Of a DNA stretch of 64,000 nucleotides, positions 1 to 64,000 are shown piece by piece. This stretch comes from a virus. The stretch is from IMG/VR virus record IMGVR_UViG_3300037760_000179, positions 29,708 to 93,707 of that record. One strand, given 5' to 3'. Both the position numbers and the translations under genes were made by a program. Below the pieces are notes generated by a model. That model did no database searches, was not told the origin of the DNA, and saw only the letters and a list, made by a program, of their open reading frames with translations. Each line of letters begins with the position of its first letter. Position 1 is the first letter of the stretch.

Positions 1-289
1 GACGGACCTTCCCGACGTACAGGCACAGAGGCGAACCGTCCGGGACATGCTGCAACGCCTGCTCGATGCCGGCGACCAGGTCTCGGCAGGGGATCGCATC
101 ATCCTGGACAACCAGGCCGTGCGACGTGGTCCGGTCTATCGCCTGCCAGGCCCGGCGGCCGGTGTCCCACCGGTCGCCCTTGCGGTCCCACACCACCTCG
201 GCTGGCCGGTCCAGCCAGCCGAGCAGCTCCTCCACCATCGCCGCCCGGCGGGGATCGGCCATCACCACCACGGAAACGGTCGGGGTCAA
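1..289 (-). CDS. Putative glycosyltransferase (GT-A fold), truncated by window edge
   Basis: Read manually: TTG start at 289 overlaps the upstream stop. Translation MTPTVSVVVMADPRR...HGLVVQDDAIPCRDL carries a hydrophobic-xDD motif like actinophage glycosyltransferases. Confidence 0.65.
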   Translation of the reverse strand, partial: MTPTVSVVVMADPRRAAMVEELLGWLDRPAEVVWDRKGDRWDTGRRAWQAIDRTTSHGLVVQDDAIPCRDLVAGIEQALQHVPDGSPLCLYVGKVR

Positions 290-912
290 CGCGGGTCCCA
301 CCGCTGCTGGTGCCAGCGGAACCGGCGTACCCTGCGGTAGCCGAGCGGTTCCAGGAGCTTGCCGGTGGCGTCGCTGTACGTGTCGTCCCAGGCTTCGGCG
401 TAGATCGTCGGCCGGCAGCGTTCGATGGTGGCCAGGCCGCCGCGGATGACCGCCGGTTCCATGCCCTCCACGTCGATCTTCACCAGGGTCACGTCGGTGA
501 GCTGGTAGCTGTCGAGGGTGCGCACCTCCACGGCACCGGCGGCGGCGGGGTTGAGACGGCCCTTCGACAGCTGCTTCGCGGTGCCCGCCGCCGCGCCCAG
601 CGCCACCGGATGCACCCGCACCCGCCCGCCGAACCCGTTCAGCGCGACGTTGGCGCGCATCTTGGCCAGCTGCTCCTCGCGCGGCTCGAACGCCTCCACC
701 CGCAGCCCACACACCGCCGCCAACCACAGCGTGTGGTTGCCGATGTTGGCGCCCACGTCGACCGCCGTACCGGCCAGGTCGAGTGCGGCCATGTCGGCCA
801 GCACGTCCACCTCGTACGGCTGCCCGCCGCGGATCATCTTCGCGATGCGGCCGCCGCCGCCCGGGTCGTGGATGCGGTAACGCGCGCCGACCGGTCCGAG
901 TTCGATCACCAT
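286..912 (-). CDS. FkbM-family SAM-dependent methyltransferase
   Basis: VDVGANIGNHT, AFEP and LVKIDVEGME motifs. Confidence 0.9.
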   Translation of the reverse strand: MVIELGPVGARYRIHDPGGGGRIAKMIRGGQPYEVDVLADMAALDLAGTAVDVGANIGNHTLWLAAVCGLRVEAFEPREEQLAKMRANVALNGFGGRVRVHPVALGAAAGTAKQLSKGRLNPAAAGAVEVRTLDSYQLTDVTLVKIDVEGMEPAVIRGGLATIERCRPTIYAEAWDDTYSDATGKLLEPLGYRRVRRFRWHQQRWDPR

Positions 913-1448
913 CGGCGCCTCCTGCGGTTGTGGCGGATCTCCAGCTCGGCGTGGGCGGCCCGCAGGTCACCCTGGGCGCCGATCCGCTGCCACATGTCGT
1001 CGAATCCCGGCCGCAGGTCCGGCAGCGACGCCTGGACCACCTTGGATTTGCCGCGCAGGAACAGGGCGATGTTGTCCTCGACCGTCTCCACGCACAGCTC
1101 CGCCAGCCCGTGCCAGTCCTGCTGCGGGGGACGTTGCAGGATGCCCCGGTCCATCGCCCGCAGCAGGCTCGCCCCGTCCCGCCAGCGGACCTGCATGGAG
1201 GCGACGACCTGCCCGCGGGGCCTGGTCAGGTGCACGTACAGCGGCTCGTCGCCGTAGAGCCGGTCCAGGGTGCCGAGGAACCAGCTGAGCCGGTTGGCGA
1301 CCTCGATGTGCCCGTCCGGGAACTGGCAGCGGCCTTCGGTGAGGTGGCAGCGGGACTCGTGCGCCGAGGTGTAGTTGGTGATGTGCCCGCAGGCACGGGC
1401 GAAGGTTGTCGAGCCGGTCTTGCCCGTGGTGAGCACGAAAACCCTCAC
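906..1448 (-). CDS. Sulfotransferase-like P-loop protein
   Basis: N-terminal VFVLTTGKTGSTT, HE motif, VHLTR..VVAS; located in a glycan cluster. Confidence 0.6.
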   Translation of the reverse strand: MRVFVLTTGKTGSTTFARACGHITNYTSAHESRCHLTEGRCQFPDGHIEVANRLSWFLGTLDRLYGDEPLYVHLTRPRGQVVASMQVRWRDGASLLRAMDRGILQRPPQQDWHGLAELCVETVEDNIALFLRGKSKVVQASLPDLRPGFDDMWQRIGAQGDLRAAHAELEIRHNRRRRRW

Positions 1449-1864
1449 GGCGTCGGCCCGAGTCTCCGTTTCAGCTCGGTCGTGGAGATCCCCGCCGTGT
1501 ACGGGATGTACACGGCGGCGATGCCGAGGGCGTCCAGGGTGGCCTGACCCACCTCGATGCGGCCCAGCCAGTCACGCCCGGCGGCCCAGTCGGACCCGAC
1601 CGCCAGAACATCCGGCCGGATCTCGCCGACCAGCCCGCACCCCGGTTCCGTGCTTTCCCGCACCTCGTACCCGAGTGCGGCGATCAGCGCCGCCCGCTCC
1701 CGGTAGGCGAACACCGGCGCGTGGCCGCGGAGACGGAGCACCATGGCGTCGGACCGGACCGCCACGACCACCCGGTCGGCGTGGCGTTCGCAGCGACGCA
1801 GAAACGCCGCGTGCCCGGCGTGAGGGCAATCGAAGGTCCCGAAGGTGAGGAGCACGCTGGTCAC
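1445..1864 (-). CDS. Cytidylyltransferase (TagD/glycerol-3-phosphate CT-like)
   Basis: GTG start at 1864 coupled to the upstream stop; TFGTFD..HAGH (HIGH motif), VGSDW, YTAGISTT. Confidence 0.88.
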   Translation of the reverse strand: MTSVLLTFGTFDCPHAGHAAFLRRCERHADRVVVAVRSDAMVLRLRGHAPVFAYRERAALIAALGYEVRESTEPGCGLVGEIRPDVLAVGSDWAAGRDWLGRIEVGQATLDALGIAAVYIPYTAGISTTELKRRLGPTP

Positions 1865-2997
1865 AGCCGGCGCATGTTCCTCGGGCTGCTGTCCCACTTC
1901 CACTCCCGCTGCGGGGTGAGCCAGCCGGGGCCGTACTGGCACTCCAGGTACTCCTCCGGCGGGGAGGGCATCAGGCAGCGGCGCAGGTAGTAGATCGTCG
2001 GCTGGAGGACATCGAACAGCCGTGCCGGGTAGTCCATGCGCAGCGTCTGCGCCTTGCCGTGCAGCTTGTAGACGGTGCTCCCGTCGCGGTAGTGCGTGTG
2101 AATGTCGATCTTCGTGGTGCCGTGGACCGGCCACATCTGCGAATCGTGGTCGCGGCGGAACTGCCACCCGGCCTTCCGGAACGCCGCCCGGACCCGGTCC
2201 ACGTCAGCCGGCCAGATCCCCAGATCCACGTCGAGGTCCCACGGAATCCACGCCCCGTCGCGGATGTGCCCCAGCAGCACCCCCGAGGTGAGCCACCACC
2301 GCACCCGGGCGCCGTCCAGCACGTCGGCGGCGGCCCGAAACGCGGCCACCTGCTCCCGGGCCGTCCGTTGCCGGGCGGTGTTGTCGTAGTGGTGCGCGAC
2401 GTACGCGCGGCTCAGGTCCGGCGGCTTACCGGCGTCACGGTCCCGGATCGACCGGCCGGCGAACATCCACCACGGATGCACCGTCACATCGGCCGGCTTC
2501 AGCCGCTGGTACTCGCGGTCCACAAGCCGGGTCCCAACCATGTCGTGGATGCGGCCGCCTCGGTTAGTCTCCACGCTGGCCGGCATCACGTCGAGCAGGT
2601 GGGCCAGGAACGGGTGGCCGGCGGTCGCCGCGCACACGGCCTGCGTGATGCCATCGGTGCGGTTCGCCGAGAACGGGAACCACGCGTCGGCGTCTAGCAG
2701 CGGGTCCAGCGGGCGCAGGCACTCGGCGTCGGTGTCGACGTACACCCCGCCGTGCGCGTGCAGCACCTCCAGCCGGGCGACGTCGGCGCGGAACCGGAGC
2801 CAGTCCTTCGGGGCCAGCTCCTCCGCCCGGTCGTACAGGTCCCGGTTGACCATGTCGAGCTGGTCCAGCTCGGCCGGGGTCCACAGCCGGTGCTCCCACC
2901 CGGGATGATGCTCCAGCCAGGTGTCGGCGTTGCGGCGGTACCGGTAGGGGATCGGGTCTTCGCCCGGCCAAACCCGGTGGACGACACGGGAGATCAT
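1861..2997 (-). CDS. DXD glycosyltransferase (GT32/Och1-like) fused to LicD-family phosphotransferase
   Basis: N-half: RADVARLEVL..HGGVYVDTD. C-half: GVLLGHIRDG..IPWDLDVDLG and YG.GW.TP (LicD). Confidence 0.85.
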   Translation of the reverse strand: MISRVVHRVWPGEDPIPYRYRRNADTWLEHHPGWEHRLWTPAELDQLDMVNRDLYDRAEELAPKDWLRFRADVARLEVLHAHGGVYVDTDAECLRPLDPLLDADAWFPFSANRTDGITQAVCAATAGHPFLAHLLDVMPASVETNRGGRIHDMVGTRLVDREYQRLKPADVTVHPWWMFAGRSIRDRDAGKPPDLSRAYVAHHYDNTARQRTAREQVAAFRAAADVLDGARVRWWLTSGVLLGHIRDGAWIPWDLDVDLGIWPADVDRVRAAFRKAGWQFRRDHDSQMWPVHGTTKIDIHTHYRDGSTVYKLHGKAQTLRMDYPARLFDVLQPTIYYLRRCLMPSPPEEYLECQYGPGWLTPQREWKWDSSPRNMRRL

Positions 2998-3677
2998 GCC
3001 GCCGCCCGCGACGCCTCGACCACCAGGCCGGCCAGCGGATGGTCCAGCAGCGCCATGCTCGGGATGATGCAGTGCCCGCCGATCGGGCCAGGCATGTGCC
3101 GCAGCACCGGCTGCACGAACTGGGGCAGGCCCATGGCGATGTAGCCGTCGTTGTAGCTGTGGCGGAACGCCGCGTAGACGACGCCGAAGTCCAAGCCGCG
3201 CTCAGCGCAGTAGGCGTGCACGGCCTTCTCGAACGCGATGGCCTGCGCGTAGGCCGCAAGCTCGAACAGCTTCGCAGCCTCTGTGTCGGCCGCCCGCGGG
3301 TGGGTGGCCACGTCACACCCGGCCACCTCGAACGCCTTCGCCGCCTCGTCGGCGCGCTGCCCGCCGAAGTGCTTCACGAACGTGAGCAGCGACTCGGCCA
3401 GGTCCGGGTGCCGTCCCCGCACCGGGGAATGGACCCAGCCTTCCGGGTCGCACGTGCCCACCGGCACGGTCGAGTGCACCACCACCAGCCCGGCGCCGTG
3501 CCACCGCCGGTACGCCCGCACATCGGCCGCGAACCGGTCGGACCACGGGAAGCAGATGTGCAGCACGTCAGCCTGCACGTCCACCGGGGCCACGTCGCGG
3601 GTGTGCACCGGGTGGGCGCGGGCGAGCACCGCGGCGACAGCAGTGCCCACCTCGCCCGCGCCCACCACCAGGTGCAC
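2994..3677 (-). CDS. UDP-glucose/GDP-mannose dehydrogenase family protein (short form)
   Basis: Rossmann motif VVGAGEVG, HSTVPVGT, EAAKL, catalytic-Cys motif GPIGGHCI. Confidence 0.75.
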   Translation of the reverse strand: MHLVVGAGEVGTAVAAVLARAHPVHTRDVAPVDVQADVLHICFPWSDRFAADVRAYRRWHGAGLVVVHSTVPVGTCDPEGWVHSPVRGRHPDLAESLLTFVKHFGGQRADEAAKAFEVAGCDVATHPRAADTEAAKLFELAAYAQAIAFEKAVHAYCAERGLDFGVVYAAFRHSYNDGYIAMGLPQFVQPVLRHMPGPIGGHCIIPSMALLDHPLAGLVVEASRAAA

Positions 3678-3679
3678 GG

Positions 3680-4228
3680 TCAGCTGTCCAGCCCGTCGAC
3701 CAGCTTCAGCAGCTCCGACTTCTCAGCGGAGGCGGTCTGCTCCCGGCTGTAGCCCTTGAGTACCAGCCACTCGGCGATTACCGACTCGCCGTGCCGGCCG
3801 TTGGGCTTGGACCCGGACTCGATGAGCGCCTGCGCCTTGGCGGTAGCCTCGGCCTGCTTGCGCTCGTCGTCCGGGTCCGCCGCCGCTCCGGTCTCGCCGG
3901 GGTCGGCGATGTCGGGCTCGGTGGTGGTGTCGCCGGGGTCGCCCGGCCCAGGCGGGCCGTCGCCGTCCGCGTCGGGGGCGGGGGCCGCGGTTGGCTCCCC
4001 ACCCCCCGACGCGGGCTCGGCGGTGGTGACCGGTTCGGCCGGGGTCGGCTCGGCGGTGGTCTGCCCGACCAGCGGCACGATGGCGTTGATCGACAGATGG
4101 TGTTCGATCTCCGCCGCCGTGGCCGACGGGGGAACCAGCTGCCCCTTGAACAGCATCTGCCTGCCCATCCGCCCGTCCGGAAGTTGGACGGAGAAGTTGG
4201 CGCAGTGGCCGATCACCTGGTACTGCAT
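3680..4228 (-). CDS. Virion-associated hypothetical protein with Pro/Thr/acidic linker
   Basis: ATG at 4228 with GAAGGAG RBS; immediately downstream of the MCP. Confidence 0.65.
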   Translation of the reverse strand: MQYQVIGHCANFSVQLPDGRMGRQMLFKGQLVPPSATAAEIEHHLSINAIVPLVGQTTAEPTPAEPVTTAEPASGGGEPTAAPAPDADGDGPPGPGDPGDTTTEPDIADPGETGAAADPDDERKQAEATAKAQALIESGSKPNGRHGESVIAEWLVLKGYSREQTASAEKSELLKLVDGLDS

Positions 4229-4257
4229 GCGGGTCGTCTCCTTCTCTAGTCCGGCGG

Positions 4258-5199
4258 TCAGCTGCCGACGGTGCCGGTGATACGGACGGCGGCGGACGGC
4301 TCCAGGACCACCGGGACGGTGATGCGCCGGCCCCACAGGTCCCACCCGTCGCGGCGGGCGATCCGCTCCGTCTGCACCTGAGTGCCGTTGTTGGAGGTGG
4401 CGTAGCCCGGGTCCACGTCGGCCTCGTCCGCCATGCCGCCGAGCTGGGTCCGGTCGAAGATCCACACGTCGTCGGTGGGCAGGTTCGCCACCGCCGTCGA
4501 GATGACCAGGTACTTGCCGATCTGCTCGATATCGGCGCCGTACACCGGGTTCCGCATGGTCTCCCGGCGCCGCAGGTTCGCGATCTTCTCATCCGATGCC
4601 ATCAGCGCGTAGTTGTTGGTGGACATGAGGATCGTGTCCGGCATGAACCCTTCGTTGGTGTCCACGATCACCGCAGCCGCCAACTCGATGTCCCGGTAGA
4701 TCTGCGCGTTCGCGACGCTGTCCCACGTGGCGATCGCCGCCGAGGTGGCGGTCACCGCCGACGCGACCGCCGCGGTGGTGAGCCGGTCGACCTTCCGAAC
4801 GACGGTGTTGACGACCTTCCGCAGGGCGATGTCGACCTCGTCGCCCATCCGCACCGACCGCTTGATCTTCTCGTCGGACAGGAACACCGCCTGGCCCCAC
4901 TTGGACACGGCGGCCAGGTTCGCCACCGGCGCCGAGGGGGTGTCGCGGGGGTACTCGGCCCCCGGCGCAACCGCCTCGATGTCACGCTCGTTGTAGACGG
5001 ACTCGCCGGTCTCGTACAGAACCGCACCGCCGGAGGTCCGCAGCCGGCGGGTCAGAATCTGGTCGGCGACGAACCGGGAGTCTGCGATAGTCCGCAGCCG
5101 CCGGGAGATCCGGTTCGGGCTCTTCAAGAACTGGTGGATGGACACCAACTGCGTGTTGGTGTCGATGGTCGGCGCTGCCGGAGGGTACGACCCGGGCAT
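4258..5199 (-). CDS. Major capsid protein (HK97 fold, actinophage type)
   Basis: 313 aa; EAVAPGAEYP, KWGQ, PDTILM and terminal PVVLEPSAAVRITG; position after protease and decoration genes. Confidence 0.85.
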   Translation of the reverse strand: MPGSYPPAAPTIDTNTQLVSIHQFLKSPNRISRRLRTIADSRFVADQILTRRLRTSGGAVLYETGESVYNERDIEAVAPGAEYPRDTPSAPVANLAAVSKWGQAVFLSDEKIKRSVRMGDEVDIALRKVVNTVVRKVDRLTTAAVASAVTATSAAIATWDSVANAQIYRDIELAAAVIVDTNEGFMPDTILMSTNNYALMASDEKIANLRRRETMRNPVYGADIEQIGKYLVISTAVANLPTDDVWIFDRTQLGGMADEADVDPGYATSNNGTQVQTERIARRDGWDLWGRRITVPVVLEPSAAVRITGTVGS

Positions 5200-5248
5200 T
5201 TTCGATCACTTCCTCGGATTGGGTAGGCCCGGGTGCCCGGGCATGGGA

Positions 5249-5281
5249 AGGCCCCCACCAGGTGCGCCCCGGTGGGGGCCT
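5249..5281 (-). terminator. GC-rich hairpin between decoration gene and MCP
   Basis: AGGCCCCCACC...GGTGGGGGCCT 11-bp perfect inverted repeat, followed by a short TCCC tail on the minus strand. Confidence 0.45.
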
Positions 5282-5338
5282 CGAAGCTCGAAGGAACTAT
5301 GTGGACTGTGCGCGGGTCGCTGGACGGCCAGGGGCGGG

Positions 5339-5701
5339 CTAGAACTCCATCCACTCCGCCAGCGCGGCCGCGTCGGCGGAGGTCAGGAACACGCCCAGCA
5401 GCGGGTCCGAACCGGCGTCGTCGTCGACCGTGCCCGCCGCACCGGCGGACACGCCGGCACCTGCCACGACCGCACCAGCGGTGGTGGTGATGTGGACCTT
5501 CCCCCGGGGGAAGTACGACACCAGCGCACCGATGGCGGCGTCCTGGGCAGCCACGCCGATCACGGTCACGTCGGCAGCGTCAGGGGCCGGGCCGACGGTG
5601 CCGTTGCCGGACACGACCAGCACCTGCCCGCCGGTGATCGCGGCCGAGGCGGTACCGGTGACCGTCTCGCCGTAAAGGAACTTCGGGGCGTAGTCGGCCA
5701 T
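5339..5701 (-). CDS. Head decoration/capsid cement protein (DUF2190-like)
   Basis: 120-aa Ala/Gly-rich protein; ASAAITGGQVL..IGVAAQDAA; between scaffold and MCP. Confidence 0.75.
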   Translation of the reverse strand: MADYAPKFLYGETVTGTASAAITGGQVLVVSGNGTVGPAPDAADVTVIGVAAQDAAIGALVSYFPRGKVHITTTAGAVVAGAGVSAGAAGTVDDDAGSDPLLGVFLTSADAAALAEWMEF

Positions 5702-5703
5702 CG

Positions 5704-6201
5704 CTAGTTCTCCTCCGTGTTGGCGCCGGTCAGGGCCGGCAGCTTGCTGAAGATCCGCTCGTCCTCGTCGGCCTCGGCAGCGGCCACGTCCTGCGGCTCA
5801 CCCACCTTGCCCTTCGGCTCGACCGGAACGACCAGACCCGGCTCCAGGCTGGCCAGCACCTCGCGGGCGCCGTCCGGGTCGGCCTCCCACGCCTTGGCCC
5901 AGTGGTCCCGGCGGGCGGGGGCGATACGCCCGTCGCCGACCGCGGCCTCGATGATGCGGTCCCGGTCCTCGACCCGCTGCCGCTCGGCGGCCTGCGCGCC
6001 CAGTTCGGCCTTGGACCGCAGGTCCTCCAGGGTGGCCGCCTCGATGGTGACCACCCCCTCGGGCAGGCTGGCCGCGACATTGGCCGGCTCCGGCGGCTGC
6101 TCGGCCTTGTCCGCCAGGGCGAGCACGGCAGCATTCACCTCGTCCGGGTCCGCGTCTTCGGCCAGGCCGAGCCGCTCCAGCGCCTCATTGCTCAGAGGCA
6201 T
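5704..6201 (-). CDS. Nested in-frame scaffolding protein (internal start)
   Basis: GAGGAGG RBS upstream of the internal ATG at 6201 (MPLSNEALERLGL); IEAAVGDGRIAPA helical scaffold motif, as in the Mu I/Z arrangement. Confidence 0.7.
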   Translation of the reverse strand: MPLSNEALERLGLAEDADPDEVNAAVLALADKAEQPPEPANVAASLPEGVVTIEAATLEDLRSKAELGAQAAERQRVEDRDRIIEAAVGDGRIAPARRDHWAKAWEADPDGAREVLASLEPGLVVPVEPKGKVGEPQDVAAAEADEDERIFSKLPALTGANTEEN

Positions 6202-9200
6202 GTCATCCTCCTCGGTTGATGGGTTTCCCGGCTCGGCGGCCGGCGTCTTGGTGTGCGGGTCTGCTGCGGAAGCCTGGGTCGTCCGGTCGAAGTCGAGCGA
6301 CTCGAACTTCGCCACCGATGCCGCCAGCCGCAGCACCTCGTCGATCGGCCGGTCTACGACCAGCCCGGTGACGGTCATGTCCGGGCGTGCCCCGGATGCG
6401 CGCACCGCGGCGGCACCGGACCACCGGTGGTGCCCGTCGACCACGTACCCGTCGTTGGAAGTAACCAGCAGCCCGCCGGGTAGCCATCCGTCCTTGGCCA
6501 TGAACCCGTACAGCTTCCCGGTCTTCGCGCCGGAGATCTCCGACTGCGACGGCTTGAGCGTCGTCGGGTCGATCGTCTCCTGCCAGACTTCGACACCCTG
6601 CGCACGCAACAGGTCCAGGAACGGCCGCATCTCCTCCTCGTTGGTGCCGAGCTGCGGCATCTTGGACCGGTCGAGGGCGTCGGTCTTGTCGGTTGCGAAC
6701 AGGGTGCCGTACCCGCCGACATCCAGGCGGGCGAGGTTGGCGCGTTTGGCTTCGTCGCCGCCGCCGGTCAGCGTCTTCAGGAGCCCATCCAGCTCGGTGG
6801 CGTCAATGGATGCGCCCTCGCCGCGGGCCAGGGCGTCGTAGGCGCCGCGGATGGCCCTGTCGCCACCGCTGGCCTTGCCGCCTGGGCGCCGCTGGGCGGT
6901 CCGCCGGAGCAGCTTCCCGTCCGGGCCGTACCGGCGGCCGTGGGTCATCTGGTTGTGGCTGGCGTGCGCCTCCACATCCGGCCGGGACTCGGCGGCCGAC
7001 GCGTACACCATCCGGGACGCGGCCACCCGCTCCGCGTCGTCACCCTGTTCCACGTATTCGACCCGCACCGGCACCGGCGGGCTGAACCGGATCGCGCCGT
7101 CGTCGTCGACGTCGAAGTCGACCCGCGCCACGGTGCCGTCGCCGTCGTTGGCGACGATCAGCCGCCTCGGCTGGGTATGGAACTCGCGAATCCACGCCCG
7201 GTCCGGCGCCTGCGCGTAGTAGGCGGTGCGCACATCATCGACCGACACCGCCGCGGCGGCGTGCACCATCGTCGGGTTCGGGTTCGGCAAGGTCATCTCC
7301 CCCTCGGAGGCGTCCACAGTCCGCCCGTCGTCGTCTTCGTCGTCCGGGTCCGGGTCAACGGCCGGGATGCCGGTGGCGGGCCTGTCGAAGCTGACGGTGG
7401 CAAACCAGCCGGCCAGGAGCTGCTTCTCTTCGGCCCGGCCGACCGCAGCGTCCTCGCCTGCAACGGCGGCAGCGGCGACCCACGCCGGGTCACGCACCCA
7501 GCCGGCAAACACCGTCGGATTGATATAGCTCGATAGAGCCAGGGTGGGGGTGTTGCCAAGCGCGGCAGAGACCTTCTCGGCCACCTCGCGGCGGCGCTGC
7601 TGAAACTCCCGCTTCGTCTTCGGCACGCTCCGCCGCTTCGCCACCTCCCGCAACGCGACCATGTTGGCGTGCACCGTGCGGAGATCCTTGAGCAGGAACC
7701 CCGCTGGCACACCGGTGGAGTGCATGTAGTCGCGGGTGTGGGCCTCGGTGGTGTCGAGCAGCCGGTCGTCACCTGTCCGGGTGGACAACCGCCGCGACAA
7801 CGCGGAGACGATCACCGGGTCGGCGGTCTCCAGCTGGATGTGGACACCCTTCTTGCCGATGAAGTCGAACCGGGCGGTGCCGCCCTCGACGGTGACGTGC
7901 CGGGCCAGCAGCGTGGTCGCCCCGTACGCCTGCTGCGACGCGCCGGTGTCGCGGGTCGACCCCGGCCGCATCCCGAGCCGTCGGATCAGCAGCAACGCCG
8001 CAGCGTCGTCGTTCGTCGCCGCGTCGCGTTCCACCGCATGGTCCAGCTTGTCCAGGTGCTCGTTCAGCTCCCGCACCCGCTGAAACTTGGCCGCCGCCTG
8101 CCCCTGCGTGTGCGCGGTCGAGTAGATCGCCTGCCGGCGGCCCTTGCCGTCGCGGCCGGTCACCAGCAGCGGCGCGTTGTCGAGGTCGTCGGCGAGGTGA
8201 ACGTCGGTCCACGCCGGGGGGATGGACTTGCCGAACCGCTCCCGGAAGCTGCCGATCTCATCCGGTGTGGCCGGGTGCATCAGATCGACCCACCGGCCGT
8301 CGCGGGGGTCACGCGGCTGGTCCGGGTCGAACGCGGCTACGTCACCCGCCGCGGACACCTTGCCCACGTTGCGCCGGTCACCGGGATAGACGCCTGTAAA
8401 CTGCTTGTGGTAGACGCTGCACAGACCCTTCGGGTCCCGGACATACTTCCGGAGCTGCCGTACGCACCGCGTCCAGTCCCCGGGAGTGTTCCACCGGATC
8501 TTCAGGCCGCCTTTGCCGGCGGGGCTCCAGTACCGCCGCAGCGGCGCGTCGGAGCGGGTGATCCGGCGGGACTGCTGCGCCTGCACCTCGACGGCCGGGG
8601 CTGGCATATCGTCGTCGGTCAGACCATCCACGTCCAGGTCCGAGCCCTCACCGGAAAGCGGGGTGTCGACGTTCTCGCCAGCGAACGCGACCCTGATCCG
8701 GTCCATCCTGACCGGCCCGGCCCGGTCGGCGAGGTGGGCCACGTTCATCAGGTCGTCGGAGTAGACCAGCGTCAGGTGCGGCCGGTAGGGGGCGTGCTGT
8801 TCCGGCAGGGCCAGCCCGTGCTGCCTGGCGGCCTCGGCAACAGCGGCCTCGGTCATGCCTTGCACGTCTTCGAGCCCGTCGCCGCCCAGCTCCAGCACGA
8901 TCGCCGTGTCCTTGTCGGCCCGGTGCGGGTTGAACGCGGCCAGAGCCATGCCGTCGACCTCGCCCGGTGGGATCACCTCGGCCAGGTCCCGGACGGCCTC
9001 GACGATCGCCTGCCGCGCGTCGGGCGGGTAGGCGTCGGCGTCACCGAGGAACAGCAGCGTCACGTGCAACTGGTCCTGGTCTTCGCCGCCGTCGGTGGCC
9101 AGCCGTTCGGCGTCGGCGGGTGACGGGAGCAGGGCAACCATCGCCCCCGACTTCACGTCGGACGCGGCAGCAACCTGCACCAGCGGGGGTGCCCCGCTGC

Positions 9201-11052
9201 CCGACCCGGCCGCCACCGTGACGCCCCGGGAGGTCGACCGGCGGACGGAGGAGAAGTAGAACAGGTCGGCAGCCTCGGCGACCTCCTCGACGTTGTCGAA
9301 GGCGCGGGGCAGAGGATGGTTCAGCGTGTTCGGCCACGACATTGACCAGCCGCCAACCTCGGCGCGCATCGTCAAGGCCGAGGGCGGTCCACCAGGCTCG
9401 CCGGGTGGGCCGTCGCGGGACACGACCACCGCACCGCCGGGCAGGTCCACCCGCAACGCGGTCAGGTCCGCCTCCGGGTCGGCAGTCTGGCCGAACTCGT
9501 CGAAACCCTCGTCGACGATGTTGATCGCGTAGCCGATGCGCTGCCAGTCGGCGAAGCTGTACCGCAGGTCCACCTGCCCGCCGTCGGGGGTGGGGGCACG
9601 CAGCCCCACCTGGTTGCCGTCGAGGAACACGTCCACCGGTCCGGAGGCGGTGTCGGCGCGGCCAGCGGCCGACAGCAGCACCACCGTGTCGGCGAGCTGC
9701 CGGGCCTCGCCCCGGGTCAGCCGGTGGGTGGTGTCGTCGGCGAGCAGCTCCAGCTGCCAGCCGTCGCCGTCGGGGGTGATCTGCGCGAACCCGGTCGGCG
9801 GGCTGGTGCCGGGGGTGTAGGTGGCGGCGGACACCGTGCCGTCGATTTCTTGCGGTCGCAGGTTCAGCAGCCGGCTCAGCTTCCCCGTCGCCTCCGCGTC
9901 CAGCGCCCCGGACGAGTTGGACCCGTAGGACAGGTGAACACCGTCTGGGCGGGCGTCCACGGTCAACGCCCCGGCGGCGGTTTCCAGGACGGTCGACAGG
10001 ATGCTGCCAGCCGGTCCGTCGGTCCACCGGCCGTCGCGGGGGTCACGCGGCTGGTCCGGGTCGAACGCGGCTACCGCCGTACCGGCCAGGGCGGCGAACA
10101 CCGGGCCGAGTACCTCGTCCACCACCCGCTGCAACGCGTCCCGCACCGGCTCCACGTCGTCCGGGTCCAGCTGGATCTCGGCCTGCTCCTCGTCACCTTC
10201 CCAGCCGATGGTGACCAGCCCGTTGCCGTACAACGCCAGCTCGACTTCGCTCCTCAGGCCCACCGAGTAGATCAGGGTGTTGGATGCGGCGTTGTCGGGG
10301 ATGTCCACGTCGAGCAGGTCGTCCAGCCCGTCGACCAGCTCCTGCGTCTCGTCGGTGGTGAGGGTGGTTCCGACGGTTCCGGCGGCGCCGAAGGTCAGGT
10401 CCACGTCGCCGACGTCGTCGGCGCGCAGGTGCAGGTCTCCGGAGGACGTTTCCAAGGTGACGCGTGGCAGGCCGGGACCGCCGCGGCCGCGGTTGCCGTG
10501 GGTCTGCTGGTTGTGCCCGCCGCGCAGGTGCGCCACCACGGCGGTGCCGGCGTCAGCCTGGACCCCGTACAGGGCACCCACATCCTGCAACGACTTGAGG
10601 GTGCCCACCCCGGGTGGGGTCACGCCGAGCAGCGCCACCGCGGTCAGCACGAACGGGTGGGTGTGGCCGATCTGGCAGCGGTGGTCGTAGGAGCCCTCCA
10701 CGGACCGGTCCGGGTAGGCCGATGCGGCGATGTCACCCAACCAGCCGGGCATGCCCACGAAGTCGCCGACGAGGGTGTGGCCCTGGTTCGTCAGGGCCAG
10801 GTTGTCAACCCAGCCGACGGCGGGGACACCGGTCGGGTTGCCGGCCCACAGCGGCGTCTCACCGCGGGAGTGGCCCAGCTTCAGCACCGGCCGGCGGACG
10901 GCAGGGCACTTCAGCGCGGCGGCTGCGGCTACCAGGTCGTCACGGGAGGCGGTCCACTGCCCGGTGCTGATCTTCCACTGGCCGGTGTGGACCAGCTCGA
11001 CCCGGTTCAGCCGGGCCAGCGGCGGGGCGGTGGGCACGGCGATCTCGACCAC
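5704..11052 (-). CDS. Prohead protease/scaffold polyprotein carrying 2H phosphoesterase, topoisomerase IB, ParB-like and unknown domains
   Basis: N-term Mu-I-like protease (LKLGH, PAVGWV, YPDRSVE, LTAVALLG); HVTL and HLTL 2H motifs; TopIB motifs IPPAW/GMRPG/GKKG/KDLRT/LGNT..SY; DGHHRW; C-term scaffold. Confidence 0.88.
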   Translation of the reverse strand: MVEIAVPTAPPLARLNRVELVHTGQWKISTGQWTASRDDLVAAAAALKCPAVRRPVLKLGHSRGETPLWAGNPTGVPAVGWVDNLALTNQGHTLVGDFVGMPGWLGDIAASAYPDRSVEGSYDHRCQIGHTHPFVLTAVALLGVTPPGVGTLKSLQDVGALYGVQADAGTAVVAHLRGGHNQQTHGNRGRGGPGLPRVTLETSSGDLHLRADDVGDVDLTFGAAGTVGTTLTTDETQELVDGLDDLLDVDIPDNAASNTLIYSVGLRSEVELALYGNGLVTIGWEGDEEQAEIQLDPDDVEPVRDALQRVVDEVLGPVFAALAGTAVAAFDPDQPRDPRDGRWTDGPAGSILSTVLETAAGALTVDARPDGVHLSYGSNSSGALDAEATGKLSRLLNLRPQEIDGTVSAATYTPGTSPPTGFAQITPDGDGWQLELLADDTTHRLTRGEARQLADTVVLLSAAGRADTASGPVDVFLDGNQVGLRAPTPDGGQVDLRYSFADWQRIGYAINIVDEGFDEFGQTADPEADLTALRVDLPGGAVVVSRDGPPGEPGGPPSALTMRAEVGGWSMSWPNTLNHPLPRAFDNVEEVAEAADLFYFSSVRRSTSRGVTVAAGSGSGAPPLVQVAAASDVKSGAMVALLPSPADAERLATDGGEDQDQLHVTLLFLGDADAYPPDARQAIVEAVRDLAEVIPPGEVDGMALAAFNPHRADKDTAIVLELGGDGLEDVQGMTEAAVAEAARQHGLALPEQHAPYRPHLTLVYSDDLMNVAHLADRAGPVRMDRIRVAFAGENVDTPLSGEGSDLDVDGLTDDDMPAPAVEVQAQQSRRITRSDAPLRRYWSPAGKGGLKIRWNTPGDWTRCVRQLRKYVRDPKGLCSVYHKQFTGVYPGDRRNVGKVSAAGDVAAFDPDQPRDPRDGRWVDLMHPATPDEIGSFRERFGKSIPPAWTDVHLADDLDNAPLLVTGRDGKGRRQAIYSTAHTQGQAAAKFQRVRELNEHLDKLDHAVERDAATNDDAAALLLIRRLGMRPGSTRDTGASQQAYGATTLLARHVTVEGGTARFDFIGKKGVHIQLETADPVIVSALSRRLSTRTGDDRLLDTTEAHTRDYMHSTGVPAGFLLKDLRTVHANMVALREVAKRRSVPKTKREFQQRRREVAEKVSAALGNTPTLALSSYINPTVFAGWVRDPAWVAAAAVAGEDAAVGRAEEKQLLAGWFATVSFDRPATGIPAVDPDPDDEDDDGRTVDASEGEMTLPNPNPTMVHAAAAVSVDDVRTAYYAQAPDRAWIREFHTQPRRLIVANDGDGTVARVDFDVDDDGAIRFSPPVPVRVEYVEQGDDAERVAASRMVYASAAESRPDVEAHASHNQMTHGRRYGPDGKLLRRTAQRRPGGKASGGDRAIRGAYDALARGEGASIDATELDGLLKTLTGGGDEAKRANLARLDVGGYGTLFATDKTDALDRSKMPQLGTNEEEMRPFLDLLRAQGVEVWQETIDPTTLKPSQSEISGAKTGKLYGFMAKDGWLPGGLLVTSNDGYVVDGHHRWSGAAAVRASGARPDMTVTGLVVDRPIDEVLRLAASVAKFESLDFDRTTQASAADPHTKTPAAEPGNPSTEEDDMPLSNEALERLGLAEDADPDEVNAAVLALADKAEQPPEPANVAASLPEGVVTIEAATLEDLRSKAELGAQAAERQRVEDRDRIIEAAVGDGRIAPARRDHWAKAWEADPDGAREVLASLEPGLVVPVEPKGKVGEPQDVAAAEADEDERIFSKLPALTGANTEEN
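8290..8340. repeat. 51-bp direct repeat copy 1 (encodes VAAFDPDQPRDPRDGRW)
   Basis: Identical to 10024-10074. Confidence 0.95.
10024..10074. repeat. 51-bp direct repeat copy 2
   Basis: Identical to 8290-8340; spacing 1734 bp keeps the frame. Confidence 0.95.
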
Positions 11053-11124
11053 AAGGCACCTCCAGGGGGGAGAGCGTGCCCGTAGGCGAAACCTACTGTG
11101 GGACGAAACGCAGCGGGCCGACCG

Positions 11125-11301
11125 TCAGCGGGCCGACTCCAGCGGCTCCCGATCCTCCGGGTCGTCCACCACAACCTTCTTCCACCCGACCTCAGGACCG
11201 AACCAGGTCAGTCCCGGCTCCGGCGGCGGCCCCGGAGGGGGCGAGGAGAGGTCAACCTTCTTGGCGTTCGGGTCCCTGCGGAACTCTCGGTTGGTGGCCA
11301 T
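11125..11301 (-). CDS. Small hypothetical protein (58 aa)
   Basis: Strong GAAAGAGGAGG RBS before the ATG at 11301. Confidence 0.65.
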   Translation of the reverse strand: MATNREFRRDPNAKKVDLSSPPPGPPPEPGLTWFGPEVGWKKVVVDDPEDREPLESAR

Positions 11302-11323
11302 CTGACCTCCTCTTTCATCTCCC

Positions 11324-11329
11324 ATTGTA
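11324..11329 (-). promoter_or_regulatory. Putative sigma-70 -10 element (TACAAT) for the small gene
   Basis: TACAAT ~22 nt upstream of the ATG in otherwise GC-rich DNA. Confidence 0.45.
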
Positions 11330-11354
11330 CCCCTGGGAGCGGGTCGGCGCAGGC

Positions 11355-14300
11355 TCAGGTTCCCCTGCTGGCAAAGGCGTCGAGCACATCCGCGAGGCTG
11401 CTGGCGACGTCCGCCGCCTCCCGCGAGCCGTACGGGTTGCGCTGCTTGTCCCGCACCTCGTCAACGATCGCACGCAGTTTCGCCGACGCTGCGGCGAAGT
11501 CACCGGTTGCGTCGCCCTCGGCCAGGATCTGTTCGATCCGGGGCAGGTCAACCGAGTACCGGATCCGGTCGAAGTCTCTCTGGAACCGGCTGCGCACCCC
11601 GTCGAGCGGCTGCGGGACCCGCTGCCGGTAGTCATTCTCCAGCCGCCGGGCGGCGGACAGAGCGAACCGTCGCGCCTCGTAGCCGTTGTCCCTGGCCTCG
11701 GTCAGTCCGTACTCGCGTAGCCGTGCGGCGGTAGCCAGATCACGGTCCGGGTCGCTGCCGGCCCGCAGCATTTCGATGATCTCGTCTCGGTGCTGCGGGT
11801 CCAACCCAACCAGGGACATAGCGCCGAGCCCGTCGCCCCGGTACTGGCCCTGTAGCAGCGGCTCCCGCAGCCTTTCGGGCACACTGCGGTCGACTTTCGC
11901 CTTGACCGCGAGCATGTTCCACGTACCGCTCCGGTCCAGACCGGGAGTCTGCGCACGCAGCATGCCGACCACCTCGCCGACACCAGCCCCATCGGCCCTG
12001 CGCCACTCGGCCAGGTCGATGCCGGTGTTCCACGGGATGCCCGCCCCCTCGACGGCCTCGGCGAACGCTCTGGCTTCCTTCTGGGTGCGGAAACCGCTCA
12101 GAACTGGAGCGTTGCGCATGACACGCGGGACAACGATGTCGTAGCCGCTTCTACCCTTCATCACCAGCAGTTGGCCGCTCGGGGACAGCAAGCCCCACTT
12201 GGCCCCGGCGTCATCCGGAATCCGGTCCGCGAGCGCCTCGTCGGCCTCTAGCCACGCGGTCAACTCGCCGAGCCCCTGGAATCCCTCACCGGAGTCCAGC
12301 CGGGTCTTGATGTCGGCAAGTTCGGCGGCCTTCCTCGCCGCCGCCTTCTCCGCCGGATCCGTGGGCTCCGGCGTCTCGCCCCGCCGGGCCAGTTCCTGTT
12401 TGAGGTTCCGGTCGACCCGCATGAAGCGTTCCTGCGCCTGCTCCAGGGCGTCCTGGTCGCGGAACGGCCGACCCACCCGGGCGCGCAGTGCCTCAATGTC
12501 CTGGCGGGCCTCGCGGGTTCTGGCGACGTGGCGGGTGAGGGTCCTCTCCATGCGGCCGAGGGCGTTCTGAAGATCGCCGATGACGTCGGTCGAGTTGAGG
12601 TCGCCGCGGCGAACACTGACGGACCCGGGTACGCCGACCAGCTCGACGCTGAAGCCGGTTTCTGTCCGGCCGGCCCGCAGCGGGAACCCCCGAAACTCTC
12701 CGATCACGGTGGGCGCGTCGCGTGCTGTCCGGATCTGCTTGCGCAGCTGCTGCTGCGCCTCGGTCCGGTCCCGGTAGTCGGTGCCGCCGAGGGATATCTT
12801 GAACCTCTTGCCATCGACACGCTTGGGAAGCGCTTCGTTGATCTGGGCGATGGCCTGTTCGGACCGGGCGACGTCGGCCTCACCGTCGGTGATCCGCTTA
12901 GCGATGTTGCGCTGGTCAGCCTCGTGGTTACGCCGCGCCCGCTGCAACCGCGTCAGATCGGCGCTGGCGTCGGCGTGCTCGATCAGCCACCGGTTGCCGG
13001 TCCCGAGGGCGGTGACTTCCTGCGCGGTCAGCGCGAACTCGCCGACATCGTCCACCTCGCGCACATCCAGCCGGCCCCGCATGACCTGGTTGATGAACGT
13101 GCTCTTGGTCGTGATCGCCTGCCAGATGTACGCGTCGAACGACTGCTCGGTCACGTACCGGATGACCTCTACTTCGGGGTTCTTGTTGCCCTGCCTGACG
13201 ATGCGGCCGTCGCGCTGCTGCACGTCGACCGGCCGCCACGGCGCGTCCACATGGTGCAGCGCAACCGCCCGGTCCTGCACGTTGGTCCCGACGCCCATCT
13301 TGGCAGTGCTGCCGACCAGAACAGCCACCCGGCCGTCTCGGGCAGCGGCGAACAACTCGGCCTTCTCCTGGTCGGTGTTCGCCTCGTGGATGAACCGGAC
13401 CCTGTTGCGGGGGACGCCCCGCTCGACCAGCTTGTCCCGCAGCGCCTCGTAGGCGACGAAGTCGGCCAGGCCGCTACCAGCCTCGTCCTGGTCGGACCCG
13501 CTGGTCTTCTTCCTCTTGCCGCCGGGGGTGCCGATGTCGCTGAACACCAGTTGCAGCGCACCCGGGACGCCGACGGGGTTGCCGGCTCGGTCGGTGTACA
13601 CCGCATCCTTGTTCTTCTCGTAGATGGCCGCGATCTTGCCGGCGGCGACGTCCAGCTTCGTCGGCTCGGCGGTGTCGCGTCCCACCATCTGAAGGTCCAG
13701 CGCGGCGGCCCGCCCCTCGCCGGTGATCTTCAGCATGTTGTCGCCGCCCTTTTCGGGCGGGTACGGAATCGTCTTGGCGCGGGCGACCAGCTGCTCCATG
13801 AAGTCCAGCAGTTCCTGGCTGGGCGGCACCACCACGGTCTCCGGCGCCCGGGTACGGTTGCCGTCGGCGTCGACCCGCTCCACCAGGTCGGGAGTCTTGA
13901 CGATGTCCTTCAGGTCATCGGCGGTCTTCACGTCGGAGGCGACCAGCCACGGCCGCAGGAACTCCGGCAGGTTCACGAACTTCGCGAACCGGGAGTGCTG
14001 CCGCAGCCCGCCGGTCGGCGCGACCTCCAGCCTGGTGGTCATCTCGCCGAAGTTCGCCGCCCACTCGTCGAATGTCTCGACGCCCATGTCCTCAAGCAGG
14101 TCCGGACGCAGGTAACGCATCATCGTGTACGCCTCGGACACCGAGTTGGCGATCGGTGTCGCGGTGGCCAGCGTCGCCACCCGGTCGTTACGCGAACGCA
14201 GGTGGTGCAGCTTCATGTGCAGATCGGTGGCGATCTGACTGCCGGGAATGCCCAGGCCCTGAATGCCCGACGGGGTACGGAGGTTCTTGTAGGTGTGGGC

Positions 14301-17300
14301 CTCGTCCATGAACAGGTAGTCGATGCCGGTGCTCTCGAACGTCAGCCCCGGGTCCCGGTCGGTGCTGCCGACCTGGTCCTTGATGCGCTGCTCGGCCTTC
14401 TCGACCTGCCCCTCAAGCTCCTTGACGGTCGGGTCGTTGTCCAGCGCCTCCCCTACCAGCTTCCGAAGCGCCTCGTCGCTGGCGCCTTCGTTGTCGGCGC
14501 GGACCCTCTCCACCACCTGGGCGCGGCGCCTGGCGGCCGACCGCCGCAGCGGCTCAACCTCCCCCGCCAGGTAGTCCCGCTCGGTCTCGCTGGACACCGG
14601 AATCCGCTTGAACGCGCCCTGGGTGAGGATCACCGCGTCCCAGTCGCCGGTGGCTGCCTTGGCGACGATCTCGCGCCGCTTCTCGCCGCCCTTGTCGCCC
14701 TTCAGGTCGTCGGACCCGATCGCGAGCACACGCGCCTGCGGGTAGCGCTCCAGGAACTCGCTGGTCATCTGCTCCAGCATGTGGTTGGGCACGACGATGG
14801 CGGGCTTGCGCACCAGACCCAACCGGCGCATCTCCATCGCACCGATGACCATGGTGGTGGTCTTGCCGGACCCGACCTCGTGCCACAGGCCAACCGAGGG
14901 CTCGGCGATGATCCGCCGGACAGCCGCGCTGCGGTGCGGGAAGGCGTAGAAGCCGTCCCGGTTCAACCCTGGCAACTCCAGGTCCGAACCGTCGTACGAA
15001 CGCAGCACCAACGAGTTGAACCGGCGGTTGTACGTGTCCTGAAGGTCCCTCTGCCGGGTGGGGTCTTCCCACAGCCACTCGGCGAAGCGGTCTGCCATCT
15101 CCTGGGCCTTCGCCTGCGCCTGCTCGGTCTTGTCCCGGTTGAGCTTGCCGTCCTCGGTGACCCGGATCGGCTTCTGCCCCAGGATGTCCTCGGCGATGTC
15201 GACGCCGGACATCTCCCGGATGCCCCACTCGGTGGTCGCGGCGGTGCTCCGCTTGCGGTCCGACCTGACCTTCCAGGCGTTCGCGTGCGGACGCTCAACG
15301 GTCAGCGTCGGGTCCCGCAGGATCTCCCGCAGGAACTGCTGCACGTACGCCGGTTCGATCCACCCGGCGCCCATCTTGGCGTTGATGTCAACCGGGGTCA
15401 GGTCCGGCGGCAGGACCCGCTCCAACGCCTCCACGTTCGGCGCGAACGCGTCCGGGTCCTCGGCCGCAGCCAGGCGGGCCACGTCGAGCTTCTGCCGCAC
15501 GTTGCCTGACAGGTACTCGGCCGCCGGTGCGAGCCGGCCGCTACCTGGCTCGTCGAAGACCAACGTACCGAGACGGTCCCGGGCGGTCGGCTCGTCGACG
15601 TCGAGCAGGTCAGCGATGTGGGCCAGGTCGACCTCGCCGAGCTGGTCCACGGTGATCGCCAGCGCGTCTGCGGCGCTTTCCGCGCTGGTCCTGGGGGTGC
15701 GGGGGGCGATCGTGCGACGGTGGAAGATGTCGGTCTTGGTGGCGTTGCCCGTGAGCGGGTCGTAGTTCTCCAGGGCGCGCACCGCGGCCGAGAACGGGTC
15801 GCTGCGGAATCCGCCCTGCGGTGGGCGGGTGCGGGTGACCCGCTGCTCCTCAACGTCGTCCTCGTCCTCGCCGCCCTTCGGGGCGCGCCGCTTCTCCGTG
15901 AAGCGGCTGACCGGCCCCCACTTGGCGACGTAGCCGTCGTAGATCTCGTTGAGGTCTTCGCGGAGCCGCTTCATCTGCTCGGTGTCGTCGCCGCTGGAAG
16001 CCTCGGCGTTGACCAGGTCGATGCTGGTGTCGCGCAGCCGCAACAGCTCCCGCAGCTCCTCCCGCTGTGTCGCGGGAACCTCGTGCGGCTGCTCCACCCC
16101 GCGGGTGACACGGCTGAAGGTGCCGTCCGGGAGGGCACGCAGGAACCCCTCGGGCACACGGTCCGGCCCGGTTTCGGCGAACGCGGGACGCGGGCGCTGC
16201 CCGGGGGTCTGGGTCAGCCCCATCGCCTGAGCCCGTGAGACGACCTTGTCCAGCGCCTCCCTCAGCGCCGGCCCAGCGTCCGCGTCGCCGCGAACACCGA
16301 AGGCATCCTTTGGTCCGCTGCCCATGACCATCGTCCCGAGCACCATGTCGGGGTTGTCGAGGAAGTGCCCGTTGACCGACACTTCCCGGTCGTCGTCGCC
16401 GATGGTGATCTTCCGGGCAGCCTGGAACGGCAGCCCGGCATACGGCGTGTCGGGCTCGCGGCGGCGGAACACCAGCAGGTCGGTCACCACCGCCGTGCCG
16501 GCCGCCTTCTCGTGCGCCCGCGACGGCAGCCGCACCGCCCCGACGAGGTCAGCCAGTTCGGCCATTTCCTCCCGCGCGGCCGGGCTCATCGAGTCCATCG
16601 TGTACCGGGAGGTGATGAACGCCCCGATCCCGCCCGGGCGGGTCATCCGCAGCGACTTGAGGATGAAGTGGTTGTGCATGTTGTGACGGCGGCCCGGGTT
16701 GTACTCCGGGTCAACCAGCTTGGTGTCGGAGAACGGCACGTTGCCGATGGCGGCATCGAAGGCACCGTCGCGCGTCTTGGTGTCAGTGAACGACTCTGCC
16801 CGCACGTCCGCGTTCGGGTACAGGGCGGCCGCGATCGAGGCGGTGATCGGGTCCAGTTCCACCCCGGTCACGTGGGTGTCGGGTGCGACGTCCTCCGGCA
16901 CCATCCCCATGAACGTGCCCGACCCGCTGCCCGGCTCCAGCACCTCGCCGCCGTGGAAACCGAGGCCTCGCACGGCGTCCCAAATCGCGGCGACGTAGTC
17001 CGCGTCGGTGTAGTGCCCGGTGCGGGTCGTTCGCCGCGCCGCCGCGAACTCCTCCGGCGTGAGCAGGTCCTTCAGCTCGGCCTGCGCGTCGGCGAACCTG
17101 CCACGCGGGGGTGGCTCCTTGAACACGTTGGGCAGCGAACCCCACCCGGACCAGCGGGCCAGTTTCGCCTGGTCCTCAGCCGACGCCGGCCGGCCGGATT
17201 CTTGCAGGTCCCGCAGGGTCCGCAGCGCCACAAGGTTGGCGTCCAGCCGCTTGGTCGCCGTGTTCGGCGCGAGGTCGGCCTGACTGCGCGGGCGGAAAAC

Positions 17301-20243
17301 CTGGGTGGCGTCTACTCGCCAGTCTCGCCCTCCGGCGCCTCGTCGTCCTCCGCCCGGGGCAGCATCTCCGCCAGCACTTCCCGCTCCGCGGTCGGCCGGG
17401 CCGCCATCATCCGTTCCCACCGCTCCTGGAACGGCCGGTCCGCCGGGATCGTCTCCTCCAGCGCCTCCGCCCGGTCGAGTACCCGGGTCTCGATCTGTTC
17501 CCCCAGGTTCTGGAAGAACGTCTCCCGGCTGCTCATCTGGGCGTACTCCGCCGGCCGGTACTTCTGCCAGTGCGCCATCGCCATCCGGCCGTACTGATTC
17601 ATCCGAACCCGGCCCCCCTCTGTCGACCTCTGGCAGGACGGATCGTAGCAGCGCCTGGCCGATCTCCTCCCGCGTCGCCGATTTCGACACCTCGACTCCA
17701 CGGCGGACGGCGGTGCGGCGCAGCTGGTCCCCGCTGAACCCTTCCAGCGGGTCACCGGCCTGGTTACCGGCCTTCCAGGTCTCGATGCGGGCGGCCAACC
17801 GCTCGCGGAACTGGCCACCCTTGCCGCCTAGGGTGCCTTTAGGCCAGCGTGGATGGTGGTCAGCATTCCATGCCGCCTCGACGTCGCCATCGCCGTCGAG
17901 TTCGCCAGCCACGCGGGCCAGCGCCCACAGCAAGTCCTCGATGTCATCGTCGGCTGCGCCGTCCGCACTGTCAGCCCGGCGGCGGCGGCTGATCCGCGCC
18001 CGCAACTGGCCTCGGCAGCGGCTGCGCCCCTCGCACTGCCAGTACCGGCCCACCGGGTAGTCAGCCAGCGCCCCGGCCAGCGTCTCGTACACGGTGCCGT
18101 CGATCTCGCGGCACGGACCGCACGTGTTGGTGTCGTTGCGCTCGTCCGCCACCCACACCACCGGCACGCCCAGCGCCTGTAGCCCGCGGAACACCGCCGC
18201 ACGGCCCAGATGCACCGCAGCGTGCACAGCAGCTGCAAGCTCCCCGGCGACAAACCCCCGCGCCGCGCCGCGCTGCTGGGTGGTGGCGGTGGAAGTCAGA
18301 TCCTCGGCCGCCCGGGTGACCGCGGCGGCGGCGTCGTCGGGGTCGGCGTCGGGGCCGGCTGCCAACACGGCCCGGGCAGCGGCGGACGTGTAGCCGCCGA
18401 CGATCAGGTGGGCGGTGGCGTCGGCCAGCTGGTCCAGCCGTGCCGTGTCCACGTCGGGTAGGCCCGGGTCGGCCCCCTGTGCGGCGACCGCGGACCGGGC
18501 GGTGCGGGCCGACGTGGCGGCCACGTCACGTAGCTGCGCCCGCAGCCCACCGGCCACCGCCCCGACCAGGCTGGGGCCGACCGTCAGTGTCGCCAGGGTG
18601 GCGACGGTTCCGGCGGAGGCGGCTTCGGCTGCGGCCTGGGCCAGCGGCGGCACGATGGGCGCGGCCAGCAGCGGCCAGGCGGCCAGCAACGCCAGCAGCG
18701 CGGCGGACGAGTCTTCCTCGACCTGCCGCATCTCGTCCTCGGCCTGCTGCTGCTCGTCCTGTTCGGTCTGGGCGGCGACGAACAGGTCCGGCTGCTCGTA
18801 CCGCACCGGGCCGGGCGGTGCGGCAGCCTGCACCGGGCCGGATGGCGCCGGCTTGGGCTCAGGCCCGGGCGGGGTCGGCCCGGGTGCGGGACTGCCTCCG
18901 GCCGGCGGGTCCTGGCCGGGCACCTGCACCGGCCGACTGCGGTCCGGCGCCGGCAGCCGGTACTCTTTGCGGACCCACTCCTCCAGCCCCGGATCGGCTG
19001 ACAGGGCACCGGAGGCCAGCAGCAGCTGCAACGACTCGGCGGTCACCTCACGGCGTGAGGCGATCCCCGACGCCCACACCTTCGGCACCGGCTCGTCTTC
19101 GTCGTCCCAGTTCCACGCGACCAGCCGGGCGGCGACCTGCCGGGTCACCACGTCGGCGATCTCCTCAGCGATGGACTCCAGGGCCAGCGTCCAAGCGTCG
19201 ATGAACGCGACGCCCAGCGCCCTGTTGCCGGTGGCGGTCTGCCCGAGGTCGAGGTGGCCCATCAGCGCCATGGTGGACATCTGCTGGTCCAGCCACTTCA
19301 CGAAGCCCATCGTGTCCGGGGTGCCACCGGACAGGCCCACCAGCTCCAGCCACGCACCGGGTGGCATCGCCGCGCCGGCGGTGTCCCCGGCCCGGGCGGC
19401 AGAGGCCATCTGCTGCGCCTGGGTCATCTGCGCCGGGGTCGGTGACATCGACTCCGGCCAGCGGACCACCGGCACACCCATGCCGAACCGGCGGGAGGAG
19501 GTGGCGAGGACCCGCATCATCTCCCGCTTGAACAGCCACGGCGCGAACGCCGGCCTAAGCAGCGAGGTGCCGAACCAGGACGCGCCCTCACGTTCGTGGC
19601 AGTACCACGCCAGCCGGTCCGCGCCGATCTCCGGCTTGTCGAACGGCCCGGCTGCCATCTCCTGGGAGATGCCGGCGAACGTGCCCCGCCGGGGCTCCAC
19701 GTGGATCTGGGTGATGGTGTGCTGCGGCCGGTCCCACAGGCCGACCAGGTGCGCCCGCCCGTCGCCGCCGATCTTGGCCTCAAGCTCGAACCCGGCATGC
19801 CCGAACGGGAGCATCGTCAACGCCGAGCGGAGGTGGTCGTGCCACGACAGGCCGTGGGCCGTTCCCACACCCGGGTTGTCGCGGCCGATCACCGGCAGGT
19901 CCAGGTCGTGGGCCACCAGGTCGACCACCTCGCGGCGGCAGCCGGTGGCGTCGATCTGCCAGGTGGCACGCAGCAGCATGTGGCAGTAGCCGGCCAGCAC
20001 CGCCGCCAGCTTCGCATCCCGCCGCATCGCGTTGTAGGTGGTCACGGACTGGGGCCACGCCACGTCCGGTACGGTCTCCAGGGCGTCGACCAGCAGCCCC
20101 TCGTACGCCGAGTCCTCGACGTACCCGCGCAGCGACGTGGGCGGCTTGAACACCTTGGCGCCGTTGGCGTGGGCGGCCATGATGTCCGCCGGGTGCGCCA
20201 TCACCGTGGCGCCGTTGACCGGTCCGTCTGGCAGCGGGTCCAC
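11355..20243 (-). CDS. Portal (DUF935-like) - MuF-like - DarB-like N6-adenine MTase/SNF2 helicase fusion, 2962 aa
   Basis: Portal N-term (GTSLLRPAF.PW, RRFGMGVP); MuF Cys motifs (NDTNTCGPCREIDG, CEGRSRCRG); MTase EPGSGSG and GNVPF; helicase HEVGSGKT, DEAH, TATP, QRDGRIVRQGN; no internal stop. Confidence 0.9.
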   Translation of the reverse strand: MDPLPDGPVNGATVMAHPADIMAAHANGAKVFKPPTSLRGYVEDSAYEGLLVDALETVPDVAWPQSVTTYNAMRRDAKLAAVLAGYCHMLLRATWQIDATGCRREVVDLVAHDLDLPVIGRDNPGVGTAHGLSWHDHLRSALTMLPFGHAGFELEAKIGGDGRAHLVGLWDRPQHTITQIHVEPRRGTFAGISQEMAAGPFDKPEIGADRLAWYCHEREGASWFGTSLLRPAFAPWLFKREMMRVLATSSRRFGMGVPVVRWPESMSPTPAQMTQAQQMASAARAGDTAGAAMPPGAWLELVGLSGGTPDTMGFVKWLDQQMSTMALMGHLDLGQTATGNRALGVAFIDAWTLALESIAEEIADVVTRQVAARLVAWNWDDEDEPVPKVWASGIASRREVTAESLQLLLASGALSADPGLEEWVRKEYRLPAPDRSRPVQVPGQDPPAGGSPAPGPTPPGPEPKPAPSGPVQAAAPPGPVRYEQPDLFVAAQTEQDEQQQAEDEMRQVEEDSSAALLALLAAWPLLAAPIVPPLAQAAAEAASAGTVATLATLTVGPSLVGAVAGGLRAQLRDVAATSARTARSAVAAQGADPGLPDVDTARLDQLADATAHLIVGGYTSAAARAVLAAGPDADPDDAAAAVTRAAEDLTSTATTQQRGAARGFVAGELAAAVHAAVHLGRAAVFRGLQALGVPVVWVADERNDTNTCGPCREIDGTVYETLAGALADYPVGRYWQCEGRSRCRGQLRARISRRRRADSADGAADDDIEDLLWALARVAGELDGDGDVEAAWNADHHPRWPKGTLGGKGGQFRERLAARIETWKAGNQAGDPLEGFSGDQLRRTAVRRGVEVSKSATREEIGQALLRSVLPEVDRGGPGSDESVRPDGDGALAEVPAGGVRPDEQPGDVLPEPGGTDRDPGTRPGGGAGGDDPGGPAVPGAVGTDDGGPADRGAGSAGGDAAPGGGRRGAGGRDWRVDATQVFRPRSQADLAPNTATKRLDANLVALRTLRDLQESGRPASAEDQAKLARWSGWGSLPNVFKEPPPRGRFADAQAELKDLLTPEEFAAARRTTRTGHYTDADYVAAIWDAVRGLGFHGGEVLEPGSGSGTFMGMVPEDVAPDTHVTGVELDPITASIAAALYPNADVRAESFTDTKTRDGAFDAAIGNVPFSDTKLVDPEYNPGRRHNMHNHFILKSLRMTRPGGIGAFITSRYTMDSMSPAAREEMAELADLVGAVRLPSRAHEKAAGTAVVTDLLVFRRREPDTPYAGLPFQAARKITIGDDDREVSVNGHFLDNPDMVLGTMVMGSGPKDAFGVRGDADAGPALREALDKVVSRAQAMGLTQTPGQRPRPAFAETGPDRVPEGFLRALPDGTFSRVTRGVEQPHEVPATQREELRELLRLRDTSIDLVNAEASSGDDTEQMKRLREDLNEIYDGYVAKWGPVSRFTEKRRAPKGGEDEDDVEEQRVTRTRPPQGGFRSDPFSAAVRALENYDPLTGNATKTDIFHRRTIAPRTPRTSAESAADALAITVDQLGEVDLAHIADLLDVDEPTARDRLGTLVFDEPGSGRLAPAAEYLSGNVRQKLDVARLAAAEDPDAFAPNVEALERVLPPDLTPVDINAKMGAGWIEPAYVQQFLREILRDPTLTVERPHANAWKVRSDRKRSTAATTEWGIREMSGVDIAEDILGQKPIRVTEDGKLNRDKTEQAQAKAQEMADRFAEWLWEDPTRQRDLQDTYNRRFNSLVLRSYDGSDLELPGLNRDGFYAFPHRSAAVRRIIAEPSVGLWHEVGSGKTTTMVIGAMEMRRLGLVRKPAIVVPNHMLEQMTSEFLERYPQARVLAIGSDDLKGDKGGEKRREIVAKAATGDWDAVILTQGAFKRIPVSSETERDYLAGEVEPLRRSAARRRAQVVERVRADNEGASDEALRKLVGEALDNDPTVKELEGQVEKAEQRIKDQVGSTDRDPGLTFESTGIDYLFMDEAHTYKNLRTPSGIQGLGIPGSQIATDLHMKLHHLRSRNDRVATLATATPIANSVSEAYTMMRYLRPDLLEDMGVETFDEWAANFGEMTTRLEVAPTGGLRQHSRFAKFVNLPEFLRPWLVASDVKTADDLKDIVKTPDLVERVDADGNRTRAPETVVVPPSQELLDFMEQLVARAKTIPYPPEKGGDNMLKITGEGRAAALDLQMVGRDTAEPTKLDVAAGKIAAIYEKNKDAVYTDRAGNPVGVPGALQLVFSDIGTPGGKRKKTSGSDQDEAGSGLADFVAYEALRDKLVERGVPRNRVRFIHEANTDQEKAELFAAARDGRVAVLVGSTAKMGVGTNVQDRAVALHHVDAPWRPVDVQQRDGRIVRQGNKNPEVEVIRYVTEQSFDAYIWQAITTKSTFINQVMRGRLDVREVDDVGEFALTAQEVTALGTGNRWLIEHADASADLTRLQRARRNHEADQRNIAKRITDGEADVARSEQAIAQINEALPKRVDGKRFKISLGGTDYRDRTEAQQQLRKQIRTARDAPTVIGEFRGFPLRAGRTETGFSVELVGVPGSVSVRRGDLNSTDVIGDLQNALGRMERTLTRHVARTREARQDIEALRARVGRPFRDQDALEQAQERFMRVDRNLKQELARRGETPEPTDPAEKAAARKAAELADIKTRLDSGEGFQGLGELTAWLEADEALADRIPDDAGAKWGLLSPSGQLLVMKGRSGYDIVVPRVMRNAPVLSGFRTQKEARAFAEAVEGAGIPWNTGIDLAEWRRADGAGVGEVVGMLRAQTPGLDRSGTWNMLAVKAKVDRSVPERLREPLLQGQYRGDGLGAMSLVGLDPQHRDEIIEMLRAGSDPDRDLATAARLREYGLTEARDNGYEARRFALSAARRLENDYRQRVPQPLDGVRSRFQRDFDRIRYSVDLPRIEQILAEGDATGDFAAASAKLRAIVDEVRDKQRNPYGSREAADVASSLADVLDAFASRGT
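17312..17602 (-). CDS. Nested out-of-frame gene, TnpV-like helical protein (96 aa)
   Basis: GAGGGGG RBS, ATG at 17602, high GC3 codon usage. MNQYGRMAMAHWQKYRPAEY...FFQNLGEQI...AEREVLAEML resembles TnpV-like proteins. Confidence 0.75.
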   Translation of the reverse strand: MNQYGRMAMAHWQKYRPAEYAQMSSRETFFQNLGEQIETRVLDRAEALEETIPADRPFQERWERMMAARPTAEREVLAEMLPRAEDDEAPEGETGE

Positions 20244-20402
20244 AACCCACCCCCCTCGGTGCCGGGTCGGTCCGGGAGTTCAGCCGGTCGGGTGTCGGAT
20301 ACCGGACGCGGGGGTTGCCCGGGCGCTACCCATGCGAGGACCATGGCCGGGAAGTGGGCGCACCCCCGGCGCCCCTCCAGACCCGCGCAGGAGACGCCGA
20401 TC

Positions 20403-20651
20403 ATGGGCATGTGGCAGAACCATCGAGCCCGGCAGGCCGGGAAGTACCAGAAGGTGGTAGCACAGCAGCAGGCGCAGCTCTTGCGGCAGCAGGTCGCCAT
20501 GTCCCAGCCGGCCCACACGCAGGCCACCTGGCAGGCCGGCTACGAGCAGGCGCGGGCCGACGGCTGGCTTGACGGCTGGCGCGCCGGGCAGGCTGACCTG
20601 ATTAACGCGCTGAAGACCGGCCGGGTCCGATGGGAGGACATCTCCCGGTGA
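20403..20651 (+). CDS. Hypothetical protein, opposite-strand moron between terL and portal
   Basis: CAGGAG RBS, ATG at 20403; fills the intergenic gap. Confidence 0.6.
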   Translation: MGMWQNHRARQAGKYQKVVAQQQAQLLRQQVAMSQPAHTQATWQAGYEQARADGWLDGWRAGQADLINALKTGRVRWEDISR

Positions 20652-20673
20652 TCGCGCTGGGCTGCCTGGACGG

Positions 20674-23223
20674 CTAGAACGACACCGTCTCCAGGTCCAC
20701 CTGGCCGTTGCCGCCGAACGGGTCCGGGTCGGGGTCCGGCGCACCTCCTACGGTGGCGTGCCCGGCCCGGTTCAGCAGCGGCGCCCACTTGGTGATCGAC
20801 ACCCGCGTCGCCAGCGACCCGACGTCCACGGTGTCGTCGTGCGCCGCCGCCGGGAACGCCGCGTGCTCATCGATCCACGTCGGCAGCCAGTGAGCACCGG
20901 CCGGCAGCCACACCCGCCCACCCGAGCACCACGCCGAGTACGGCAACGCCCGGGACAGCTTGTCCTGCTCGGCCTGAACCGGCGAGACCGGCACGCCACT
21001 CTGGGTGGCCTCCTTCACCAACGTGAACCCGTACTGGGACGCCTCCGCAAACAGGGTGTCCAGTTGCCACCGCTCCACCAGCGGCCGGGCCTGCGCGAAG
21101 TGCTGCTCCTCGCCGATCTGCGCCCGGGTCACGTCCAGCAACACCAGGTCCCCGGCCAGCGTCCGCGCCCATGCGGCGATCACCGTGTAGTCGGCCGAAG
21201 TGCGGGTGGACGCGGCAAGGTCGACCGTGCCGAACCGCCACGAGTCCCGCAGGTCCGCAACCCGGCCACCGAGGTAGATCCGGTGCTCTCCGGCGGGGGT
21301 CCAGTACCGCCACCAGAGGCGCTTGAACAGGTTCCCCTCGGCGGGTGCCGGCCGCTGCTGGAACAGAGCCGCCCACACGTACTCGCCGACGTCTTTGCGG
21401 CGTTCTTCCCAGTCCTTCGCGGTCCGGCCGCGGGCGGAGGTCATGTACTCGCCCTCGGCGCGACCGAGCAGGTCCGTTTTCGGGTTCTCGCACTGGGCGG
21501 GGATCGAGACGACCCGCCACTTTCCGCCGGCGGCCTTGTCGCCCTCGGTCTCCAGCAGCTTGCCAGCGAGGTCGGATTCGTGCCAGCGTGTCGTCATCAG
21601 CAGCACTTTGCTGTTCGGGCCGAGCCGGGGAATGGCCACGGCCTGCCAGAACCGCCACGCGCGCTCGCGGTATTTGACCGAATTCGCCTGTTCGAGGTCT
21701 TTGTGAGGATCGTCTATAATGAGCAGATCCACAGCCTTGCCAGATAGACTGCCAGCGATCCCTACGCATGAGACACTCCCATGTGTACCTCTGACCCGCC
21801 AGTAACCTGCGGCTGGGCGCTCATAGAGCCGCAGCCCAAGGTCGATCTGATCCTCGGCCCCACTGAACGTCTCCACGTCCAGCCGCAGCTGCCAGCCCCA
21901 CCGTCGCGCTATGTCATCGGAGTACGACACTATGGCAACGCGAGTCCCGGCGTCCTGCGTGAGGGTCCATAGGGGAAAGAAGCGGGAGCACCGCTCGCTA
22001 TTGTGGGTCGGCAGCATCCCTTCGCCGACCAGGTACAGCCCGTCATCGGTGTCGACCGTGATGCAGCGGCCGACGTTCGGGGCCTCTGCCGCGATGGCGG
22101 TTATCGAGGTGCGCTTCCGGGCGCCTCCCAGCCGTACCGCAGCCTTGCGCTCCAGTCGTGCCGGCCCTTGGTCGTGCGGAGTGAAGGTGACCCGCCACAT
22201 CGCGAGCTTCCCCTGAATCCCCGACGACGAGAGCTTCGGAGGCGTCGGACGGTGCACATGGGCTCGGTAGCCGAGCGTACGGATCAACTCGGCGGTACTG
22301 CGGACCAGGCCCTCGTTGGCGTTGTCGAAACTGACCTGCCCACTCGCGGACACATGCCCGTCCGTGTCGATCAGACCGGCCAGCAGCGCCCTACGCTGCC
22401 GAGTGGAGGCCCGCAGGTACGCCGCCGGGATGTGCTTGTTGCCGAAAACGCCGGCCTCACGCAGGTCACGCTGCATTTGGCCGCTGTAGTACGTGGTGAT
22501 GATCCCGGTGGTTGGATGGACGCAGCGCGCGGTCGCGGTGTAGGCCATCTCGTAGCAGTCGTCCGGGTGGTGCGTGATGGCGGGCTTGGTCGTGCTGCCA
22601 TCGCCGAGCCACACGCCAAGCGTGTACGGCTCGACGGGAAGGTCGACATCCGGGCAGTCAAGGGCCTCACGCAGCGGCAGGAAGAAGCGGTACCAGTGGC
22701 CGCGCTTTCCCGGCGGCCCCGACGATAGAGGGACGGCGGCGAGCTGCCTGGTCTCCATCGTGAGCCAGCGTCCACGCTTACGATCCCAGACCGTCCACTC
22801 ATGCGCAGGGTGGACCAGGATTGATGTGTGGTCGCTGAAGTGGACGCGCAGCGAGGCCATCGCGGGCTCGTGGACCTCCGCCACCTTGACCTGCCGCCCA
22901 CTGGGGTGGAACACGACCGACCCAGGACGCAAGTCACCGTGCCGGACCCACCCATCAGGCGTTGGTACGCGGGTGTCGTCCGCTACCAGCTTGCCTTCCT
23001 GAGGTGGAGCGAAGATCATCAATCTCTTGTCGCGCCCGTCGGCGAGATCCAGCAACGCCTGGTCGACGAGCCGCAGCGCCGGGGTCTGGATCATCCGGTT
23101 GTCAAGCTCAACCGCCATGTCCCCGGGCGCGGCCCAGCGGCGCGGCTTGGACTCGAACGAGCGGGCGGCATACTCCCAAGGTGACAGCTCGGGGCGCCTG
23201 TCCATCATCACCATGCGAACCAC
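20674..23223 (-). CDS. terL: Terminase large subunit containing an intein
   Basis: Walker A PPQEGK/S, Walker B LLIIDDP, TRWH, ALFQQRP, nuclease DLAAS, FP..HDDTVD; exact start uncertain. Confidence 0.95.
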   Translation of the reverse strand: MVRMVMMDRRPELSPWEYAARSFESKPRRWAAPGDMAVELDNRMIQTPALRLVDQALLDLADGRDKRLMIFAPPQEGKLVADDTRVPTPDGWVRHGDLRPGSVVFHPSGRQVKVAEVHEPAMASLRVHFSDHTSILVHPAHEWTVWDRKRGRWLTMETRQLAAVPLSSGPPGKRGHWYRFFLPLREALDCPDVDLPVEPYTLGVWLGDGSTTKPAITHHPDDCYEMAYTATARCVHPTTGIITTYYSGQMQRDLREAGVFGNKHIPAAYLRASTRQRRALLAGLIDTDGHVSASGQVSFDNANEGLVRSTAELIRTLGYRAHVHRPTPPKLSSSGIQGKLAMWRVTFTPHDQGPARLERKAAVRLGGARKRTSITAIAAEAPNVGRCITVDTDDGLYLVGEGMLPTHNSERCSRFFPLWTLTQDAGTRVAIVSYSDDIARRWGWQLRLDVETFSGAEDQIDLGLRLYERPAAGYWRVRGTHGSVSCVGIAGSLSGKAVDLLIIDDPHKDLEQANSVKYRERAWRFWQAVAIPRLGPNSKVLLMTTRWHESDLAGKLLETEGDKAAGGKWRVVSIPAQCENPKTDLLGRAEGEYMTSARGRTAKDWEERRKDVGEYVWAALFQQRPAPAEGNLFKRLWWRYWTPAGEHRIYLGGRVADLRDSWRFGTVDLAASTRTSADYTVIAAWARTLAGDLVLLDVTRAQIGEEQHFAQARPLVERWQLDTLFAEASQYGFTLVKEATQSGVPVSPVQAEQDKLSRALPYSAWCSGGRVWLPAGAHWLPTWIDEHAAFPAAAHDDTVDVGSLATRVSITKWAPLLNRAGHATVGGAPDPDPDPFGGNGQVDLETVSF
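22000..22989 (-). mobile_element. Class 3 intein with LAGLIDADG homing endonuclease (330 aa)
   Basis: Inserted between K and S of Walker A; block B HPAHEW, F-block GRCITVD, terminal THN/S; LGVWLGDG and LLAGLIDTDG. Confidence 0.9.
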
Positions 23224-23357
23224 CGCCGGACGGCAGCACGGGCACGGGTAACCTCAGCCATGTCGACTCCAACCAGTCGGCGACAGCCCGGTGGGTGTTA
23301 GCCGCACCTGCCGGGCCTTACGTTGATGTCATTATCGCACGTCGGTGCGACAGCGGG

Positions 23358-24017
23358 TCAGGCGGCGAGCCCCCCCGCGATCGCCCGCAGATGCCGCACC
23401 ACCACGTCCGGGGCGCGCTGCTGCTGCTCCGGCGTCAACGCCAGATCGGCCAGAATCCGGCGGATCACATCCGACAACAACGCGCCCTGCTCCTCAGCAA
23501 GGCGGACCTTCCGCTCCTCGATGCCGGCCGCGATCGCCGCCTTGACCACGGCGAGCAGGTGTTTCCGCTCCTCCTGCCACAGCCGTATCCAGGCGTGCGC
23601 GGTCGCCGAGTAGGTGGTGTCGGTACCCGGGAACTCGCCAGAGTCGCGGGCCACTTCCTCGGTGCGTCCCCAGATCACCTCGTCGGGGGTCAGCGCCTGG
23701 ACCTGCTTGTGCAGCCAGTCCACGGCCCCGGCGGTGCGGTACACCTCCTCCAGGAGGGCGTCGCGGGGGTCGATCTCACGGGGGAGGCCGAAGGTCTTCA
23801 CCGCCGCGGCGGCCTGCGCCTTGGCGGCATGCTTGTTGTGATTCTCGGTGTTGCCCCCGTGGAGCTTGCAACAGCCGACGCCGCGATGCGCGGTACCCCA
23901 GCCGGCCGGGCGTTCACAGGGCTCGCCGGTGCCGCCACGCTTCTTGTCCCGCTTCGGCGCGCCACAGAACGGACTGTCATGACCTTGACTGGAAGGTGTG
24001 TCTGTCAAGACCTTCAC
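23358..24017 (-). CDS. Probable terminase small subunit (HGGxSTG-like domain)
   Basis: CGA..C..PAGWGT.H.G.GCCKLHGG followed by a helical C-term; directly upstream of terL. Confidence 0.7.
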   Translation of the reverse strand: MKVLTDTPSSQGHDSPFCGAPKRDKKRGGTGEPCERPAGWGTAHRGVGCCKLHGGNTENHNKHAAKAQAAAAVKTFGLPREIDPRDALLEEVYRTAGAVDWLHKQVQALTPDEVIWGRTEEVARDSGEFPGTDTTYSATAHAWIRLWQEERKHLLAVVKAAIAAGIEERKVRLAEEQGALLSDVIRRILADLALTPEQQQRAPDVVVRHLRAIAGGLAA

Positions 24018-24026
24018 CTCCAGCGA

Positions 24027-24434
24027 TCATGGACCGGCAGCCGCCACCTCGGACAACGTTTCGTAGATCTCATGCCAACCCGCTGGTGGCGCCTCCCCGG
24101 CGTGCCGCCACTCCGACTCGGCGATATCCATCACGGACAGCAGCAGCAGGGCACCCTCGGGGCCAACCACTAGCGTCGGCCCGGTGACTACCCGAATGTC
24201 GAGCTCGCCCCCTGCTGGGACGGCGTCCGCCGGGATCGCCCCGGCTGGTTGCTGCTCATCCATCTCCCGTAGTGCACGGGCCCGATGGGTTGGAGTGCAG
24301 CCCCCGTGGAACTTGCAGCGGCCGATGCCTGGGTGGTCGGTCCCGTAGCCAGCGGCCATGCCGCAGTCCTGCTGCGACCCGTCGCGCTTCCTGGCTCCGC
24401 ACTTCTTGGTTGCCGGCTTGGTCGCGGTGGTCAC
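24027..24434 (-). CDS. Second HGGxSTG-like domain protein
   Basis: CGARKRDG..CGMAAGYGTDHPGIGRCKFHGG; GTGA-coupled start. Confidence 0.7.
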   Translation of the reverse strand: MTTATKPATKKCGARKRDGSQQDCGMAAGYGTDHPGIGRCKFHGGCTPTHRARALREMDEQQPAGAIPADAVPAGGELDIRVVTGPTLVVGPEGALLLLSVMDIAESEWRHAGEAPPAGWHEIYETLSEVAAAGP

Positions 24435-24673
24435 GCCGCCAGCTCCTCGTCCAGCCCCACTGCACGCAGCCAACGGGCGGTATTGATCCGAACCGACGTG
24501 CCGATCCGGATGCTCGGCCACTCGCCGCTCTTTGCGGCCGCATAACCGTGGCGCTTCGACACACCTACGACTGCGGCGGCGCGCTCAACAGTGATCATCG
24601 GCTCGGTCGCCGGATCAGGGATGCTGCGCTCGACCGGCAGGTCGTTTTTCGTGACAGAGTTGTCGTGAGTCAC
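24431..24673 (-). CDS. Excisionase-like HTH DNA-binding protein (probably leaderless)
   Basis: ITVERAAAVVGVSKRHGYAAAKSGEWPSIRIG; TAGAAT -10 element 7 nt before the GTG. Confidence 0.75.
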   Translation of the reverse strand: MTHDNSVTKNDLPVERSIPDPATEPMITVERAAAVVGVSKRHGYAAAKSGEWPSIRIGTSVRINTARWLRAVGLDEELAA

Positions 24674-24753
24674 GGAGTTCATTCTACGCGCAGGTGTTGG
24701 CCCGACCCACCCAGCGCGCCGAACGCTTGCGGTGCCAGGTGGAGCCGTCGGCC

Positions 24754-24960
24754 TCATTCGCGGAGCGGGAAGAACACGTCCATCGGCACGCTGGAGTCGC
24801 GCGGGTACGGCTTGTCGAGCGTCTCCAGCCACACCGCGTCGTCCGGATGGTGGCAGGCGTCCACGGCGTTCTCGCGGGTGGAGAACACGCCGCCCAGCTC
24901 CCAGTAGCCGGTCTCGGTGTTCTTGACCTGGGCGACGATCCAGACAGTGTCCACTGCCAC
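24754..24960 (-). CDS. Hypothetical phage protein
   Basis: ORF with WELGGVFSTRENA, typical of small phage proteins. Confidence 0.55.
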   Translation of the reverse strand: MAVDTVWIVAQVKNTETGYWELGGVFSTRENAVDACHHPDDAVWLETLDKPYPRDSSVPMDVFFPLRE

Positions 24961-24972
24961 CCCCCGGGGGCG

Positions 24973-25227
24973 CTACGCCCGGTCGATCGTTCCGCAGTCG
25001 GGGCATGCCCGTAGCCTGCCCAGCTCCATGACCCCGTGCTCGTGCAGGCCGTGGATGGGCAGCTCGACAGCGGACGGGAGCAGGCAGCGGTCGCACCAGT
25101 AGCCGGGTTCCGGGTCGCCGGCGGTGACGTGGACGGTGACCGTGGCGGCGTTGCGTGGCGCGGTGGCGGTCAGCTCGTCGCGGATCTGGCCGGTGACACG
25201 CCGCACGCCGGGCCCGAAGTCGGTCAC
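24973..25227 (-). CDS. Hypothetical Zn-finger protein
   Basis: WCDRC...CPDC. Confidence 0.55.
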   Translation of the reverse strand: MTDFGPGVRRVTGQIRDELTATAPRNAATVTVHVTAGDPEPGYWCDRCLLPSAVELPIHGLHEHGVMELGRLRACPDCGTIDRA

Positions 25228-25258
25228 GACGGTGCCGCCAACTCACCGACGCGCCGGT

Positions 25259-25483
25259 TCAGCCACCACCGGCCGCAGGGGATGCACATCGGCACGTCGG
25301 TACGGCTTCCCGCTCCGGCCAGTACAGGGCCGGGCGGCCGGAGCCGTCGAGGTAGACGATCCAGGACTTGCCGGCGGTGTCCTCGCCCTCGACCCAGCCG
25401 GCCCACGTCTCCGTGAGCGGCCGGTCCCCGGACGGGGTGTGCTCGATGCAGCCGTCGTAGCGGCCGATGGTGATGTTGGACAT
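25259..25483 (-). CDS. Hypothetical protein
   Basis: GAAGGGA RBS, ATG at 25483. Confidence 0.5.
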   Translation of the reverse strand: MSNITIGRYDGCIEHTPSGDRPLTETWAGWVEGEDTAGKSWIVYLDGSGRPALYWPEREAVPTCRCASPAAGGG

Positions 25484-25745
25484 GGGGATGATCCCTTCGT
25501 GGCGAATCGGATGTGACTCGCCGGGCTCATCCCGCCCGGACGTTTGGTGGCGGCCCCACGATCAGCCCCGTAGTGGCGCGCGGGGGCTCGCGGGGGTTGC
25601 AGGGCCACACGGGGCCGCCAGCTCATGGGGAGGGGAGGGTATAACGCTTCGTGCCACCTTTGGCTAGCTGAACGGCTATCGCATATCTGGCGCTTATGCT
25701 GAGTCGTTAGGCTCCGAAACCAACCCGCAACGAAAGAGACGGCCT

Positions 25746-26162
25746 ATGGCAACCGTTCAGGAGGTCCGCTACACCGACGACCTCACCGGCATGCAGCTCG
25801 ACAGCGGCGCCTTCCGGACCGTGCGCCTGGTAGTGGACGACCGGGCCTACGAGCTTCACCTGTCCCCGTCGTCGGCCGCCGAGCTGGAGCAGGCGCTAGC
25901 CCCGTTCATCGGGAACGCGGCCAGCGGGAAAGCGAAGCCGCCGGCCCACACCCATCGGATCGGCCTGCCCACCCAGCGGCGGGCGGCGGTGGACCGTGAG
26001 CGGCGCCGGGCGATACGTGTCTGGCTTGTCGACAACTGGCGGGCCGCCGGGCTCGACCCGCCCTCGAACAAGGGTCGTATCCCACGGGCGTCGGTGAACG
26101 CTTACCACCGCTACGGCGGGGGGAAGGTTCCGCAGCCGGCCCCCAAGGGGCGGTCCAAATAA
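25746..26162 (+). CDS. lsr2: Lsr2-like nucleoid-associated protein
   Basis: N-term TDDLTG..YELHLS..L.PFI; C-term IRVW...KGRIP AT-hook-like motif. Confidence 0.88.
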   Translation: MATVQEVRYTDDLTGMQLDSGAFRTVRLVVDDRAYELHLSPSSAAELEQALAPFIGNAASGKAKPPAHTHRIGLPTQRRAAVDRERRRAIRVWLVDNWRAAGLDPPSNKGRIPRASVNAYHRYGGGKVPQPAPKGRSK

Positions 26163-26239
26163 GGCAGCGGCCCGCCAGTTAGCCGAGTTGTGATTGTGAG
26201 GCTTCGGCCCCCGCCTTTCGGGCGTGGGTACCGGCCGGA

Positions 26240-26287
26240 TCAGCAGCAGAGCAGGATCACCTTCACGCAAAGGCTGATCAGCAGCAT
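26240..26287 (-). CDS. 15-aa hydrophobic peptide MLLISLCVKVILLCC
   Basis: GGGAGG RBS 9 nt upstream; flanked by hairpins. Confidence 0.5.
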   Translation of the reverse strand: MLLISLCVKVILLCC

Positions 26288-26379
26288 GGGGAGCCACCTC
26301 CCTTCGGGGGGAAAGGGTGAAGCCCCGGCCCGCTTTCGAGGCGTACGACCGGGGCTCCATGCAACTTCCAACGGCTGCG

Positions 26380-26453
26380 TGGCGGTGACGGGATTTGAAC
26401 CCGTGTCCTTCGGGTTATGAGCCCGACGAGCTACCGAACTGCTCCACACCGCT
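26380..26453 (-). tRNA. tRNA-Met(CAT), initiator type
   Basis: Full cloverleaf; anticodon stem GGG/CCC; 1:72 mismatch; GGTTCAAATCC T-arm; no encoded CCA. Confidence 0.93.
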
Positions 26454-26535
26454 GCGCTTGTGGGGGCGGGGGCCGTGGCCGGTGCGGAAGCCGGGCATGG
26501 TGCCCGGCCGGCACGACCACCCGCCGGGGTCCAGC

Positions 26536-26781
26536 CTACGACAGGGCGGCGACAGGGGACCGGCGGAACGAGCCAGCGTTGGCCTGCTCGCTGCGACGGG
26601 TTTGCTGCTCCGCCTCGACCGCGTCCACGTAGCGGTACAACGGCCGGCCGTCCGGGGCGCGCACGTACGGGCAGAGTTTGCCGCGTCGCACCCAGTCCGC
26701 GAACAGCTGCCGGGACACACCCAGGCGACGGGCGACCATCGCCGCCGGTAGGGGCTGGTGCGGGTCGTTGACGTCCACCAC
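26536..26781 (-). CDS. MerR-like HTH protein
   Basis: VARRLGVSRQLFADWVRRGKL...GRPLYR; start approximate. Confidence 0.7.
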   Translation of the reverse strand: MVDVNDPHQPLPAAMVARRLGVSRQLFADWVRRGKLCPYVRAPDGRPLYRYVDAVEAEQQTRRSEQANAGSFRRSPVAALS

Positions 26782-26906
26782 GGCGGCCACCACCGCCAAC
26801 CGACATGCGAAAGCCCCGCGCCTCAGGCGGGGGCCGGCTGTTTCTGGGCAGGATTCGCCGTTTCGACCATCGTAAAGGGGACAGGTGATCATGCCAAGTT
26901 GCGGGG

Positions 26907-28226
26907 TCAGGTCAGCGTGTCGGCGGGACGCCGGTAGGTCGGCCGCAGCAGCTCCCGCACCTGTTCGGGGGACCGCAGCGACGCCTCGTAGACACCCTGC
27001 CGTTTCGCCCATTCCGTGTAGTCCCCAGCGGTGAGGATCTTCCCGCACGATTGGCACTCCACATCCCCGGTGCCGTCGTTGCGCCGGTACAGCAGCCGCT
27101 TGTCGCACCGGTTGCACTCCACCCCCACGCACAGCTCCGGCGGCGGGTCGAACTCGTCCAACACGCCCATGAGCGTGCCCCGCAGCCGTTGCAGGGTGAT
27201 GCGGAACTCGTCGATCGGGCCGTAGCGTTCCCTGGCCCAGGGCAGCCGGTTGGTCAGCCACCGGCCCAGCTCCGGCACGGTGGGCACCGGCAGCCGGCCG
27301 GAGCCCGGGGCGCCCGCGTCGGCCCAGGCCCGCACCTCCTGGTCCAGGACCGCGGCAACCGGGACGTGACCCACCTGGTCGTCGGCGGAAACCCACACCA
27401 CCCCGCCCAGCACGGTACGCACGAACGGCGGCTCGAACGGCGGGTTGCGGGGCAGGTGCGCGATCAGGTCGGCCACCTCGGCCGGGGTCGGGGCGCGACC
27501 GGCCGCGGGCACCGGCTGGCGCTGCCGGACCGCGAACGTGCGGACCTGCTCCACCAGCTCCTCGCCGATGATCCAGTTGGTTTCCTGGTCGCGGACCGGC
27601 ACCATCCGCAGCTCCCGCAGGGTGTGCTCCGCTGGTTCGCCAGCGGCAAGCTTCGGCACCTTCTCACCCGACACCGAATCCAACGGCTGCCCGTCCGGGC
27701 CACGTACCACCGGGCCGAGCAGGTCCAGCACGTCCAGCCTGACCGGGGCGGGGGAGCCGGTGCGGCTACGTGACACCCTCGGGTCCTTGCGGCGGCCCGG
27801 CGTAAGGCCGGCGCCGCCGACCGCCGACAGCGGATCCGCCCGGCGCCACTCGCCTTCCGGCGGCAGCCACTCCCGCGTCTGCGGGTCACGGCGGCGGGGG
27901 TGCCAGTGCCAGTACCACCGGTCGTCCGCCTCCCAGTGCTCCGGCAGGATCAGCTCCGGCAGCTCGGCGGTCTTGTCCGGGATCGAGGCGACCAGGATCG
28001 GCAGCCACCGCTCACACGGTCCGCACACCCGGCCGTCGCCCTTGGACGGGTCGGGGTTTCGGCTCCAGCAGCACGGGCAGGAGCCGCGGGTGCGCCGCTG
28101 CCGACCGCAGCCCTCCGAGCCGCAGCCGCCGGGCACGCTACAGGCGACGAAGGGACCCGAGTGGCAATCGCACCGGGCCGGGCAAGCGGTCGCTGAGCTG
28201 GTGGCGGTGGTGGCGGTTGGCGGCAT
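26907..28226 (-). CDS. Zn-binding protein, possible late-gene regulator
   Basis: Multiple CxxC motifs (CGPC, CNRC, CQSC); position just upstream of the packaging module. Confidence 0.55.
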   Translation of the reverse strand: MPPTATTATSSATACPARCDCHSGPFVACSVPGGCGSEGCGRQRRTRGSCPCCWSRNPDPSKGDGRVCGPCERWLPILVASIPDKTAELPELILPEHWEADDRWYWHWHPRRRDPQTREWLPPEGEWRRADPLSAVGGAGLTPGRRKDPRVSRSRTGSPAPVRLDVLDLLGPVVRGPDGQPLDSVSGEKVPKLAAGEPAEHTLRELRMVPVRDQETNWIIGEELVEQVRTFAVRQRQPVPAAGRAPTPAEVADLIAHLPRNPPFEPPFVRTVLGGVVWVSADDQVGHVPVAAVLDQEVRAWADAGAPGSGRLPVPTVPELGRWLTNRLPWARERYGPIDEFRITLQRLRGTLMGVLDEFDPPPELCVGVECNRCDKRLLYRRNDGTGDVECQSCGKILTAGDYTEWAKRQGVYEASLRSPEQVRELLRPTYRRPADTLT

Positions 28227-28296
28227 GGTGTGGTCTCCCCGGCTAGGCTGGCGGTCAGCCGCCGGGGATTCAAGCGCCGTGCGGGGGTGGGTACGC

Positions 28297-28339
28297 GGAC
28301 GGCCCGGACCGCAGCGGGGGAGCCGGGTCCGGGCCGTCC
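28297..28339. repeat. 14-bp perfect inverted repeat in intergenic region
   Basis: GGACGGCCCGGACC...GGTCCGGGCCGTCC. Confidence 0.7.
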
Positions 28340-28545
28340 GGGTATCGTCCGTGCCCTTGCCGGGGAGCCTACCGGCTGGTAGGCGGGCAGGATGCGCAGC
28401 TCAGCCGGTGTGTCGGCCGGTGCCGGTAGGCTCGTGGGATGCCGAGCCGGCTACGGCGGCCCAGCGCCACACCCGGTAGGCCGCAGCCCGGCAGAGCTGA
28501 GGCCACGCCCCGGTAGCCCAACAAGCGCCGGGGCGCCCCAACCGC

Positions 28546-28731
28546 TCAGCTCTCACCTCGCGTCGGCCGGTCCAGCAGCCCCAGCAGCCCCCAGCCGCCG
28601 AACAGCAGCACCACCACAACCAGCATCCACCACCCACCCGCAACTCCGGCAGCAACGAGCGCCACGAACCAGGCCACGAAGCCGACCGCGGCCCAGGTCG
28701 TGACCCGCGCGTCGGAACGGCGGGCGGTCAC
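28546..28731 (-). CDS. Small membrane protein
   Basis: Two hydrophobic segments; GTGA coupling. Confidence 0.55.
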   Translation of the reverse strand: MTARRSDARVTTWAAVGFVAWFVALVAAGVAGGWWMLVVVVLLFGGWGLLGLLDRPTRGES

Positions 28732-28931
28732 TCCGCGCTCCAGTCGGGCGCGGTCACGTCCACGAAGCCCCGCCACTGCCAGCCGCCCTCGACCGGCACC
28801 ATGATGTTCAGATTCCCGACCGGGTTGCGGGTCAGCCGCGCGTCGGGGAACCGCTCGGCAACCTGCCGCAGCACCTCGGCCAGCTCAGCCGGGGACGCGC
28901 TCGGGTCCAGGCGGTCAACGACGTAGCTCAC
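28728..28931 (-). CDS. Hypothetical protein
   Basis: GTGA-coupled ORF. Confidence 0.5.
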   Translation of the reverse strand: MSYVVDRLDPSASPAELAEVLRQVAERFPDARLTRNPVGNLNIMVPVEGGWQWRGFVDVTAPDWSAE

Positions 28932-29413
28932 CGCGGCCTCCAAGCCTCGTCGTACCCGTCCCGGCCGGCATACCCCGCAGCCAGCAGCCTGACCCGCCGG
29001 AGCACCCGAGCGTCCCGGCCGCAGTCGCACGCCTTGCCGCGCTCCTCGTCGTTGCAGGTCTCGCCGCCGTCCCGCTCCTCGGTGGCGGCGCGGCAGGTGT
29101 ACCAGCAGTCGTCTTCCAGGACGAAGTGCTTCTCGGCGAGGATGTCGGCCAGGATCGCCCGGTGGGCTGCTACCAGGCCGAGCGCCGACGCAGGGCTGTA
29201 GCGGGTGAAGTGCCACTCCGCTGCTAGGTCACCCTCGACAACCACCATCCCGTCCTCAGCGGCGTGACGCATCCGACCGTGCGTGAACTGGTCGTCAAGG
29301 CGCTTCCCGCCCATGTCGTAGACGTGGTCGAGCGGTCGGACTGCCTGCGCCACCCGCTCATCCTCGTCGATCTGGGCTCGGGTCCACTCCACGATCTCGT
29401 CAGGTTCCGCCAT
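28928..29413 (-). CDS. DUF6221-like protein
   Basis: W.RAQIDEDERVA...VAAHRAIL...LLAAGYAGRDGYDEAWRP. Confidence 0.7.
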   Translation of the reverse strand: MAEPDEIVEWTRAQIDEDERVAQAVRPLDHVYDMGGKRLDDQFTHGRMRHAAEDGMVVVEGDLAAEWHFTRYSPASALGLVAAHRAILADILAEKHFVLEDDCWYTCRAATEERDGGETCNDEERGKACDCGRDARVLRRVRLLAAGYAGRDGYDEAWRPR

Positions 29414-29751
29414 CGTTGCCCCTCTCCGTCAGCCACCGTTCCACCTGTAGCCCACCCTGCCGTGGGCAGCCGTCCCGGTGTAGGTACGGGTCGGTGCCGT
29501 CGATCCGGGCCGGGCACCCACAGGCGGCTGTCGGCCCGTGCTCGGCGTGGTGCCGGGCGCCGCGCTCCAGGGCATCGGTCATCAGCTCCAGCTCGACCGC
29601 CTCGGCGGCCAGGTCCGGGCGCATCCGCCGGCCGGCGAAGTCCACCACCGAGTTGGCGCCCATAGCGCGGGCGACCTCGGGGGAGTTGGTGCGACCGACC
29701 AGCTCCCAACCTCCGCCGATCGGCTCCCGACGCTCGTACCAGCAGGTCCCG

Positions 29752-30135
29752 TCAGGCTGTCCCACCGGCGCTCACCTTCCCGTCCATCATCTGCCGCACC
29801 AACCACCACCAGCATGCCGCCGCGTACCAGGCCGCGAAGTACAGCCACGCCCCGGCGACGGCTTGCGAGAGCCCGGCCCACGGCGACGGGAGCCAGCCGG
29901 TGGCCCACCCGAGCGGCCACCACACGACCGCTCCCACCACCGCTGCGGCGAGCAGCCCGAAGGCCACCGGGGTCCGGCGGGGCAGCAGCGACCCGTACCA
30001 GCGCCACACCAGGGCGGACAGCAGCGGCCGGTCACCCAGCCACCCGAGAGCACGCAGCGCCAGGTCGTGGACCCGCTCCGGGTCGCCCCGGGCCGCCGCG
30101 TACAACGCCGGACGCACCACCCGCTCGTAGATCAC
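29752..30135 (-). CDS. Membrane protein with PyrD-like N-terminal helices
   Basis: VIYERVVRPALY...DPERVHDLAL followed by Trp-rich TM segments. Confidence 0.55.
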   Translation of the reverse strand: MIYERVVRPALYAAARGDPERVHDLALRALGWLGDRPLLSALVWRWYGSLLPRRTPVAFGLLAAAVVGAVVWWPLGWATGWLPSPWAGLSQAVAGAWLYFAAWYAAACWWWLVRQMMDGKVSAGGTA

Positions 30136-30740
30136 CGGCGGCCTGTCCAGTCCGGCCGGCACCAGCCTAGGAACCGGTCACCCCACCAGCCCGCGGCGGC
30201 CGAGACGGTCAGCGTCGTCGCGGCCAGCAGCGGCAGCGACCCGGGCACCAGCAGCGCCCCGGCGGCCAGCCCGGCGAACGAGGCCACGGCCAGCAGCAGG
30301 TAGCGAGACGACCACGGCGGGCCGGTGAGGGTCCGGTCAGGCTGCACGGCGCACCTCCTCCCGGATCACCTTGACAGCCGCATCGAACCCGTCACGCCAC
30401 GCCCAGCGCAGCCGGTTCCGCTCGGCTTCGTCAGCCACGTCGGCATACTCCGGTGGCTCCAGGCGTGGGTCCACGTCTGTCCGGGCAAGCTGCGCAGCTG
30501 CCCACTGCTCGACAACACCGAACAGCGAGGTCGCCTGCGGGTCAGGCTGCATGGACGTACACCTCCCCAGCCGGCACCGACGGATCGACGGCTATCCGCG
30601 TCGGCCCGCCTAGAACTCGGTGCACGCGCACCCCGCACGGCGGAGTCTGGCCGGCACCAGCCAACGCAGCGTCCAGGATCGCGTCATCCTCCGCCCGGAG
30701 GGCACGCTCGACGTGCTGCTGGATGTCCTCCCGCTGAGTT

Positions 30741-31118
30741 TCAGGCTGCATCGTCGCCGCCCTCGGCCGGTCGAAGGTCCGCCAACGGGCAGCCGAACTG
30801 GCCCCCACCGAGGTCCACCATCGCCCACCCGTCGTCGTCGATCGACACGATCGGACCGGGCTCGGCGTAGAGCCGGACAGCCGACCCGTAGCCAGGATGG
30901 CCCGGCTTGAGTCGGTTCGGCACGAACACCAGCGACCCGACGGCCAGGGTCTCCACGGCCCGGCGGGCGATGCCGTCGGCGGCACGCAGCTCGGTCTCGT
31001 TGGCGCGTCCCTGCCGGCGCAGCTTGTCCGGGTCGGCGGTGCCGTACCGGTCGATCAGGGTCTCGCGGGCAAGCTCGAACGCGTCCTTCTTGCGGGTCTG
31101 TTCAGGCATGGCTCCCAT
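30741..31118 (-). CDS. Hypothetical protein
   Basis: Coupled ORF downstream of the recombinase. Confidence 0.55.
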   Translation of the reverse strand: MGAMPEQTRKKDAFELARETLIDRYGTADPDKLRRQGRANETELRAADGIARRAVETLAVGSLVFVPNRLKPGHPGYGSAVRLYAEPGPIVSIDDDGWAMVDLGGGQFGCPLADLRPAEGGDDAA

Positions 31119-32217
31119 CCTCCCGTACTCGAGCGCCCGCTTCCGCCACCGCAGCGGCTACCAGATAGGCCGGATCGGTATCCAAGGTCAGCTTCGCCCG
31201 GTCGTAGCCCTGCGTGGTGCGTGGGTCCTTGTGACCCAGGGCGTGCTGGCGGGCTTCGAGGGAAGCGCCGGCAACTCGGGCGGTGGTGGCCCAGGCGTGG
31301 CGGAACGAGTGCGGGGTGATCTTCGCCGCTGAGGGTATGCCGGCCGCTCGAGCGGCGCGGCGGACGAACCGGTACACGGCGTGCCGGTCCAGCGGCCGGC
31401 CACTCGAGTCGACGAACAGCGGCGCGGCCGGGTCGTCCCGGCCGGGGCGGGCCTCGAGCATGGCGTCGATCGCGGCCACCGCGGCCGGGGGGAGGGGGCG
31501 GGTGCGTCTCCGGCCGCCCTTCATCCGCTCGAGCCGCAGCACCCGGTGACCGTCGGCGTAGCCCAGGTCCTCGAGGCGGGCCAGGCACAGCTCCGTCACT
31601 CGAGCGCCGAGGGCCACCATGGTCTCGGCCAGGGCGGTCGCGCACAGCGGGCCGAGCGGCTCGTCCGCTCGAGCAGCAGCAACGATCGCGGCGGCTTCGG
31701 CTGCGGAGAACCCGACGGTGGTGGTGTCGTCGCGGTCCACCCTCGGCCGGTCGGCACCGCCGACCGGGTTGGTGGCGACGGCCTCGAGGCGGACCAGGAA
31801 GGTGTACCAGCTCGAGACGGACGACAGCCGCCGGGCCACGGTGCTGGGGGAGAGCCCGGCAGCCTCGATGTTGCGGGCGAACTTGTTGACGTGGGTGAAT
31901 CTTGCTTCGAGCGGACGCAGCCCGGTCGACTCGCACCACGTCAGGTAGCCCTCGAGGTCACGCCGGTACGCGAGGCGGGTCAGTTCCGACAGGCGGCGGT
32001 TCGCCAGCCATCGGTCGGTGAACTCGAGCAGCTCCGGGATGGTTGCCAGGACGCCGGGCGGTGCGATGCGCTCGGGGTCTGCTCCCCCATCCAACCCCGA
32101 GAACGCATATGCGTCATTATGCGCTAGATCATCTTGGGTGGAGGGGAGTACCTCGTCGGGCTCGAGGACGACAGGATACTGACCGTTATCCTGCACTTGA
32201 TCTAGCCGGACGGTCAC
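31102..32217 (-). CDS. Tyrosine recombinase (XerC/D-like)
   Basis: SAM-like N domain (TRLAYRRDL); catalytic R (GARVTEL), KGG, HSFRH, LGH..PRTTQGY; start uncertain. Confidence 0.92.
   Translation of the reverse strand: MTVRLDQVQDNGQYPVVLEPDEVLPSTQDDLAHNDAYAFSGLDGGADPERIAPPGVLATIPELLEFTDRWLANRRLSELTRLAYRRDLEGYLTWCESTGLRPLEARFTHVNKFARNIEAAGLSPSTVARRLSSVSSWYTFLVRLEAVATNPVGGADRPRVDRDDTTTVGFSAAEAAAIVAAARADEPLGPLCATALAETMVALGARVTELCLARLEDLGYADGHRVLRLERMKGGRRRTRPLPPAAVAAIDAMLEARPGRDDPAAPLFVDSSGRPLDRHAVYRFVRRAARAAGIPSAAKITPHSFRHAWATTARVAGASLEARQHALGHKDPRTTQGYDRAKLTLDTDPAYLVAAAVAEAGARVREDGSHA
32100..32127. promoter_or_regulatory. dif-like 11-6-11 site
   Basis: AGAACGCATAT-GCGTCA-TTATGCGCTAG. Confidence 0.55.
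32169..32196. promoter_or_regulatory. Second dif-like 11-6-11 site
   Basis: CGACAGGATAC-TGACCG-TTATCCTGCAC. Confidence 0.5.
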
Positions 32218-32441
32218 GACGGCCTCGCATCCATCCGGTCCGAAGCCTCCACGAACACGTCGCACGGCCACGGCAGATTGCACCGCACACACCACGGCAT
32301 CACGCCGCCCGGCCACTCGGCGATGTCGTCCGTCGGTACCGGCTCGGCTCCGTGCGCGTCCATCACCGCCGAGTCGGCTCGGCCAGCGATCAGGTCGGGC
32401 AGGTCCCGCAGGAACGCCCACAGATCACGCAGCAGGTTCAT
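32214..32441 (-). CDS. Small CxxC/WPC protein (paralog of 34310-34546)
   Basis: PWCVRCNLPWPC. Confidence 0.6.
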   Translation of the reverse strand: MNLLRDLWAFLRDLPDLIAGRADSAVMDAHGAEPVPTDDIAEWPGGVMPWCVRCNLPWPCDVFVEASDRMDARPS

Positions 32442-32981
32442 GCCGTTCCCCTTCCCGCTCCGCAGCCTCCCAGCCAGCCAGGAACCCGCGCTCGAAGCCA
32501 ACCTCGTACGCGGCGCCGGACTGCTCGCGTACCTCGGTCCGGCGCTCGTCAGCGATGGCCCGCCGCAGCGCGCCCACGGCGGCGTCCACCGTCGTCGCTT
32601 CCTTCATGGCCTCAACCTCGCATTCCTGACGAGAACTGTTATTCTCGCGTGTTTCTTTCGTCCCGATTTGCGGCCGACAGTCGCGGCGCTATCGGCTGTC
32701 ACGTCGCGCCTCCCACCAGTCCCGGACCCGCCACCGCAGCCGGCGCGACAGCACAAACCACCACCACGACGGGTCCAGCCACTTCGTGACGTTTGGCAGT
32801 GCCACCGTCTCGCAAGTCGGGCAGCGGTGGAACCGCCACCCGAACCACCGGCCCTCCGCCGACAGCTCCCGGGCGAAGGCGCCACCCCGGCACACATCCC
32901 GCGACGGGCGCGGATACCGCCACCCGCCACCGGCCCAGCCCGGGCAGCGCCACGGCTTGTCGTAGCAGGTCCGGCGCAGCC

Positions 32982-34313
32982 TCATGACTGACCGCCCGCC
33001 ATCATGAGCAGGGCGGTCAACGTGACTTCCTGCCGCTGCGTACCCGTGGCGGCGACATTGCGGGCCGTGCGCAGCAGCGCCGTGCGCGTCTCGGCGGGCA
33101 GCGAGCACCACGCCTCGTACGCGTTCGGCGGAAGCTGGGTGTACTCCGGCACTGGGAACCTACCGGTCGGATCCACGTCATCGTCGGTAAACGGTGCCGC
33201 AGGCACCCAGCCGTGCTCGGTGTACCAGCCAACCGCCACCGCGTCGACCATCGTCCGTACCGACCAGCCGCCCTCACTGGCTGCGGCCAGGGCACGCTCG
33301 TACATCGCCGCGTCGGTGCAGACCGCCCAGAGTGCCACCCGGTCGGACTCCGCCTGCGCCGCAGCAGCGACCGCCCGACGGACCCCCGCCGGCAGTACCC
33401 CGAACGCGGCGACCGCCCCGGCGCCGGCCCTGACGATCTGCTCGCCGACCCTACGGATCGCGGTCACGGTCCCGTCGCGGTCGGCCGGGCCAGTGACCAC
33501 GCCTCCGTCCGGACGGACCTCGGTCACCTCCAGTTCGGTCACCTCCGGCGAGCCGGGCGATGCGCGTACCGTGATCCGGTCGCCCGGCGCCAGCCGGAGC
33601 GAGGGCGGCGGCGCGAACTGCCACGTAGCGGTCGGGTGCGCCACATAAGGCGTCAGGTCAATGCCGCCTGCCAGCTCCGCCAAGGTGGGCGCCTCCGGGT
33701 CGGCTGGCGGGTCCGGCGTCCAGAACACGGTGCCCGCTGCGGCCAGGTGGGCGTACGCCGCCGCCCGCTCCGCCAGGGTCGGCACTGCGGGATCGCGCGA
33801 CGGTATGGGTTGCCTGTCGAGCCGGCGCGGGTTGCCCAGCTCCCGCTCCAACCGCCGCCACAGGTCGTCCCGCTGCTGCTCGGTGGCATCATCCGGCACC
33901 CAGGCGCCGACGAACCGGTGGAAGTCGTCCAGCCGCAGGAACCAGCGTCCGTCGGCGTGCCGGTACCAGCGGCGGGTCCGGCTCTGCAAACGGTCAGCGA
34001 TCTCCTCCACCAACTCCAGTCCCGTGTCGTCGAACGCGGTCACCAGGTCCGGGCGCCAGCGCATCGCCGGCGGGTCGACCTCCCGGGAACCGCGCACCGG
34101 GGCGGAGCCGGGTGACGGCCGGCCGACTTGGACCCGCTGCCACGACTCCTGACAGCCCGGCGAACACCAATACGCGCTGGCCGAGTGCCCGCCCAGCGCC
34201 GTCCCGCAGCCGGGACCGGCACAACGGCCCTCCACCGCAGCGTCCACCGCCGCCAGGATCTCGTCAGCGCTCTGGTCCGGCTTATCCCCGTTCCGGACCT
34301 GGAGCCCGGTCAC
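32982..34313 (-). CDS. Hypothetical multidomain protein
   Basis: N-term Cys cluster (CAGPGC..WCSPGC); GTGA-coupled start at 34313. Confidence 0.6.
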   Translation of the reverse strand: MTGLQVRNGDKPDQSADEILAAVDAAVEGRCAGPGCGTALGGHSASAYWCSPGCQESWQRVQVGRPSPGSAPVRGSREVDPPAMRWRPDLVTAFDDTGLELVEEIADRLQSRTRRWYRHADGRWFLRLDDFHRFVGAWVPDDATEQQRDDLWRRLERELGNPRRLDRQPIPSRDPAVPTLAERAAAYAHLAAAGTVFWTPDPPADPEAPTLAELAGGIDLTPYVAHPTATWQFAPPPSLRLAPGDRITVRASPGSPEVTELEVTEVRPDGGVVTGPADRDGTVTAIRRVGEQIVRAGAGAVAAFGVLPAGVRRAVAAAAQAESDRVALWAVCTDAAMYERALAAASEGGWSVRTMVDAVAVGWYTEHGWVPAAPFTDDDVDPTGRFPVPEYTQLPPNAYEAWCSLPAETRTALLRTARNVAATGTQRQEVTLTALLMMAGGQS

Positions 34314-34546
34314 TGCCGGCTCCGGTCCACCAGAGCCGCCACGCTTGCCGCCGGCTCGCACGGCCACACCACGTCGCAGCGCCGACACCACGGCACCTCA
34401 CCGTTCGGCCACCGCGCCCGGCCACCCGTCGGCGCCGGGGACGGCTCGTGAGCACCCAGCACCACCAGAGCCATCGCGTACGCGAACCGCTCAGGCCAGT
34501 CCCGCAGCCACCCCCAGAAGGTGACCAGAAGTCTCCGCACCACCAT
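34310..34546 (-). CDS. Small CxxC/WPC protein (paralog of 32214-32441)
   Basis: PWCRRCDVVWPC. Confidence 0.6.
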   Translation of the reverse strand: MVVRRLLVTFWGWLRDWPERFAYAMALVVLGAHEPSPAPTGGRARWPNGEVPWCRRCDVVWPCEPAASVAALVDRSRQ

Positions 34547-34962
34547 CACTCCCCTCCCCCACCGTCGTCGATCTTGTCGTCCCGGACCACCGGGATCACC
34601 ACCAGGTGCGGGTAATTCATAGCCAACTCGGTCAGCGGGTTGATCCTCGTGTGATCCTCCGGCGGCAGCGGAGCCACCACCAGGTGCTCCCCGTAGGTGG
34701 CCACCTGCTCGGCCAGCCAAGCGAGCACGTCCGCCTCGCCGTCAAAGCTCTCCGGCAGCGGCACCCCTGCTAGCTGCGGATGCTGGCGGAGCAGGTGCGG
34801 GGCGCACTCGCCTACCGCTCTCGGGAGCTGGTGGGTCATCAGCACGTCGCCGGTCAGGTAGTCCAGCAGTTCGTGGACCGCCGGCATGTGGCCCGGCGCC
34901 ACCAGCCGGCCGGTGGTCACGCTCAGCACGTCGCCCAAGTGGAACTTGCGGGTCTCAGCCAT
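34546..34962 (-). CDS. Conserved phage hypothetical protein
   Basis: FHLGDVLSVTTGRL...THQLPRA. Confidence 0.7.
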   Translation of the reverse strand: MAETRKFHLGDVLSVTTGRLVAPGHMPAVHELLDYLTGDVLMTHQLPRAVGECAPHLLRQHPQLAGVPLPESFDGEADVLAWLAEQVATYGEHLVVAPLPPEDHTRINPLTELAMNYPHLVVIPVVRDDKIDDGGGGE

Positions 34963-36342
34963 GGGTCTCCCTCTCCATCCTCGCCAGGTAGGCGTTGACC
35001 GCCTCCACCACCAGCGCCGCGTCCTCAGGTACGCGCATCATCCCGACCACACTGCTGTCGTCAGACATGCTGGTCCTCCCCGTTGGTGGTGCTGGTGGTG
35101 ACCTGGCGGGCGATCCGGGCGATCTCAAAGAGGGCGACTGCGCGCTCCACCCGTCGCGCCTGACCGGTGGCCGTGGCCCAGGCGTCGAAGAAGGCTGCGA
35201 TGTCTTCGCCGGCCTGCGCCCGGACCCGGGCATCGTGGGCGGGTAGCACCGCCCGGAGCGCGGCGGCAACCGCCCGATCTACCTCGGCCGGGGTCGGATT
35301 CACGGCAGGGATGTGGTTCCACGCTGCGCTGGCACCGGTCTCCAGCTCGGCATCGGTGAACGGCTCAGCCATCGGTACCTCCGGTGAGTGCGCGGCGGAT
35401 GCGGTCAGCGTCTGGGTGCCCGGTGGGGATGCCCAGACAGGTTGGGTCGGTCTCGCCGCCCAGTGCGGTCAGCACCATGGCGAGCGCGTGCCCGGTGGCG
35501 GCCCAGCCATGCTCGGCGGCGGCGTCCCGCCAGTGCTCGGCAACGATGCGCGCCGCGGGCGTGCGTGCCCAGCCGTCGGCGGTGAGCGCGTCCAGCACCG
35601 CCCGGCCGGCGTGCGGCGTCCAGTCGCAGTCCCCGACGTAGCTCCGCAGCACCGAGGCCACCAGCTCCACCGTGGCCGGGTCGTGGTCAGCCATGGTCGC
35701 CATCCTTCGTCACCTCGGCTAGCCGCTGGCCAATCTCCGCCCACTCGGCAGCCTTGGGCCGCAGCCGCACGACCAGTTCGGTCACCTCCCAGTCCCGTTG
35801 CAGCCGGTGAGCAGTGGCAGCGAGATGGGCGTCGCACGCCCACGACACGGCGGCGTCGCCGCGTCGGGTGACCGTCCAGGTGGGGTCGCCGCATCCGCAG
35901 GCGCCGCAGTGGTAGGCAGGGGCCGGGTTGTAGCGGTCAGCCGGCGGCATCGGGCACCTCCGGCTCGGGTGGGACGGCGGACAGCGGACCGTGCTCGGCC
36001 ACCAGCGCCTGCCACGGCAGCACGCAAGGGACGACCGGGTGCCACACCCGACCCTCGCCCGCGTCGGCTGGCTCCACCAGCAGCCAATGTCCAGGTACGT
36101 CCCGCTGCCAGTGGCAGCCGTGCCGGTCCCACAGCCCGGTGACCTCCGGTCCGGGCTCCAGTGGAAGCTCCCACACGGTCGGGACGGTGGCCGGCACCAG
36201 CAGCCAGTCACCGGCCAGCGCGTCCACGACCCGCCCGGCGGTGGCCCACAGCCGGCGGGTGGTGCTGGACGTGTCCGGATCCGGCAGCGGGTCGGACGGC
36301 TCGCTCGGCCGGTACAGCTGCTCGTAGATCAGGTGCCGGGCG

Positions 36343-38481
36343 TCAGGCATGGTCGGGCTCCTCTCCGCCGGCCGGGGCCGGCTGCGGGCTGCCGGGGACG
36401 GGACGCCCGTCTGCGCGGATGATGTCGGCTCGTGCACGCAATCCACGAGCGGTGAACGCCCGGGCGCCCGACTCCAGCAGCACGCTGGCGTCGTTGGCTG
36501 CCTCCTCCAGCGCGTCGGCTGCGGCGTCCAGGCGGGCGCCGCCCCGCTCCGCCAGCAGCCGGTTCCGCTGGAGGTCCAGGCCCTCCCGGTCGGCGCGCAC
36601 GTACTCCAGCTCGGCACGGACATCCCGTAGCTGGCTGTCGCGCATCGCCACCGTGGCCCGCAGGTCCGTCACGTCCCCGGCCATGCGGGCCAGCTCCTCC
36701 CGCACATCGGCCAGCTCGTCGCGGGCGGCGCCGCGCTCGGCTTGGCGGCGGTCGGCGATGTCTCGCTCGTGCTGGGCCCGGCGACCCCGGCGCTCAGCCA
36801 ACTCGGCCAGCCGGTCCCGGTCGGCGAGCAGGGCGAGCACCTGATCCCTCAGCGCCTGCCCCCGCTCCGGGCTGACCAGATCGGCGGCCACCGACTCACC
36901 AGCCAGCCCGGCGGCGAGTGCGCCGACCGTCTCCCGGTCCCACCCGGGTCCGCCGGCCGGCTCCGGGGCGGGCTCGGCGGCGAGCGCGCCCATGATCCGC
37001 TCACCGGCCGCGATGACCTGACCCACCAGCCCCTCACCACGGTCACCCACCGGCGCACGCACAGCCGCATCAACCAGCCACGCCAGCGCCGCCCACGCAG
37101 GGACGCCGGTGGTGGTGTGGCGCTCGTGGCAGTCGTCGGCCAGGTCAGCCACGCTCAGGTGAGCCACCGGAGCCGGGGCGGGCTCGGCGTCCGACGGACC
37201 GTGGGCTCCCACCACGTGGTCGTAGATCGCCCGCTGACCGTCGGCCAGTTCATCCTCCGGGCAGGACCCGGCGTCCACCTCGGCAACGAAATGCTGTACC
37301 GCCACCAGATGCCGGTCGGTCACGTCCGGGTAGAGGTCCCGGATCTGGTCGCCGGACAGCCCGTCAGCCAGCAGCCCTGCGATGGTGTCCACCCGGATCC
37401 GGGTACCGCCCAGGCAGGGCGCACCGGACATCCTGCCCGGGTCGACCCAGATGCAAGACTCCATGTAGCGGCGGTGCTGCGAGATCAGCGCCTCCCGGCG
37501 CTCGGCCATGTCCCGCAGCGATGCGGCCTCGCTGTTGGCCACCCCTGCCGGCTGCGTCCCACCCTCGTCGGTGGAACTCGGCGTCGGCTGCGCGGCCAGG
37601 TAGGCGTCGAACTCGGCGGTCGTCATCGGCGGCCGGGGGTCTCCGGCGATGGAGTGCCGCACCTCGGCCGGTCGGTCGGCGAGCGCCTCCTCGGCCGGGC
37701 CGTCCAGCGGGTCGTTGTGCATGCCCACGGACGCGGAGCCATGGACGGGGCACCCGTTCTCGGTCAGCTCTCCGCCGCTTCTTCCGCACCGCTTGCACAT
37801 GTAGCGCTGTGACGTCGACGCGATGGGGCGGCCGGTGAGCCCGTCGTGGTCCGGGCCGCCGGTGGTCGGGGTGGGCACGGCTAATCCACGGCTAGTGGTG
37901 ACCAAATTGGCCGTGGCGGGCTCGGCCGGGTTCAAGTCAGACGGCGGTTTGCTTGGACCGTCGCCGCCAGGGTTCAAGTTTCGTTGGAGCGACCCGCCGA
38001 GCGCGTCCACGGCGGCGATCAGCGCGAGGTCGGTGCCGTCCGCCCACAGCGCCGGGTCGTCGCCGTCTCGGCACGCCTGCCGCCACGCCCGCGCCGCGTC
38101 CAGCACCCGGGCGGCGCGCGGGTCCACCAGCAGTGGCGCGACCGCTCTAGCGGCTACGTCCGCCAGGATGTCCACGAACCCGTGCTGATGGCCGAGGTCT
38201 GGGTCTGCCGCCAGCCGCGCTCGGATCATCTCTCGCGCCCGTCCCAGGATGGCCGGGCCGGTGGGCGGCGGGTTGGGGACGGCGGCCGGTGGGGCGCCCC
38301 GGGGCGGCTGGTCAGGCTGGTTGGCACCCCAGTGCCCCAACTCAGCGATCAGCTCCGGCACGCCGGTGTCGTGCACTGGGCAGGGACGCTCCCGGCCGCA
38401 CGGCTCCGGCCCACCCTCCCGGCCGTGCACGGTCGCCTCACACAGGGCGGCGGGCTGCGGCGTGGTCGGGTCGGTGGTCAT
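36343..38481 (-). CDS. Large mosaic protein with internal DUF433 domain and coiled coil
   Basis: VDPGRMSGAPCLGGTRIRV..LADGLS..I...YP (DUF433); C-term heptad region. Confidence 0.7.
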   Translation of the reverse strand: MTTDPTTPQPAALCEATVHGREGGPEPCGRERPCPVHDTGVPELIAELGHWGANQPDQPPRGAPPAAVPNPPPTGPAILGRAREMIRARLAADPDLGHQHGFVDILADVAARAVAPLLVDPRAARVLDAARAWRQACRDGDDPALWADGTDLALIAAVDALGGSLQRNLNPGGDGPSKPPSDLNPAEPATANLVTTSRGLAVPTPTTGGPDHDGLTGRPIASTSQRYMCKRCGRSGGELTENGCPVHGSASVGMHNDPLDGPAEEALADRPAEVRHSIAGDPRPPMTTAEFDAYLAAQPTPSSTDEGGTQPAGVANSEAASLRDMAERREALISQHRRYMESCIWVDPGRMSGAPCLGGTRIRVDTIAGLLADGLSGDQIRDLYPDVTDRHLVAVQHFVAEVDAGSCPEDELADGQRAIYDHVVGAHGPSDAEPAPAPVAHLSVADLADDCHERHTTTGVPAWAALAWLVDAAVRAPVGDRGEGLVGQVIAAGERIMGALAAEPAPEPAGGPGWDRETVGALAAGLAGESVAADLVSPERGQALRDQVLALLADRDRLAELAERRGRRAQHERDIADRRQAERGAARDELADVREELARMAGDVTDLRATVAMRDSQLRDVRAELEYVRADREGLDLQRNRLLAERGGARLDAAADALEEAANDASVLLESGARAFTARGLRARADIIRADGRPVPGSPQPAPAGGEEPDHA

Positions 38482-39016
38482 CGGGTCTCCTCATCGGTGG
38501 CGGTGCGGACCAGCCGGCCCACACGTAGTGACGCGCCCCACCGGGTACGGGTGTACCCGGACACCCGCTGCACCGAGTACGGCCGGCGGACCTCCACGTG
38601 CCACGCCCAGTGGGGCAGCCAGCGGGTCCGGCGGGGCACGCGGCGGATGGTGACCGTGCAGACCGGATCGGCAGTCGGGTCGGTGGTGCTCATCGGGCGA
38701 TCTCCTCGGCCAGCGCCGCCTCAAGCCGGACAGCCAGCGCGTCAACGCAGCGCCGAACCAGCCGGATGTCGGCGAACTCAACGAAGTCCTCAGATGCGGC
38801 GGCGTCCAGCAGGTCCGCCATCAGGCACGACTCCTCGACACCTTCGTCGGCGTCGGCCGCGTCGGCACGAACGGCCTCGGCGAGCTGGCGGAGTTGGTCC
38901 GGGGTGCGCATGTCAGGTGTCCTCTCGGGTGATGGTGGTGGTTGCTCCGCACCGGCAGCGGTGACCGTGCGGGTGCAGCGGATGATCGGCGCCTTCGGCA
39001 CGCCAGTCCCGCCGGT

Positions 39017-39337
39017 TCACCGGTCCGCTCCCGACTCCAGCACGGTGCCCTCCAGCGGGTACGGGTCCCCCACGGCGTAGGCGCGCCACTCCTCCGGCAT
39101 CAGGCCCACCTGCATACACACGTCGGTAGGCTCCCCGGTCACGTCCTCCAGGCACACCGTCAGCTCCCACCAGCCCGTCTGCGGCCCCAGCGGGCCACGG
39201 ACCGTCTCGTCCGGGTCGTGGTCTGCGGCGGTCACCTGACCGCGTGGCGGATCGGCCAGGGCAGGCTCCGAGTCGGTGCCGCAGGCGGCGAGGAGGGCCA
39301 AGAGCCCGGCTGCCGCTGCGACACGGCGCGCGGTCAC
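39017..39337 (-). CDS. Putative lipoprotein
   Basis: Signal peptide with lipobox LLAAC. Confidence 0.6.
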   Translation of the reverse strand: MTARRVAAAAGLLALLAACGTDSEPALADPPRGQVTAADHDPDETVRGPLGPQTGWWELTVCLEDVTGEPTDVCMQVGLMPEEWRAYAVGDPYPLEGTVLESGADR

Positions 39338-39639
39338 CGGTTCACCCCCGGACGGGCGTCCGCCTCCGACTCCGTGATCCGCCGCACGGCCCGCAGGATG
39401 CCCTCCATATACGGCCGGTCCAACTCCTGCGTCTCCGACGTGAGCCGGCCGAACGGGACGATGCTGCGGTGCCCCGGGTCGGTGCGGTCCCGCCACACCG
39501 CCCACGCATCGTGCACATCCTCCAGCGACGTGGTGATACCGGTGGTCAGCGCCAGCAGGGCGTACAGCCGCGCCAGCTCCGGGTCCAGGTCGGGCAGCTC
39601 CGCGTTCACCGCGTCGATCGCGTCCTGTACGTACGTCAC
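39334..39639 (-). CDS. Conserved actinophage hypothetical protein
   Basis: LYALLAL..G..T.LEDVHDAW. Confidence 0.7.
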   Translation of the reverse strand: MTYVQDAIDAVNAELPDLDPELARLYALLALTTGITTSLEDVHDAWAVWRDRTDPGHRSIVPFGRLTSETQELDRPYMEGILRAVRRITESEADARPGVNR

Positions 39640-39872
39640 GTCCCCTCGCTCCCTTCGTTGATCTCGTCTGTCTCCATCAACTCCGTGAGCCCGTCCAATA
39701 CGGGCTCACCTCCCCCGCCGGTCCTCACCGGTGACCGCACCCGGGGTTTGGGTGCGAGCACCAGCCCCAGCCGGGAAGCGCACACCCGGCCGAGTCCGAC
39801 GGCACACCAGCGTGGGTCGGACAGCACTCGGCGGCAGCGGTTGCACCGCGGCGGCGGGTCGGTGGCGGTCAT
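39636..39872 (-). CDS. DUF6011-like Zn-binding protein
   Basis: CNRCRRVLSDP...GLGRVC. Confidence 0.7.
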   Translation of the reverse strand: MTATDPPPRCNRCRRVLSDPRWCAVGLGRVCASRLGLVLAPKPRVRSPVRTGGGGEPVLDGLTELMETDEINEGSEGT

Positions 39873-41602
39873 GGCACACCTGCGCCCTCCCCCATTAGCG
39901 TCGGACTCACGGTCAGCTCACCCCGGCCGGACGCCAACTCCAGTGACCGCAGCCGCGACAGGGAGTTGCGGAACCCGCCCGAACCCGCGGAGTAACCGGT
40001 TGCGTCGGCGATCTCCGGCACCGGCACGGCCGCCGGGTACCGATCCACCAGCACGTCGAGGATGGCCCGCTCCGCCTTGCCCAGGTGGTGGGCCTTCCAC
40101 CAGTCGACCAGCGCCCGACCGACCGGCAGCGGGTCGTAAGCGCCCAGCGCGTCCAGCCCGGCTGCGGTGATAACGACGTCGCCACGGCCTTCGATCAGCC
40201 CGGCGGAACGCAGCGCGGACAGGCTGTTGCGGTAGCCGCCGGAGGTGTGGGAGTAGCCGGTCAGCAGCGCAACCTGGGTGACGGTGCGGGTGCCGTGCTG
40301 CGCCAGGGCGGTCAGGATGGCCCGCTGCGCCTTCGGCAGGCTCCGGTCCCCCGGGCCAGCGGTAGGTGCCGGCTGTGGCGCGGGCGCCGGCCGGCAGGGC
40401 GTCGGCGCCGGACGTGGAGCCGGCGGTGGGGTGGGCGACTGGCCGGCTGCGGCGATCGCCTCCACCGTCGGACCCAGCCGCTCCAACGCCGCGGTGATCT
40501 GCTCGTGCATCTCCCGCGCCGCCAGGTCCAGGTGGTCCCGGACCGCGGTCAGCTGGCCGCCGGCCTCCCGCAGCTCGGCCAGGTTCGCGTCGGTGAGCAC
40601 CGGCACCTCGACCCGCTGCGGCTCCGGCTGGTCGGCCTTCGCCGCGGCGAGCTGCCGCTCCAGTTCGGCGATCCGCGCCCGCAACGCCCGCGGGTCCTCC
40701 GCCTTGGCCCGTTCCACGGTGGCGGCGATCTGCTCCCCCAGCGCCGCCAGGTCCACCGCGGCCATCCGCTGCGGCAGCACCCGCCGCTCACCCGGCCGCG
40801 GAGTGGCGTGTGAGTCAAACGTGCGGATCGGGCGGATCTTCGACCGAAGCAGCAGCCGCAGCCAGCCCGGCGACCACACCCACGCCTCACCGGTCTCCAG
40901 ACTCGACAGGGTGGAGATCACCGCTCGGATCTCCTCCGGCTCGCTGGCGTGGTCATCGATCCAGTCGTTGATCGCCTTGCGGGTCTTCGGCCCGGTCACC
41001 CGCAGCACCACCAGCGTCTCCATCAGGTCCAGCACCGTCTTGGACACGTCCGCGGCCCGCTGCGAGATCACCGTCATACCCAGCCCGCGGCCACGGCCCC
41101 GCTTGGCCACGTCCTCCATCGCCCCGAGCAGCCGGGCCACGTCGGCGCTGGCCCGCTGTGGGATCAGCACGTCCGCCTCGTCAACTACCACGTGCAGCGG
41201 GTCACGGTTGAGCCGGTACACCTCCTCGGCGAAGTCTGTGGTGAACGCGCGCGCCTTCGTCTTGCTCATCACCGACAGGTCCAGCACCGCCAGCTGCCGG
41301 GTCTCGACCAGCACCTTGGCGAGCAGCCGCCCGGCGGTCGGCTCCAGCGGCACGTCGGCATGGTCCCCACCGAAGATCACAAACGGCAGGCCATCGCTCT
41401 TGCCGCTGGCCGAGGAACGCAGCCCCCACCAGTCGCCCTTGATGTCCAGCACCACCACCGGCTGACCGGCCGAGGCCAACTCCTCCACGAAAACCCGGGC
41501 TGTGCTCGACTTCCCGGCGCCACGGTTAGCCAGGATCGCCACCGTCTCGGTGACCGCCTCGATCGGCAAGGTCAGACCCGGCCCCAGCTTGATCTCGCTC
41601 AT
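39869..41602 (-). CDS. HerA/FtsK-like (DUF87) ATPase with C-terminal winged helices
   Basis: ANRGAGKS, VVVDEAD, GRGRG, ISQR; two C-term repeats SGG.RNSLS.LRS; ATG at 41602. Confidence 0.8.
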   Translation of the reverse strand: MSEIKLGPGLTLPIEAVTETVAILANRGAGKSSTARVFVEELASAGQPVVVLDIKGDWWGLRSSASGKSDGLPFVIFGGDHADVPLEPTAGRLLAKVLVETRQLAVLDLSVMSKTKARAFTTDFAEEVYRLNRDPLHVVVDEADVLIPQRASADVARLLGAMEDVAKRGRGRGLGMTVISQRAADVSKTVLDLMETLVVLRVTGPKTRKAINDWIDDHASEPEEIRAVISTLSSLETGEAWVWSPGWLRLLLRSKIRPIRTFDSHATPRPGERRVLPQRMAAVDLAALGEQIAATVERAKAEDPRALRARIAELERQLAAAKADQPEPQRVEVPVLTDANLAELREAGGQLTAVRDHLDLAAREMHEQITAALERLGPTVEAIAAAGQSPTPPPAPRPAPTPCRPAPAPQPAPTAGPGDRSLPKAQRAILTALAQHGTRTVTQVALLTGYSHTSGGYRNSLSALRSAGLIEGRGDVVITAAGLDALGAYDPLPVGRALVDWWKAHHLGKAERAILDVLVDRYPAAVPVPEIADATGYSAGSGGFRNSLSRLRSLELASGRGELTVSPTLMGEGAGVP

Positions 41603-42030
41603 GACCCCTCCTGCGGGTTCCAGAACTCGTCGTCGGCGTCCCTCGGGTCGTGCCACACCAGCGACCGGGAAGCGCCGATCAGCCCGGCCAGGGACCGGGT
41701 GTCCTCGGCCGGCAGCCTCAGCACCGCCACCGGCTCGTCCGGGTTCCCCTGCCAGAACACCGACAGCTGCACCCCGTGCCGCTTCACCCCGCCGCCGTAC
41801 GGGTAGATCGACGCCCGCAGCACGTCCCCGGTGTGCGGGTCCTCCACCTCCAGGGCGTCCGGCGGGTACAGCCGCCCCGGTCGGGAGATCGCCACGACAA
41901 CCCGGCCGGTGACGGTCCAGCCGGCCATCAGCGTCCGCCGGCCGTACTCGTCCCCGCCGAGCTGGACCGGCAGCAGCGTCCGCCAGCCGTGCCAGTACCA
42001 CTCCGGCCCGTAGCACCACACCCTGTTCAC
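41599..42030 (-). CDS. Hypothetical protein
   Basis: Coupled ORF. Confidence 0.55.
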   Translation of the reverse strand: MNRVWCYGPEWYWHGWRTLLPVQLGGDEYGRRTLMAGWTVTGRVVVAISRPGRLYPPDALEVEDPHTGDVLRASIYPYGGGVKRHGVQLSVFWQGNPDEPVAVLRLPAEDTRSLAGLIGASRSLVWHDPRDADDEFWNPQEGS

Positions 42031-43025
42031 CGATCGCTCCCCTTGCTTGCCTCGGTCGCTCTTTCCTGGATCGCAGCCCGCGCAGCTGCGGCGCCGCGGG
42101 CGGCGTTGCCGGTCCGGCTCGGGTCGTGGCCGCATGCCCGGCCACTGGGCAGGTAGCCCTCTGGGTCGCACAGGTCGCAGTTCCCGATCTCGACCCGCCG
42201 CAGCTCGGCCCGCTCCCGGGCGGCAGCGGACCGGCGGACAGCGTCGGATCGCGCCTGCCCCGCCTCCCATTGCTGGCGGAGGCGGCGGGCGTCGCCGCAC
42301 GGCCCGCAAGGGCCGTCGGCGGGCGCCATGAGGTGCTGGGGGCAGCGCTCTTGTGGGGGGTCCGAGCCTTCGGCCCTACTAGGGTGAGTTACTTCCCCAC
42401 CTGTACCACTGATTGGGGTGGGGTGGGGTGGGGTGGGGGGATTCGGAGTCGCATCGGACCCATCGTCGGAGGTGCGATCGGAGGTGCGATCGGTATCCGA
42501 CACACGTTTCCGGTGCTCATCGGCAACGGCGCTACTCGCCTGCCGCTCACCCGTGGCACCCCCCTCCGATCCTGCCGGGATCGGAGGTGCGATCGGCCGC
42601 GATCCGTTGCGGCGGCGGGTCCGATCGGTATCCGATGAGCAGAACGCGCACCCTGGATCGGTGACACCGCGGGCGGCGTGCCACCGCCGGTGGTTCCCCA
42701 GGGCGCCCCCGGACGACTTCTTCTCGCGCATCGCAGAGACCTCCGACTTGCTGATGTTCCTGTGGGAACCATCGCCGTCGGCATGCCACTGGTGAAACCG
42801 GTAGCCCGCCTTCGTCCGCCTCCACAGCCCAACGGCCACCAGCTCGTCCGCTAGCTCGGTCGCGCCGCGGGACAGTGACGGGATCATGTGCGCAGGAACA
42901 TCGCCATCGGTGAGATGTTCGTTCGCCCACGACCCCGCCAGCGCCCACAGCCCGATCGCGGCCAGCGACACGGCTGCCGTCTTGGGATGCGAGTGGAATC
43001 GGTCGTCCACCGGAAAGAACGGCAC
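42027..43025 (-). CDS. Phage replication initiator protein
   Basis: FPVDDRFHSHPK..AIGLW..AGSW..TDG..LVAVGLW; internal iterons; C-term Cys motifs; AAGGGAGG RBS. Confidence 0.8.
   Translation of the reverse strand: MPFFPVDDRFHSHPKTAAVSLAAIGLWALAGSWANEHLTDGDVPAHMIPSLSRGATELADELVAVGLWRRTKAGYRFHQWHADGDGSHRNISKSEVSAMREKKSSGGALGNHRRWHAARGVTDPGCAFCSSDTDRTRRRNGSRPIAPPIPAGSEGGATGERQASSAVADEHRKRVSDTDRTSDRTSDDGSDATPNPPTPPHPTPISGTGGEVTHPSRAEGSDPPQERCPQHLMAPADGPCGPCGDARRLRQQWEAGQARSDAVRRSAAARERAELRRVEIGNCDLCDPEGYLPSGRACGHDPSRTGNAARGAAAARAAIQERATEASKGSDR
42466..42635. repeat. Iterons (putative replication origin)
   Basis: TCGGAGGTGCGA at 42466, 42478 and 42581; GATCGGTATCCGA twice. Confidence 0.65.
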
Positions 43026-43066
43026 GAGTAGAAGTCCTCCCTTCAGAGCAGTGATGGGTCGCATTG

Positions 43067-44269
43067 TCAGAACGGCGGTTCTCCCGACCGCCACGGGTCA
43101 TCCCAGTCGGGTTCCAACTCCTCGTGCTTGCTGACGACCATCGGCGAGCCGTCGACCTTCCACGTAAACGGCTCCTTCATCGCCTGCCGGAGGTGCTCCA
43201 GGCACCAGCTGATGTGGCCCTCACAGTCCCGCGTACGGAGCACGCCAAGCTGGACCTCCAGCTCCTCGTACCGCTTCGCCTCCTCGTCGGTCAGGTCACG
43301 ACTCTCCGCGCCGTCAATGATGGTCCGCAGCTGCGCAAGAACCTCCTGGCTCTCGTCCCAGCGTCGGCAGATCCGGCAGTTGTCGAACCACACCCTGGCC
43401 GCCGCCTTGCTGGGACAGGCAACGCTGAAGCGGCCACGCTTACTGCACATCGAAGCTGCTGGGCCGTACCGCCTGCCGCCCTTGCGGTGGCGGGCATAGC
43501 TGGCAGCCTCCGTTGCCACCTGCCACCATCGAGCCTTGGGCTTCTCCATGAAGACTCGTGCGGCCTCGATCCACTCGCCGCGTTCGTCCTCGGGCAACTC
43601 GCCCAGGTACTGCGAGGCGAACTCCGCAGCGACGAACCGGGCCGAACGCTCAAGAAGCTCCAGCTCGGTCCACGTCACGTCGAAGGAGACTTCTTCATCC
43701 TTGGCCCGTTCGCGGCAACGATCGACCTGATCCTGCGGTAGTTGGTTCAGCAGGTGCTCCAGTGCCCGCCGCACGGCAAAGGCGGCGCCGGACAACTCGA
43801 TAGCGGCCACCTCTGTGGCGTAGACCACCTCGTCCGCACCCACCAGCCCATCGTCGGGCTCCGCCGCAGCGATCTCCTGACGCGCCTTGTCCAGCCACTC
43901 CTCGTACTCCTCCGGTCCACTGCACTGAACGTGGAGCAGGTGGTCGGCATAGTCCCGCTTGGAGCCGACGGCCGTGCGGATGAGGTCAGCGCTGCTGGAC
44001 ACAAGCTGGTTGTGCGTTGAGTTGTAGAGCGGCCCCTCCTCCTTGATGGCCCGCTCCTCGGCGGCGAGGGCGGCCGAGCGCGACTCGAACTGCTCAACGC
44101 TGATGTGGTGGACCTCCACCCACCATGGCTTGTCTTTCTGGTGCTGGCCGACGCGTGCTGGCAGGTCCATGGTGATCCCGACGTACAGCAGCACGTCCGT
44201 CCGGTCGAAAAACCGGTACAGGGCGTGCGGCTTGCCGGGCAGCCCCACGAGCGCCTTACTGACCTGCAT
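43067..44269 (-). CDS. GIY-YIG nuclease domain protein
   Basis: ALYRFFD..LLYVGIT...R..QH...AE..AI..E.P.YN. Confidence 0.8.
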   Translation of the reverse strand: MQVSKALVGLPGKPHALYRFFDRTDVLLYVGITMDLPARVGQHQKDKPWWVEVHHISVEQFESRSAALAAEERAIKEEGPLYNSTHNQLVSSSADLIRTAVGSKRDYADHLLHVQCSGPEEYEEWLDKARQEIAAAEPDDGLVGADEVVYATEVAAIELSGAAFAVRRALEHLLNQLPQDQVDRCRERAKDEEVSFDVTWTELELLERSARFVAAEFASQYLGELPEDERGEWIEAARVFMEKPKARWWQVATEAASYARHRKGGRRYGPAASMCSKRGRFSVACPSKAAARVWFDNCRICRRWDESQEVLAQLRTIIDGAESRDLTDEEAKRYEELEVQLGVLRTRDCEGHISWCLEHLRQAMKEPFTWKVDGSPMVVSKHEELEPDWDDPWRSGEPPF

Positions 44270-44478
44270 CCCCTACTCCCTCTCCCCTGTGATCCGCCGG
44301 CTGATCTCCGCCGCGCCCGGGTCCGGCTCGGGCAGCTCGTCGGGGTGGACCGGATGCTGCTCGCCGAGTTGGCAGTGGCGGCACCGCTCCCGGCCGCGGT
44401 GGTCCGGCTGCCCGTCGCCGGCGAAGTGGTGCGGCTGCACGATCCGCACCGCGCCACGCGGCCGGCGCTTCCCCGCGG

Positions 44479-44751
44479 TCATGCCGCCACCGCCTCGGCC
44501 TGGACATCCGGGGCGGCCAGTTCCTCGTTCAGCAGCTGGGCGAAACGGCCGAGGTGCTCGGCGCGGAGTCTGGCCAGCGCACGGTTGTACGCGGCCTGGT
44601 AGTCCCGCCGCTGCTGGCGTGCGGACTCCGGCCCGGCTGCGCGCAGCCGCTGCCGGTAGGCGTTGTACGCCAGCCGGCACGGGTCGCATGGCCGCTCGGC
44701 CCGCCGCCGGTGTGACCGGTAGCCCCGATGGGTGCCGCAGGCCGCCATCAC
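44479..44751 (-). CDS. Small Cys/His actinophage protein
   Basis: CGT..GY..H...PCDPC. Confidence 0.65.
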   Translation of the reverse strand: MMAACGTHRGYRSHRRRAERPCDPCRLAYNAYRQRLRAAGPESARQQRRDYQAAYNRALARLRAEHLGRFAQLLNEELAAPDVQAEAVAA

Positions 44752-45209
44752 GCCACCCCCGCCCGGGCGGTACGGACATCCCCACGGCGCAACCCAGGGG
44801 CCAGGCTCATCCGCTGGCGGCGTTTCGCCACCGCCCCCGCGGTCAACCCAGTCGCCTCGGCGATCTCCTCATCGCTGCGGCGACGGCCGGTCATCGACCG
44901 GACCAGCGCGTCAACCCGGGCCGAATCCATTGCCTCGATCGGCTCCTGCCCCTCGTCCCACACGATCGGCGCGGCCCGCTTGATCGCCTCCCGGTGACGC
45001 ACCCAGCCCCACAGCACGTCCGGGTGCACCGAAGGGTCGACCGCGGCGGCGAGCAGAGCAACCAGGGCGGCCACCTCGTAGCCGTCCAGCGGTGCCACTA
45101 GGTCCCGCCACAGGACCATCGGCGGGTCGGTGCGGACCCTGCGCACCAGTTCGGCAGCCACCGGTGCCATCCGGTCGGCTAGGTCCTGCGGGTCAGGCGA
45201 GTTGAACAT
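44748..45209 (-). CDS. HTH DNA-binding protein
   Basis: SDEEIAEATGLTAGAVAKRRQR. Confidence 0.6.
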   Translation of the reverse strand: MFNSPDPQDLADRMAPVAAELVRRVRTDPPMVLWRDLVAPLDGYEVAALVALLAAAVDPSVHPDVLWGWVRHREAIKRAAPIVWDEGQEPIEAMDSARVDALVRSMTGRRRSDEEIAEATGLTAGAVAKRRQRMSLAPGLRRGDVRTARAGVA

Positions 45210-45548
45210 GGCCGGTTACCTCCTCCACGAGATCGGGGTGGGCGGTGGCGTAGTGGGCGGTGAGGGCGGCCAGCGCAGCGGCACGGTCGTCGGCCGGCCG
45301 GGTGGCCGGGACGGGCTGCCAGCGGGTGTGCGCCTTGCAGCCGGGTTCGCCGCAGCGCCACCGCGGGCAGGCCGGTTCAGCCGCCACCGTCGCCCACCTC
45401 CTCCCGGTCGCCGCTGGCATGGCGCGGTTCGTAGCCCAGCCCGGGCTCCAGCTCCCGGCACGCCTCGCACGGCAACTGACCGTGGGCCAGGTGCCGCTGC
45501 CGTGCCTCGCGGGTGCCATGAGGCTGTAGGTCGTTCGGGCCTGGACGT

Positions 45549-45980
45549 TCAGCCACGGGGGATCACCGCCTCGTACCGGTGCACCGTCGGCTGGAACCCC
45601 GCCCGGCGGGCAGCCTCTAGACAGCCCCGCGTCCCCGGGCTACGGCCACGCAGGAACCCGTGCACCTCGGCCGCGTCCCGCCGGCCGCCTCCAGCAACGT
45701 CAGCGGCGAAACTATGGACCATGCGCACGTTGCGCCGCTGCCCGGCCGCCGGCCACGGCCCGTCCAGCGTCACATCCACCGCGAACGCGGCCAGCGCCAC
45801 CGACGCCCCGGCGGCCTGCCGGTCCAGGTACCAGGCGTGCGAGGCCGCATCCGTCCCGTCCGGGCACATGCCCAGATACAGCACCATCTCGCCGTGCGCG
45901 AGCAGTAGCCCGTCCAGCACCGAGCGGACGTAGGCCGGCCGGTCCCACGCCCGGGACCCGGACACGATCAGCCGCAGCAT
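45549..45980 (-). CDS. SLOG/YspA-like (DUF2493) protein
   Basis: RLIVSGSR, CPDGTD, AGQRRN..MV, SPGT. Confidence 0.8.
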   Translation of the reverse strand: MLRLIVSGSRAWDRPAYVRSVLDGLLLAHGEMVLYLGMCPDGTDAASHAWYLDRQAAGASVALAAFAVDVTLDGPWPAAGQRRNVRMVHSFAADVAGGGRRDAAEVHGFLRGRSPGTRGCLEAARRAGFQPTVHRYEAVIPRG

Positions 45981-46173
45981 CAGCCGTCCACCTCCCCGCG
46001 GTCGGCTGGCACCGGCCGGCCGTCGACCACCGGTGTGCCCTCCGCCGAGCACCGCTCGCGGCGGCCGGGGGCCGGGTTCCGCCAGTGCCAGCCGATCATC
46101 GTCCCGGACAACCCGGTGCCGACCTTCTGCCGGCACACCGGGCACACGACGGTAGGCAGCGGCGGGATGGTGG

Positions 46174-46551
46174 TCACCGGTCCACCGCCGCGAGCTGGGC
46201 GGCCGGCTCCGGTGGCAGGTAGCGCCACTCGATCCGGGTCACCACGTCATCGGGCGTGCAACCCATGTGCGTGCAGAAGAACTCCACGAACTGCATCGGC
46301 GTGAGGTTCCGGAACCCTTCGCGGGCAACCTCGGTCGGGTCGATCGCGCCGAGCAGCACCCGGCGCACGTCGACCACCTCGACCTCGGCCAGCCGCACCA
46401 GCGGCTCACCCGGCCGTCGGCCCTGAACCTTTCGGCACAGGGTCAGCTGGTCGCCCGGGCGCAGGAACTGCCACCCGAGCCGGCGGGTGACGGTCTTCTG
46501 GCGGGCGATGACCTGCGGAGCGGTCAGCGCGACGGACATCAGTCGGGCCAT
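46174..46551 (-). CDS. ASCH-domain protein
   Basis: KTVTRRLGW..LRPGD, EVAREGF, VTRIEW. Confidence 0.75.
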   Translation of the reverse strand: MARLMSVALTAPQVIARQKTVTRRLGWQFLRPGDQLTLCRKVQGRRPGEPLVRLAEVEVVDVRRVLLGAIDPTEVAREGFRNLTPMQFVEFFCTHMGCTPDDVVTRIEWRYLPPEPAAQLAAVDR

Positions 46552-46940
46552 CAGGCACCACCGCCGTGATCCGGCTCACCATCGTGGGGGGTACCGGGCT
46601 CACCGGCACCTACAAGCCCAGCAGCGGCTACAACCGGGCGGCGTGCCTCGAAGTAGATCGCTCGGTCATCGGCGCCAATCACGCCAAGGTTGTGCCGCAT
46701 CGGGTGCTCTACCCAGGCGCACCGTTTCGCCGTGCGGATGCACTCCTCCGCGTCGGGCAGGTCCCAATCGGCACCGATGAAGCCGAGGAGGGTGTGGATG
46801 CGCTTCCGGCCCTCGCCGGGATGGTCGGTGCAGCCGGGGTGACCGCAGGTCGTGGCCTCCTCCGGGGCCGGCTCGGTCCAAGCCGCGCGCCGCAACGCGT
46901 CCAGTGCCTCCTCGTTGCTGATGTAGACCGGCTCGCTCAC
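46551..46940 (-). CDS. Hypothetical protein
   Basis: Coupled ORF, IGADWDL motif. Confidence 0.6.
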   Translation of the reverse strand: MSEPVYISNEEALDALRRAAWTEPAPEEATTCGHPGCTDHPGEGRKRIHTLLGFIGADWDLPDAEECIRTAKRCAWVEHPMRHNLGVIGADDRAIYFEARRPVVAAAGLVGAGEPGTPHDGEPDHGGGA

Positions 46941-47670
46941 TGCGCTGCCTCCTCCGGGACGTAGCGGGCAGCGTCCCGGCTAACCCTCGGGTCGCCGGGC
47001 GAGTAGTCCAGGCACGCCGGCCAGTGTTGGCGGACGTCGGTGCCCGAACCCCGGGTCACCCTCGGCAGCCGCCCCCGGGTCTGGTCGGTGTCGTTTTCCA
47101 CCCCGACCATGCACTTCGGCCAGCGGCGGTTCCCGTTGGTGTAGATCCGCTGCCGGTACCAGCAGGACCCGCAACGCGGCCCTTCGCCGGTGCGGTCGCG
47201 TGGCGCGTCGGGGTGTACCTGGATCGTCGGGTCTCGTAGCGCCAGCGCCAGCGGGTGGACGCCGTTGGCTACCGCCTGAGCCTGCCGGTGCGTCCGCCGT
47301 CGGTCTGGCGACAGCGCCTGCTCTGGCTCCACCGTGTACTGCCCGGTGTCGAACAGCGCATCAGCCACGGTCGGCCCCTGTCTGCTCTGGGGGCGGCGGC
47401 TGGTCTTCCTGGGTGGGGTTCCCGTCCCCACCCCCAGCCGCCGCCCGGTCTGCGCCCTCTCCCGGTGGCTGGCGGAGCACCAGCGCCCGCCCGTACGGGG
47501 TGTCCTCCTCCTGCCGGAGCGGGTTGGTGGCGTCCGGGTCGGTATGGATCACCAGCGGCTCGCCGTAGCAGTCCGCCCACCAGTCCCCGGCGGCACCCAG
47601 GACGGCGGCGGCGAGCCGCACGTCGGCCGGCAGCGGCAGGATGAGCAGCGGCGGGCAGGGCTCGGTCTGG

Positions 47671-48207
47671 TCAGGCACGGGGTTCTCCGATCACGTAGAC
47701 GTAAATGACAGCGCCGGGACGGTCGAGCGCCTGGGCGTGCTCACCCGGGTACGCCTTCGCCTGATCGCCGTCGACGATCTGGGCGTCGTCGCCGAGCACC
47801 CGGCCCATGGCAAGCTCGGGCCGCTTCGACGAGATGGCGTCCTCAACCGCCCGCACGTAGTGCGACAGGTCCGGTCGGGTGGCCGGCCAGGTCCGCTCAC
47901 CCTTCGGCGCGCCCTTCGGCTTGGGCACGGTGAAGTACGCCGACAGCGCCACCGGGCCGGCGACCGGGAACGTGTAGGGCCGGCCGATCCGCCGCGCCTC
48001 CACCATGGCGTTGTGGGCAGCGGCGGCCACCAGATGCCGCCACGGGAGCAGCTGTTCCTGGTTCTGGTGCACCGCCGGCCGGCCCTTGCCTAGGTGCCGT
48101 ACCGCGCCCTGCGGTACCGGCGTGCCGTACACCTGGAACGACACCACCGGGCCGTAGCGGGTGTACCAGCCGACATCGGTGCGGGCGAGCAGGTCCCGGC
48201 CGCTCAT
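47671..48207 (-). CDS. rusA: RusA-like Holliday junction resolvase
   Basis: GTPVPQG, RPDLS...RAVEDA, DDAQIV. Confidence 0.85.
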   Translation of the reverse strand: MSGRDLLARTDVGWYTRYGPVVSFQVYGTPVPQGAVRHLGKGRPAVHQNQEQLLPWRHLVAAAAHNAMVEARRIGRPYTFPVAGPVALSAYFTVPKPKGAPKGERTWPATRPDLSHYVRAVEDAISSKRPELAMGRVLGDDAQIVDGDQAKAYPGEHAQALDRPGAVIYVYVIGEPRA

Positions 48208-48470
48208 GCCGATGCCACCCGCCGCTTGAGCCGGCGGCGTTCGCGCTCGGACAGCCCACCCCAGATTCCGAAACGCTCGTCGTGGTCGAGCGCATACTCA
48301 AGGCATTCGTACCTGACCTCGCAGCGGTTGCAAATCCGCTTCGCCTCCCGGGTCGAGCCCCCCTTCTCCGGGTAAAACGCCTCCGGGTCGGTCTGCGAGC
48401 AGAGCGCCCGCTCCTGCCACTTCGGCGTGTTGTCCAGCAGGTCGACCCCGACCGTACGACCGTCCATCAC
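48204..48470 (-). CDS. whiB: WhiB-family Fe-S transcription factor (WhiB/WhiB2-like)
   Basis: ALCSQTDPEAFYPEKGGSTREAKRIC..C.V..ECL..GIWGGLSERERR. Confidence 0.95.
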   Translation of the reverse strand: MMDGRTVGVDLLDNTPKWQERALCSQTDPEAFYPEKGGSTREAKRICNRCEVRYECLEYALDHDERFGIWGGLSERERRRLKRRVASA

Positions 48471-49183
48471 GGCGTCTCCCCCCTGGTTGGCGTCTCCGCT
48501 GCGGTTTCGGCGGCAAGCCGATCCTCAAGGCGCGCGATCTCCACTGTCGAATGCCGCACGCCGCAGGTGCGGCAGTAGCCGCGGGGCTCGATCAGGTGCT
48601 CACCGACCGGGGTGATCTGCGCCTTGCGACGGGCCAGCGCCACCGCCTCGTCCAGTTCGGCCTGCGCGTAGACCCGCTGGATCACGGACCGGTCGGCGCC
48701 GAGCCACCGGCTGACCGGCTGCGGGCCGGTCAGCTGCCCCCAACTCAGCGGCGGTTCCGACCCGTCGTGTGCCAGGAACCAGTGATGGCCGGGCGGGTTG
48801 CCGCCCTCGTGGGCGGAGTGGTCGTCGCGGATCAACAGCACATACGGGTCGTCACCGACCACCACCCACGCGGCGTCGGGTGGTTCGGGCATCGTCTGCT
48901 CAGCCACGGTCCCCACCGCCTTCCTGAGGCTCGGCCACGGCCGGCCCCCGCCCGGCGGTCCACGCCTCGCCGAAGAAGTGTTCGATCTGCACCGTCAGCA
49001 CTCCTCCGGCGGCGGACAGGGTGACCGCCCCCGGTGGAACCTCGGCATCCGGTGGCTCGGCAGCGATCAGCCGGTAGTCCGACAGCGCCCGGTGCAGCGC
49101 GGCGATCGCGTCTGCGGCGTCAACCACGCTCGGGCCGGTGTCGGTGACGACGTGACGTTCCCGGCGCTCCCACTGCTCAGCCA

Positions 49184-49507
49184 TCAGCGGACCGCCTCTG
49201 CGTACCGGGCCACGGCGGCGTCCAGCTCCTCCACCGGAATGCGACCCGGGCGGTAGTCCTTGGCGTAGCCGCGCGGCGCCTCGGTGATCGTGCCCTCAGC
49301 GTCCAGGTAGAAGTAGTCAAACTTCTCCGTCACGTCACCGAGGTGGTTGCGGGAGTGGCTGACCGCCACCCGGATCGAATAGCCCTCGCCGTCCTTGTAG
49401 GCCACGGCGGGGTGCACCGTGCCGAACAACGCGAGCGGCGCCAGCTTGAACTCCTGCTGGATATAGGCGAACTGGATCACCCGCGCGGGCTTGCTCTTGG
49501 TTGCCAT
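49184..49507 (-). CDS. Hypothetical protein
   Basis: GAGGAG RBS; clean codon usage. Confidence 0.6.
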   Translation of the reverse strand: MATKSKPARVIQFAYIQQEFKLAPLALFGTVHPAVAYKDGEGYSIRVAVSHSRNHLGDVTEKFDYFYLDAEGTITEAPRGYAKDYRPGRIPVEELDAAVARYAEAVR

Positions 49508-49576
49508 GTCAGCTCTCCTCGCTGTTGTCGTTGCTCTGGTTGGGCCGGCGGCTCTGCCACTGGCCGGGACGTGTGA

Positions 49577-50122
49577 TCATGGCCCCGCGTCCCCAAAGTC
49601 GATTACTCGCCCGTCATCGGTCAGGTAGGACAGCTCTCCCCGGTACAGGACCGGCTCAGCCAGCGGGTTCTGCCACTCATCCAGCCGCAGCCCGTCGTCC
49701 TTGGCCTCGGCCGGCTGGTCGTGGGTTTGCTGGTGGCAGTTGCGGCATCCGTGCATGGTGTCGGAGAGCTGGTCGATCTGCTCCTTGGCTTCGCCGAACC
49801 GGCCGCCCATGCCCTGGGTGCGTCGGTGGCACACGTCGGTGGCCCACCAGGTGCAGCCGGGCTGGCCCGGCAGGCTCGGCAGCTGCATCTCGCACACCCC
49901 GCCGGAACGCTTCTCCAGCGCGGCCCGCTTGTCCGCCGGAACCGTCGCGCGGTGGCGGGTGGTCAGGGTGGCCCGTACCGGCTTCCCGGACGCCTCCGCC
50001 TCAGCGGCCCGCCGCCTGCCCACCTGCGCCAGCCCGACGTGCCGCGCCAGGGCCGTGCCGGCCTTGAACGCGGTCGTGGCGCGCAGCGGCTTGGTGCCGC
50101 GCGGCATCGGGCTACGTCGCAT
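49577..50122 (-). CDS. HNH endonuclease-like protein
   Basis: RSGGVCE..C...CHRR...GCRNCH. Confidence 0.7.
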   Translation of the reverse strand: MRRSPMPRGTKPLRATTAFKAGTALARHVGLAQVGRRRAAEAEASGKPVRATLTTRHRATVPADKRAALEKRSGGVCEMQLPSLPGQPGCTWWATDVCHRRTQGMGGRFGEAKEQIDQLSDTMHGCRNCHQQTHDQPAEAKDDGLRLDEWQNPLAEPVLYRGELSYLTDDGRVIDFGDAGP

Positions 50123-50636
50123 CGGGCACCTCGCCCCCAGCCGCCTCGGGTGGCGCCGGCAGGTGCAGCGAGACGGCCACCATGTCCAGCACCCGCCCTG
50201 CCGCCTCCGCCGCCGCCTCCCGGGCCGGCGCCTCCGGGGTGAGCGTCACCGAGCCCGGGTTGCCACCCGGGCGGACCTCCATGCCCGGGATGACCGTGCC
50301 TTCCCGGTCGGTCACCACGTTGCCGTCGACCCGGGCGCCGTCGCGTAGCGCCTTCACATACGCCGGGCGGACCCGCAGCTCCACCTCGGCCGGCCGGGTC
50401 AGGTTGACCCACTTCGCCAGCGTCTCGTGGTCCCGCACCACCGGTGCGGTACGCGACACCGGCAGCACCACCTGGGCCACGTCGGGCAGCCGCCACGACG
50501 GGGCGGTGCCCTGCTCGTCGAACTCGGCGTTCGCGTCGGCCTGGAGCTGCTGGCGGAACGCGGCCGCCCGGGCGGTGGCCTGCTCGGCCACCCGCTCCCA
50601 CAGCAGAATCTGCCGGATCAGGTCAGCCCGGTTCAT
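50112..50636 (-). CDS. Hypothetical protein in recombination module
   Basis: Helical N-term, GTVIPGMEV; adjacent to the Sak4-like gene. Confidence 0.6.
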   Translation of the reverse strand: MNRADLIRQILLWERVAEQATARAAAFRQQLQADANAEFDEQGTAPSWRLPDVAQVVLPVSRTAPVVRDHETLAKWVNLTRPAEVELRVRPAYVKALRDGARVDGNVVTDREGTVIPGMEVRPGGNPGSVTLTPEAPAREAAAEAAGRVLDMVAVSLHLPAPPEAAGGEVPDAT

Positions 50637-51691
50637 GCGCTCGCCCCCACGGTCTCGTCTGGCTGCGTCCGCCCCGCCGCGTCGTGCTCGGCGGAAAACC
50701 GCTCCTTGGCTACGCGGAGCGCATCCTTGATCCGGGTGCCCTCGGCCTCACTGATCTCCCCGTCGCGTACGGCCTTGACCACGTGCGGCCAAATCCGCTC
50801 CAGCGCGAGCAGGTCTTCGGCGGTTTCCACGCCGACCAGGAACGAGGCACACCGTGGCGACTCAGGCGCTTCGTCGCCGGCAACCATGGGAACCATCTCC
50901 CGGGAGCCGCTGGTGGCCGGGTTCCACCCGTACCGCTCGAAGATCAGCCACTCCAGGCTGAAATCACGTACCCGCTCCTCACGGTCCGCGCCGGGCCGGA
51001 TGCCGTTACGGACCGCCCGGAGCTTGATGATCCGGGGGTCCGCGTCGCGGGACAGCCGCACCCAGATGGGTACCGCCTTGGTGAAGTCCTTCTGCCCGGC
51101 GACCTTCCACGTCTTACGCGGGGTCGGCTGGCCGTTCTCGAACAGGGTGACTTCCTGCCCGTTCGACAGCAGCACGACGATGCCCGGGAACGTGAGCAGT
51201 TGAGCCATCAGCCTGTCCCAACGGGCGGTGGCGTCGTTCCAGAAGTTCGACCCGATGGTGTACTCGTAGTTCGGGTTTTCGGCCAGCTTCGCCCGGTTGC
51301 TCTTGGTGCTGCGGGCACGGTTGTCGGCCCACTCGGAAAGCATGTCCCAGACCGCGCCACCCTGGTCGATCGTGAGCACCGTCGGCCGCTCCCCGGCCTC
51401 TGCCGCCCGGCCCGCATCCGCCTTGGCGTCCTTTACCGCGCCGTACAGCGAATGCCAATCCCACGTCTCACTGGCGTTGTCCGGGGTGACGATCTCGTAC
51501 CGCGCGCCGGGGATCGCCCCGTACTGGTCGGCCGTGGTCTCCTTGCCCAGTTCGATCCACAGAGTCCGGCCGACCTTCGGCGACGCGGACAACTCGACCG
51601 CCGCCCAGCTTCGGCCTGATCCGGTCTCGCCTTCCAGTAGGCACAGCGGCGGCGGTACCATGCCGGTCGGCTTCCTCGTCTTGAGCGCCAT
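50633..51691 (-). CDS. Sak4-like AAA recombinase
   Basis: MALKTRKPTG..LLEGETGSGRSW; ATG at 51691. Confidence 0.7.
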   Translation of the reverse strand: MALKTRKPTGMVPPPLCLLEGETGSGRSWAAVELSASPKVGRTLWIELGKETTADQYGAIPGARYEIVTPDNASETWDWHSLYGAVKDAKADAGRAAEAGERPTVLTIDQGGAVWDMLSEWADNRARSTKSNRAKLAENPNYEYTIGSNFWNDATARWDRLMAQLLTFPGIVVLLSNGQEVTLFENGQPTPRKTWKVAGQKDFTKAVPIWVRLSRDADPRIIKLRAVRNGIRPGADREERVRDFSLEWLIFERYGWNPATSGSREMVPMVAGDEAPESPRCASFLVGVETAEDLLALERIWPHVVKAVRDGEISEAEGTRIKDALRVAKERFSAEHDAAGRTQPDETVGASA

Positions 51692-52745
51692 CACACGTCC
51701 TCCCGTCGGCTCATTGCCATGTCGTCGTCGATGTCCGCCCGGATGCACGCCGGGCATTGCCGGGATCCGGGCAGGTACAGCCGGTGGTCGGTCGGCCAGT
51801 CCGACCTCGCCGCCCCGCAGGTCACACACGGCGGGGCCTGCGCCCGCAGGTGGTCCAGCAGCTCCGGCGACCGCTGCACCACCAGGTGTCCCGGGCCATC
51901 CGGGCACACCGGGCACGTCATCGTCGCGCTCACCGCTGCCCACCGCCCTCGTCGTCGGCTAGCCGGGTGACGTGGGCCAGCAGCACCTGCCAGCCGCGCC
52001 ACGGCCCGGCCACCCCGTGGTGCCGCCAACCCCCGTCCTCGGCGATGTGGACGACCAGCGGACTGGCACCGTGTGCGGCGAACCACGCCTGCCAGGTGTG
52101 CACATCCGCCACGGTGGCCAGGGTCAGCCGGACCTGCGCGCGGGTCGAGAACGGGTCCACGACGGCCAGTAGCGGCTCCGGCAGCCCCTCGGCCAGCCCG
52201 GCGGCGAGCATCCGGTGGACGGTGGCGGACGGGACCGGCGCGTCCACGGCGGCGGCGGCGGGGGCGGTTGGGGCGTCGGCGGTCATCGGACGGCCTCCTG
52301 CCGCTCCAGCGCCTGCGCCAGCCTGCGCAGGGCCTTCCGCCGCCGGTCGTGCGCCCGAACCGCCCGCTGGTACGTCGGGCTGTCCACGTCGCCACGGCAT
52401 GCCCGCTCCGTACGGTCGTGTTGCGAGGTGCACATGCGCTCGGCCATCCGCTCGATGTCCAGGGCGCGCACCGGCCGGCCGGCCAGGTGCCGCTCGTACG
52501 ACTCGGTGACGGAGGCGACCAGCCGCTGGGCCGGGTACTCCCCCGGCTCTCCCGGCTCAGGTGGTCCGGAGCACGACGGGTCGATCGGCGTGGCGTAGTG
52601 CGGGCCGACGCCGGCGGGGATCTCGTGGACGTGCACCCAGTAGTGGGTGCCGGCGTGCTCCGCCACCTCGATCGGCTGACCGCATCCGGGGTACTGGCAC
52701 AGGGTGCGGCACCCCACCTGCGGAAGGGCGTGGGTGCTCTCGTAG

Positions 52746-53033
52746 CTACCGGACATCGAAGGTCACCCCCCGGTCGGCCACGCAAGAGCAAGCGGAGGCG
52801 TCGACACCCGCACACGTCGCATGCACTGCCACCGCTCCGCCGGTAGTCCATCCGGCCGGCTTCCGGTCACCCGGCTCGATCCCGACCGGGACCAGCGCCA
52901 CGCACCGGCCGGACAGGGACTCGTCGCACACCGGGCAGTCGAACGCCACATCGGCAAGCGGGTGGTCAGCCGCGACGTGCTTGACGGCCACGTGGGGTGG
53001 CTGAAAGTCGGCTTGTACCCGAACGGGGATCAT
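52746..53033 (-). CDS. Zn-binding hypothetical protein, paralog A
   Basis: DCPVCDE..VH..C. Confidence 0.7.
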   Translation of the reverse strand: MIPVRVQADFQPPHVAVKHVAADHPLADVAFDCPVCDESLSGRCVALVPVGIEPGDRKPAGWTTGGAVAVHATCAGVDASACSCVADRGVTFDVR

Positions 53034-53273
53034 CGTTCAGCCCTCCTGGCTCGCGCGGTCGGCGAGGTGCCGGTACGCGCATCCGTACTTCTCGGCCTGC
53101 GGCTCCAGCTGGCCCAGCCGCCGCTCCACCTCGCGCACAACCGCCGCCCAGTCCTGCTCGCCGATGTCCGGGTAGTCCCCCCACTCAGGTGGGTGGGAGC
53201 GGACTGCGGCGGCGAGGGCGTGCCGGGCAACGTCACGGATCGCCAGCTCGGTCATGCTCGGGTTGGTGGCCAT

Positions 53274-53543
53274 TCAGCGCACCACCCGGCAGGTGCACGT
53301 CTTCGGGTCGGCCCCGGCGCACTCGGCGTGCACACCCACAGCCCCGCCGGTGCACCACCCGGCCGGCTTCCGGCTGTGCGGCTCGATCCCGACCGCGACC
53401 AACGCCACGCACCGGTCGGACAACGTCTCGTCGCAAACCGGACAGTCAAACGGGGACTCCGCGAGCAGGTGGTCCGGCTGGACGTGCTTCACGGCGGCGA
53501 TGTGCGGCCGGGCGTCGGCCGGGATACGGACAGGGATCATCAT
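53274..53543 (-). CDS. Zn-binding hypothetical protein, paralog B
   Basis: Aligns along its whole length with 52746-53033. Confidence 0.7.
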   Translation of the reverse strand: MMIPVRIPADARPHIAAVKHVQPDHLLAESPFDCPVCDETLSDRCVALVAVGIEPHSRKPAGWCTGGAVGVHAECAGADPKTCTCRVVR

Positions 53544-53833
53544 CAGTGCACCTCAAGTTCGGGTTGGACCTGCGGCGGCGCGGTCTTACTGGTACGACCG
53601 CGCTTACGTTGGGCAGCCAGCCGGCTTTGCCGCCGCTGGTCTGCATTGCGCCGGGCAATCGGGGAATGCAGCAGGGCTGAGTTGTAGCAGCGCGGGCAGT
53701 CGTACCAAACCCCGCACCACTGCTGCTCATACGTCTGCCGGCTCAGCGGGCGCAGCTCCATCGGCCCGTGGCCCGAGTCCGAGGGGCACGCCGGGCGGGC
53801 AGCCGGGAGATGCGGCTCGACAGCGGTCAGCAT
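53543..53833 (-). CDS. Zn-finger protein
   Basis: CP..GHGPM...WCG.WYDCPRC. Confidence 0.6.
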   Translation of the reverse strand: MLTAVEPHLPAARPACPSDSGHGPMELRPLSRQTYEQQWCGVWYDCPRCYNSALLHSPIARRNADQRRQSRLAAQRKRGRTSKTAPPQVQPELEVH

Positions 53834-54030
53834 GGGAACACCGCCTCAACGGCCGCCATCTCGCGGTCCCGCTGGACCGCGTTGAACGGGTTGTCGAGAA
53901 GGGCTGCCGGACCGACCCGTGCCGGCCGCTGCCGCTGTTCCCGCTGCTGGCGGAGTGCGGAGACCCGCCGGGCGTGGCGTGCCCGGCGCTGCTCCCGGTC
54001 CGCTTCGGTGCTGGTAGTGGACGGCTTCAT
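53827..54030 (-). CDS. Small basic protein, probably leaderless
   Basis: TGnTACCGT -10 element 7 nt before the ATG at 54030. Confidence 0.55.
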   Translation of the reverse strand: MKPSTTSTEADREQRRARHARRVSALRQQREQRQRPARVGPAALLDNPFNAVQRDREMAAVEAVFPC

Positions 54031-54144
54031 GCTCACTACGGTAGCATGTTCCGTACGGGATTCCCACCCGTCTTTAGGTCGGATGTCCGTTCGGAGGTCT
54101 GTAGGATGTACGGAAGTACTACCCCGGTGCTGTACGGTCTCGAC
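54031..54144. promoter_or_regulatory. Divergent promoter region with palindromic operators
   Basis: TTCCGTACGGGA, TCCGTTCGGA and TGTACGG repeats; -10 boxes on both strands. Confidence 0.55.
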
Positions 54145-54345
54145 ATGACCAAGCGCACCCTCATGGGTGTCGACGACACCCGCAAGTTCTTCTCGCAGCG
54201 CATCGACGCTGCTCTCGCCGAGGGGGACGACGACGAGGAGGATCAAACGATCGTCACCCGCCACGGCAAGCCGGTCGTTGCCATCGTGTCGATGGACTAC
54301 CTGCGGCGCTCCGCGCGCGCCCTCGGCGAGCCCACGGACCTGTAG
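54145..54345 (+). CDS. Phd/YefM-family antitoxin-like protein
   Basis: TRKFFSQRID...TIVTRHGKPVVAIVS. Confidence 0.85.
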   Translation: MTKRTLMGVDDTRKFFSQRIDAALAEGDDDEEDQTIVTRHGKPVVAIVSMDYLRRSARALGEPTDL

Positions 54346-54903
54346 ATGGCGGCGGGGAGCCAGTGTGCTCGGTATCGCTTCTACGACTCGGCCGGCGTCC
54401 CGCTGTACTTTGGCTCGGCAGCCAATCCGAAGCGCCGTTGGCTCGCGCATCACAGCGCGCAGTGGTGGCGCTACGTCGACCAAGCCCGGACCGTGGTGGA
54501 GTGGTTCCCCAACCGTGCGGAGGCGGTCAAGGCTGAGAGATCCGCGATACGCAATGAGCGCCCGCGGTACAACCTTGCCGATCACCCGGACTACATCCGG
54601 CGGACAGCCGGCCCGGTAGACCTGTCCGTGCTGACCGATAGGCCGATTGTCGGGGCTGCTGAACTCCGCAACGCCCTCGGAGTCAGCCGACAACGCATCC
54701 AGCAGATCACCGGCAGACCGGACTTCCCGCCGCCGCGCTGGACGCTCGCCGCTGGCCGGCTTTGGGTGACCGTTCACGTCCTCGTCTGGCTGGCAGAGCA
54801 TCGACCAGACGTGGATTGGGACGCTTGGTTCCGCCTTCACGCCGCTGGGGCTGTCCTGGAACGCCGTAGATGGAACGGCCCCTGCGTGACGCTGCTGCCA
54901 TAG
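54346..54903 (+). CDS. GIY-YIG-like nuclease fused to AlpA/excisionase-like HTH
   Basis: YRFYD..LYFG...R...H, AE..AI..ERPRYN; LGVSRQRIQQI...DFPPP. Confidence 0.75.
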   Translation: MAAGSQCARYRFYDSAGVPLYFGSAANPKRRWLAHHSAQWWRYVDQARTVVEWFPNRAEAVKAERSAIRNERPRYNLADHPDYIRRTAGPVDLSVLTDRPIVGAAELRNALGVSRQRIQQITGRPDFPPPRWTLAAGRLWVTVHVLVWLAEHRPDVDWDAWFRLHAAGAVLERRRWNGPCVTLLP

Positions 54904-54921
54904 CATCAACCCGGTGGCCAT

Positions 54922-55194
54922 CTACCCCACCCCGCTCTCTCGCCAGCACTGGCATCCGGGCTCGTGCCACCGGGCACAGGCACCCCGCCGGCTCCGCTCC
55001 GGGGAGCTGCCCAGCGCCGACGACTCCTGCCACGGGTTACCGGCCGACGGCAGCCGCAGCTCGCTCCGTTTCCGCTGGACCTCGAACGCGGACCGGCCCA
55101 GCGCCCGGCCGATGCGGGAGGCGGTCCAGCCCTGGCCGGCCATCTCCCGCAGCTGGGCCAGCTCCTGCTCGGTCCACAGACGCCGGGGCATCAC
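54922..55194 (-). CDS. GcrA/Myb-like HTH protein
   Basis: WTEQELAQL..G.TASRIGRALGRS. Confidence 0.65.
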   Translation of the reverse strand: MMPRRLWTEQELAQLREMAGQGWTASRIGRALGRSAFEVQRKRSELRLPSAGNPWQESSALGSSPERSRRGACARWHEPGCQCWRESGVG

Positions 55195-56214
55195 GCCACC
55201 CCCGCAAGCCGGGCGGCTATCACCTCAGCGTCAGGAAGCTCCACCGTCACCACACCGCCCGGCGACGGTGCCGGCGCCTGCGCCCGCTCGCCGGCCGTGG
55301 CGATCCCGGCGCGGCACAGCTCGCACCACCGGTAGTTCGGGTTGTCCAGCACGTCCGCCCGCGGCCAGCCGATGCCCGGCTGCTCGACAAGCTCACGCGG
55401 CCATGCCATCCCGTCGTGGCCGTAGAGGGTGCTCGTGTCGTTCCCGTCCCGGTCGCGGGCGCCGCCGGGTATCCAGGTCCACACCCGGCCGAGGGCGTCG
55501 GTGATGTCGGGGTGCTCGGCGACCTCCAGCTCGGCGATGACCGTCCGGAGCGCCTGCCACTCGGTGACGAGTGTGGAGGCGACCCGGCGGCCTTCCGCGA
55601 TCGTCCGGCGGTCCGCCTCGGTGAGTCGGCTAGCCATGGTTCACATCCCGGTGCGGCATCGCCCCGGCATCGCCGTCCACCACCCGCAGCGGGGTCATAG
55701 TTCCGCCGATGCACTCCCCCCGGCCGTCCGGGTCGGGGTGGCGGTTCACCATCCCACCGGCGTTCAGCGACCGGGGTTTCCCGCAGCCACGGCACTCGCC
55801 GCTGCCCGGGGCCGGCGGGTCGGGGCGGCGGTAGCCGGCGTTCAGCAGGTGCGCGGCCAGCTCCTCCGGGGTGGCGTCGGCAGGCGCGTCCCGGATCACC
55901 TCGGCCAGCCCGGCAACGGCGGCCTGGTCCACCTCGTCGCACCCGTCCACTGTGCTGCGCTCCGGCGTGTCAGCCACGGTCGGCTCCTTTCTTCGCCTTG
56001 CCCCTGCTGCGCCATCCGGCGTGTACCGGGTGGCGGCGGCGGCCCGCATAGTTCCGGTCGAGGCGGTCCATGTCGTCGGTGTCGGCCAGCAGCGGCCGGC
56101 TGTCCCGTTCGTCGCCGGCGTGGCGGTGGTGGTCGGCGAGCGCCCAGCAGCCGATCGCGAACAGGGCCGCGCCGAGCAGGACCCCGGCCACGCACAGCAG
56201 CGTCCACACCCCGC

Positions 56215-57468
56215 TCACCGGCCCACCCCCGCCAGCTCAGGCCGGACCGGACCGGAGGGCAGCAGCAGCGACAGGGCGTAGGCGGCCGCCGGGACAGCGA
56301 TGCCGTTGCCGAGACGCGCCAGCGCCGGGTTACGACCCACGTGGTCGGTTACCCACCCGGCCGGCAGCGCCAGCATCCACTCGGTGAAGTCGGCGGCGAG
56401 GCGGACGCCGCCCCGGCTGTTGGGTTCGGTCGGCTCCGGCGCCCGGCGGCCGGTCACGAGCTCGTGGCGGCGGACGGCAGCCTCGTACGGGCCGAACCGT
56501 CCCGGCTGCACAGCGGATTTGAGGGCGAGGGCGCCGTGGTTGCTGCGCTGGTTGGGTCCACCGCTCATGCTGTCCGACGCGCGAGGGGTCGGCAGCAGCG
56601 CGGCCGCCACGTCCCGGAGTCTCGGCCCGTGGTCCGGCCCGCCGTGGGTCCGTACCGGCGGCACGGCCCGGGGACCATCCTCGCTGTCGGTCGCGTTCGG
56701 GGTGGGCAGCATCTGCACCACCCCGGGCAGCAGCGGGCCGGTCCGGGTGGTCTTGCGTCCGTGGGTCGCATCGGGCGTCGGCAGCAGCGTCACGCCGCTG
56801 TCGCCGCACGGCGAGCACGGCTCCGCCCACACGCGGCCGCCGTGCACCGTCGCCGCGGCCGGCCAGTGCGGGGCCGACCCGGCGCCGAACAGGGTGTCCG
56901 CAGCCGTCTCCCATCCCGAGCCCGTGCGCCGCGCCACCGGCCACCCGGCCGGCTCAACCGCGCCGCCGCCCCGGGTGGCGACGATGAACACCCGGTGCCG
57001 GTGGTGGCACAGCCCCACCCGGCAAGCCCCCACCGTGGTCCACCGGACCGTGTACCCGAGCCCGTCCAGGTCGGCCAGCACCCCCCCGAACAGGCGGCCG
57101 CCCTCGATGGTGAGCAGGCCGGGCACGTTCTCGCCGACGAACACCGCCGGGCGGAGCACCCGCACGGCGCGGGCAACGTCGGGCCACAGCCACCGGTCGT
57201 CGCCGGAGCCTCGCCGCTGGCCGGCCGAGGACGCCGGTTGGCACGGCCAGCCCGCCGCAAGCACGTCCACCGGCTCCTGCGCGGAGAACTGTGCGGTGGT
57301 GATGTCCCCGACGTTGGGCGTGCCCGGGTGGTGGGCTTCCATGACCCGGCGGGCGTCCCGGTCCGTCTCGGCGTACCAGGCCAGCTCCACGTCCCACCCG
57401 GCGAGCAGGGCGGCCATCGTCAGCCCGCCAAACCCCGCACACAGCTCCGCCATCCGGACCTCAGCCAC
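56215..57468 (-). CDS. DNA cytosine-C5 methyltransferase
   Basis: LCAGFGG, GWPCQP, ENV, HRHRVF, LGNG. Confidence 0.92.
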   Translation of the reverse strand: MAEVRMAELCAGFGGLTMAALLAGWDVELAWYAETDRDARRVMEAHHPGTPNVGDITTAQFSAQEPVDVLAAGWPCQPASSAGQRRGSGDDRWLWPDVARAVRVLRPAVFVGENVPGLLTIEGGRLFGGVLADLDGLGYTVRWTTVGACRVGLCHHRHRVFIVATRGGGAVEPAGWPVARRTGSGWETAADTLFGAGSAPHWPAAATVHGGRVWAEPCSPCGDSGVTLLPTPDATHGRKTTRTGPLLPGVVQMLPTPNATDSEDGPRAVPPVRTHGGPDHGPRLRDVAAALLPTPRASDSMSGGPNQRSNHGALALKSAVQPGRFGPYEAAVRRHELVTGRRAPEPTEPNSRGGVRLAADFTEWMLALPAGWVTDHVGRNPALARLGNGIAVPAAAYALSLLLPSGPVRPELAGVGR

Positions 57469-57841
57469 CGCCGCCCTCCCGCTCCGCCGCCGGCGGGATG
57501 GCGCGTACGGTGCCGTCGGCCGGGTCGACGCCGCAGCCAGGGCACGCCGGGTCGGTCTCCATCAGCACCTGCCGCGCCTGGGCCGTGGCCTGCTGGGGCA
57601 GCAACGTCGGGTCGTCCAGTACCGCCCAGACCCGCGCCAGGCGGGCCTCGGCCGCGTCCAGCCGTTGCGTCAGGTCCGCCACCCGGGCGTCACGCGCCGC
57701 CACCGTCTCGTCCAGCCGCACGACCGCCCGCCGCTGGTCCGCCAGCTCAGCCCGCACTGCGCCGAGTGCCTGCCGCAGCCGGTGCGCCTCGGTGGCGCGG
57801 TGCCGGGGCCGGGGTAGGCCCCACCGGGCCAGCCAGCTCAT
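57461..57841 (-). CDS. Coiled-coil hypothetical protein
   Basis: Heptad pattern; coupled ORF. Confidence 0.55.
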   Translation of the reverse strand: MSWLARWGLPRPRHRATEAHRLRQALGAVRAELADQRRAVVRLDETVAARDARVADLTQRLDAAEARLARVWAVLDDPTLLPQQATAQARQVLMETDPACPGCGVDPADGTVRAIPPAAEREGGGG

Positions 57842-59079
57842 CGCGCACACCCCAGCCACGGATACGCGGGCACCACCGACCGCTGCGGCGGGCGTAGGGC
57901 GGCGCGCATGAGCCGCAGCTGCTGGGTCCAGGTCGCCCCGGTCCTCTCCGCGACCTGCCAGCGGAGCTGCCTGCCGGCGGCCTGCCGCTCGGCGGCCAGC
58001 CGGCGGGACAGCTCGGACTCGGGGTCCCACCAGGACGGCTCATCCCCGGCCCGGTGGCCACCCGCCCGCCAGCGCGCCCGGTACAACCGGATCCGGCCGC
58101 GCACCGCAGCCGGCAGCGACCGCCCCCACCGCCGCACCGGGGCGAGCAGCCACAGCCCGGACAGCACCGCCAGGGCCAGCAGCGGACGCGGCAACACACC
58201 CACGGCACGGCCGGCCAACGTCCACCACACCACCCGCAGCGTCACCGCCGCACGGCCCAGCCAGCCCCAGCCGTGCCCGTACGGCCCCGGTGGCTGCACC
58301 GGCCGGGGCGGTGGGACGGCACCGGTCAGCGGATCCCAGCCGGTGCGCGTCGCCCACGGGTAGCGGGGCAGCACGGCGGCGGCGAAGGTGCGCGTGTCGA
58401 CCAGGTCGACGGCGGCGGGTGGTGCGCCGGTGTCCGGCGGCTTGGCCCCGGCGGGCGGGTCATCGTCGTCGCCCGGCCCCGGGTCGGCCGGCTCGTCCTC
58501 GTCGGTGCCGAAAACGTCGTACGCATCGGACAGGTCCAGCCCGGCCGGCTCCGGCAGCGACCGGTTGAACGTCTGCGCCAGCGCCTGCTCGGCGTCCTTG
58601 CCCACCTGCTCGATCGCGGCCAGTGCCTCGGCGAACGCCGGGTCGGCGGACCGTTCGAGATCGTCCGGCTCCGGCTCCTGCCCGGCGCCGGCCGGTGGGA
58701 GGCGGTCGGCGGCCAGCGCGGACGCGTCGAACGCGACCGCCGGCAGGGTCGCCGTGGCGGCGAGCCCGGCGCCACGCGCGGGCAGGTCCGACCCGGCGGC
58801 CACCAGCTCCCGGGCGGCGGCGGGCGGCGGCCACAGCGGCCGGGCACGGGCCACCACCGGCGGCCCGTGCGGCGCGGGTGGTCCGGTGCGCAGGCGGGCG
58901 ATCTGCTCCACATGCCCGGCCACGGCGATGCCGATCTCGGCGGCCAGGGTGCGGCGCCCTGCCCGTCCGTAGGCCCAGCCGATCCACGCCACCCCCAGCA
59001 CCGCCACCGCCCACACCGGCAGCGGCACCGTCACCGACCGCGTCCCCACATCCACGACCAACCCCGTCAGCGTGTCCAC
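57838..59079 (-). CDS. Membrane protein with acidic Pro-rich linker
   Basis: N-term and C-term hydrophobic segments. Confidence 0.55.
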   Translation of the reverse strand: MDTLTGLVVDVGTRSVTVPLPVWAVAVLGVAWIGWAYGRAGRRTLAAEIGIAVAGHVEQIARLRTGPPAPHGPPVVARARPLWPPPAAARELVAAGSDLPARGAGLAATATLPAVAFDASALAADRLPPAGAGQEPEPDDLERSADPAFAEALAAIEQVGKDAEQALAQTFNRSLPEPAGLDLSDAYDVFGTDEDEPADPGPGDDDDPPAGAKPPDTGAPPAAVDLVDTRTFAAAVLPRYPWATRTGWDPLTGAVPPPRPVQPPGPYGHGWGWLGRAAVTLRVVWWTLAGRAVGVLPRPLLALAVLSGLWLLAPVRRWGRSLPAAVRGRIRLYRARWRAGGHRAGDEPSWWDPESELSRRLAAERQAAGRQLRWQVAERTGATWTQQLRLMRAALRPPQRSVVPAYPWLGCAR

Positions 59080-59362
59080 GTCCTGCTCCTCCTCGCCAGG
59101 TCGGGCATGGCCGCGCGCAGCCACGCCACTTCCGCCTCTCGCCGCGTGTCGTCCACCTCGGCCACCGCCCGGCCGCCGAGGACCTGCTCCACGTCCCGCC
59201 ACGCCCGGTCCACCGCGTCGTCGTCGGCGATGTTCCGCCGTAGCGTCTCGTCCAAGGTGGTCGGACGTGCCCGCCTCCGCCGCCACCAGCCCACGGCGCC
59301 GATCGCGGCCGGCACACCTGGGATGGCCGCGTAGACCGCGACCGCCCACCACTGCACGGCGG

Positions 59363-59548
59363 TCACGGCCGGTCCCAGCGTCCGGCCCTCACCTCGGCCA
59401 CCGCCGCCCGCCAGTCCGCCGGGGCGAACGTCAGCACCTGCCCGGGCACGTCGGACGCGCGCACCTGCACCACGCCGGCGTCGCCGCACACCTCCACGCA
59501 CAGGTCGTTGTCGCACCGGCTGCTCTTGACCCATCCACCTCGCCGCAT
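59363..59548 (-). CDS. DUF397 (BldB-family) protein
   Basis: WVKSSRC...CVEV...VQVR.S......F....W. Confidence 0.85.
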   Translation of the reverse strand: MRRGGWVKSSRCDNDLCVEVCGDAGVVQVRASDVPGQVLTFAPADWRAAVAEVRAGRWDRP

Positions 59549-59629
59549 GTCCTGCCTCTCTCTGTCCGGGTTGCTCAGTCCCGCCCGCCGACACCCCCGT
59601 AGCCGGCGGGCGAGGCTCAACCCCCCGGC

Positions 59630-60577
59630 TCAGGCTGTGAACGTCACCGGACGGCGGCGGGCCAGCCGGTACAGGACCCAGCCGCCGGCCAGCGCCGCAG
59701 CACCGCTGGCGAGCAGCGGCACCGGACCCACGCCGGTCTCTGGCAGCTGCTCGCCGCCGCCGGTGGACACGCCGCTGATCCCGTCGTCGCCGTCCTTGCC
59801 GTCCTCACCCGGCTCCCCCGGCGGACCGGGCTCCCCCGGTTCCCCGGGCTCTCCCGGCTCACCGGGGCAGCCCGGTACGGCCTCCACGACGAACTCCCAC
59901 TCCCGCACCACCGGCGGGTACCGGGGGAAGGCATACCCCCGCGCCGGGTCAGCCGTGATCGTGTGCGTACCCGGGTTCAACGGCCCCGAGGTGTGGCTGT
60001 AGACCACGCCTTCGACCTCGGGGACGATCAGCTCCGCCAGCGCGTCACACTCCGGCGGCACCAGCGACGGTGGCTCCGGCACCGCGCACCCCTTCACGCG
60101 GAAACTGACCCACTGGCTGGCACCGATGAACGGGTTGCCGTCCAACTCCACCGGCCCGAAGGTGGTCCAGTCGAACACCGTCGTGCCGTGACCGAACGCC
60201 ACGGCGTACGCGTTGATCGCGTCCTTGAATGCGGTGTTGGTCAGCCCGCCGTCGGTGGCCGGGTGTCCTACCCACAGCGGGTAGTCGTTGTCCCGCTCAC
60301 CGCCGCCGAACAACCGCCACTGCACCACCGTCGGCGTGTCGAACGGGCCGATCTGCACCGCCGCGCCCAGCTCCGTGGACACGACAGTCTCGCCACCTGC
60401 CGACGCGACGATGAACGCGTTCGCGTATGTGGCCAGCTCGACCGGGCCGCATGGCCCCGCCGTCCGGTCCACGTGGACGGGCTGCTCGCCCGCCTGCGCC
60501 GGGGCGGCGGCCGGTGCCAGCCCGGCACCCGCCAGAGCCAGCGCCACAGCGGCACCGGCCAGTCTCTTGTGGATCAC
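59630..60577 (-). CDS. Sortase-anchored (LPETG) surface protein with collagen-like repeat
   Basis: Signal peptide (APAQA), (GEP)n, LPETG + TM + RRR. Confidence 0.85.
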   Translation of the reverse strand: MIHKRLAGAAVALALAGAGLAPAAAPAQAGEQPVHVDRTAGPCGPVELATYANAFIVASAGGETVVSTELGAAVQIGPFDTPTVVQWRLFGGGERDNDYPLWVGHPATDGGLTNTAFKDAINAYAVAFGHGTTVFDWTTFGPVELDGNPFIGASQWVSFRVKGCAVPEPPSLVPPECDALAELIVPEVEGVVYSHTSGPLNPGTHTITADPARGYAFPRYPPVVREWEFVVEAVPGCPGEPGEPGEPGEPGPPGEPGEDGKDGDDGISGVSTGGGEQLPETGVGPVPLLASGAAALAGGWVLYRLARRRPVTFTA

Positions 60578-61008
60578 TACCGTTTGTCCTTCCTGGTTGC
60601 CCGCCGGCAGGTCAGCCGGCGGGAGTCTCCTCGGCCGGGGCCGGCCAGCAGCCGACGCGGCAGATGTCTCCGCCCCAAACCGCCACCGCGTCGGCGGTGG
60701 TGGCGAACTCGCTCAGCGCCACGCCGCACACCGCCACCAGCCGCCGGCCCGGCTCCTTGTCGTGCGCCAACTCCCCGTACGCCGGGGATGCGGTCCACAC
60801 CCGCCGCCCGCCCAGGTCGTCCAGGCAGCGCACCGGAACCGGCGGATGCGCCCGCGCCAGCTCGGCCCCGGTCACCTGCGCCACCCCCGCCGCAACATCA
60901 GCGCGGCCATCAGCCGCCGCTGCCGCCTGGACCTGCCCGCAGCGACCCGGCGGGACACCACCAGCAGGTCATGGCGGATCTGCTGGTCCGGGGTCAGACG
61001 CCGGCCGG

Positions 61009-61764
61009 TCACCGGGACACCTCCGTCAGGTCGTCCCGTAGCGCCAGCACCTCCGGCTGGCGCGCCAGAGCCCGCACCGCCCGGAACTGCGCCGTCTTCA
61101 CGACACTCTCGTCGCAACCGATCAGCGCGGCCGTATCCGCTATGGACAGACCAGCGAAGAACCGCAACTCCAGCACCTCACGCTGCTTCGGGGTCAGCCT
61201 GTCTACGGCGGTGGACAGCACCTGCCGCCAGTGGTCGCGGGCCTGCCCGCCGGCCACCCGGTCGCCCACCTGCGCATCCGGCGGCACCCCACGCGGCGCC
61301 TCGTCGGGGACGCTGTCGACCGGCCGCTCCAGCCGGTAGCGGCCGGACTTGTAGTGGTCGGCGACCAGGTTCCGGGCGATCGTGACCAGCCACGCCCCCG
61401 GGTCCCGGCCCTGCCACGTGAACGAGCCGATCCGGTTGAGCGCGCGCAGGAACACCTCCGAGGTGAGGTCTTCGGCCAGCTGCCAGCCACCGACCCGGGA
61501 GTGGACGAACCGGAACACGGTGTCGCGGTACCGCTCGTAGATCGCGGCGAACGCCCCCGGCTGGCCGGCCTGAGCCCGGCCGACCAGTTCCCGCACCACC
61601 TCGGCCGGGGCGTCCGGTCCGTGCACCGGGCACAGGTGCCGGCCACCGGCCACATGCCACCCGGCGTGGCGCATCAGCCCCGCCGCGACCGGCTCAGGGT
61701 CCGGGCCAACCTCAGCGGCGCAGCCGGCCCAGTCACAGGTGAAGATCGCCAGGGTGAGCTTCAT
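61009..61764 (-). CDS. ECF sigma factor, BldN-like, with N-terminal Cys motif
   Basis: AEDLTSEVFLRAL.RIG.FTWQGRD.GAWLVTIARNLVADH.KS; region 4 VKTAQFRAVRAL. Confidence 0.9.
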   Translation of the reverse strand: MKLTLAIFTCDWAGCAAEVGPDPEPVAAGLMRHAGWHVAGGRHLCPVHGPDAPAEVVRELVGRAQAGQPGAFAAIYERYRDTVFRFVHSRVGGWQLAEDLTSEVFLRALNRIGSFTWQGRDPGAWLVTIARNLVADHYKSGRYRLERPVDSVPDEAPRGVPPDAQVGDRVAGGQARDHWRQVLSTAVDRLTPKQREVLELRFFAGLSIADTAALIGCDESVVKTAQFRAVRALARQPEVLALRDDLTEVSR

Positions 61765-62540
61765 GCCGGCACCTCCAGCACACCCTGAGCCAGCCGCCCG
61801 ACGATCTTGGCGCAGGACTGTTCGTCCGCCTCGATCAGCACCGTCCGGCGGCCAATCTGCCTAGCCGCGTCGGCCGTCGACCCGCTGCCGGCAAACGGGT
61901 CCAGGACCAGCCCGCCGGGTGGGCAGGCGTACTCGATCAGCGGACGCAGCAGCTCCACCGGCTTCTCGGTGGGTTGGATCGCCCCGCGCCGCCACATCGT
62001 GGGTGCATCGATGATGCTGCGCATAAGGCGGGTACCGTTGTCGGTCCACGTTGCCGACCCGATCTTTCCGGTGTGCGGTGGCTGACCGCGGCCGGCGTTT
62101 GGCTTCGTCCGGTGGGCGACCGCGACACGCGGTACGTCGTGGTAGATGTCGGACCACCTGCCGCGATACCAGTGCGTCGCGAACTCGTGGACGCGCCGGA
62201 ACCGGTCGGCTGCGAAGCCGGAGCCGTTCGGCTTCTCCCACACCACGTCCTGGGACAGCTTCCACCCCGGCGCGAACCGGCCACGGTCCCGCATCCGGGT
62301 GAACTCGTCCCGGCGGTCCAGGAACATCCGCATCGAGCCGAAGCACCACATGCTCGACGCGAACCCGGCGACCACCGCCGGCCAGCCGTCCGGCCACCGG
62401 TCCCACGCCAGGGAGGTCTCACCGTACGGCGGGTCGGCCACCACCAAGTCCGGTGCGATGTCCAGCGCTGGCAACAGCTCCCGCATATCCCCCAGGTACA
62501 GGCGGGTGGTGTCGTCCTCGTAGTACGGCTGCGGGCTCAC
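61761..62540 (-). CDS. DNA N6-adenine/N4-cytosine methyltransferase (beta class)
   Basis: DPPY, PTEKP, LDPFAGSGST. Confidence 0.92.
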   Translation of the reverse strand: MSPQPYYEDDTTRLYLGDMRELLPALDIAPDLVVADPPYGETSLAWDRWPDGWPAVVAGFASSMWCFGSMRMFLDRRDEFTRMRDRGRFAPGWKLSQDVVWEKPNGSGFAADRFRRVHEFATHWYRGRWSDIYHDVPRVAVAHRTKPNAGRGQPPHTGKIGSATWTDNGTRLMRSIIDAPTMWRRGAIQPTEKPVELLRPLIEYACPPGGLVLDPFAGSGSTADAARQIGRRTVLIEADEQSCAKIVGRLAQGVLEVPA

Positions 62541-62873
62541 CGCCACCACATCCCGGAGTAGGTGGCGACCCCTACGGTCAGCTCCGGTGCGGCGGGTTGG
62601 CGCCACGTGGTTTCGCTGCCATGCCACCTGCGCCGGCAGCCGGCCGCATCCGTGCAGCCGCCGCCGCACGGGCACTCCACCGGCCGGCACCACGGACACC
62701 CCGGCACCGGGGCGGGGTGGACCATGCCGGCGGCGTGGCCGGGTGACTCGGCCGGCAGCGGCAGCCGGTAGCGGCAGGTGTGCGGCCGGGACGCGACCGT
62801 GCCGCACGCGCACAGGCCCGGGACGATCGTCGGGGCGCTCATGCCGCCACCGCCCGGTCCGCCACCGCCGGCA

Positions 62874-63095
62874 TCACAGCGCCTCCTCGGTGTCGGCGGG
62901 AGGTGCACCCCGCTCGCTTGGCCGGTGGTCGCCACGCAGCACACCCCGCACCACCGAGTCGGGGATGCGCACATGCCCGCCCGGGGTACGCACCGCCGGC
63001 AGCCGGCCGGCCGTGACCCACCGCGTGACGGTTTTCGCGTCCACCCTCAGCAGCGCGGCCAGCTCGGCCGGCTTCCACATCCGCTCGCCGGTCAC
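62874..63095 (-). CDS. bldC: BldC-family regulator
   Basis: PAELAALLRVDAKTVTRW..AG.L...RTPGGH.R. Confidence 0.85.
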   Translation of the reverse strand: MTGERMWKPAELAALLRVDAKTVTRWVTAGRLPAVRTPGGHVRIPDSVVRGVLRGDHRPSERGAPPADTEEAL

Positions 63096-63691
63096 CGGGG
63101 GTCCCCCCCTCGTACCGGCTGGGGCCGCAGCGTGTCCAGCAGCGCCAGCCCCTTCAGCACCGTCGGGTGGGTCGCGTCCCCCACCACCGCCGGCGAGTAG
63201 CCCAGGGCGGCGAGCATGGCGGTGGCCAGCACGGCGGCGTCGCGCATCTGCTTCGCCGTGACGACCGGCGCCCCCTGCCGTTCCAGCAGCTCGGCCACAT
63301 GCAGGTACGGGTCCCGCACCGGCCCGGTCACGACACACCGCCGGTGAGCAGGTACGCCACACGCCGGGCAGCCGCCCGGGACTCGGCGAGCGGGTCCGAC
63401 TCGGGCGGTCCCGGGTCGGCGGACAGCTCCCGCCCCCACTCCGCCAAGGCGGTCGCACCGGCCAGCAGCAGCCCGGTGACGGTGTCGAGGTCCGGATGCA
63501 CGGACCGGCCGGCAACGATGGGGCCGGGCTGGGGTGGCAGGCCGGGCGGGTCACCCAGCGGCTCCGGTCGCAACCGGGCGGTCACGACGCGCCGCCGATC
63601 AGCGCGACCGCACCGACCACCCCGATGGTGAGCGCTACGAACACCGCGACCACCAGCAAGGCGCGCCCGACCCGCCGGCCCCCGCCGCCGG

Positions 63692-63874
63692 TCACCGGGC
63701 ACCGCCGTAGCGCCGCACGTACAGGACCGCACCGGCGAGCACCAGCACGCTCAGGCTCGCCACGACCGCCACCGTCACCGGAGCGGATATGATTTGGATG
63801 AGCACCGCGATCAGCTCCCTTCGTCTGTTGATCCCGGTCAGCGGCCCGTCGTCACCTCGGCGGGCCGCTTCCAT
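63692..63874 (-). CDS. Small membrane protein
   Basis: Hydrophobic segment; GGAG RBS. Confidence 0.5.
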   Translation of the reverse strand: MEAARRGDDGPLTGINRRRELIAVLIQIISAPVTVAVVASLSVLVLAGAVLYVRRYGGAR

Positions 63875-64000
63875 GTCTCCGTGTGCTGCTCGGGAATCCG
63901 GGCCAGCACCACGGTCTGGTCCCGCCCGGGCAGGGATAGGTGGCTAACCGGCACCGCCCGGGCGGGAGCGTGTGGTGGGGTGCCGGGCCGCGCCCACCCC

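What the first reader, a model, noticed from the sequence alone, without database searches (positions are those of the whole stretch)
5704..20243. Candidate protease-processed virion cargo-delivery system built into portal and prohead protease
Seen: in both giant head ORFs most non-structural domains start with a V-x-A-[AH] motif followed by one of two leader peptides. The leaders are AVAA-FDPDQPRDPRDGRW, DVAA-FDPDQPRDPRDGRW, DVEAA-WNADHHPRWPKGTLGGKGGQF, VVAH-LRGGHNQQTHG and DVEAH-ASHNQMTHG. Further VAA/VQA motifs bound the portal, the 2H domain and the scaffold. Known: prohead proteases cleave head proteins during maturation, and MuF/polyvalent proteins carry ejected effectors. Inference: the phage loads cargo by fusing it to portal and protease/scaffold, frees it at V-x-A sites, and the newly exposed leader acts as a retention or ejection signal. 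That would be a modular cassette format for anti-defence and DNA-processing enzymes delivered with the genome.
Basis: partly seen in the sequence, partly recalled or inferred. Interest (0 to 1): 0.92.

Follow-up and report, generated by a model that had tools for sequence, protein, structure and literature searches.

The report
Tagged, protease-cut cargo on phage head proteins
An uncultured actinobacterial phage hangs about 3,500 residues of enzymes on its portal and its head protease-scaffold protein, and each enzyme module starts with a short, very widespread peptide tag that I could not find described, preceded by a probable cut site of the phage's own herpesvirus-like protease; no cut or packaging has been measured.

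Summary
The two giant minus-strand ORFs are a portal + MuF-like + DarB-like fusion (2962 aa) and a protease-scaffold gene (1782 aa). The second carries about 1,300 aa of cargo at two linker sites: two unknown modules, 2H, a small Cys domain, topoisomerase IB and a DdrB-like ParB.

All five leaders are present. They belong to three tag families that are widespread in IMG/VR at every G+C content: F-D-P-x-Q-P-R…G-x-W, W-x4-H-P-R…G-x-F and H-x(2-4)-H-N-Q-x-T-H-G. The tags sit after portals and before varied effectors. No Pfam family covers them and no paper was found.

The His of "V-x-A-H" belongs to the tag, so the motif is V-x-A. V-x-A is also conserved at linker positions in relatives of the protease and the portal, and it resembles the herpesvirus assemblin sites.

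Relatives carry different cargo between the same joints. The ParB module also occurs as a solo gene with an N-terminal tag of another family. Across phages, the residue just before a tag is phage-specific.

Caveats:
- The two FDP copies are a 56-nt DNA repeat, so they are not independent.
- V-x-A alone is not enriched in the portal protein.
- Cleavage and tag function are inferred.

This scan reported the HPR-type tag on other genomes. The word look-ups that I ran in its notes returned no H-N-Q tag and no V-x-A rule.

The parts
11355..20243 (-). Giant ORF 1 (P0001, 2962 aa): portal + MuF-like + tag + DarB-like fusion
18954..20039 (-). Mu-type portal domain (aa 69-430)
   Evidence: Pfam Portal_Mu E=1.4e-43
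18762..18833 (-). Linker after the portal, with V-Q-A (aa 471-473) and V-A-A (aa 489-491): candidate cut sites
   Evidence: my reading of the printed portal tails finds V-x-A in the equivalent linker of about 10 of 15 relatives
18003..18164 (-). MuF-like core (aa 694-747)
   Evidence: tblastn to MuF-like minor capsid proteins of Arthrobacter phages, E down to 5e-9; no Pfam hit
17808..17885 (-). V-E-A-A followed by an HPR-type tag that has a long insert before its final G-x-F (aa 787-812)
   Evidence: best-scoring site in the window under the HPR-tag matrix, but far below the training set
12321..17387 (-). DarB-like module: N6-adenine methyltransferase plus SNF2-type helicase (aa 953-2641)
   Evidence: phrog_10089 E=0, bits 1310; weak Pfam Eco57I, SNF2 and Helicase_C hits
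11358..12320 (-). C-terminal 320 aa with no family match
5704..11052 (-). Giant ORF 2 (P0002, 1782 aa): protease, then cargo, middle domain, cargo and scaffold
10555..11031 (-). Prohead protease domain (aa 8-166); invariant H61, S117 and H132
   Evidence: phrog_3894 E=5e-97; invariant residues in 15 sequences; AF2 model pLDDT 79; top folds are herpesvirus assemblins and T4 gp21, E 0.02-0.1
10552..10569 (-). Y-G-V-Q-A-D at the end of the protease domain: release-site analogue
   Evidence: V-x-A starts at this aligned place in 11 of 17 relatives; herpes R-site Y-L-Q-A then T (PMC4498786)
10489..10539 (-). V-V-A followed by H-N-Q tag copy 1 (aa 172-188)
   Evidence: matrix score 34.9 against -2.9 for the next best site outside the two tags
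10078..10485 (-). Cargo module U1 (aa 190-325), unknown
   Evidence: no match in phage records or in the protein collection; only a sub-threshold Pfam hit (WapI, E=0.003, 18 bits against a cut-off of 27)
10024..10074 (-). V-A-A followed by FDP tag copy 1 (aa 327-343); lies inside the 56-nt repeat
9178..10020 (-). Cargo module U2 (aa 345-625), unknown function but a recurrent phage cargo module
   Evidence: 42 homologues in 1.84 billion representatives; 20 of 22 fetched carry a tag directly upstream
8653..9180 (-). V-A-A (aa 627-629), then 2H phosphoesterase (aa 636-800)
   Evidence: Pfam 2_5_RNA_ligase2 1.5e-8; the same domain lies in actinophage protease/MuF fusion proteins
8359..8592 (-). 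V-Q-A (aa 823-825), then a small Cys-containing domain (aa 832-898)
   Evidence: phrog_6439 E=6e-25; recurs next to proteases or MuF in actinophages
8290..8361 (-). V-S-A, then V-A-A, then FDP tag copy 2 (aa 898-921); second arm of the 56-nt repeat
7483..8223 (-). Topoisomerase IB module (aa 944-1190)
   Evidence: Pfam Topoisom_I 2.4e-15; by my reading of the printed sequence, a topoisomerase-IB-like stretch behind an FDP-type tag also occurs in polyvalent protein P0045 (not checked by a search)
6979..7269 (-). V-H-A, then the conserved middle domain of the protease family (aa 1262-1358)
   Evidence: BLAST block against phage Mbo4; V-x-A before it in 12 of 17 relatives
6931..6978 (-). V-E-A followed by H-N-Q tag copy 2 (aa 1359-1374)
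   Evidence: matrix score 33.5; the same joint is present in P0006, P0007 and P0009
6295..6840 (-). DdrB-like ParB nuclease module (aa 1405-1586)
   Evidence: phrog_2859 2e-21; tblastn to DarB-like giants of Gram-negative phages; the assignment to the DdrB-like ParB clade is by analogy with PMC5512222, no ParB profile matched; solo tagged homologue P0010
5707..6215 (-). Scaffold part (aa 1618-1782) with an internal ATG at 6201-6199 behind a GAGGAGG ribosome-binding site; V-A-A sites at aa 1659-1661 and 1756-1758
   Evidence: Pfam Mu-like_Pro positions 110-289; DNA; Met present at this place in many relatives
20674..23223 (-). Large terminase (context)
4258..5701 (-). Small scaffold-like protein (5339-5701) and major capsid protein (4258-5199) (context)
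   Evidence: phrog_673 and phrog_1650

Best explanation
This is the head-assembly module of an uncultured high-G+C actinophage (a viral record; a contig of about 94 kb is on record). Two structural genes have become cargo carriers.

The Mu-type portal is extended by a MuF-like domain and a 2,170-aa DarB-like methyltransferase-helicase. The prohead protease-scaffold gene has an N-terminal Ser/His protease, a middle domain and a C-terminal scaffold with its own internal start. It has taken up cargo at two linkers. The first linker holds two unknown modules, a 2H phosphoesterase, a small Cys domain and a topoisomerase IB. The second holds a DdrB-like ParB nuclease.

Inferred mechanism:
1. The fusions bring the cargo into the procapsid as part of the portal ring and the scaffold/protease core.
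2. The phage's assemblin-like protease then cuts after Ala in V-x-A at each joint.
3. Each freed module starts with one of three widespread tags of 14-20 residues, usually followed in other phages by a Gly-rich linker.
4. The modules stay in the head and enter the host with the DNA. There they would counter restriction (DarB-like), nucleotide signalling or RNA damage (2H), and act on DNA (topoisomerase IB, ParB).

What is shown and what is inferred:
- Shown here: the domain architecture, the tags and their wide occurrence before variable cargo, the position of V-x-A, and the cargo differences between relatives.
- Inferred: cleavage, packaging and injection.
- Unknown: what the tags do. My best guess is a signal that works at or near a free N-terminus inside the capsid or during ejection.
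For: Architecture. Pfam and PHROG hits. P0002 aligns to the 493-aa protease of Rhodococcus phage Mbo4 in three colinear blocks (aa 1-178, 1255-1358 and 1626-1770), so the cargo is inserted. All 14 IMG/VR relatives have short, tag-free proteases.

Protease.
- H61, S117 and H132 are invariant in 15 sequences.
- The model's best structural matches are herpesvirus assemblins and T4 gp21.
- Herpes release and maturation sites read Y-L-Q-A then T, and V-Q-A then S (PMC4498786).

Cut site.
- V-x-A directly precedes all five tags.
- A V-x-A starts at the same aligned place after the protease domain in 11 of 17 relatives, before the middle domain in 12 of 17, and before the scaffold core in 9 of 17.
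- By my count on the printed tails it lies in the post-portal linker of about 10 of 15 relatives.
- Relatives P0006, P0007 and P0009 keep V-[AE]-A before their H-N-Q-type tags.

Tags (IMG/VR pattern scans).
- HPR: 94 matches in 80 loci, 81 of them in ORFs of 200 aa or more.
- FDP: 133 matches in 119 loci, 124 in long ORFs.
- H-N-Q: 78 matches in 63 loci, 60 in long ORFs.
- A mis-spaced control pattern gave only chance-like hits in short ORFs.
- The tags lie after Portal_Mu, Phage_portal_2 and Phage_portal_3. They lie before ART, Zeta toxin and kinase-like domains, and in polyvalent proteins that also carry 2H, Acb1 or InPase.

Phage-specific residue before the tag. It is identical within a locus against between loci in 0.81 vs 0.15 of pairs (HPR), 0.75 vs 0.14 (FDP) and 1.00 vs 0.57 (H-N-Q).

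Modularity.
- P0006 (78% identical protease domain) has other cargo at the same joints.
- P0010 is the ParB module as a 257-aa solo protein with an N-terminal HPR-type tag.
- U2 homologues carry a tag whether solo or, by my reading of the printed sequences, beside ClpP-like or HK97-like protease stretches or behind MuF.

Stoichiometry. An internal ATG with a strong ribosome-binding site at the start of the scaffold would let the scaffold be made without cargo.
Against: - There are no proteomic or N-terminal data, and the phage is uncultured.
- V-x-A is a common tripeptide in this Ala- and Val-rich proteome and is not enriched in P0001.
- The two FDP joints are one duplicated 56-nt segment. The five joints are therefore at most four independent events, and three if the two H-N-Q joints also share an origin.
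- The structural match to assemblins is weak (E 0.02-0.1, TM about 0.35).
- The major capsid protein has no V-x-A near its N-terminus, so the usual capsid substrate gives no support.
- The HPR-type leader of P0001 is atypical. It has Ala for the usual Glu and a long insert, and it scores far below the training tags.
- Some large head-packaged proteins stay uncut (N4 virion RNA polymerase, per PMC5512222). The DarB-like giants of Bcep22 and a Pseudomonas phage carry no tags.
- The cargo load on a protease-scaffold chain could be too large if it is made in scaffold-like numbers.
Confidence: 0.6

Rival explanations
1. The polyproteins are packaged but never cut at the tags. The tags are inter-module joints that bind a common partner such as DNA, the capsid wall or the portal. 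V-x-A is only part of an Ala/Val-rich linker of this lineage.
For: V-x-A is not enriched overall in P0001. The FDP joints are a DNA duplicate. Uncut giant virion proteins are known (N4 virion RNA polymerase, PMC5512222). Tag-free DarB-like giants exist.
Against: The residue just before a tag is conserved within a phage but varies between phages, which fits a site read by a phage-specific enzyme. V-x-A is kept at aligned linker positions in relatives that have no cargo. Tags also occur near natural N-termini of solo proteins, about twice as often as chance.
Confidence: 0.18
2. The tags are docking elements on the C-terminal (primed) side of the cut site. They recruit prohead proteases of the shared herpesvirus/HK97 fold to the neighbouring cut site and have no role afterwards.
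For: The tags always lie directly after the putative cut residue. They occur in phages whose head proteases differ in sequence; by my reading of the printed proteins these include ClpP-like and HK97-like types.
Against: The conserved self-cutting sites of this protease family have no tag. Some tags start right after Met-Ala-Gly of small proteins, where no release is needed. By my reading some carriers have ClpP-like proteases, which have a different fold.
Confidence: 0.12
3. The tags matter mainly at the DNA level, as short conserved stretches that let cargo cassettes recombine in and out of head genes.
For: The strongest direct repeat in the 14.5-kb region is the 56-nt stretch that encodes V-A-A plus the FDP tag, and it flanks unrelated modules. 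Relatives differ by whole modules at the joints.
Against: The peptides are conserved across G+C 0.32-0.75, which means different codons. Selection therefore acts on the peptide. Recombination is more likely a by-product.
Confidence: 0.05

Closest known systems
Phage-type polyvalent proteins and portal- or MuF-fused effectors (Iyer, Burroughs, Anand, de Souza, Aravind 2017, PMC5512222)
   Same: Many effector domains in one chain (DarB-type methylase-helicase, 2H, DdrB-like ParB), encoded among the head genes and fused to portal or MuF. They are predicted to be packaged and injected. That paper also notes assemblin-like peptidases in some polyvalent proteins.
   Different: That paper places the assemblin-like peptidase at the C-terminus and proposes a zincin-like peptidase for processing. 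Here the protease is N-terminal, the cargo lies between protease and scaffold, no zincin-like domain was found, and every module carries a short tag plus V-x-A. My term searches of that paper returned no passage on such tags or motifs; 'linker' occurs nowhere in it.
Herpesvirus assemblin precursor UL26 with nested UL26.5 (PMC4498786)
   Same: An N-terminal Ser-His-His protease and a C-terminal scaffold. A probable in-frame internal scaffold start. A release site right after the protease (Y-L-Q-A then T, against Y-G-V-Q-A then D here). A maturation site near the C-terminus (V-Q-A then S, against D-V-A-A then A here). P3 is Val or Leu, and P1 is Ala.
   Different: This is a bacteriophage, and sequence similarity is undetectable. 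The fold match is weak. About 1,300 aa of enzymes are inserted between protease and scaffold.
Phage T4 prohead core: gp21 protease, internal proteins IPI-III and Alt with the capsid targeting sequence (PMC3012670, PMC9026906)
   Same: Proteins are loaded into the prohead, trimmed by the prohead protease at a three-residue motif, and injected with the DNA to counter host defence.
   Different: In T4 the targeting peptide is N-terminal and is removed at (L/I)-x-E (from my own knowledge of the T4 literature). Here loading is by covalent fusion, and the conserved peptide lies after the cut, so it would be kept.
Phage P1 Dar system, DarB (PMC9024508, PMC12810830)
   Same: A DarB-like methyltransferase-helicase carried in the head to protect incoming DNA from restriction.
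   Different: By my recollection of the P1 literature, DarB is a separate protein whose loading depends on other Dar proteins such as DarA and Hdf (I did not read these two papers). Here the homologous module is part of the portal chain.
Actinophage 'capsid maturation protease and MuF-like fusion proteins' (for example Streptomyces phage Abt2graduatex2 and Microbacterium phage Fizzles)
   Same: 2H and the small Cys domain are fused to MuF and a head protease in cultured actinophages.
   Different: Those proteins have another protease type at the C-terminus. They lack the three tags, and their joints show other recurrent motifs.

Membership tests
Prohead serine protease of the herpesvirus assemblin / HK97 / T4 gp21 fold | Characteristic fold | tested here: inconclusive
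   AF2 model with pLDDT 79. The top Foldseek hits are assemblins and T4 gp21, but E is 0.02-0.1 and TM about 0.35.
Prohead serine protease of the herpesvirus assemblin / HK97 / T4 gp21 fold | Catalytic His, Ser and His in that order | tested here: met
   H61, S117 and H132 are invariant in 15 homologues.
Prohead serine protease of the herpesvirus assemblin / HK97 / T4 gp21 fold | Gene lies between portal and capsid genes, is fused to a scaffold part, and has an internal scaffold start | tested here: met
   Gene order. Mu-like_Pro scaffold part. Internal ATG with a ribosome-binding site.
Prohead serine protease of the herpesvirus assemblin / HK97 / T4 gp21 fold | Cuts head proteins at a defined motif | not testable with these tools
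   Only positional conservation of V-x-A is available.
Phage-type polyvalent proteins (Iyer et al. 2017) | Two or more effector domains in one chain, in a head-gene context | tested here: met
Phage-type polyvalent proteins (Iyer et al. 2017) | Zincin-like metallopeptidase domain proposed for processing (common, not obligatory) | tested here: not met
   No such Pfam or PHROG hit in either protein.
Mu-type portal | Match to Portal_Mu above Pfam's cut-off | tested here: met
   150 bits against a cut-off of 23.9.
MuF / SPP1 gp7 head protein | Match to a MuF profile | tested here: inconclusive
   No Pfam hit. Only a 54-aa tblastn match to annotated MuF-like proteins.
DarB-like antirestriction proteins | Methyltransferase plus SNF2-type helicase architecture homologous to DarB | tested here: met
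   phrog_10089 E=0 over aa 953-2641. Function not tested.
FDP tag (F-D-P-x-Q-P-R-[DA]-x-x-G-x-W) | All conserved residues in register | tested here: met
   Both copies have every conserved residue, with one extra residue before the Gly. Copy 1 continues with T-D-G as in the consensus.
H-N-Q tag (H-x(2-4)-H-N-Q-x-T-H-G-x-R) | Motif plus flanking preferences | tested here: met
   Scores of 34.9 and 33.5 against -2.9 for the next site among 103,303 positions; the lowest training score is 38.
HPR tag (W-x-E-x-x-H-P-R-x3-G-x-F) | Motif in register | tested here: inconclusive
   W and H-P-R are in register. Glu is replaced by Ala, and a long insert precedes the final G-x-F. It is the top site in the window but scores -1.1 against a training minimum of 30.7. 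Variants without Glu or with inserts exist elsewhere.
T4 capsid targeting sequence | N-terminal peptide removed by the protease | tested here: not met
   The tags lie after the putative cut and would be kept.

The most novel reading that the evidence does not exclude
The three tags, and probably further ones seen in passing, are interchangeable address labels that do not depend on the carrier. They mark proteins that travel inside tailed-phage capsids. The prohead protease exposes them at a free N-terminus, and they then govern retention during DNA packaging, exit through the portal and tail, or the lifetime of the enzyme in the host. The last idea rests on the fact that two of the tags would leave Phe, Trp or Tyr at the new N-terminus, which are the residues read by the bacterial N-end rule. 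If this is true, the injected proteome of uncultured phages could be read from sequence, and any protein could be loaded into a capsid by adding a cut site and a tag.
Probability: 0.3. Interest if true: 0.9.

Novelty: new variant of a known kind. Interest (0 to 1): 0.7.

Why it matters
Phages are known to inject enzymes along with their DNA. How those enzymes are chosen, loaded and released is understood for only a few model phages. This locus shows one compact grammar: carrier, then a phage-specific cut site, then a universal tag, then the module.

The tags occur in hundreds of uncultured phages of all G+C contents. They occur on portals of three Pfam families, in large multi-enzyme (polyvalent) proteins, on some protease-carrying proteins and on solo proteins.

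If the grammar is confirmed, it would let annotators predict capsid cargo and protease specificity from sequence. It would give a first context to orphan modules such as U1 and U2. It would also offer a simple design rule for loading foreign proteins into phage capsids in laboratory strains.

The herpesvirus-like layout adds a clear example to the phage-herpesvirus kinship of head assembly. That layout comprises the protease, a release site, a probable nested scaffold start and a maturation site, with Val at P3 and Ala at P1.

Tried and rejected
- Exact FDP leader as a degenerate DNA pattern in IMG/VR, and as tblastn against cultured phages: no match. The exact peptide is private to this phage; the family was only found with the canonical spacing.
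- My first loosened pattern had one residue too many between Asp and Gly. It returned only chance-like hits in short ORFs. I kept it as a negative control.
- The search for homologous proteins on aa 160-420 at near-query lengths found only the query itself.
- tblastn of U1/U2 and of the topoisomerase module against cultured phages: no match.
- A small HMM of the tags run with hmmsearch gave no usable ranking for such short motifs. I replaced it with a gapless matrix scan.
- The DarB-like giants of Bcep22 and Pseudomonas phage F1Pa have no tags, so the tags are not a general feature of polyvalent proteins.
- Actinophage protease/MuF fusion proteins (Abt2graduatex2, Ailee, Fizzles) share the 2H domain, and two of them (Abt2graduatex2, Fizzles) also the Cys domain, but none has the tags.
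- Pfam at E up to 1 gave nothing convincing for U1, U2, the MuF-like region, the stretch after the HPR tag or the C-terminus of P0001.
- Literature strings for the motifs: no paper found. Jamet et al. 2017 does not mention linkers or cleavage.
Neither ran.
- I considered that the giant ORFs might be spurious long frames of high-G+C DNA. I rejected this because family hits tile both ORFs.
Full report
**What is there.** The window is high-G+C DNA (about 0.71) from a viral record, and a contig of about 94 kb is on record for the protein. On the minus strand lie, in order:
- large terminase (20674-23223);
- a 2962-aa ORF (11355-20243, P0001);
- a 1782-aa ORF (5704-11052, P0002);
- a 120-aa scaffold-like protein (5339-5701);
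- the major capsid protein (4258-5199).

P0001 contains:
- a Mu-type portal (aa 69-430, Pfam 1.4e-43);
- a MuF-like core (aa 694-747), seen only as a 54-aa tblastn match;
- a DarB-like methyltransferase-helicase (aa 953-2641, phrog_10089 E=0).

P0002 contains, in order:
- a head-maturation protease domain (aa 8-177, phrog_3894);
- two modules without family (U1, U2);
- a 2H phosphoesterase;
- a small Cys-containing domain (phrog_6439);
- topoisomerase IB;
- a conserved middle domain;
- a DdrB-like ParB module;
- the scaffold part of Mu-like_Pro.

**The cargo is inserted.** In cultured Gordonia, Rhodococcus and Mycobacterium phages, tblastn of P0002 matches only its two ends. The 493-aa protease of Rhodococcus phage Mbo4 aligns in three colinear blocks, to P0002 aa 1-178, 1255-1358 and 1626-1770. 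Fourteen IMG/VR relatives of the protease domain (35-65% identical over the matched part) all have short genes without tags. P0002 is therefore an ordinary protease, middle-domain and scaffold gene that took up about 1,080 aa at a first linker and about 250 aa at a second.

**The protease.**
- H61, S117 and H132 are invariant in 15 homologues.
- An AlphaFold model built on that alignment (pLDDT 79) finds herpesvirus assemblins and T4 gp21 as its best PDB matches. The scores are weak, E 0.02-0.1.
- The layout matches herpesvirus UL26/UL26.5 as described in PMC4498786: an N-terminal protease, a release site right after it, a C-terminal scaffold, a nested in-frame scaffold start and a maturation site near the C-terminus. 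The published sites are Y-L-Q-A then T, and V-Q-A then S.
- Here the protease domain ends with Y-G-V-Q-A-D. An ATG at 6201-6199 follows a GAGGAGG ribosome-binding site, at a place where many relatives also have Met. D-V-A-A-A lies about 25 residues from the C-terminus.

**The leaders are real and are not private inventions.** All five leaders are present, and in six frames of the window they occur only in these two ORFs. Degenerate DNA patterns run on IMG/VR showed that each belongs to a widespread family:
- W-x-E-x-x-H-P-R-x3-G-x-F gave 94 matches in 80 loci, 81 of them in ORFs of 200 aa or more.
- H-N-Q-x-T-H-G with an upstream His gave 78 matches in 63 loci, 60 in long ORFs.

G+C of these loci runs from 0.32 to 0.75, so the peptide is what is conserved. 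Positions left free in the patterns are also conserved, and a Gly-rich stretch usually follows. A pattern that I mis-spaced by one residue returned only short-ORF, Arg-rich, off-frame hits, which shows what chance looks like.

The tag families co-occur in single phages (L021, L025 and L027 have H-N-Q plus FDP; L022 and L024 have H-N-Q plus an HPR form). Hybrids such as F-D-P-N-L-H-P-R exist (P0022), so FDP and HPR are probably one superfamily.

In context the tags lie after Portal_Mu, Phage_portal_2 and Phage_portal_3. They lie before ADP-ribosyltransferases, Zeta toxin and PI3/4-kinase-like domains, and in proteins that also carry Acb1, 2H or InPase. No Pfam family matched the tags.

Membership of this phage's own copies:
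- Both H-N-Q copies score 33-35 bits, against -3 for the next site in the window.
- The FDP copies have every conserved residue, with one extra residue.
- The HPR-type leader of P0001 is only the best site in the window and is atypical.

**The cut site.** Bare V-x-A is not enriched in P0001 and only mildly in P0002. Three things make it more than composition:
1. It directly precedes all five tags. It also lies 1-7 residues before the independently defined starts of 2H, the Cys domain and the middle domain.
2. It is conserved at aligned linker positions in relatives that carry no cargo. A V-x-A starts at the same place after the protease domain in 11 of 17, before the middle domain in 12 of 17, and before the scaffold core in 9 of 17. 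By my count on the printed tails it also lies in the linker after the portal core in about 10 of 15 relatives.
3. Across all tagged phages, the residue immediately before a tag is the same within a locus far more often than between loci: 0.81 against 0.15 for HPR, 0.75 against 0.14 for FDP, and 1.00 against 0.57 for H-N-Q. This is what a phage-specific protease pocket next to a universal tag would give. In this phage that residue is always Ala, whereas most H-N-Q tags elsewhere have Lys.

**Modularity.** A search with the ParB module found these proteins:
- P0006 (938 aa, from a 104-kb contig) has a protease domain 78% identical to ours. It keeps the joints (V-A-A before an H-D-Q variant tag, V-E-A before the Cys domain, V-H-A before the middle domain, V-E-A before an H-N-Q tag and ParB). 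It has a different first module and lacks U2, 2H and topoisomerase.
- P0009 has an extra module after ParB, behind V-S-A.
- P0010 is the same ParB module (about 72% identical) as a 257-aa solo protein, with an HPR-type tag starting at residue 14.
- More distant ParB homologues sit behind MuF, in Zeta-toxin or oxidoreductase fusions, and carry any of the tags.

A full HMMER search with tag plus U2 found 42 proteins. Of the 22 I fetched, 20 have a tag directly before the matched region. By my reading of the printed sequences they include solo proteins of about 320 aa, proteins with a ClpP-like or HK97-like protease stretch after the module, one with MuF before it, and a 2542-aa polyvalent protein. 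Several of the weaker hits match mainly through the tag itself. Among the 14 with long alignments, 12 carry a clear tag and one a degenerate one. So tag plus module behaves as the mobile unit.

**Caveats.**
- The two FDP joints lie in the strongest direct repeat of the region (56 nt, 96% identical, with a 51-nt exact core), so they are one event. The repeat also suggests that tags serve as recombination points.
- Nothing here shows cleavage, packaging or injection.
- The capsid protein has no V-x-A near its N-terminus.
- The fold match is weak.
- Tag-free giant virion proteins exist.

**How it probably works.** Portal and scaffold/protease fusions carry the cargo into the procapsid. The protease then cuts after Ala of V-x-A. 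The predicted products are:
- from P0001: the portal, a MuF-like piece and a 2,170-aa tagged DarB-like enzyme;
- from P0002: the protease, up to six cargo pieces, the middle domain and the scaffold.

The internal start would supply cargo-free scaffold in bulk. The tag's own role is open. Tags are enriched about two-fold near ORF starts, and some follow Met-Ala-Gly directly. This fits a signal that acts at or near a free N-terminus.

**Relation to what is known.**
- Polyvalent effectors on portal or MuF and protease-processed internal proteins are published (PMC5512222; T4 and P1 literature).
- I found no description of the tags.
- Earlier follow-ups in this scan reported the HPR-type tag with other cut residues on other genomes. 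I tested that lead independently here.
- The word look-ups that I ran in the scan's notes returned no H-N-Q tag, no V-x-A rule and no cargo placed between the protease and the scaffold of this gene type.

Noticed in passing
window 20674-23223 (-): The large terminase is 849 aa and carries a LAGLIDADG homing-endonuclease domain (aa 265-326; Pfam LAGLIDADG_3 1e-6, Hom_end 1e-4) between its ATPase and nuclease parts. This is probably an intein.
   Followed up: partly
window 1445-3677 (-): Directly downstream of the capsid gene, on the same strand, lie three genes: a glycosyltransferase/LicD-like gene (1861-2997), a cytidylyltransferase-like gene (1445-2167), and a gene with only sub-threshold Pfam hits to UDP-sugar dehydrogenase (2994-3677). 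They may serve virion glycosylation.
   Followed up: no
window 6199-6215 (-): An internal ATG lies behind a GAGGAGG ribosome-binding site at the start of the scaffold part of P0002, and many relatives also have Met there. This looks like a nested scaffold gene, as in Mu I/Z, lambda C/Nu3 and herpes UL26.5.
   Followed up: partly
window 8285-8340 and 10019-10074: A 56-nt direct repeat (96% identical) encodes V-A-A plus the FDP tag and flanks unrelated modules. It may be a footprint of cassette exchange by recombination at tags.
   Followed up: partly
proteins P0013 and P0020: Two further recurrent joint peptides lie before modules in distant ParB-carrying proteins: G-D-F-P-G-H-P-F-R-G-N-Q-H (three copies) and G-S-G-N-F-G-H-x-G-R-P-G-L-V-G-G-S (two copies). 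They may be additional tag families.
   Followed up: no
window 8359-8559 (-); also L025, P0006, P0029, P0067: A domain of about 65 aa with conserved Cys and His (phrog_6439, no Pfam family) recurs next to head proteases, MuF and 2H domains in many actinophages. Its function is unknown.
   Followed up: no
loci L105, L075, L225, L240, L249 (IMG/VR): Some phages carry three to five tags of one family in a single protein or in consecutive small genes, each with its own conserved residues before the tag (for example D-A-E before W, or K before H).
   Followed up: partly
H-N-Q tags in 62 IMG/VR instances: Val lies three residues before the tag's first His in 28 of 62 H-N-Q tags, and Lys lies directly before it in 46. 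V-x-K before H therefore seems the common form, of which V-x-A before H in this phage is a variant.
   Followed up: no

Follow-up and report, generated by a model that had tools for sequence, protein, structure and literature searches.

Polyvalent proteins, described by Iyer, Burroughs, Anand, de Souza and Aravind (2017; PMC5512222), carry several effector-type domains on one polypeptide and are encoded among late or head genes. They include MuF and portal proteins that are joined to effector domains (PBECR, 2H, InPase) and predicted to be packaged and injected, and a dyad typified by DarB, in which LPD36 and an EcoKI/TaqI-like adenine methylase are combined with a SWI2/SNF2 module. DarB itself is encoded in phage P1 by a separate gene that adjoins the portal gene prt and is transcribed divergently from it. 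DarB requires Hdf/DarA and further Dar proteins to be packaged, the Dar proteins are co-ejected, and a head is estimated to contain ~45 copies of DarB (PMC12810830). A DarB that is packaged, co-ejected and guards DNA in cis against type I restriction is known for P1 only (PMC12810830). MuF polymorphic toxins (Jamet et al., 2017; PMC5576092) and actinophage ‘MuF-like’ proteins have a MuF-type domain right after the portal and a variable C-terminal cargo; gene 5 of Arthrobacter phage KBurrousTX encodes a MuF-like domain with a glutamine deamidase, and a note in the record describes the product of the gene after it as an Imm35-domain antitoxin. Giant DarB-like virion proteins from phages of the PEp14, SopranoGao and Gervaise types (PHROG 10089; ‘PLxRFG protein’) contain a methylase-helicase core, are encoded by separate genes and often include a lytic transglycosylase domain.

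The window analyzed here, a stretch of 64,000 nucleotides, comes from a 93.7-kb (~94 kb) viral genome of high GC content that is 99% complete and probably belongs to an actinobacterial phage. A single open frame of 2962 codons plus stop (window positions 11355..20243, minus strand, read from 20243 to 11355) places a portal, a MuF-like domain, a methylase and a helicase on one chain between the TerL gene and the protease and capsid genes, an arrangement typical of polyvalent proteins. The general kind is already known: the fusion extends the polyvalent and MuF-cargo proteins and leaves both categories unchanged, and DarB on the portal chain is a rare form of it. The methylase-helicase dyad itself on a portal chain is not described in the available text of PMC5512222, and here the dyad follows a gene nested in the +1 frame. 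Whereas P1 DarB has its own gene and packaging route, the enzyme is here joined covalently to portal and MuF-like domains, and is only 23–28% identical to DarB. In contrast to the MuF polymorphic toxins, the MuF-like domain has no gene of its own here but continues the portal chain, and its cargo is not a toxin but an enzyme of the antirestriction type that modifies DNA, with no immunity gene evident. The core shared with the PEp14-, SopranoGao- and Gervaise-type giants is 32–36% identical over ~1600 residues.

The open reading frame and its structural domains

The long frame starts with a GTG preceded by a GAGGGGGG ribosome-binding site and has an overall GC3 of 0.88. From its N-terminus, the product comprises a portal of the Mu/G20c type, a disordered linker rich in Pro, the MuF-like domain, the joint motif, a linker of low complexity, the methylase, the SNF2 helicase and a tail of 455 residues. 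An earlier note on this DNA had proposed a single-ORF fusion from portal to DarB, and this is borne out by the continuous frame and by three homologues from other assemblies (P0003, P0004 and P0005), which are full length, continuous and identical in architecture, at 64–75% identity. These independent homologues argue strongly against an assembly error that joined separate genes. The same note had allowed for an internal start from which the DarB part would be made separately. We found no ATG, GTG or TTG at residues 977–985, the point from which stand-alone relatives begin (V977 is encoded by GTA, V982 by GTT), and the closest in-frame GTGs, at residues 942 and 1005, have no usable SD; an independent start is therefore judged unlikely. 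A scan of the cassette boundary revealed neither a canonical slippery site nor an SD-led internal start. A programmed frameshift yielding a short portal is likewise unsupported, as the only heptamers are CCCGGGN and AAAGGGC, none of them at a domain boundary. Judged by its reading frame, the ORF is a genuine translational fusion inside the head-assembly operon.

The portal domain spans residues ~55–430 (18954..20081, minus strand). Pfam Portal_Mu (PF06074) matched residues 69–430 with E=1.4e-43 and 150 bits, compared with a curated cut-off of 23.9 (155 bits in the genome search), and the portal family PHROG 113 matched residues 55–527. In the AF2 model pLDDT is mostly above 90 over residues 60–430, and the top Foldseek matches of this model were the portals of G20c, P23-45, P74-26 and Mu (E 1e-14 to 1e-9). 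The gene for the large terminase lies directly upstream, and searches of the 99%-complete genome with PF06074, PF04860 and PF05133 detected no second portal gene. The N-terminal 430 residues of the fusion are the phage's only portal protein. Because the fusion is real, conserved and the sole source of portal in the genome, every portal subunit would be synthesized with a DarB-like enzyme attached.

Residues 431–489 (18777..18953, minus strand) form the linker that had been called Pro-rich, and rightly so: the sequence, which includes V471-Q-A-A, is rich in Pro, and pLDDT falls below 50 over residues 444–489 of the AF2 model, i.e. the segment is modelled as disordered. The following residues, 490–752 (17988..18776, minus strand), had been assigned to MuF, and this assignment stands in part. 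Neither PF04233 (Phage_Mu_F) nor PF06152 (Phage_min_cap2) matched the protein (E≤1) or the genome (E≤10). The AF2 model (pLDDT 92, pTM 0.90) is a helical bundle with a small beta unit, in which C708, C711, C737, C743 and R744 are invariant. Although no solved structure matched it at E≤0.001, a search of BFVD, a set of predicted structures that are named automatically, gave 46 matches at E≤1e-3. Those with names are minor capsid or head morphogenesis proteins, and the best is from Arthrobacter phage Vibaki (TMq 0.68). A 48-residue Cys/Arg motif is shared, by tblastn, with Arthrobacter phage genes for a ‘MuF-like minor capsid protein’; KBurrousTX gene 5 has it as well. The homologue in locus L002 ends exactly after this domain, at 715 aa. 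The predicted fold, with its position after the portal, thus points to a MuF-like head-morphogenesis domain, an assignment supported by fold rather than by Pfam.

The DarB-like cassette and its nested gene

Residues 753–880 (17604..17987, minus strand) form the start of the cargo cassette, a stretch that includes a joint motif and is shared with the protein P0192, which has the cassette from residue 741 onward and neither portal nor MuF. The joint motif, HPRWPKGTLGGKGGQF, occupies residues 797–812 (nt 17808–17855) and recurs between the domains of relatives with unrelated cargo, with 32 matches compared with 2 in shuffled sequences. A SAP/HeH-like DNA-binding motif suspected by eye at residues ~835–866 was dropped, as Pfam was blank over residues 761–980.

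Residues 881–977 (17313..17603, minus strand) are of low complexity and rich in Gly, Asp, Pro, Ala and Arg. Their codon usage is unusual, with a GC3 of 0.40–0.52 and a GC1 of 0.90–0.95, because a gene of 96 codons is nested here in the +1 frame (17312..17602, minus strand). This gene has an ATG behind GAGGGGGG, a TAG stop and GC1/2/3 of 0.71/0.44/0.94. It is kept in 13 of 13 related cassettes, with intact homologues at the same place and in the same frame in 12 related loci, and the long frame is open across the linker in all 13 related loci. The nested product is TnpV-like according to a weak match to Pfam TnpV (E=0.006, 16.9 bits) that falls below the cut-off. The ‘leader’ of the earlier note does exist at residues ~881–977, although it is not an ordinary peptide but a dual-coding stretch. 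With ~100 atypical codons to be read here, the long frame could give less full-length protein.

The methylase part, an LPD36-like N-terminal region followed by an N6-adenine methyltransferase (residues 981–1265; 16449..17303, minus strand), was assigned by its motifs and by alignment to P1 DarB. With the LPD36 GXGU motif and the methylase motifs defined as in PMC5512222, we found GWGS at 1033–1036, motif I EPGSGSG at 1103–1109 and motif IV NVPF at 1168–1171, all invariant or nearly so in 13 homologues. Pfam matches at ~1100–1220 to Eco57I and Methyltransf_25 were both below cut-offs. The SNF2/SF2 helicase-translocase (residues 1716–2507; 12723..15098, minus strand) has Walker A GSGKT at 1791–1795, DEAH at 1980–1983, TATP at 2027–2030 and motif VI QQRDGRIVRQG at 2342–2352, and these are conserved among homologues, motif VI in the form QQRxGRxxRQG. 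Here Pfam matched SNF2-related (SNF2-rel_dom, 1787–2063), Helicase_C (2280–2352) and ResIII, each weak alone, and the region also matches PHROG 11801 and 62. PHROG 10089, ‘DarB-like antirestriction’, to which P1 DarB also belongs, covers residues 953–2641 with E=0. By BLASTP, P1 DarB aligns with the long ORF in three collinear blocks (E 1e-12 to 1e-19), comprising its residues 91–275 in the methylase, with the same GNVPF motif IV and a motif I of the form EPxxGxG, and 784–1202 and 1468–1686 in the helicase. The PHROG match, the collinear blocks and the intact motifs together confirm the DarB-like pairing of N6-MTase and SNF2 proposed earlier, and argue for a complete methylase-helicase dyad. 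The last 455 residues (2508–2962; 11358..12722, minus strand) belong to no known family and gave no Pfam match. This extension travels with the cassette: it is kept to the last residues in P0192–P0202, at 59–78% identity over the cassette.

Neighbouring genes and related loci

Upstream, the large terminase gene (20674..23223, minus strand; PHROG 38, E=1.8e-81; Pfam Terminase_6C, LAGLIDADG_3 and Hom_end) is interrupted by a LAGLIDADG intein-like insert. A 58-codon ORF downstream of the fusion (11125–11301) has no family match in Pfam. It is followed by a gene for a 1782-residue fusion (5704..11052, minus strand; PHROG 3894 and 2976) of prohead protease, 2H phosphoesterase, type IB topoisomerase and Mu-like protease-scaffold, with Pfam matches to Topoisom_I, 2_5_RNA_ligase2 and Mu-like_Pro, and then by the major capsid protein gene (4258..5199, minus strand; PHROG 1650, E=6e-70; Pfam Phage_capsid_4). 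Repeated joint motifs, AAFDPDQPRDPRDGRW and HNQxTHG, each occur twice in the protease fusion; this protease/scaffold neighbour likewise bears enzyme cargo together with related joint motifs. DarA_N (PF18788) matched nothing in the genome, nor in the positive-control genomes, a result that does not establish its absence.

The earlier note had implied that the fusion is unique and had suggested a survey of portal lengths in relatives. Among the 152 nearest portal representatives, 70 are portal plus MuF-like proteins of 650–820 aa, and the 56 longer ones bear additional cargo (Zeta toxin, ADP-ribosyltransferase, AAA_33, SAP, hydrolase). Uniqueness was thus overstated: portal plus MuF-like is the majority form in the clade, and over a third have extra cargo. 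DarB on the portal chain itself is rare: in the protein collection it accounts for four clusters at 90% identity. No near-identical phage was present among 50,697 records, none of which covers at least 80% of the long ORF. Related loci were found by a profile scan of viral contigs; a scan with the single sequence of residues 981–1500 gave nothing, and a metagenome scan with P0192 mostly returned Zeta-toxin matches and did not recover the contig of P0192. In 12 related loci the frame extends 415–1362 codons upstream of the methylase. Three loci of more distant relatives (L069, L071 and L062) have the DarB-containing giant ORF directly 3' of a portal or portal-MuF gene, and in L063 a portal gene also lies upstream in the same locus. 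The N-terminal parts of the giant ORFs of L069 and L073 match no Pfam family. As read from these contigs, the DarB cassette normally forms part of a giant ‘polyvalent’ gene of its own, just 3' of the portal gene; here it is joined to the portal in frame.

Possible fates of the cargo

With guarded confidence, we favor the reading that this real fusion has its cargo loaded on the portal, cut free by the prohead protease and co-ejected, so that it protects the DNA in the next cell. With its cargo on the inner (crown) side, each portal subunit would enter the procapsid loaded, and up to 12 enzyme copies would get in without a DarA/Hdf-like pathway. It is plausible that covalent attachment to the portal replaces a dedicated packaging route. 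A load of up to 12 enzymes per head, as the earlier note had it, appears feasible by analogy with the larger number of DarB copies estimated for P1 (PMC12810830). Protection of DNA in a newly infected host would require that the cargo leave the portal, and hence that it be cleaved off; the prohead protease encoded by the adjacent gene may cut at the linker or the joint. The freed enzyme would exit with the DNA and methylate it or shield it from restriction in the next cell, as is thought for P1 DarB. SPP1 gp7, the best-studied MuF protein, is reportedly not co-ejected in vitro; anchoring by MuF alone therefore does not imply delivery.

It is rather unlikely, in our view, that the cargo is never released and that most or all portal subunits keep their enzyme, which might methylate or translocate on DNA during packaging or hold and feed the genome end at exit. 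This was the reading preferred in the earlier note, which had the enzymes fixed at the DNA exit vertex. Cleavage is something that we infer, MuF-type proteins bind portal and DNA (SPP1 gp7, cited in PMC5576092), and the long flexible tethers at 431–489 and 881–977 would bring DNA close to the channel within reach of the enzyme. A sealed head, however, has no SAM or ATP, a cytoplasmic methylase could modify progeny DNA untethered, and in P1 the Dar proteins do their work once they have been co-ejected (PMC12810830). Moreover, related cassettes occur in separate, non-portal giants, so attachment to the portal is unnecessary for their function. A stronger version, in which twelve DarB-like enzymes stay tethered at the inner portal mouth as a virion-resident methylase-translocase ring acting on the threading genome in packaging or exit, with the nested TnpV-like protein as an obligatory partner or regulator, seems to us decidedly unlikely.

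Unlikely, too, is a role confined to the producing cell, in which the cargo would be cut off, or active, before assembly, for instance to methylate progeny genomes, and remain unpackaged, the fusion serving only to couple its expression to the late genes. Many phages protect themselves by unpackaged methylases, and packaging, like cleavage, is here what we infer. Against this, the same position after portal and MuF bears Zeta toxin and ADP-ribosyltransferase in relatives, which are sensible only as delivered cargo; DarB-like giants sit within head modules, and the proteins that serve as precedents, in PHROG and in P1, belong to the virion. Far less probable than any of these is an artefactual or unused long ORF, whether because of a sequencing or assembly join or because DarB is made alone and the frame is kept open only by G/C-rich first positions. 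Over residues 881–977 the first position is 90–95% G/C and stops are hardly possible, which makes openness there weak evidence. Yet a separate upstream gene would need an in-frame stop, and the 2962 codons contain none; the three homologues and 12 related loci have the same open frame, and the canonical DarB N-terminus has no start codon.

If the enzyme is packaged as the delivery reading predicts, writing it onto the portal chain would be the simplest loading rule for an injected antirestriction enzyme: the dose would be set at no more than 12 copies, and a multi-protein Dar pathway like that of P1 could be dispensed with. The head operon, with this fusion and its protease-2H-topoisomerase neighbour, offers a compact case for the capsid targeting, release and ejection of large enzymes. 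The DarB cassette, together with the conserved gene that overlaps it and moves along with it, lends itself to the study of dual coding. More broadly, the survey shows a whole clade of actinophage-type portals to be routine cargo carriers.

The portal-to-helicase frame

The earlier note had described a single ORF encoding a portal, a MuF domain, a methylase and a helicase. This frame (11355-20243, minus strand) is indeed uninterrupted for 2962 codons, with a GTG start and a ribosome-binding site, GAGGGGGG, ahead of it. Its order of parts recurs throughout in three full-length homologues of 2930-3119 residues and 64-75% identity, which come from other assemblies, and it is very improbable that the frame is an artefact.

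The portal domain (residues ~55-430) matches Pfam Portal_Mu (E=1.4e-43); its AlphaFold model is confident, and Foldseek matched it to portals of G20c, P23-45, P74-26 and Mu, with E-values as low as 1e-14. The source genome, a single 93,707-bp viral record with a completeness rating of 99%, has no further portal: a portal-family search across it gave no other match. A Pro-rich linker, disordered in the model (residues 431-489), leads to residues 490-752, modelled at pLDDT 92 as a helical bundle and a small beta unit with invariant Cys and Arg. Against predicted viral structures this region gave 46 matches at E<=1e-3, and nearly all the named ones were ‘minor capsid protein’ or ‘phage head morphogenesis domain’. 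The Cys/Arg motif also matches the post-portal gene of Arthrobacter phages, annotated as ‘MuF-like minor capsid protein’. Neither of Pfam's two MuF models matched this region or anything else in the genome. Since fold and position fit while the Pfam models fail, we call the predicted domain MuF-like rather than a MuF family member, which narrows the original assignment.

The DarB-like core (residues 981-2507) matches PHROG 10089 with E=0. P1 DarB aligns to it in three collinear blocks and shares its GNVPF motif, and in 13 homologues none of the SAM-binding, Walker A, DEAH or motif VI residues varies. The GXGU signature, by which the relevant section of PMC5512222 defines the LPD36 domain, occurs as GWGS (residues 1033-1036). 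The C-terminal extension (residues 2508-2962) matched no known family and always accompanies the core in relatives.

The earlier note had reasoned that an internal start could produce the DarB part independently, and no such start was found. The first residues of stand-alone DarB-like proteins (MFRP...) correspond to residue 982 onward; here codons 982 (GTT) and 977 (GTA) are not start codons, and the nearest in-frame GTGs (residues 942 and 1005) have no usable Shine-Dalgarno sequence. A search for slippery sites found no plausible one at a domain boundary. We conclude with high confidence that the ORF is a true translational fusion.

A nested gene ahead of the methylase

Residues ~881-977, previously named a ‘leader’, proved to be dual-coding. 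The long frame here has a GC3 of 0.40-0.52 and a GC1 of 0.90-0.95, a pattern typical of a gene lying in the +1 frame. That gene (17602->17312, minus strand) has 96 codons, an ATG behind GAGGGGGG, a TAG stop and GC1/2/3 of 0.71/0.44/0.94; it is TnpV-like by a weak Pfam match (E=0.006, below cut-off). We compared it with 12 related viral loci that contain a DarB-like cassette (L062-L073 and L140 are among the loci with the nested gene just upstream of the methylase). Each of the 12 has an intact homologue immediately ahead of the methylase and likewise in the +1 frame, with 91-153 codons, its own start codon, a GC3 of 0.85-0.98, canonical codon bias and, in many, an SD-like motif upstream. The DarB frame is also open across the nested gene in 12/12 loci and extends 415-1362 codons upstream; stops are scarcely possible in the long frame here because its codon position 1 is almost always G/C. 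The Gly/Asp/Pro/Arg-rich ‘linker’ amounts to a shadow of the nested gene, still translated because the DarB-like enzyme lacks an independent start.

Portal relatives and the head operon

As the earlier note had proposed, we surveyed portal lengths, running the portal domain as query in a full HMMER search of 1.84 billion cluster representatives. Among the 150 best matches listed and two further homologues, 23 of 152 were portals alone (<=550 aa), 3 had 550-650 aa, 70 were portal plus MuF-like domain (650-820 aa) and 56 carried further cargo (>820 aa). Cargo in 37 of the longest included Zeta toxin (7), ADP-ribosyltransferase (5), AAA_33 (5), SAP (4) and alpha/beta hydrolase. P0041, P0109 and other portal relatives from cluster representatives have 880-2966 residues, with cargo behind the MuF-like domain (DUF7178 among the types); one surveyed representative contains an intein.

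Among these best matches the DarB cassette occurs on a portal chain only in the ORF's own small family (four 90%-identity clusters), and none was found in a 50,697-record phage collection. A search with the cassette itself placed its closest relatives (59-83% identity) in proteins of 1900-5000 residues that are not portals. Viral loci at a greater distance have an HK97-type portal gene immediately followed by the giant ORF with the DarB part; in locus L071 this portal itself has a Pfam Phage_Mu_F domain at its end. Given this neighbouring order in relatives, the preferred reading of the long ORF is that adjacent genes, in a conserved head-module order of portal, MuF and polyvalent cargo, have merged in frame.

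Nearly all genes of the window (G+C 68-77%) lie on the minus strand, including the head-assembly operon. The large terminase comes first (20674-23223, 849 residues), with a LAGLIDADG/homing-endonuclease insert at ~265-326 that suggests an intein, followed by the long ORF. A 58-codon ORF (11125-11301) with a strong ribosome-binding site (GAGGAGG) and no family match found separates the giant portal gene from a 1782-residue protein (5704-11052) combining prohead protease, 2H phosphoesterase (LigT-like), type IB topoisomerase (eukaryotic-type core) and Mu-like protease-scaffold parts. This is a second head-assembly protein with enzyme cargo besides the portal fusion; a shorter counterpart in the related locus L001 (710 residues) has the 2H and Mu-like parts only. 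Fifth is the major capsid protein (4258-5199). Right behind it, 286-3677 (minus strand) holds what may be an operon for decorating the virion with glycans: it encodes an FkbM-type methyltransferase, a fusion of glycosyltransferase (DXD) and LicD, and a product whose PHROG match to UDP-glucose dehydrogenase is weak and below threshold. In related contigs, L140:486-2780 and L069:584-1795, which lie a few kb upstream of the portal, encode a lanthipeptide-dehydratase C-terminal domain-PCMT methyltransferase fusion and an MvdD-type ATP-grasp protein.

Possible fate of the cargo

In both giant head proteins short joint motifs separate domains, all on the minus strand: HPRWPKGTLGGKGGQF (17808-17855, residues 797-812) where the MuF-like domain gives way to the cargo, and in the 1782-residue protein two copies each of AAFDPDQPRDPRDGRW (10018-10065 and 8284-8331) and HNQxTHG (~10495-10515 and ~6937-6957). 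The genome has no further copies of the latter two patterns. HPR-type motifs also part domains in other-cargo relatives, and V-x-A-A precedes several joint motifs. Motifs resembling HPRWPKGTLGGKGGQF occurred 32 times between domains of relatives with unrelated cargo versus 2 in shuffled sequences. It is reasonable to guess that the motifs act as processing or packaging signals.

In portal structures the C-terminus points to the capsid interior, so cargo carried there would travel inside the capsid. By our estimate, twelve copies (~3 MDa) would take up just a few per cent of the space that 94 kb of DNA requires; for P1 the estimate is ~45 DarB copies per head (PMC12810830). Action in the next host would need the cargo to be detached from the portal; judging by other internal head proteins that undergo processing, the obvious cutting agent would be the adjacent prohead protease. 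Permanent tethering, with the cargo acting at the portal, would do without this cut and seems unlikely to us; that the cargo acts before assembly and is not packaged, we consider a little more doubtful.

Sections of PMC5512222 (2017) already describe the LPD36-methylase-SNF2 dyad of which DarB is the type, fusions of effector domains to MuF and to portal domains, and head proteins joined to 2H domains; proteins in which MuF carries cargo are established as well (PMC5576092). Unlike in the polyvalent proteins described in those sections, the DarB dyad here sits on the portal chain itself. This placement is new, as are the clade-wide view of portals as cargo carriers and the conserved nested gene ahead of the methylase.

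What the first reader, a model, noticed from the sequence alone, without database searches (positions are those of the whole stretch)
17312..17602. Fully nested gene in the +1 frame inside the portal polyprotein
The nested frame has an RBS, typical high-GC3 codons and a folded-looking TnpV-like product. The polyprotein frame over the same DNA is a Gly/Pro/Asp low-complexity linker with atypical codons. Inference: a plasmid/ICE-type cassette (TnpV-like gene + DarB-like gene) was captured, and the portal ORF reads through the small gene out of frame, keeping both products. The small protein may be a DarB partner or regulator.
Basis: partly seen in the sequence, partly recalled or inferred. Interest (0 to 1): 0.75.

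Follow-up and report, generated by a model that had tools for sequence, protein, structure and literature searches.

The report
Small gene nested in portal–DarB gene
A complete 96-codon gene for a small acidic helical (TnpV-like) protein lies one base out of frame inside the floppy linker of this phage's 2,962-codon portal/DarB-like virion protein gene, and the same gene-within-a-gene layout is the usual state of this cassette in actinobacterial plasmids and in several cultured phages, not a one-off.

Summary
Observation confirmed. The minus-strand ORF 17602..17312 is intact and lies in the +1 frame of the 2,962-codon ORF 20243..11355. This is the only stretch of that ORF where codon periodicity flips. 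Host codons ending in A/T are 55% here against 10% elsewhere; for the nested frame the figure is 6%.

The product folds confidently (pLDDT 85, four helices, acidic tail). It belongs to a family of about 1,200 clusters that is TnpV-like only below Pfam's threshold.

Three relatives (60-64% identical) keep the same layout: nested start, Shine-Dalgarno-like motif, nested stop 3-15 nt before the DarB-like N-terminal domain, and no start codon for that domain. Pairwise dN/dS is 0.45-0.77 in the nested frame and 1.2-1.5 in the host frame.

The host frame staying open is compositional in this 71% GC DNA and is no evidence by itself.

The phage did not invent the read-through. In plasmid and MAG cassettes the darB-like ORF already starts upstream of the tnpV-like gene, with a leader under purifying selection, and reads through it. 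Klebsiella phage SopranoGao, Vibrio phage VvAW1 and Bcep22 show the same layout.

This scan has reported the same nesting on at least eight other genomes. I found no paper describing it.

The parts
11355..20243 (-). Host ORF: 2,962-codon polyvalent virion protein (portal, unassigned region, linker, DarB-like methylase-helicase)
   Evidence: One open frame. Pfam Portal_Mu at aa 69-430, E 1.4e-43. The C-terminal part hits phrog_10089 'DarB-like antirestriction', E 1.7e-108. It lies between the large terminase gene (20674..23223) and the prohead-protease polyprotein gene (5704..11052).
18954..20039 (-). Portal domain of the host ORF (aa 69-430)
   Evidence: Pfam PF06074 Portal_Mu, 150 bits.
17312..17602 (-). 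Nested tnpV-like gene (96 aa, pI 4.6) in the +1 frame of the host ORF. The same DNA encodes host linker aa 881-978.
   Evidence: Searches show the periodicity switch. Homologues are 59-85% identical. Nested-frame dN/dS is 0.45-0.77 against 1.16-1.50 in the host frame. AlphaFold2 gives pLDDT 85.
17613..17620 (-). Shine-Dalgarno-like GAGGGGGG, 10 nt before the nested ATG, embedded in host coding sequence
   Evidence: Read from the sequence. Across 21 loci, GGAG/GAGG lies at -17..-5 of the nested start in 17, against an 11% background (binomial p 2e-13; the loci are not fully independent). In the window itself GAGG sits at -18..-15, just outside that counting window, so it scored only under the looser motif set.
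17265..17297 (-). First conserved motif (F-R-P-x-x-Q-x-D-L-A-P) of the DarB-like N-terminal domain (probably LPD36 of Iyer et al. 2017). It starts 15 nt after the nested stop, in the host frame, and has no start codon of its own.
   Evidence: The motif is invariant in 8 aligned relatives. LPD36 is described in PMC5512222; the equivalence is my inference from position and the W-S-G-W-G motif.
16590..16943 (-). Adenine methyltransferase core of the DarB-like module (aa 1101-1218)
   Evidence: Pfam Eco57I and Methyltransf_25, both below threshold. An N-V-P-F motif is visible. tblastn to P1/P7 darB gives 27% identity, E 4e-11.
13188..14900 (-). SNF2/SF2 helicase of the DarB-like module (aa 1782-2352)
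   Evidence: Pfam SNF2-rel_dom, ResIII and Helicase_C; PHROG hits.

Best explanation
This is a true same-strand gene-within-a-gene, and two proteins are made from 17602..17312. Ribosomes that start at the portal start codon translate one 2,962-residue polyvalent virion protein. Its residues 881-978 form a Gly/Asp/Pro-rich disordered tether, read from the -1 frame of an older gene. Other ribosomes start at an internal SD plus ATG (17602) and make a 96-residue acidic four-helix TnpV-like protein, which ends 15 nt before the DarB-like N-terminal domain begins. The nested frame carries the selected protein information; the host frame only has to stay open and flexible. The layout is inherited: in plasmid cassettes the darB-like gene already starts upstream of the tnpV-like gene and reads through it. 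The phage lineage replaced or extended that short leader with a portal module here, and with other modules in relatives. That would put the anti-restriction enzyme in the capsid for injection. The following is inferred, not shown. The small protein may be a dedicated partner (chaperone, assembly factor or activity regulator) of the LPD36-methylase-helicase module. Being made from the same mRNA right next to where that module emerges could keep the two genetically and spatially coupled.
For: Nested frame is the selected one. Periodicity runs P->N->P, switching exactly at the nested start and stop, in the window and in L001, L010 and L011, and in plasmids L006, L025 and L028. Nested-frame dN/dS is 0.45-0.77 against 1.16-1.50 in the host frame; the plasmid/MAG group gives 0.21-0.73 against 0.96-3.4. 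All 12 close homologues are intact, with the same start (M-N-Q-Y-G) and the same end. Columns conserved in the plasmid/MAG group are enriched among invariant columns of the fused group (odds ratio 3.0, p 0.016). An SD-like motif precedes the nested start in 17 of 21 loci against an 11% background. The fold is confident. The family has 1,202 clusters, almost all small proteins. Host frame must be translated through it. No stop ends the portal part. L001, L010 and L011 have no ATG/GTG/TTG in the host frame inside or just after the nested ORF, and the window has only one poorly placed GTG. So the DarB module has no start of its own. Host-frame GC3 is high right up to the nested ATG and again right after the stop. 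In the plasmid/MAG cassettes the host-frame leader upstream of tnpV has dN/dS 0.18-0.37, against 0.97 or more in the other frames. Generality. The same relative frame and the same position before the DarB N-terminal domain occur in 54-plasmid-type cassettes. They also occur in Klebsiella phage SopranoGao, Vibrio phage VvAW1 (50% GC, where openness is not compositional) and Bcep22.
Against: There is no expression, ribosome or peptide evidence for either product. Nested-frame dN/dS in the phage-type group (0.45-0.77) is only moderately below 1 and higher than in the DarB domain (0.10-0.24). By simulation, the nested frame stays open by chance in 17-64% of trials per pairwise divergence, so intactness alone is weak evidence. 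The 8 protein-only homologues were found as called genes, which is an ascertainment bias. The TnpV assignment is below Pfam's threshold. No structural relative was found and no partner test could be run, so the functional part is inference from linkage only.
Confidence: 0.7

Rival explanations
1. Relic: the tnpV-like ORF was functional in the plasmid ancestor but is no longer expressed in the phage lineage. It looks intact only because too little time has passed and because frameshifts are forbidden by the host frame.
For: dN/dS in the phage-type group (0.45-0.77) is higher than in the plasmid/MAG group (0.21-0.73). The chance of staying open is 0.17-0.64 per pairwise divergence. Indels that would break the nested frame would also break the DarB fusion.
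Against: All 3 relatives found at DNA level, without gene-calling bias, keep the start codon, the SD-like motif and an open frame at 60-64% identity. The host frame evolves with dN/dS above 1, so the constraint comes from the nested frame. Residues that mark the family, and residues specific to the phage-type group, stay fixed. Nested-frame GC3 is still about 0.95.
Confidence: 0.15
2. Programmed frameshifting: the TnpV-like segment is an in-line domain, reached by a +1 shift from the host frame and/or left by a -1 shift into the DarB domain, rather than a separately initiated protein.
For: The nested stop lies only 3-18 nt before the DarB N-terminal motif, in the -1 frame, in most loci. That is the geometry a -1 shift would need.
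Against: I saw no X-XXY-YYZ slippery heptamer, and no motif shared across groups, at the 3' ends (inspected by eye). The nested ORF always has its own ATG/GTG with an SD-like motif. Family members are overwhelmingly stand-alone small proteins that begin at profile position 1. The host-frame leader upstream is itself under selection. RNA folding around the nested start shows no unusual structure (z 0.57).
Confidence: 0.05
3. Artefact: assembly or sequencing error, or three separate genes (portal gene, tnpV-like gene, darB-like gene) that merely look fused because the -1 frame is stop-free in high-GC DNA.
For: In this composition the host frame is expected to be open over the small gene. One relative (L002) does have separate genes, with an ATG 4 nt after the tnpV-like stop.
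Against: Four independent assemblies show the same continuous frame. The portal part has no stop and the DarB part has no start. Host-frame periodicity abuts the nested gene on both sides. The same layout occurs in finished plasmid and cultured-phage genomes.
Confidence: 0.03

Closest known systems
Embedded same-strand gene pairs of phages and bacteria: lambda Rz1 inside Rz; comS inside srfAB of Bacillus subtilis (both from my own knowledge, not tested here)
   Same: A whole small gene, with its own start and SD, lies in the +1 frame of a larger gene on the same strand.
   Different: Here the host is a giant polyvalent virion or conjugation protein, and the overlap falls on a disordered linker that carries little information. 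The small gene appears to be the older partner. The pair is spread over plasmids and phages of several phyla.
Polyvalent proteins with the LPD36 / adenine methylase / SWI2-SNF2 module (Iyer et al. 2017, PMC5512222); archetype DarB of phage P1
   Same: A portal fused to a DarB-type methylase-helicase in a head-gene context. The domain order matches. The C-terminal part hits phrog_10089 at E 1.7e-108, and the methylase region is 27% identical to P1 darB.
   Different: That paper mentions neither tnpV nor an overlapping gene. P1 darB aligns only from the methylase onward, not over the N-terminal domain.
TnpV of Tn4451-type transposons (Pfam PF14198)
   Same: Size, helical character and colinear weak profile matches: residues 2-80 against profile positions 24-110. 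RefSeq names some plasmid homologues 'TnpV protein'.
   Different: All scores are below the gathering threshold (best 5e-5; window 16.9 bits against 27). No NCBIfam model matches. The function of TnpV itself is unknown, so the name explains nothing.

Membership tests
Embedded (fully nested, same-strand, out-of-frame) gene pair | The small ORF lies wholly inside the larger ORF, on the same strand, in a different frame | tested here: met
   17602..17312 lies inside 20243..11355, offset +1.
Embedded (fully nested, same-strand, out-of-frame) gene pair | The nested frame is under protein-level selection | tested here: met
   dN/dS is 0.45-0.77 in the nested frame against 1.16-1.50 in the host frame. 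Family residues are conserved. Nested-frame GC3 is 0.95.
Embedded (fully nested, same-strand, out-of-frame) gene pair | The host frame is really translated across the overlap | tested here: met
   This is an inference from anatomy. There is no stop before the overlap and no start after it, in 4 assemblies. The upstream host-frame leader in plasmid cassettes is under selection. Openness alone is compositional.
Embedded (fully nested, same-strand, out-of-frame) gene pair | Both products detected experimentally | not testable with these tools
No proteomics data are available.
TnpV (Pfam PF14198) | Score at or above the gathering threshold (27 bits) | tested here: not met
   P0001 scores 16.9 bits, E 0.0064. 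Of 81 family members, 18 match at E <= 0.01 (best 5e-5), all below the cut-off, with no rival family. Best called TnpV-like.
TnpV (Pfam PF14198) | Small helical protein encoded on mobile elements | tested here: met
   Four helices at pLDDT 85. Found on 54 plasmids, in phages and in MAG islands.
Polyvalent protein with DarB-type dyad (Iyer et al. 2017) | Several effector or structural domains in one polypeptide, in a phage packaging-gene context | tested here: met
   Portal_Mu, methylase and SNF2 helicase in one ORF, lying between the large terminase gene and the protease/scaffold/capsid genes.
Polyvalent protein with DarB-type dyad (Iyer et al. 2017) | LPD36 N-terminal domain followed by EcoKI/TaqI-like adenine methylase and SF2 helicase | tested here: inconclusive
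   The methylase and helicase were found. I had no LPD36 profile. The position, the helical N-terminal domain and the W-S-G-W-G motif fit the description in PMC5512222.
MuF (SPP1 gp7 / Mu gp30) head protein domain | A match to a MuF profile between the portal and the linker | tested here: inconclusive
   Pfam (E <= 0.1) and PHROGs (E <= 0.001) give no MuF hit for aa 430-880. The first readers' MuF call rests on Cys motifs only.

The most novel reading that the evidence does not exclude
The tnpV-like small protein is an obligate, co-translationally supplied partner (chaperone, packaging or secretion adaptor, or activity brake) of the LPD36-methylase-helicase anti-restriction module. Its gene has been kept inside the linker just upstream of that module across phages and conjugative elements of several phyla because nesting enforces co-inheritance and synthesis from the same mRNA. 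This would be an ancient, widespread and so far unannotated gene-within-a-gene, and it would define how DarB-type proteins are handled before delivery.
Probability: 0.3. Interest if true: 0.8.

Novelty: new variant of a known kind. Interest (0 to 1): 0.6.

Why it matters
Conserved, fully nested genes are rare in bacteria and phages, and gene callers remove them by design. Here the small gene is missing or the big gene is mis-started in many finished records: PGAP cuts off the conserved N-terminus of the helicase in the Kocuria record, while other records get a single giant CDS. The finding gives a simple rule for correct annotation of DarB-like polyvalent genes. It also shows how a disordered tether can be obtained for free by reading an older gene out of frame. 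And it points to an unstudied small protein that always travels with a major anti-restriction enzyme of phages and plasmids. Finally, it is a cautionary case: in high-GC DNA an open overlapping frame proves nothing, and start/stop anatomy and frame-specific substitution patterns are needed.

Tried and rejected
The alignments A2 and A4 are ready for it.

**Searches with no useful result**
- tblastn of P0001 against 50,697 phage records found no match. The phage examples were reached through the DarB domain instead.
- NCBIfam gave no model for six family members, and PHROGs gave none for P0001.
- Foldseek against the PDB found nothing at E <= 0.001. VIA-align wide gave a best Z of 5.7, generic helical hits only, including lambda GamS at Z 5.0. 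No fold assignment follows.
- The promoter and terminator scan of 16900-18100 found none. RNA folding around the nested start is not unusual (z 0.57).
- I inspected the nested 3' ends by eye for slippery heptamers and saw none.
- The Streptococcus phage phi-SgaBSJ27_rum locus (L034) had no nested ORF of 60 aa or more before the matched domain by my criteria.

**Readings rejected**
- The longer nested-frame ORF from the GTG at 17818 (168 aa) is rejected as the real start. Periodicity stays host-type until about 17602, and all relatives start at M-N-Q-Y-G.
- MuF was not confirmed.
Full report
**What is there**

The window is part of a 93.7-kb, 99%-complete IMG/VR virus record with about 71% GC. 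Its head-gene block lies on the minus strand:
- large terminase, 20674..23223
- a 2,962-codon ORF, 20243..11355
- a 1,782-codon prohead-protease polyprotein gene, 11052..5704
- scaffold and major capsid genes

The 2,962-codon ORF starts with a Mu-type portal (Pfam E 1.4e-43). It ends with a DarB-like adenine methylase plus SNF2 helicase (phrog_10089, E 1.7e-108; 27% identity to P1/P7 darB over the methylase). This is a 'polyvalent protein' in the sense of Iyer et al. 2017 (PMC5512222). A MuF domain was not confirmed.

A 96-codon ORF runs from the ATG at 17602 to the TAG at 17312. It lies one base downstream of the host frame. Codon-position GC switches exactly at its ends. Inside it the host frame has GC1 0.95 and GC3 0.40, so the nested frame has GC3 of about 0.95.

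These are the only windows in the 8.9-kb ORF with host GC3 below 0.65. Host codons end in A/T at 55% here against 10.3% elsewhere, and nested codons at 6%. The host peptide across the overlap (aa 881-978) is 30% Gly, 15% Asp and 13% Pro. The nested product has pI 4.6. AlphaFold2 predicts four helices and a disordered acidic tail at mean pLDDT 85.

**What chance explains and what it does not**

Only 2 of 96 nested third positions are T, so the host frame is almost stop-proof here. The same frame is open across the small gene in nearly all 22 related loci. In L002 it even runs for 458 meaningless codons. Mutation simulations keep it open in 47-91% of trials. Host-frame openness is therefore no evidence.

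The evidence that the host frame is read comes from anatomy:
- The portal part has no stop.
- The conserved first motif of the DarB-like domain (F-R-P-x-x-Q-x-D-L-A-P) begins 15 nt after the nested stop and has no start codon of its own.
- In the three close relatives (L001, L010, L011) there is no ATG/GTG/TTG in the host frame anywhere in or just after the small gene.
- Host-type periodicity abuts the nested gene on both sides.

**Relatives**

Eight called proteins are 59-85% identical and share the start M-N-Q-Y-G; all but one also share the end E-T-G-E/Q.

Three DNA-level relatives have the same P->N->P layout and an SD-like motif before the nested start:
- L001, a Micromonosporaceae MAG contig
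- L010, an IMG/VR contig
- L011, an 81-kb metagenome contig

Their N-terminal modules differ. L001 has no portal similarity. L010 has an HExxH-containing region. L011 has a NUDIX domain in an ORF of about 5,000 codons that ends in a Zeta-toxin domain.

Pairwise Nei-Gojobori dN/dS is 0.45-0.77 in the nested frame and 1.16-1.50 in the host frame. The flanking DarB domain gives 0.10-0.24. So the small protein is the constrained reading, and the host linker merely tolerates it.

**The wider family**

A profile of 21 sequences finds 1,202 clusters at 50% identity (754 at E <= 1e-10), nearly all 90-220-aa proteins that start at profile position 1. Of 81 members, 18 hit Pfam TnpV at E <= 0.01 (best 5e-5), none reaches the cut-off, and no other family competes. 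NCBIfam has no model. 'TnpV-like' is fair; membership is not shown.

Fifty-four actinobacterial plasmids carry homologues at 31-42% identity, several named 'TnpV protein'. The next gene is a large helicase or giant protein.

In the plasmid and MAG cassettes the DarB N-terminal motif again starts within a few nt of the tnpV-like stop: 6-36 nt after it in most, overlapping it by 12 nt in L017. It is again in the -1 frame and again has no nearby start.

Upstream of the tnpV-like start, the host frame encodes a conserved leader that begins at an aligned ATG/GTG and contains motifs such as M-L-P-W-F-E-D-P. That leader has host-frame GC3 of 0.8-0.97. Its dN/dS is 0.18-0.37 in the host frame against 0.97 or more in the other two frames. 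Over the small gene the pattern inverts: nested 0.21-0.73, host 0.96-3.4.

So the darB-like ORF already starts before, and reads through, the tnpV-like gene in plasmids. Independent long read-throughs also exist. One is a 2,502-codon 'helicase' CDS on a Micromonospora plasmid (L006). Another is a 5,846-codon CDS on a Streptomyces plasmid (L025). Both show P->N->P periodicity.

Separate-gene versions also occur: L002 has an ATG 4 nt after the stop, and L026 has a closed host frame. Across 21 loci an SD core lies at -17..-5 of the nested start in 17, against an 11% background (p 2e-13; the loci are not fully independent).

**Beyond high-GC DNA**

A lead came from earlier notes of this scan. I followed it by searching phage records with the DarB N-terminal 520 aa, which gave 113 records. 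I then inspected four loci:
- Klebsiella phage SopranoGao has a 108-codon ORF in the same relative frame just before the matched domain (TnpV E 0.0035).
- Vibrio phage VvAW1 (50% GC) has a 109-codon one (hhalign against my alignment, E 5e-5).
- Bcep22 has a 107-codon one (TnpV E 0.045).
- A Streptococcus phage showed none by my criteria.

All three lie inside annotated giant CDSs and are not annotated themselves. This partly confirms the earlier notes and shows that the layout is not just a high-GC curiosity.

**Mechanism**

Shown by sequence: two frames carry different constraints; the host frame is continuous; the nested frame has its own start signals.

Inferred: both frames are translated from one mRNA, the host frame giving a disordered tether and the nested frame a small acidic helical protein.

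More speculative: the small protein works with the LPD36-methylase-helicase module, next to which it is always encoded, and nesting keeps the two co-inherited and co-synthesised. Fusion to the portal would place the anti-restriction enzyme in the capsid, as P1 DarB is a head component (PMC5512222).

Rivals are a silent relic (0.15), programmed frameshifting (0.05) and an artefact (0.03). Their evidence is listed in the Rival explanations section.

**Novelty**

Iyer et al. 2017 do not mention tnpV or an overlapping gene. My full-text searches for TnpV with helicase and methylase, DarB-like with overlapping gene, and polyvalent protein with nested found nothing relevant.

This scan has reported the same nesting on at least eight other genomes. 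What this window adds:
- an actinobacterial phage version with a portal fusion
- the plasmid-leader evidence that nesting predates the fusion
- the compositional caveat

No fold relative was found.

Noticed in passing
window 5704-11052 (minus): A 1,782-codon ORF has prohead-protease PHROG hits at both ends (phrog_3894 at aa 8-177, phrog_2976 at aa 1587-1760). In between are 'RNA ligase'-labelled and unknown families. This is a second cargo-carrying head polyprotein. It has no window with host GC3 below 0.65, so it shows no sign of a nested gene.
   Followed up: partly
window 21664-21873 (minus, inside the large terminase gene): There is a mild dip of host-frame GC3 to 0.50-0.62 over about 200 nt. 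The terminase PHROG match comes in two stretches. This could be an insertion or a diverged segment.
   Followed up: no
L011:~500-15565: An ORF of about 5,000 codons carries a NUDIX domain upstream, the nested tnpV-like gene (8001..8276), a DarB-like methylase-helicase, a SAP domain and a C-terminal Zeta-toxin/AAA_33 domain. The first ~160 codons of the open frame look non-coding.
   Followed up: partly
L010:3498-6236: The DarB-like module seems to lack the methylase. After about 35 residues of the N-terminal domain, the sequence continues with helicase C-terminal sequence. An HExxH (zincin-like) motif lies upstream in the same ORF.
   Followed up: partly
L003, L004, L015, L018, L021 (about 80 codons before the tnpV-like start); L007, L013, L014, L017: The host-frame leaders of plasmid/MAG darB-like genes are conserved. 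One type contains G-E-P-L-F-G-E-D-W-W and M-L-P-W-F-E-D-P. Another starts M-A-R-R and contains G-Q-L-S-F-[DE]-D-L, which resembles a sliding-clamp-binding Q-L-[SD]-L-F motif (resemblance from my own knowledge, untested).
   Followed up: partly
L003:6042, L004:6042, L012:713, L013:120, L014:392, L015:450, L018:5357, L021:584: A host-frame ATG/GTG lies 41 nt after the tnpV-like start in 8 loci. It is built from the nested Arg/Gln14-Trp15 codons and is preceded in most of them by AGGAG (AGGAA in two) from the nested Gln-Glu codons. In L004 the nested Arg is the rare codon AGA, which makes an ATG. It may be an alternative internal start for the darB-like protein. The phage-type group has Tyr at this position and no such codon.
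   Followed up: no
L007:6435-6513; L028:2869-2893; L027:2050-2185: Public annotations start the helicase gene after its conserved F-x-P-x-x-Q-x-D-L-A-P motif, which truncates it. Other records (L006, L008, L025) annotate one long CDS over the small gene and omit the small gene.
   Followed up: partly
L026:2495-2983; L030:2501-2770: tnpV-like genes also sit, as separate genes, directly in front of giant proteins of 9,968 and 8,752 codons on Streptomyces and Actinacidiphila linear plasmids. Those proteins do not begin with the DarB N-terminal motif. The link may therefore be to polyvalent proteins in general.
   Followed up: no
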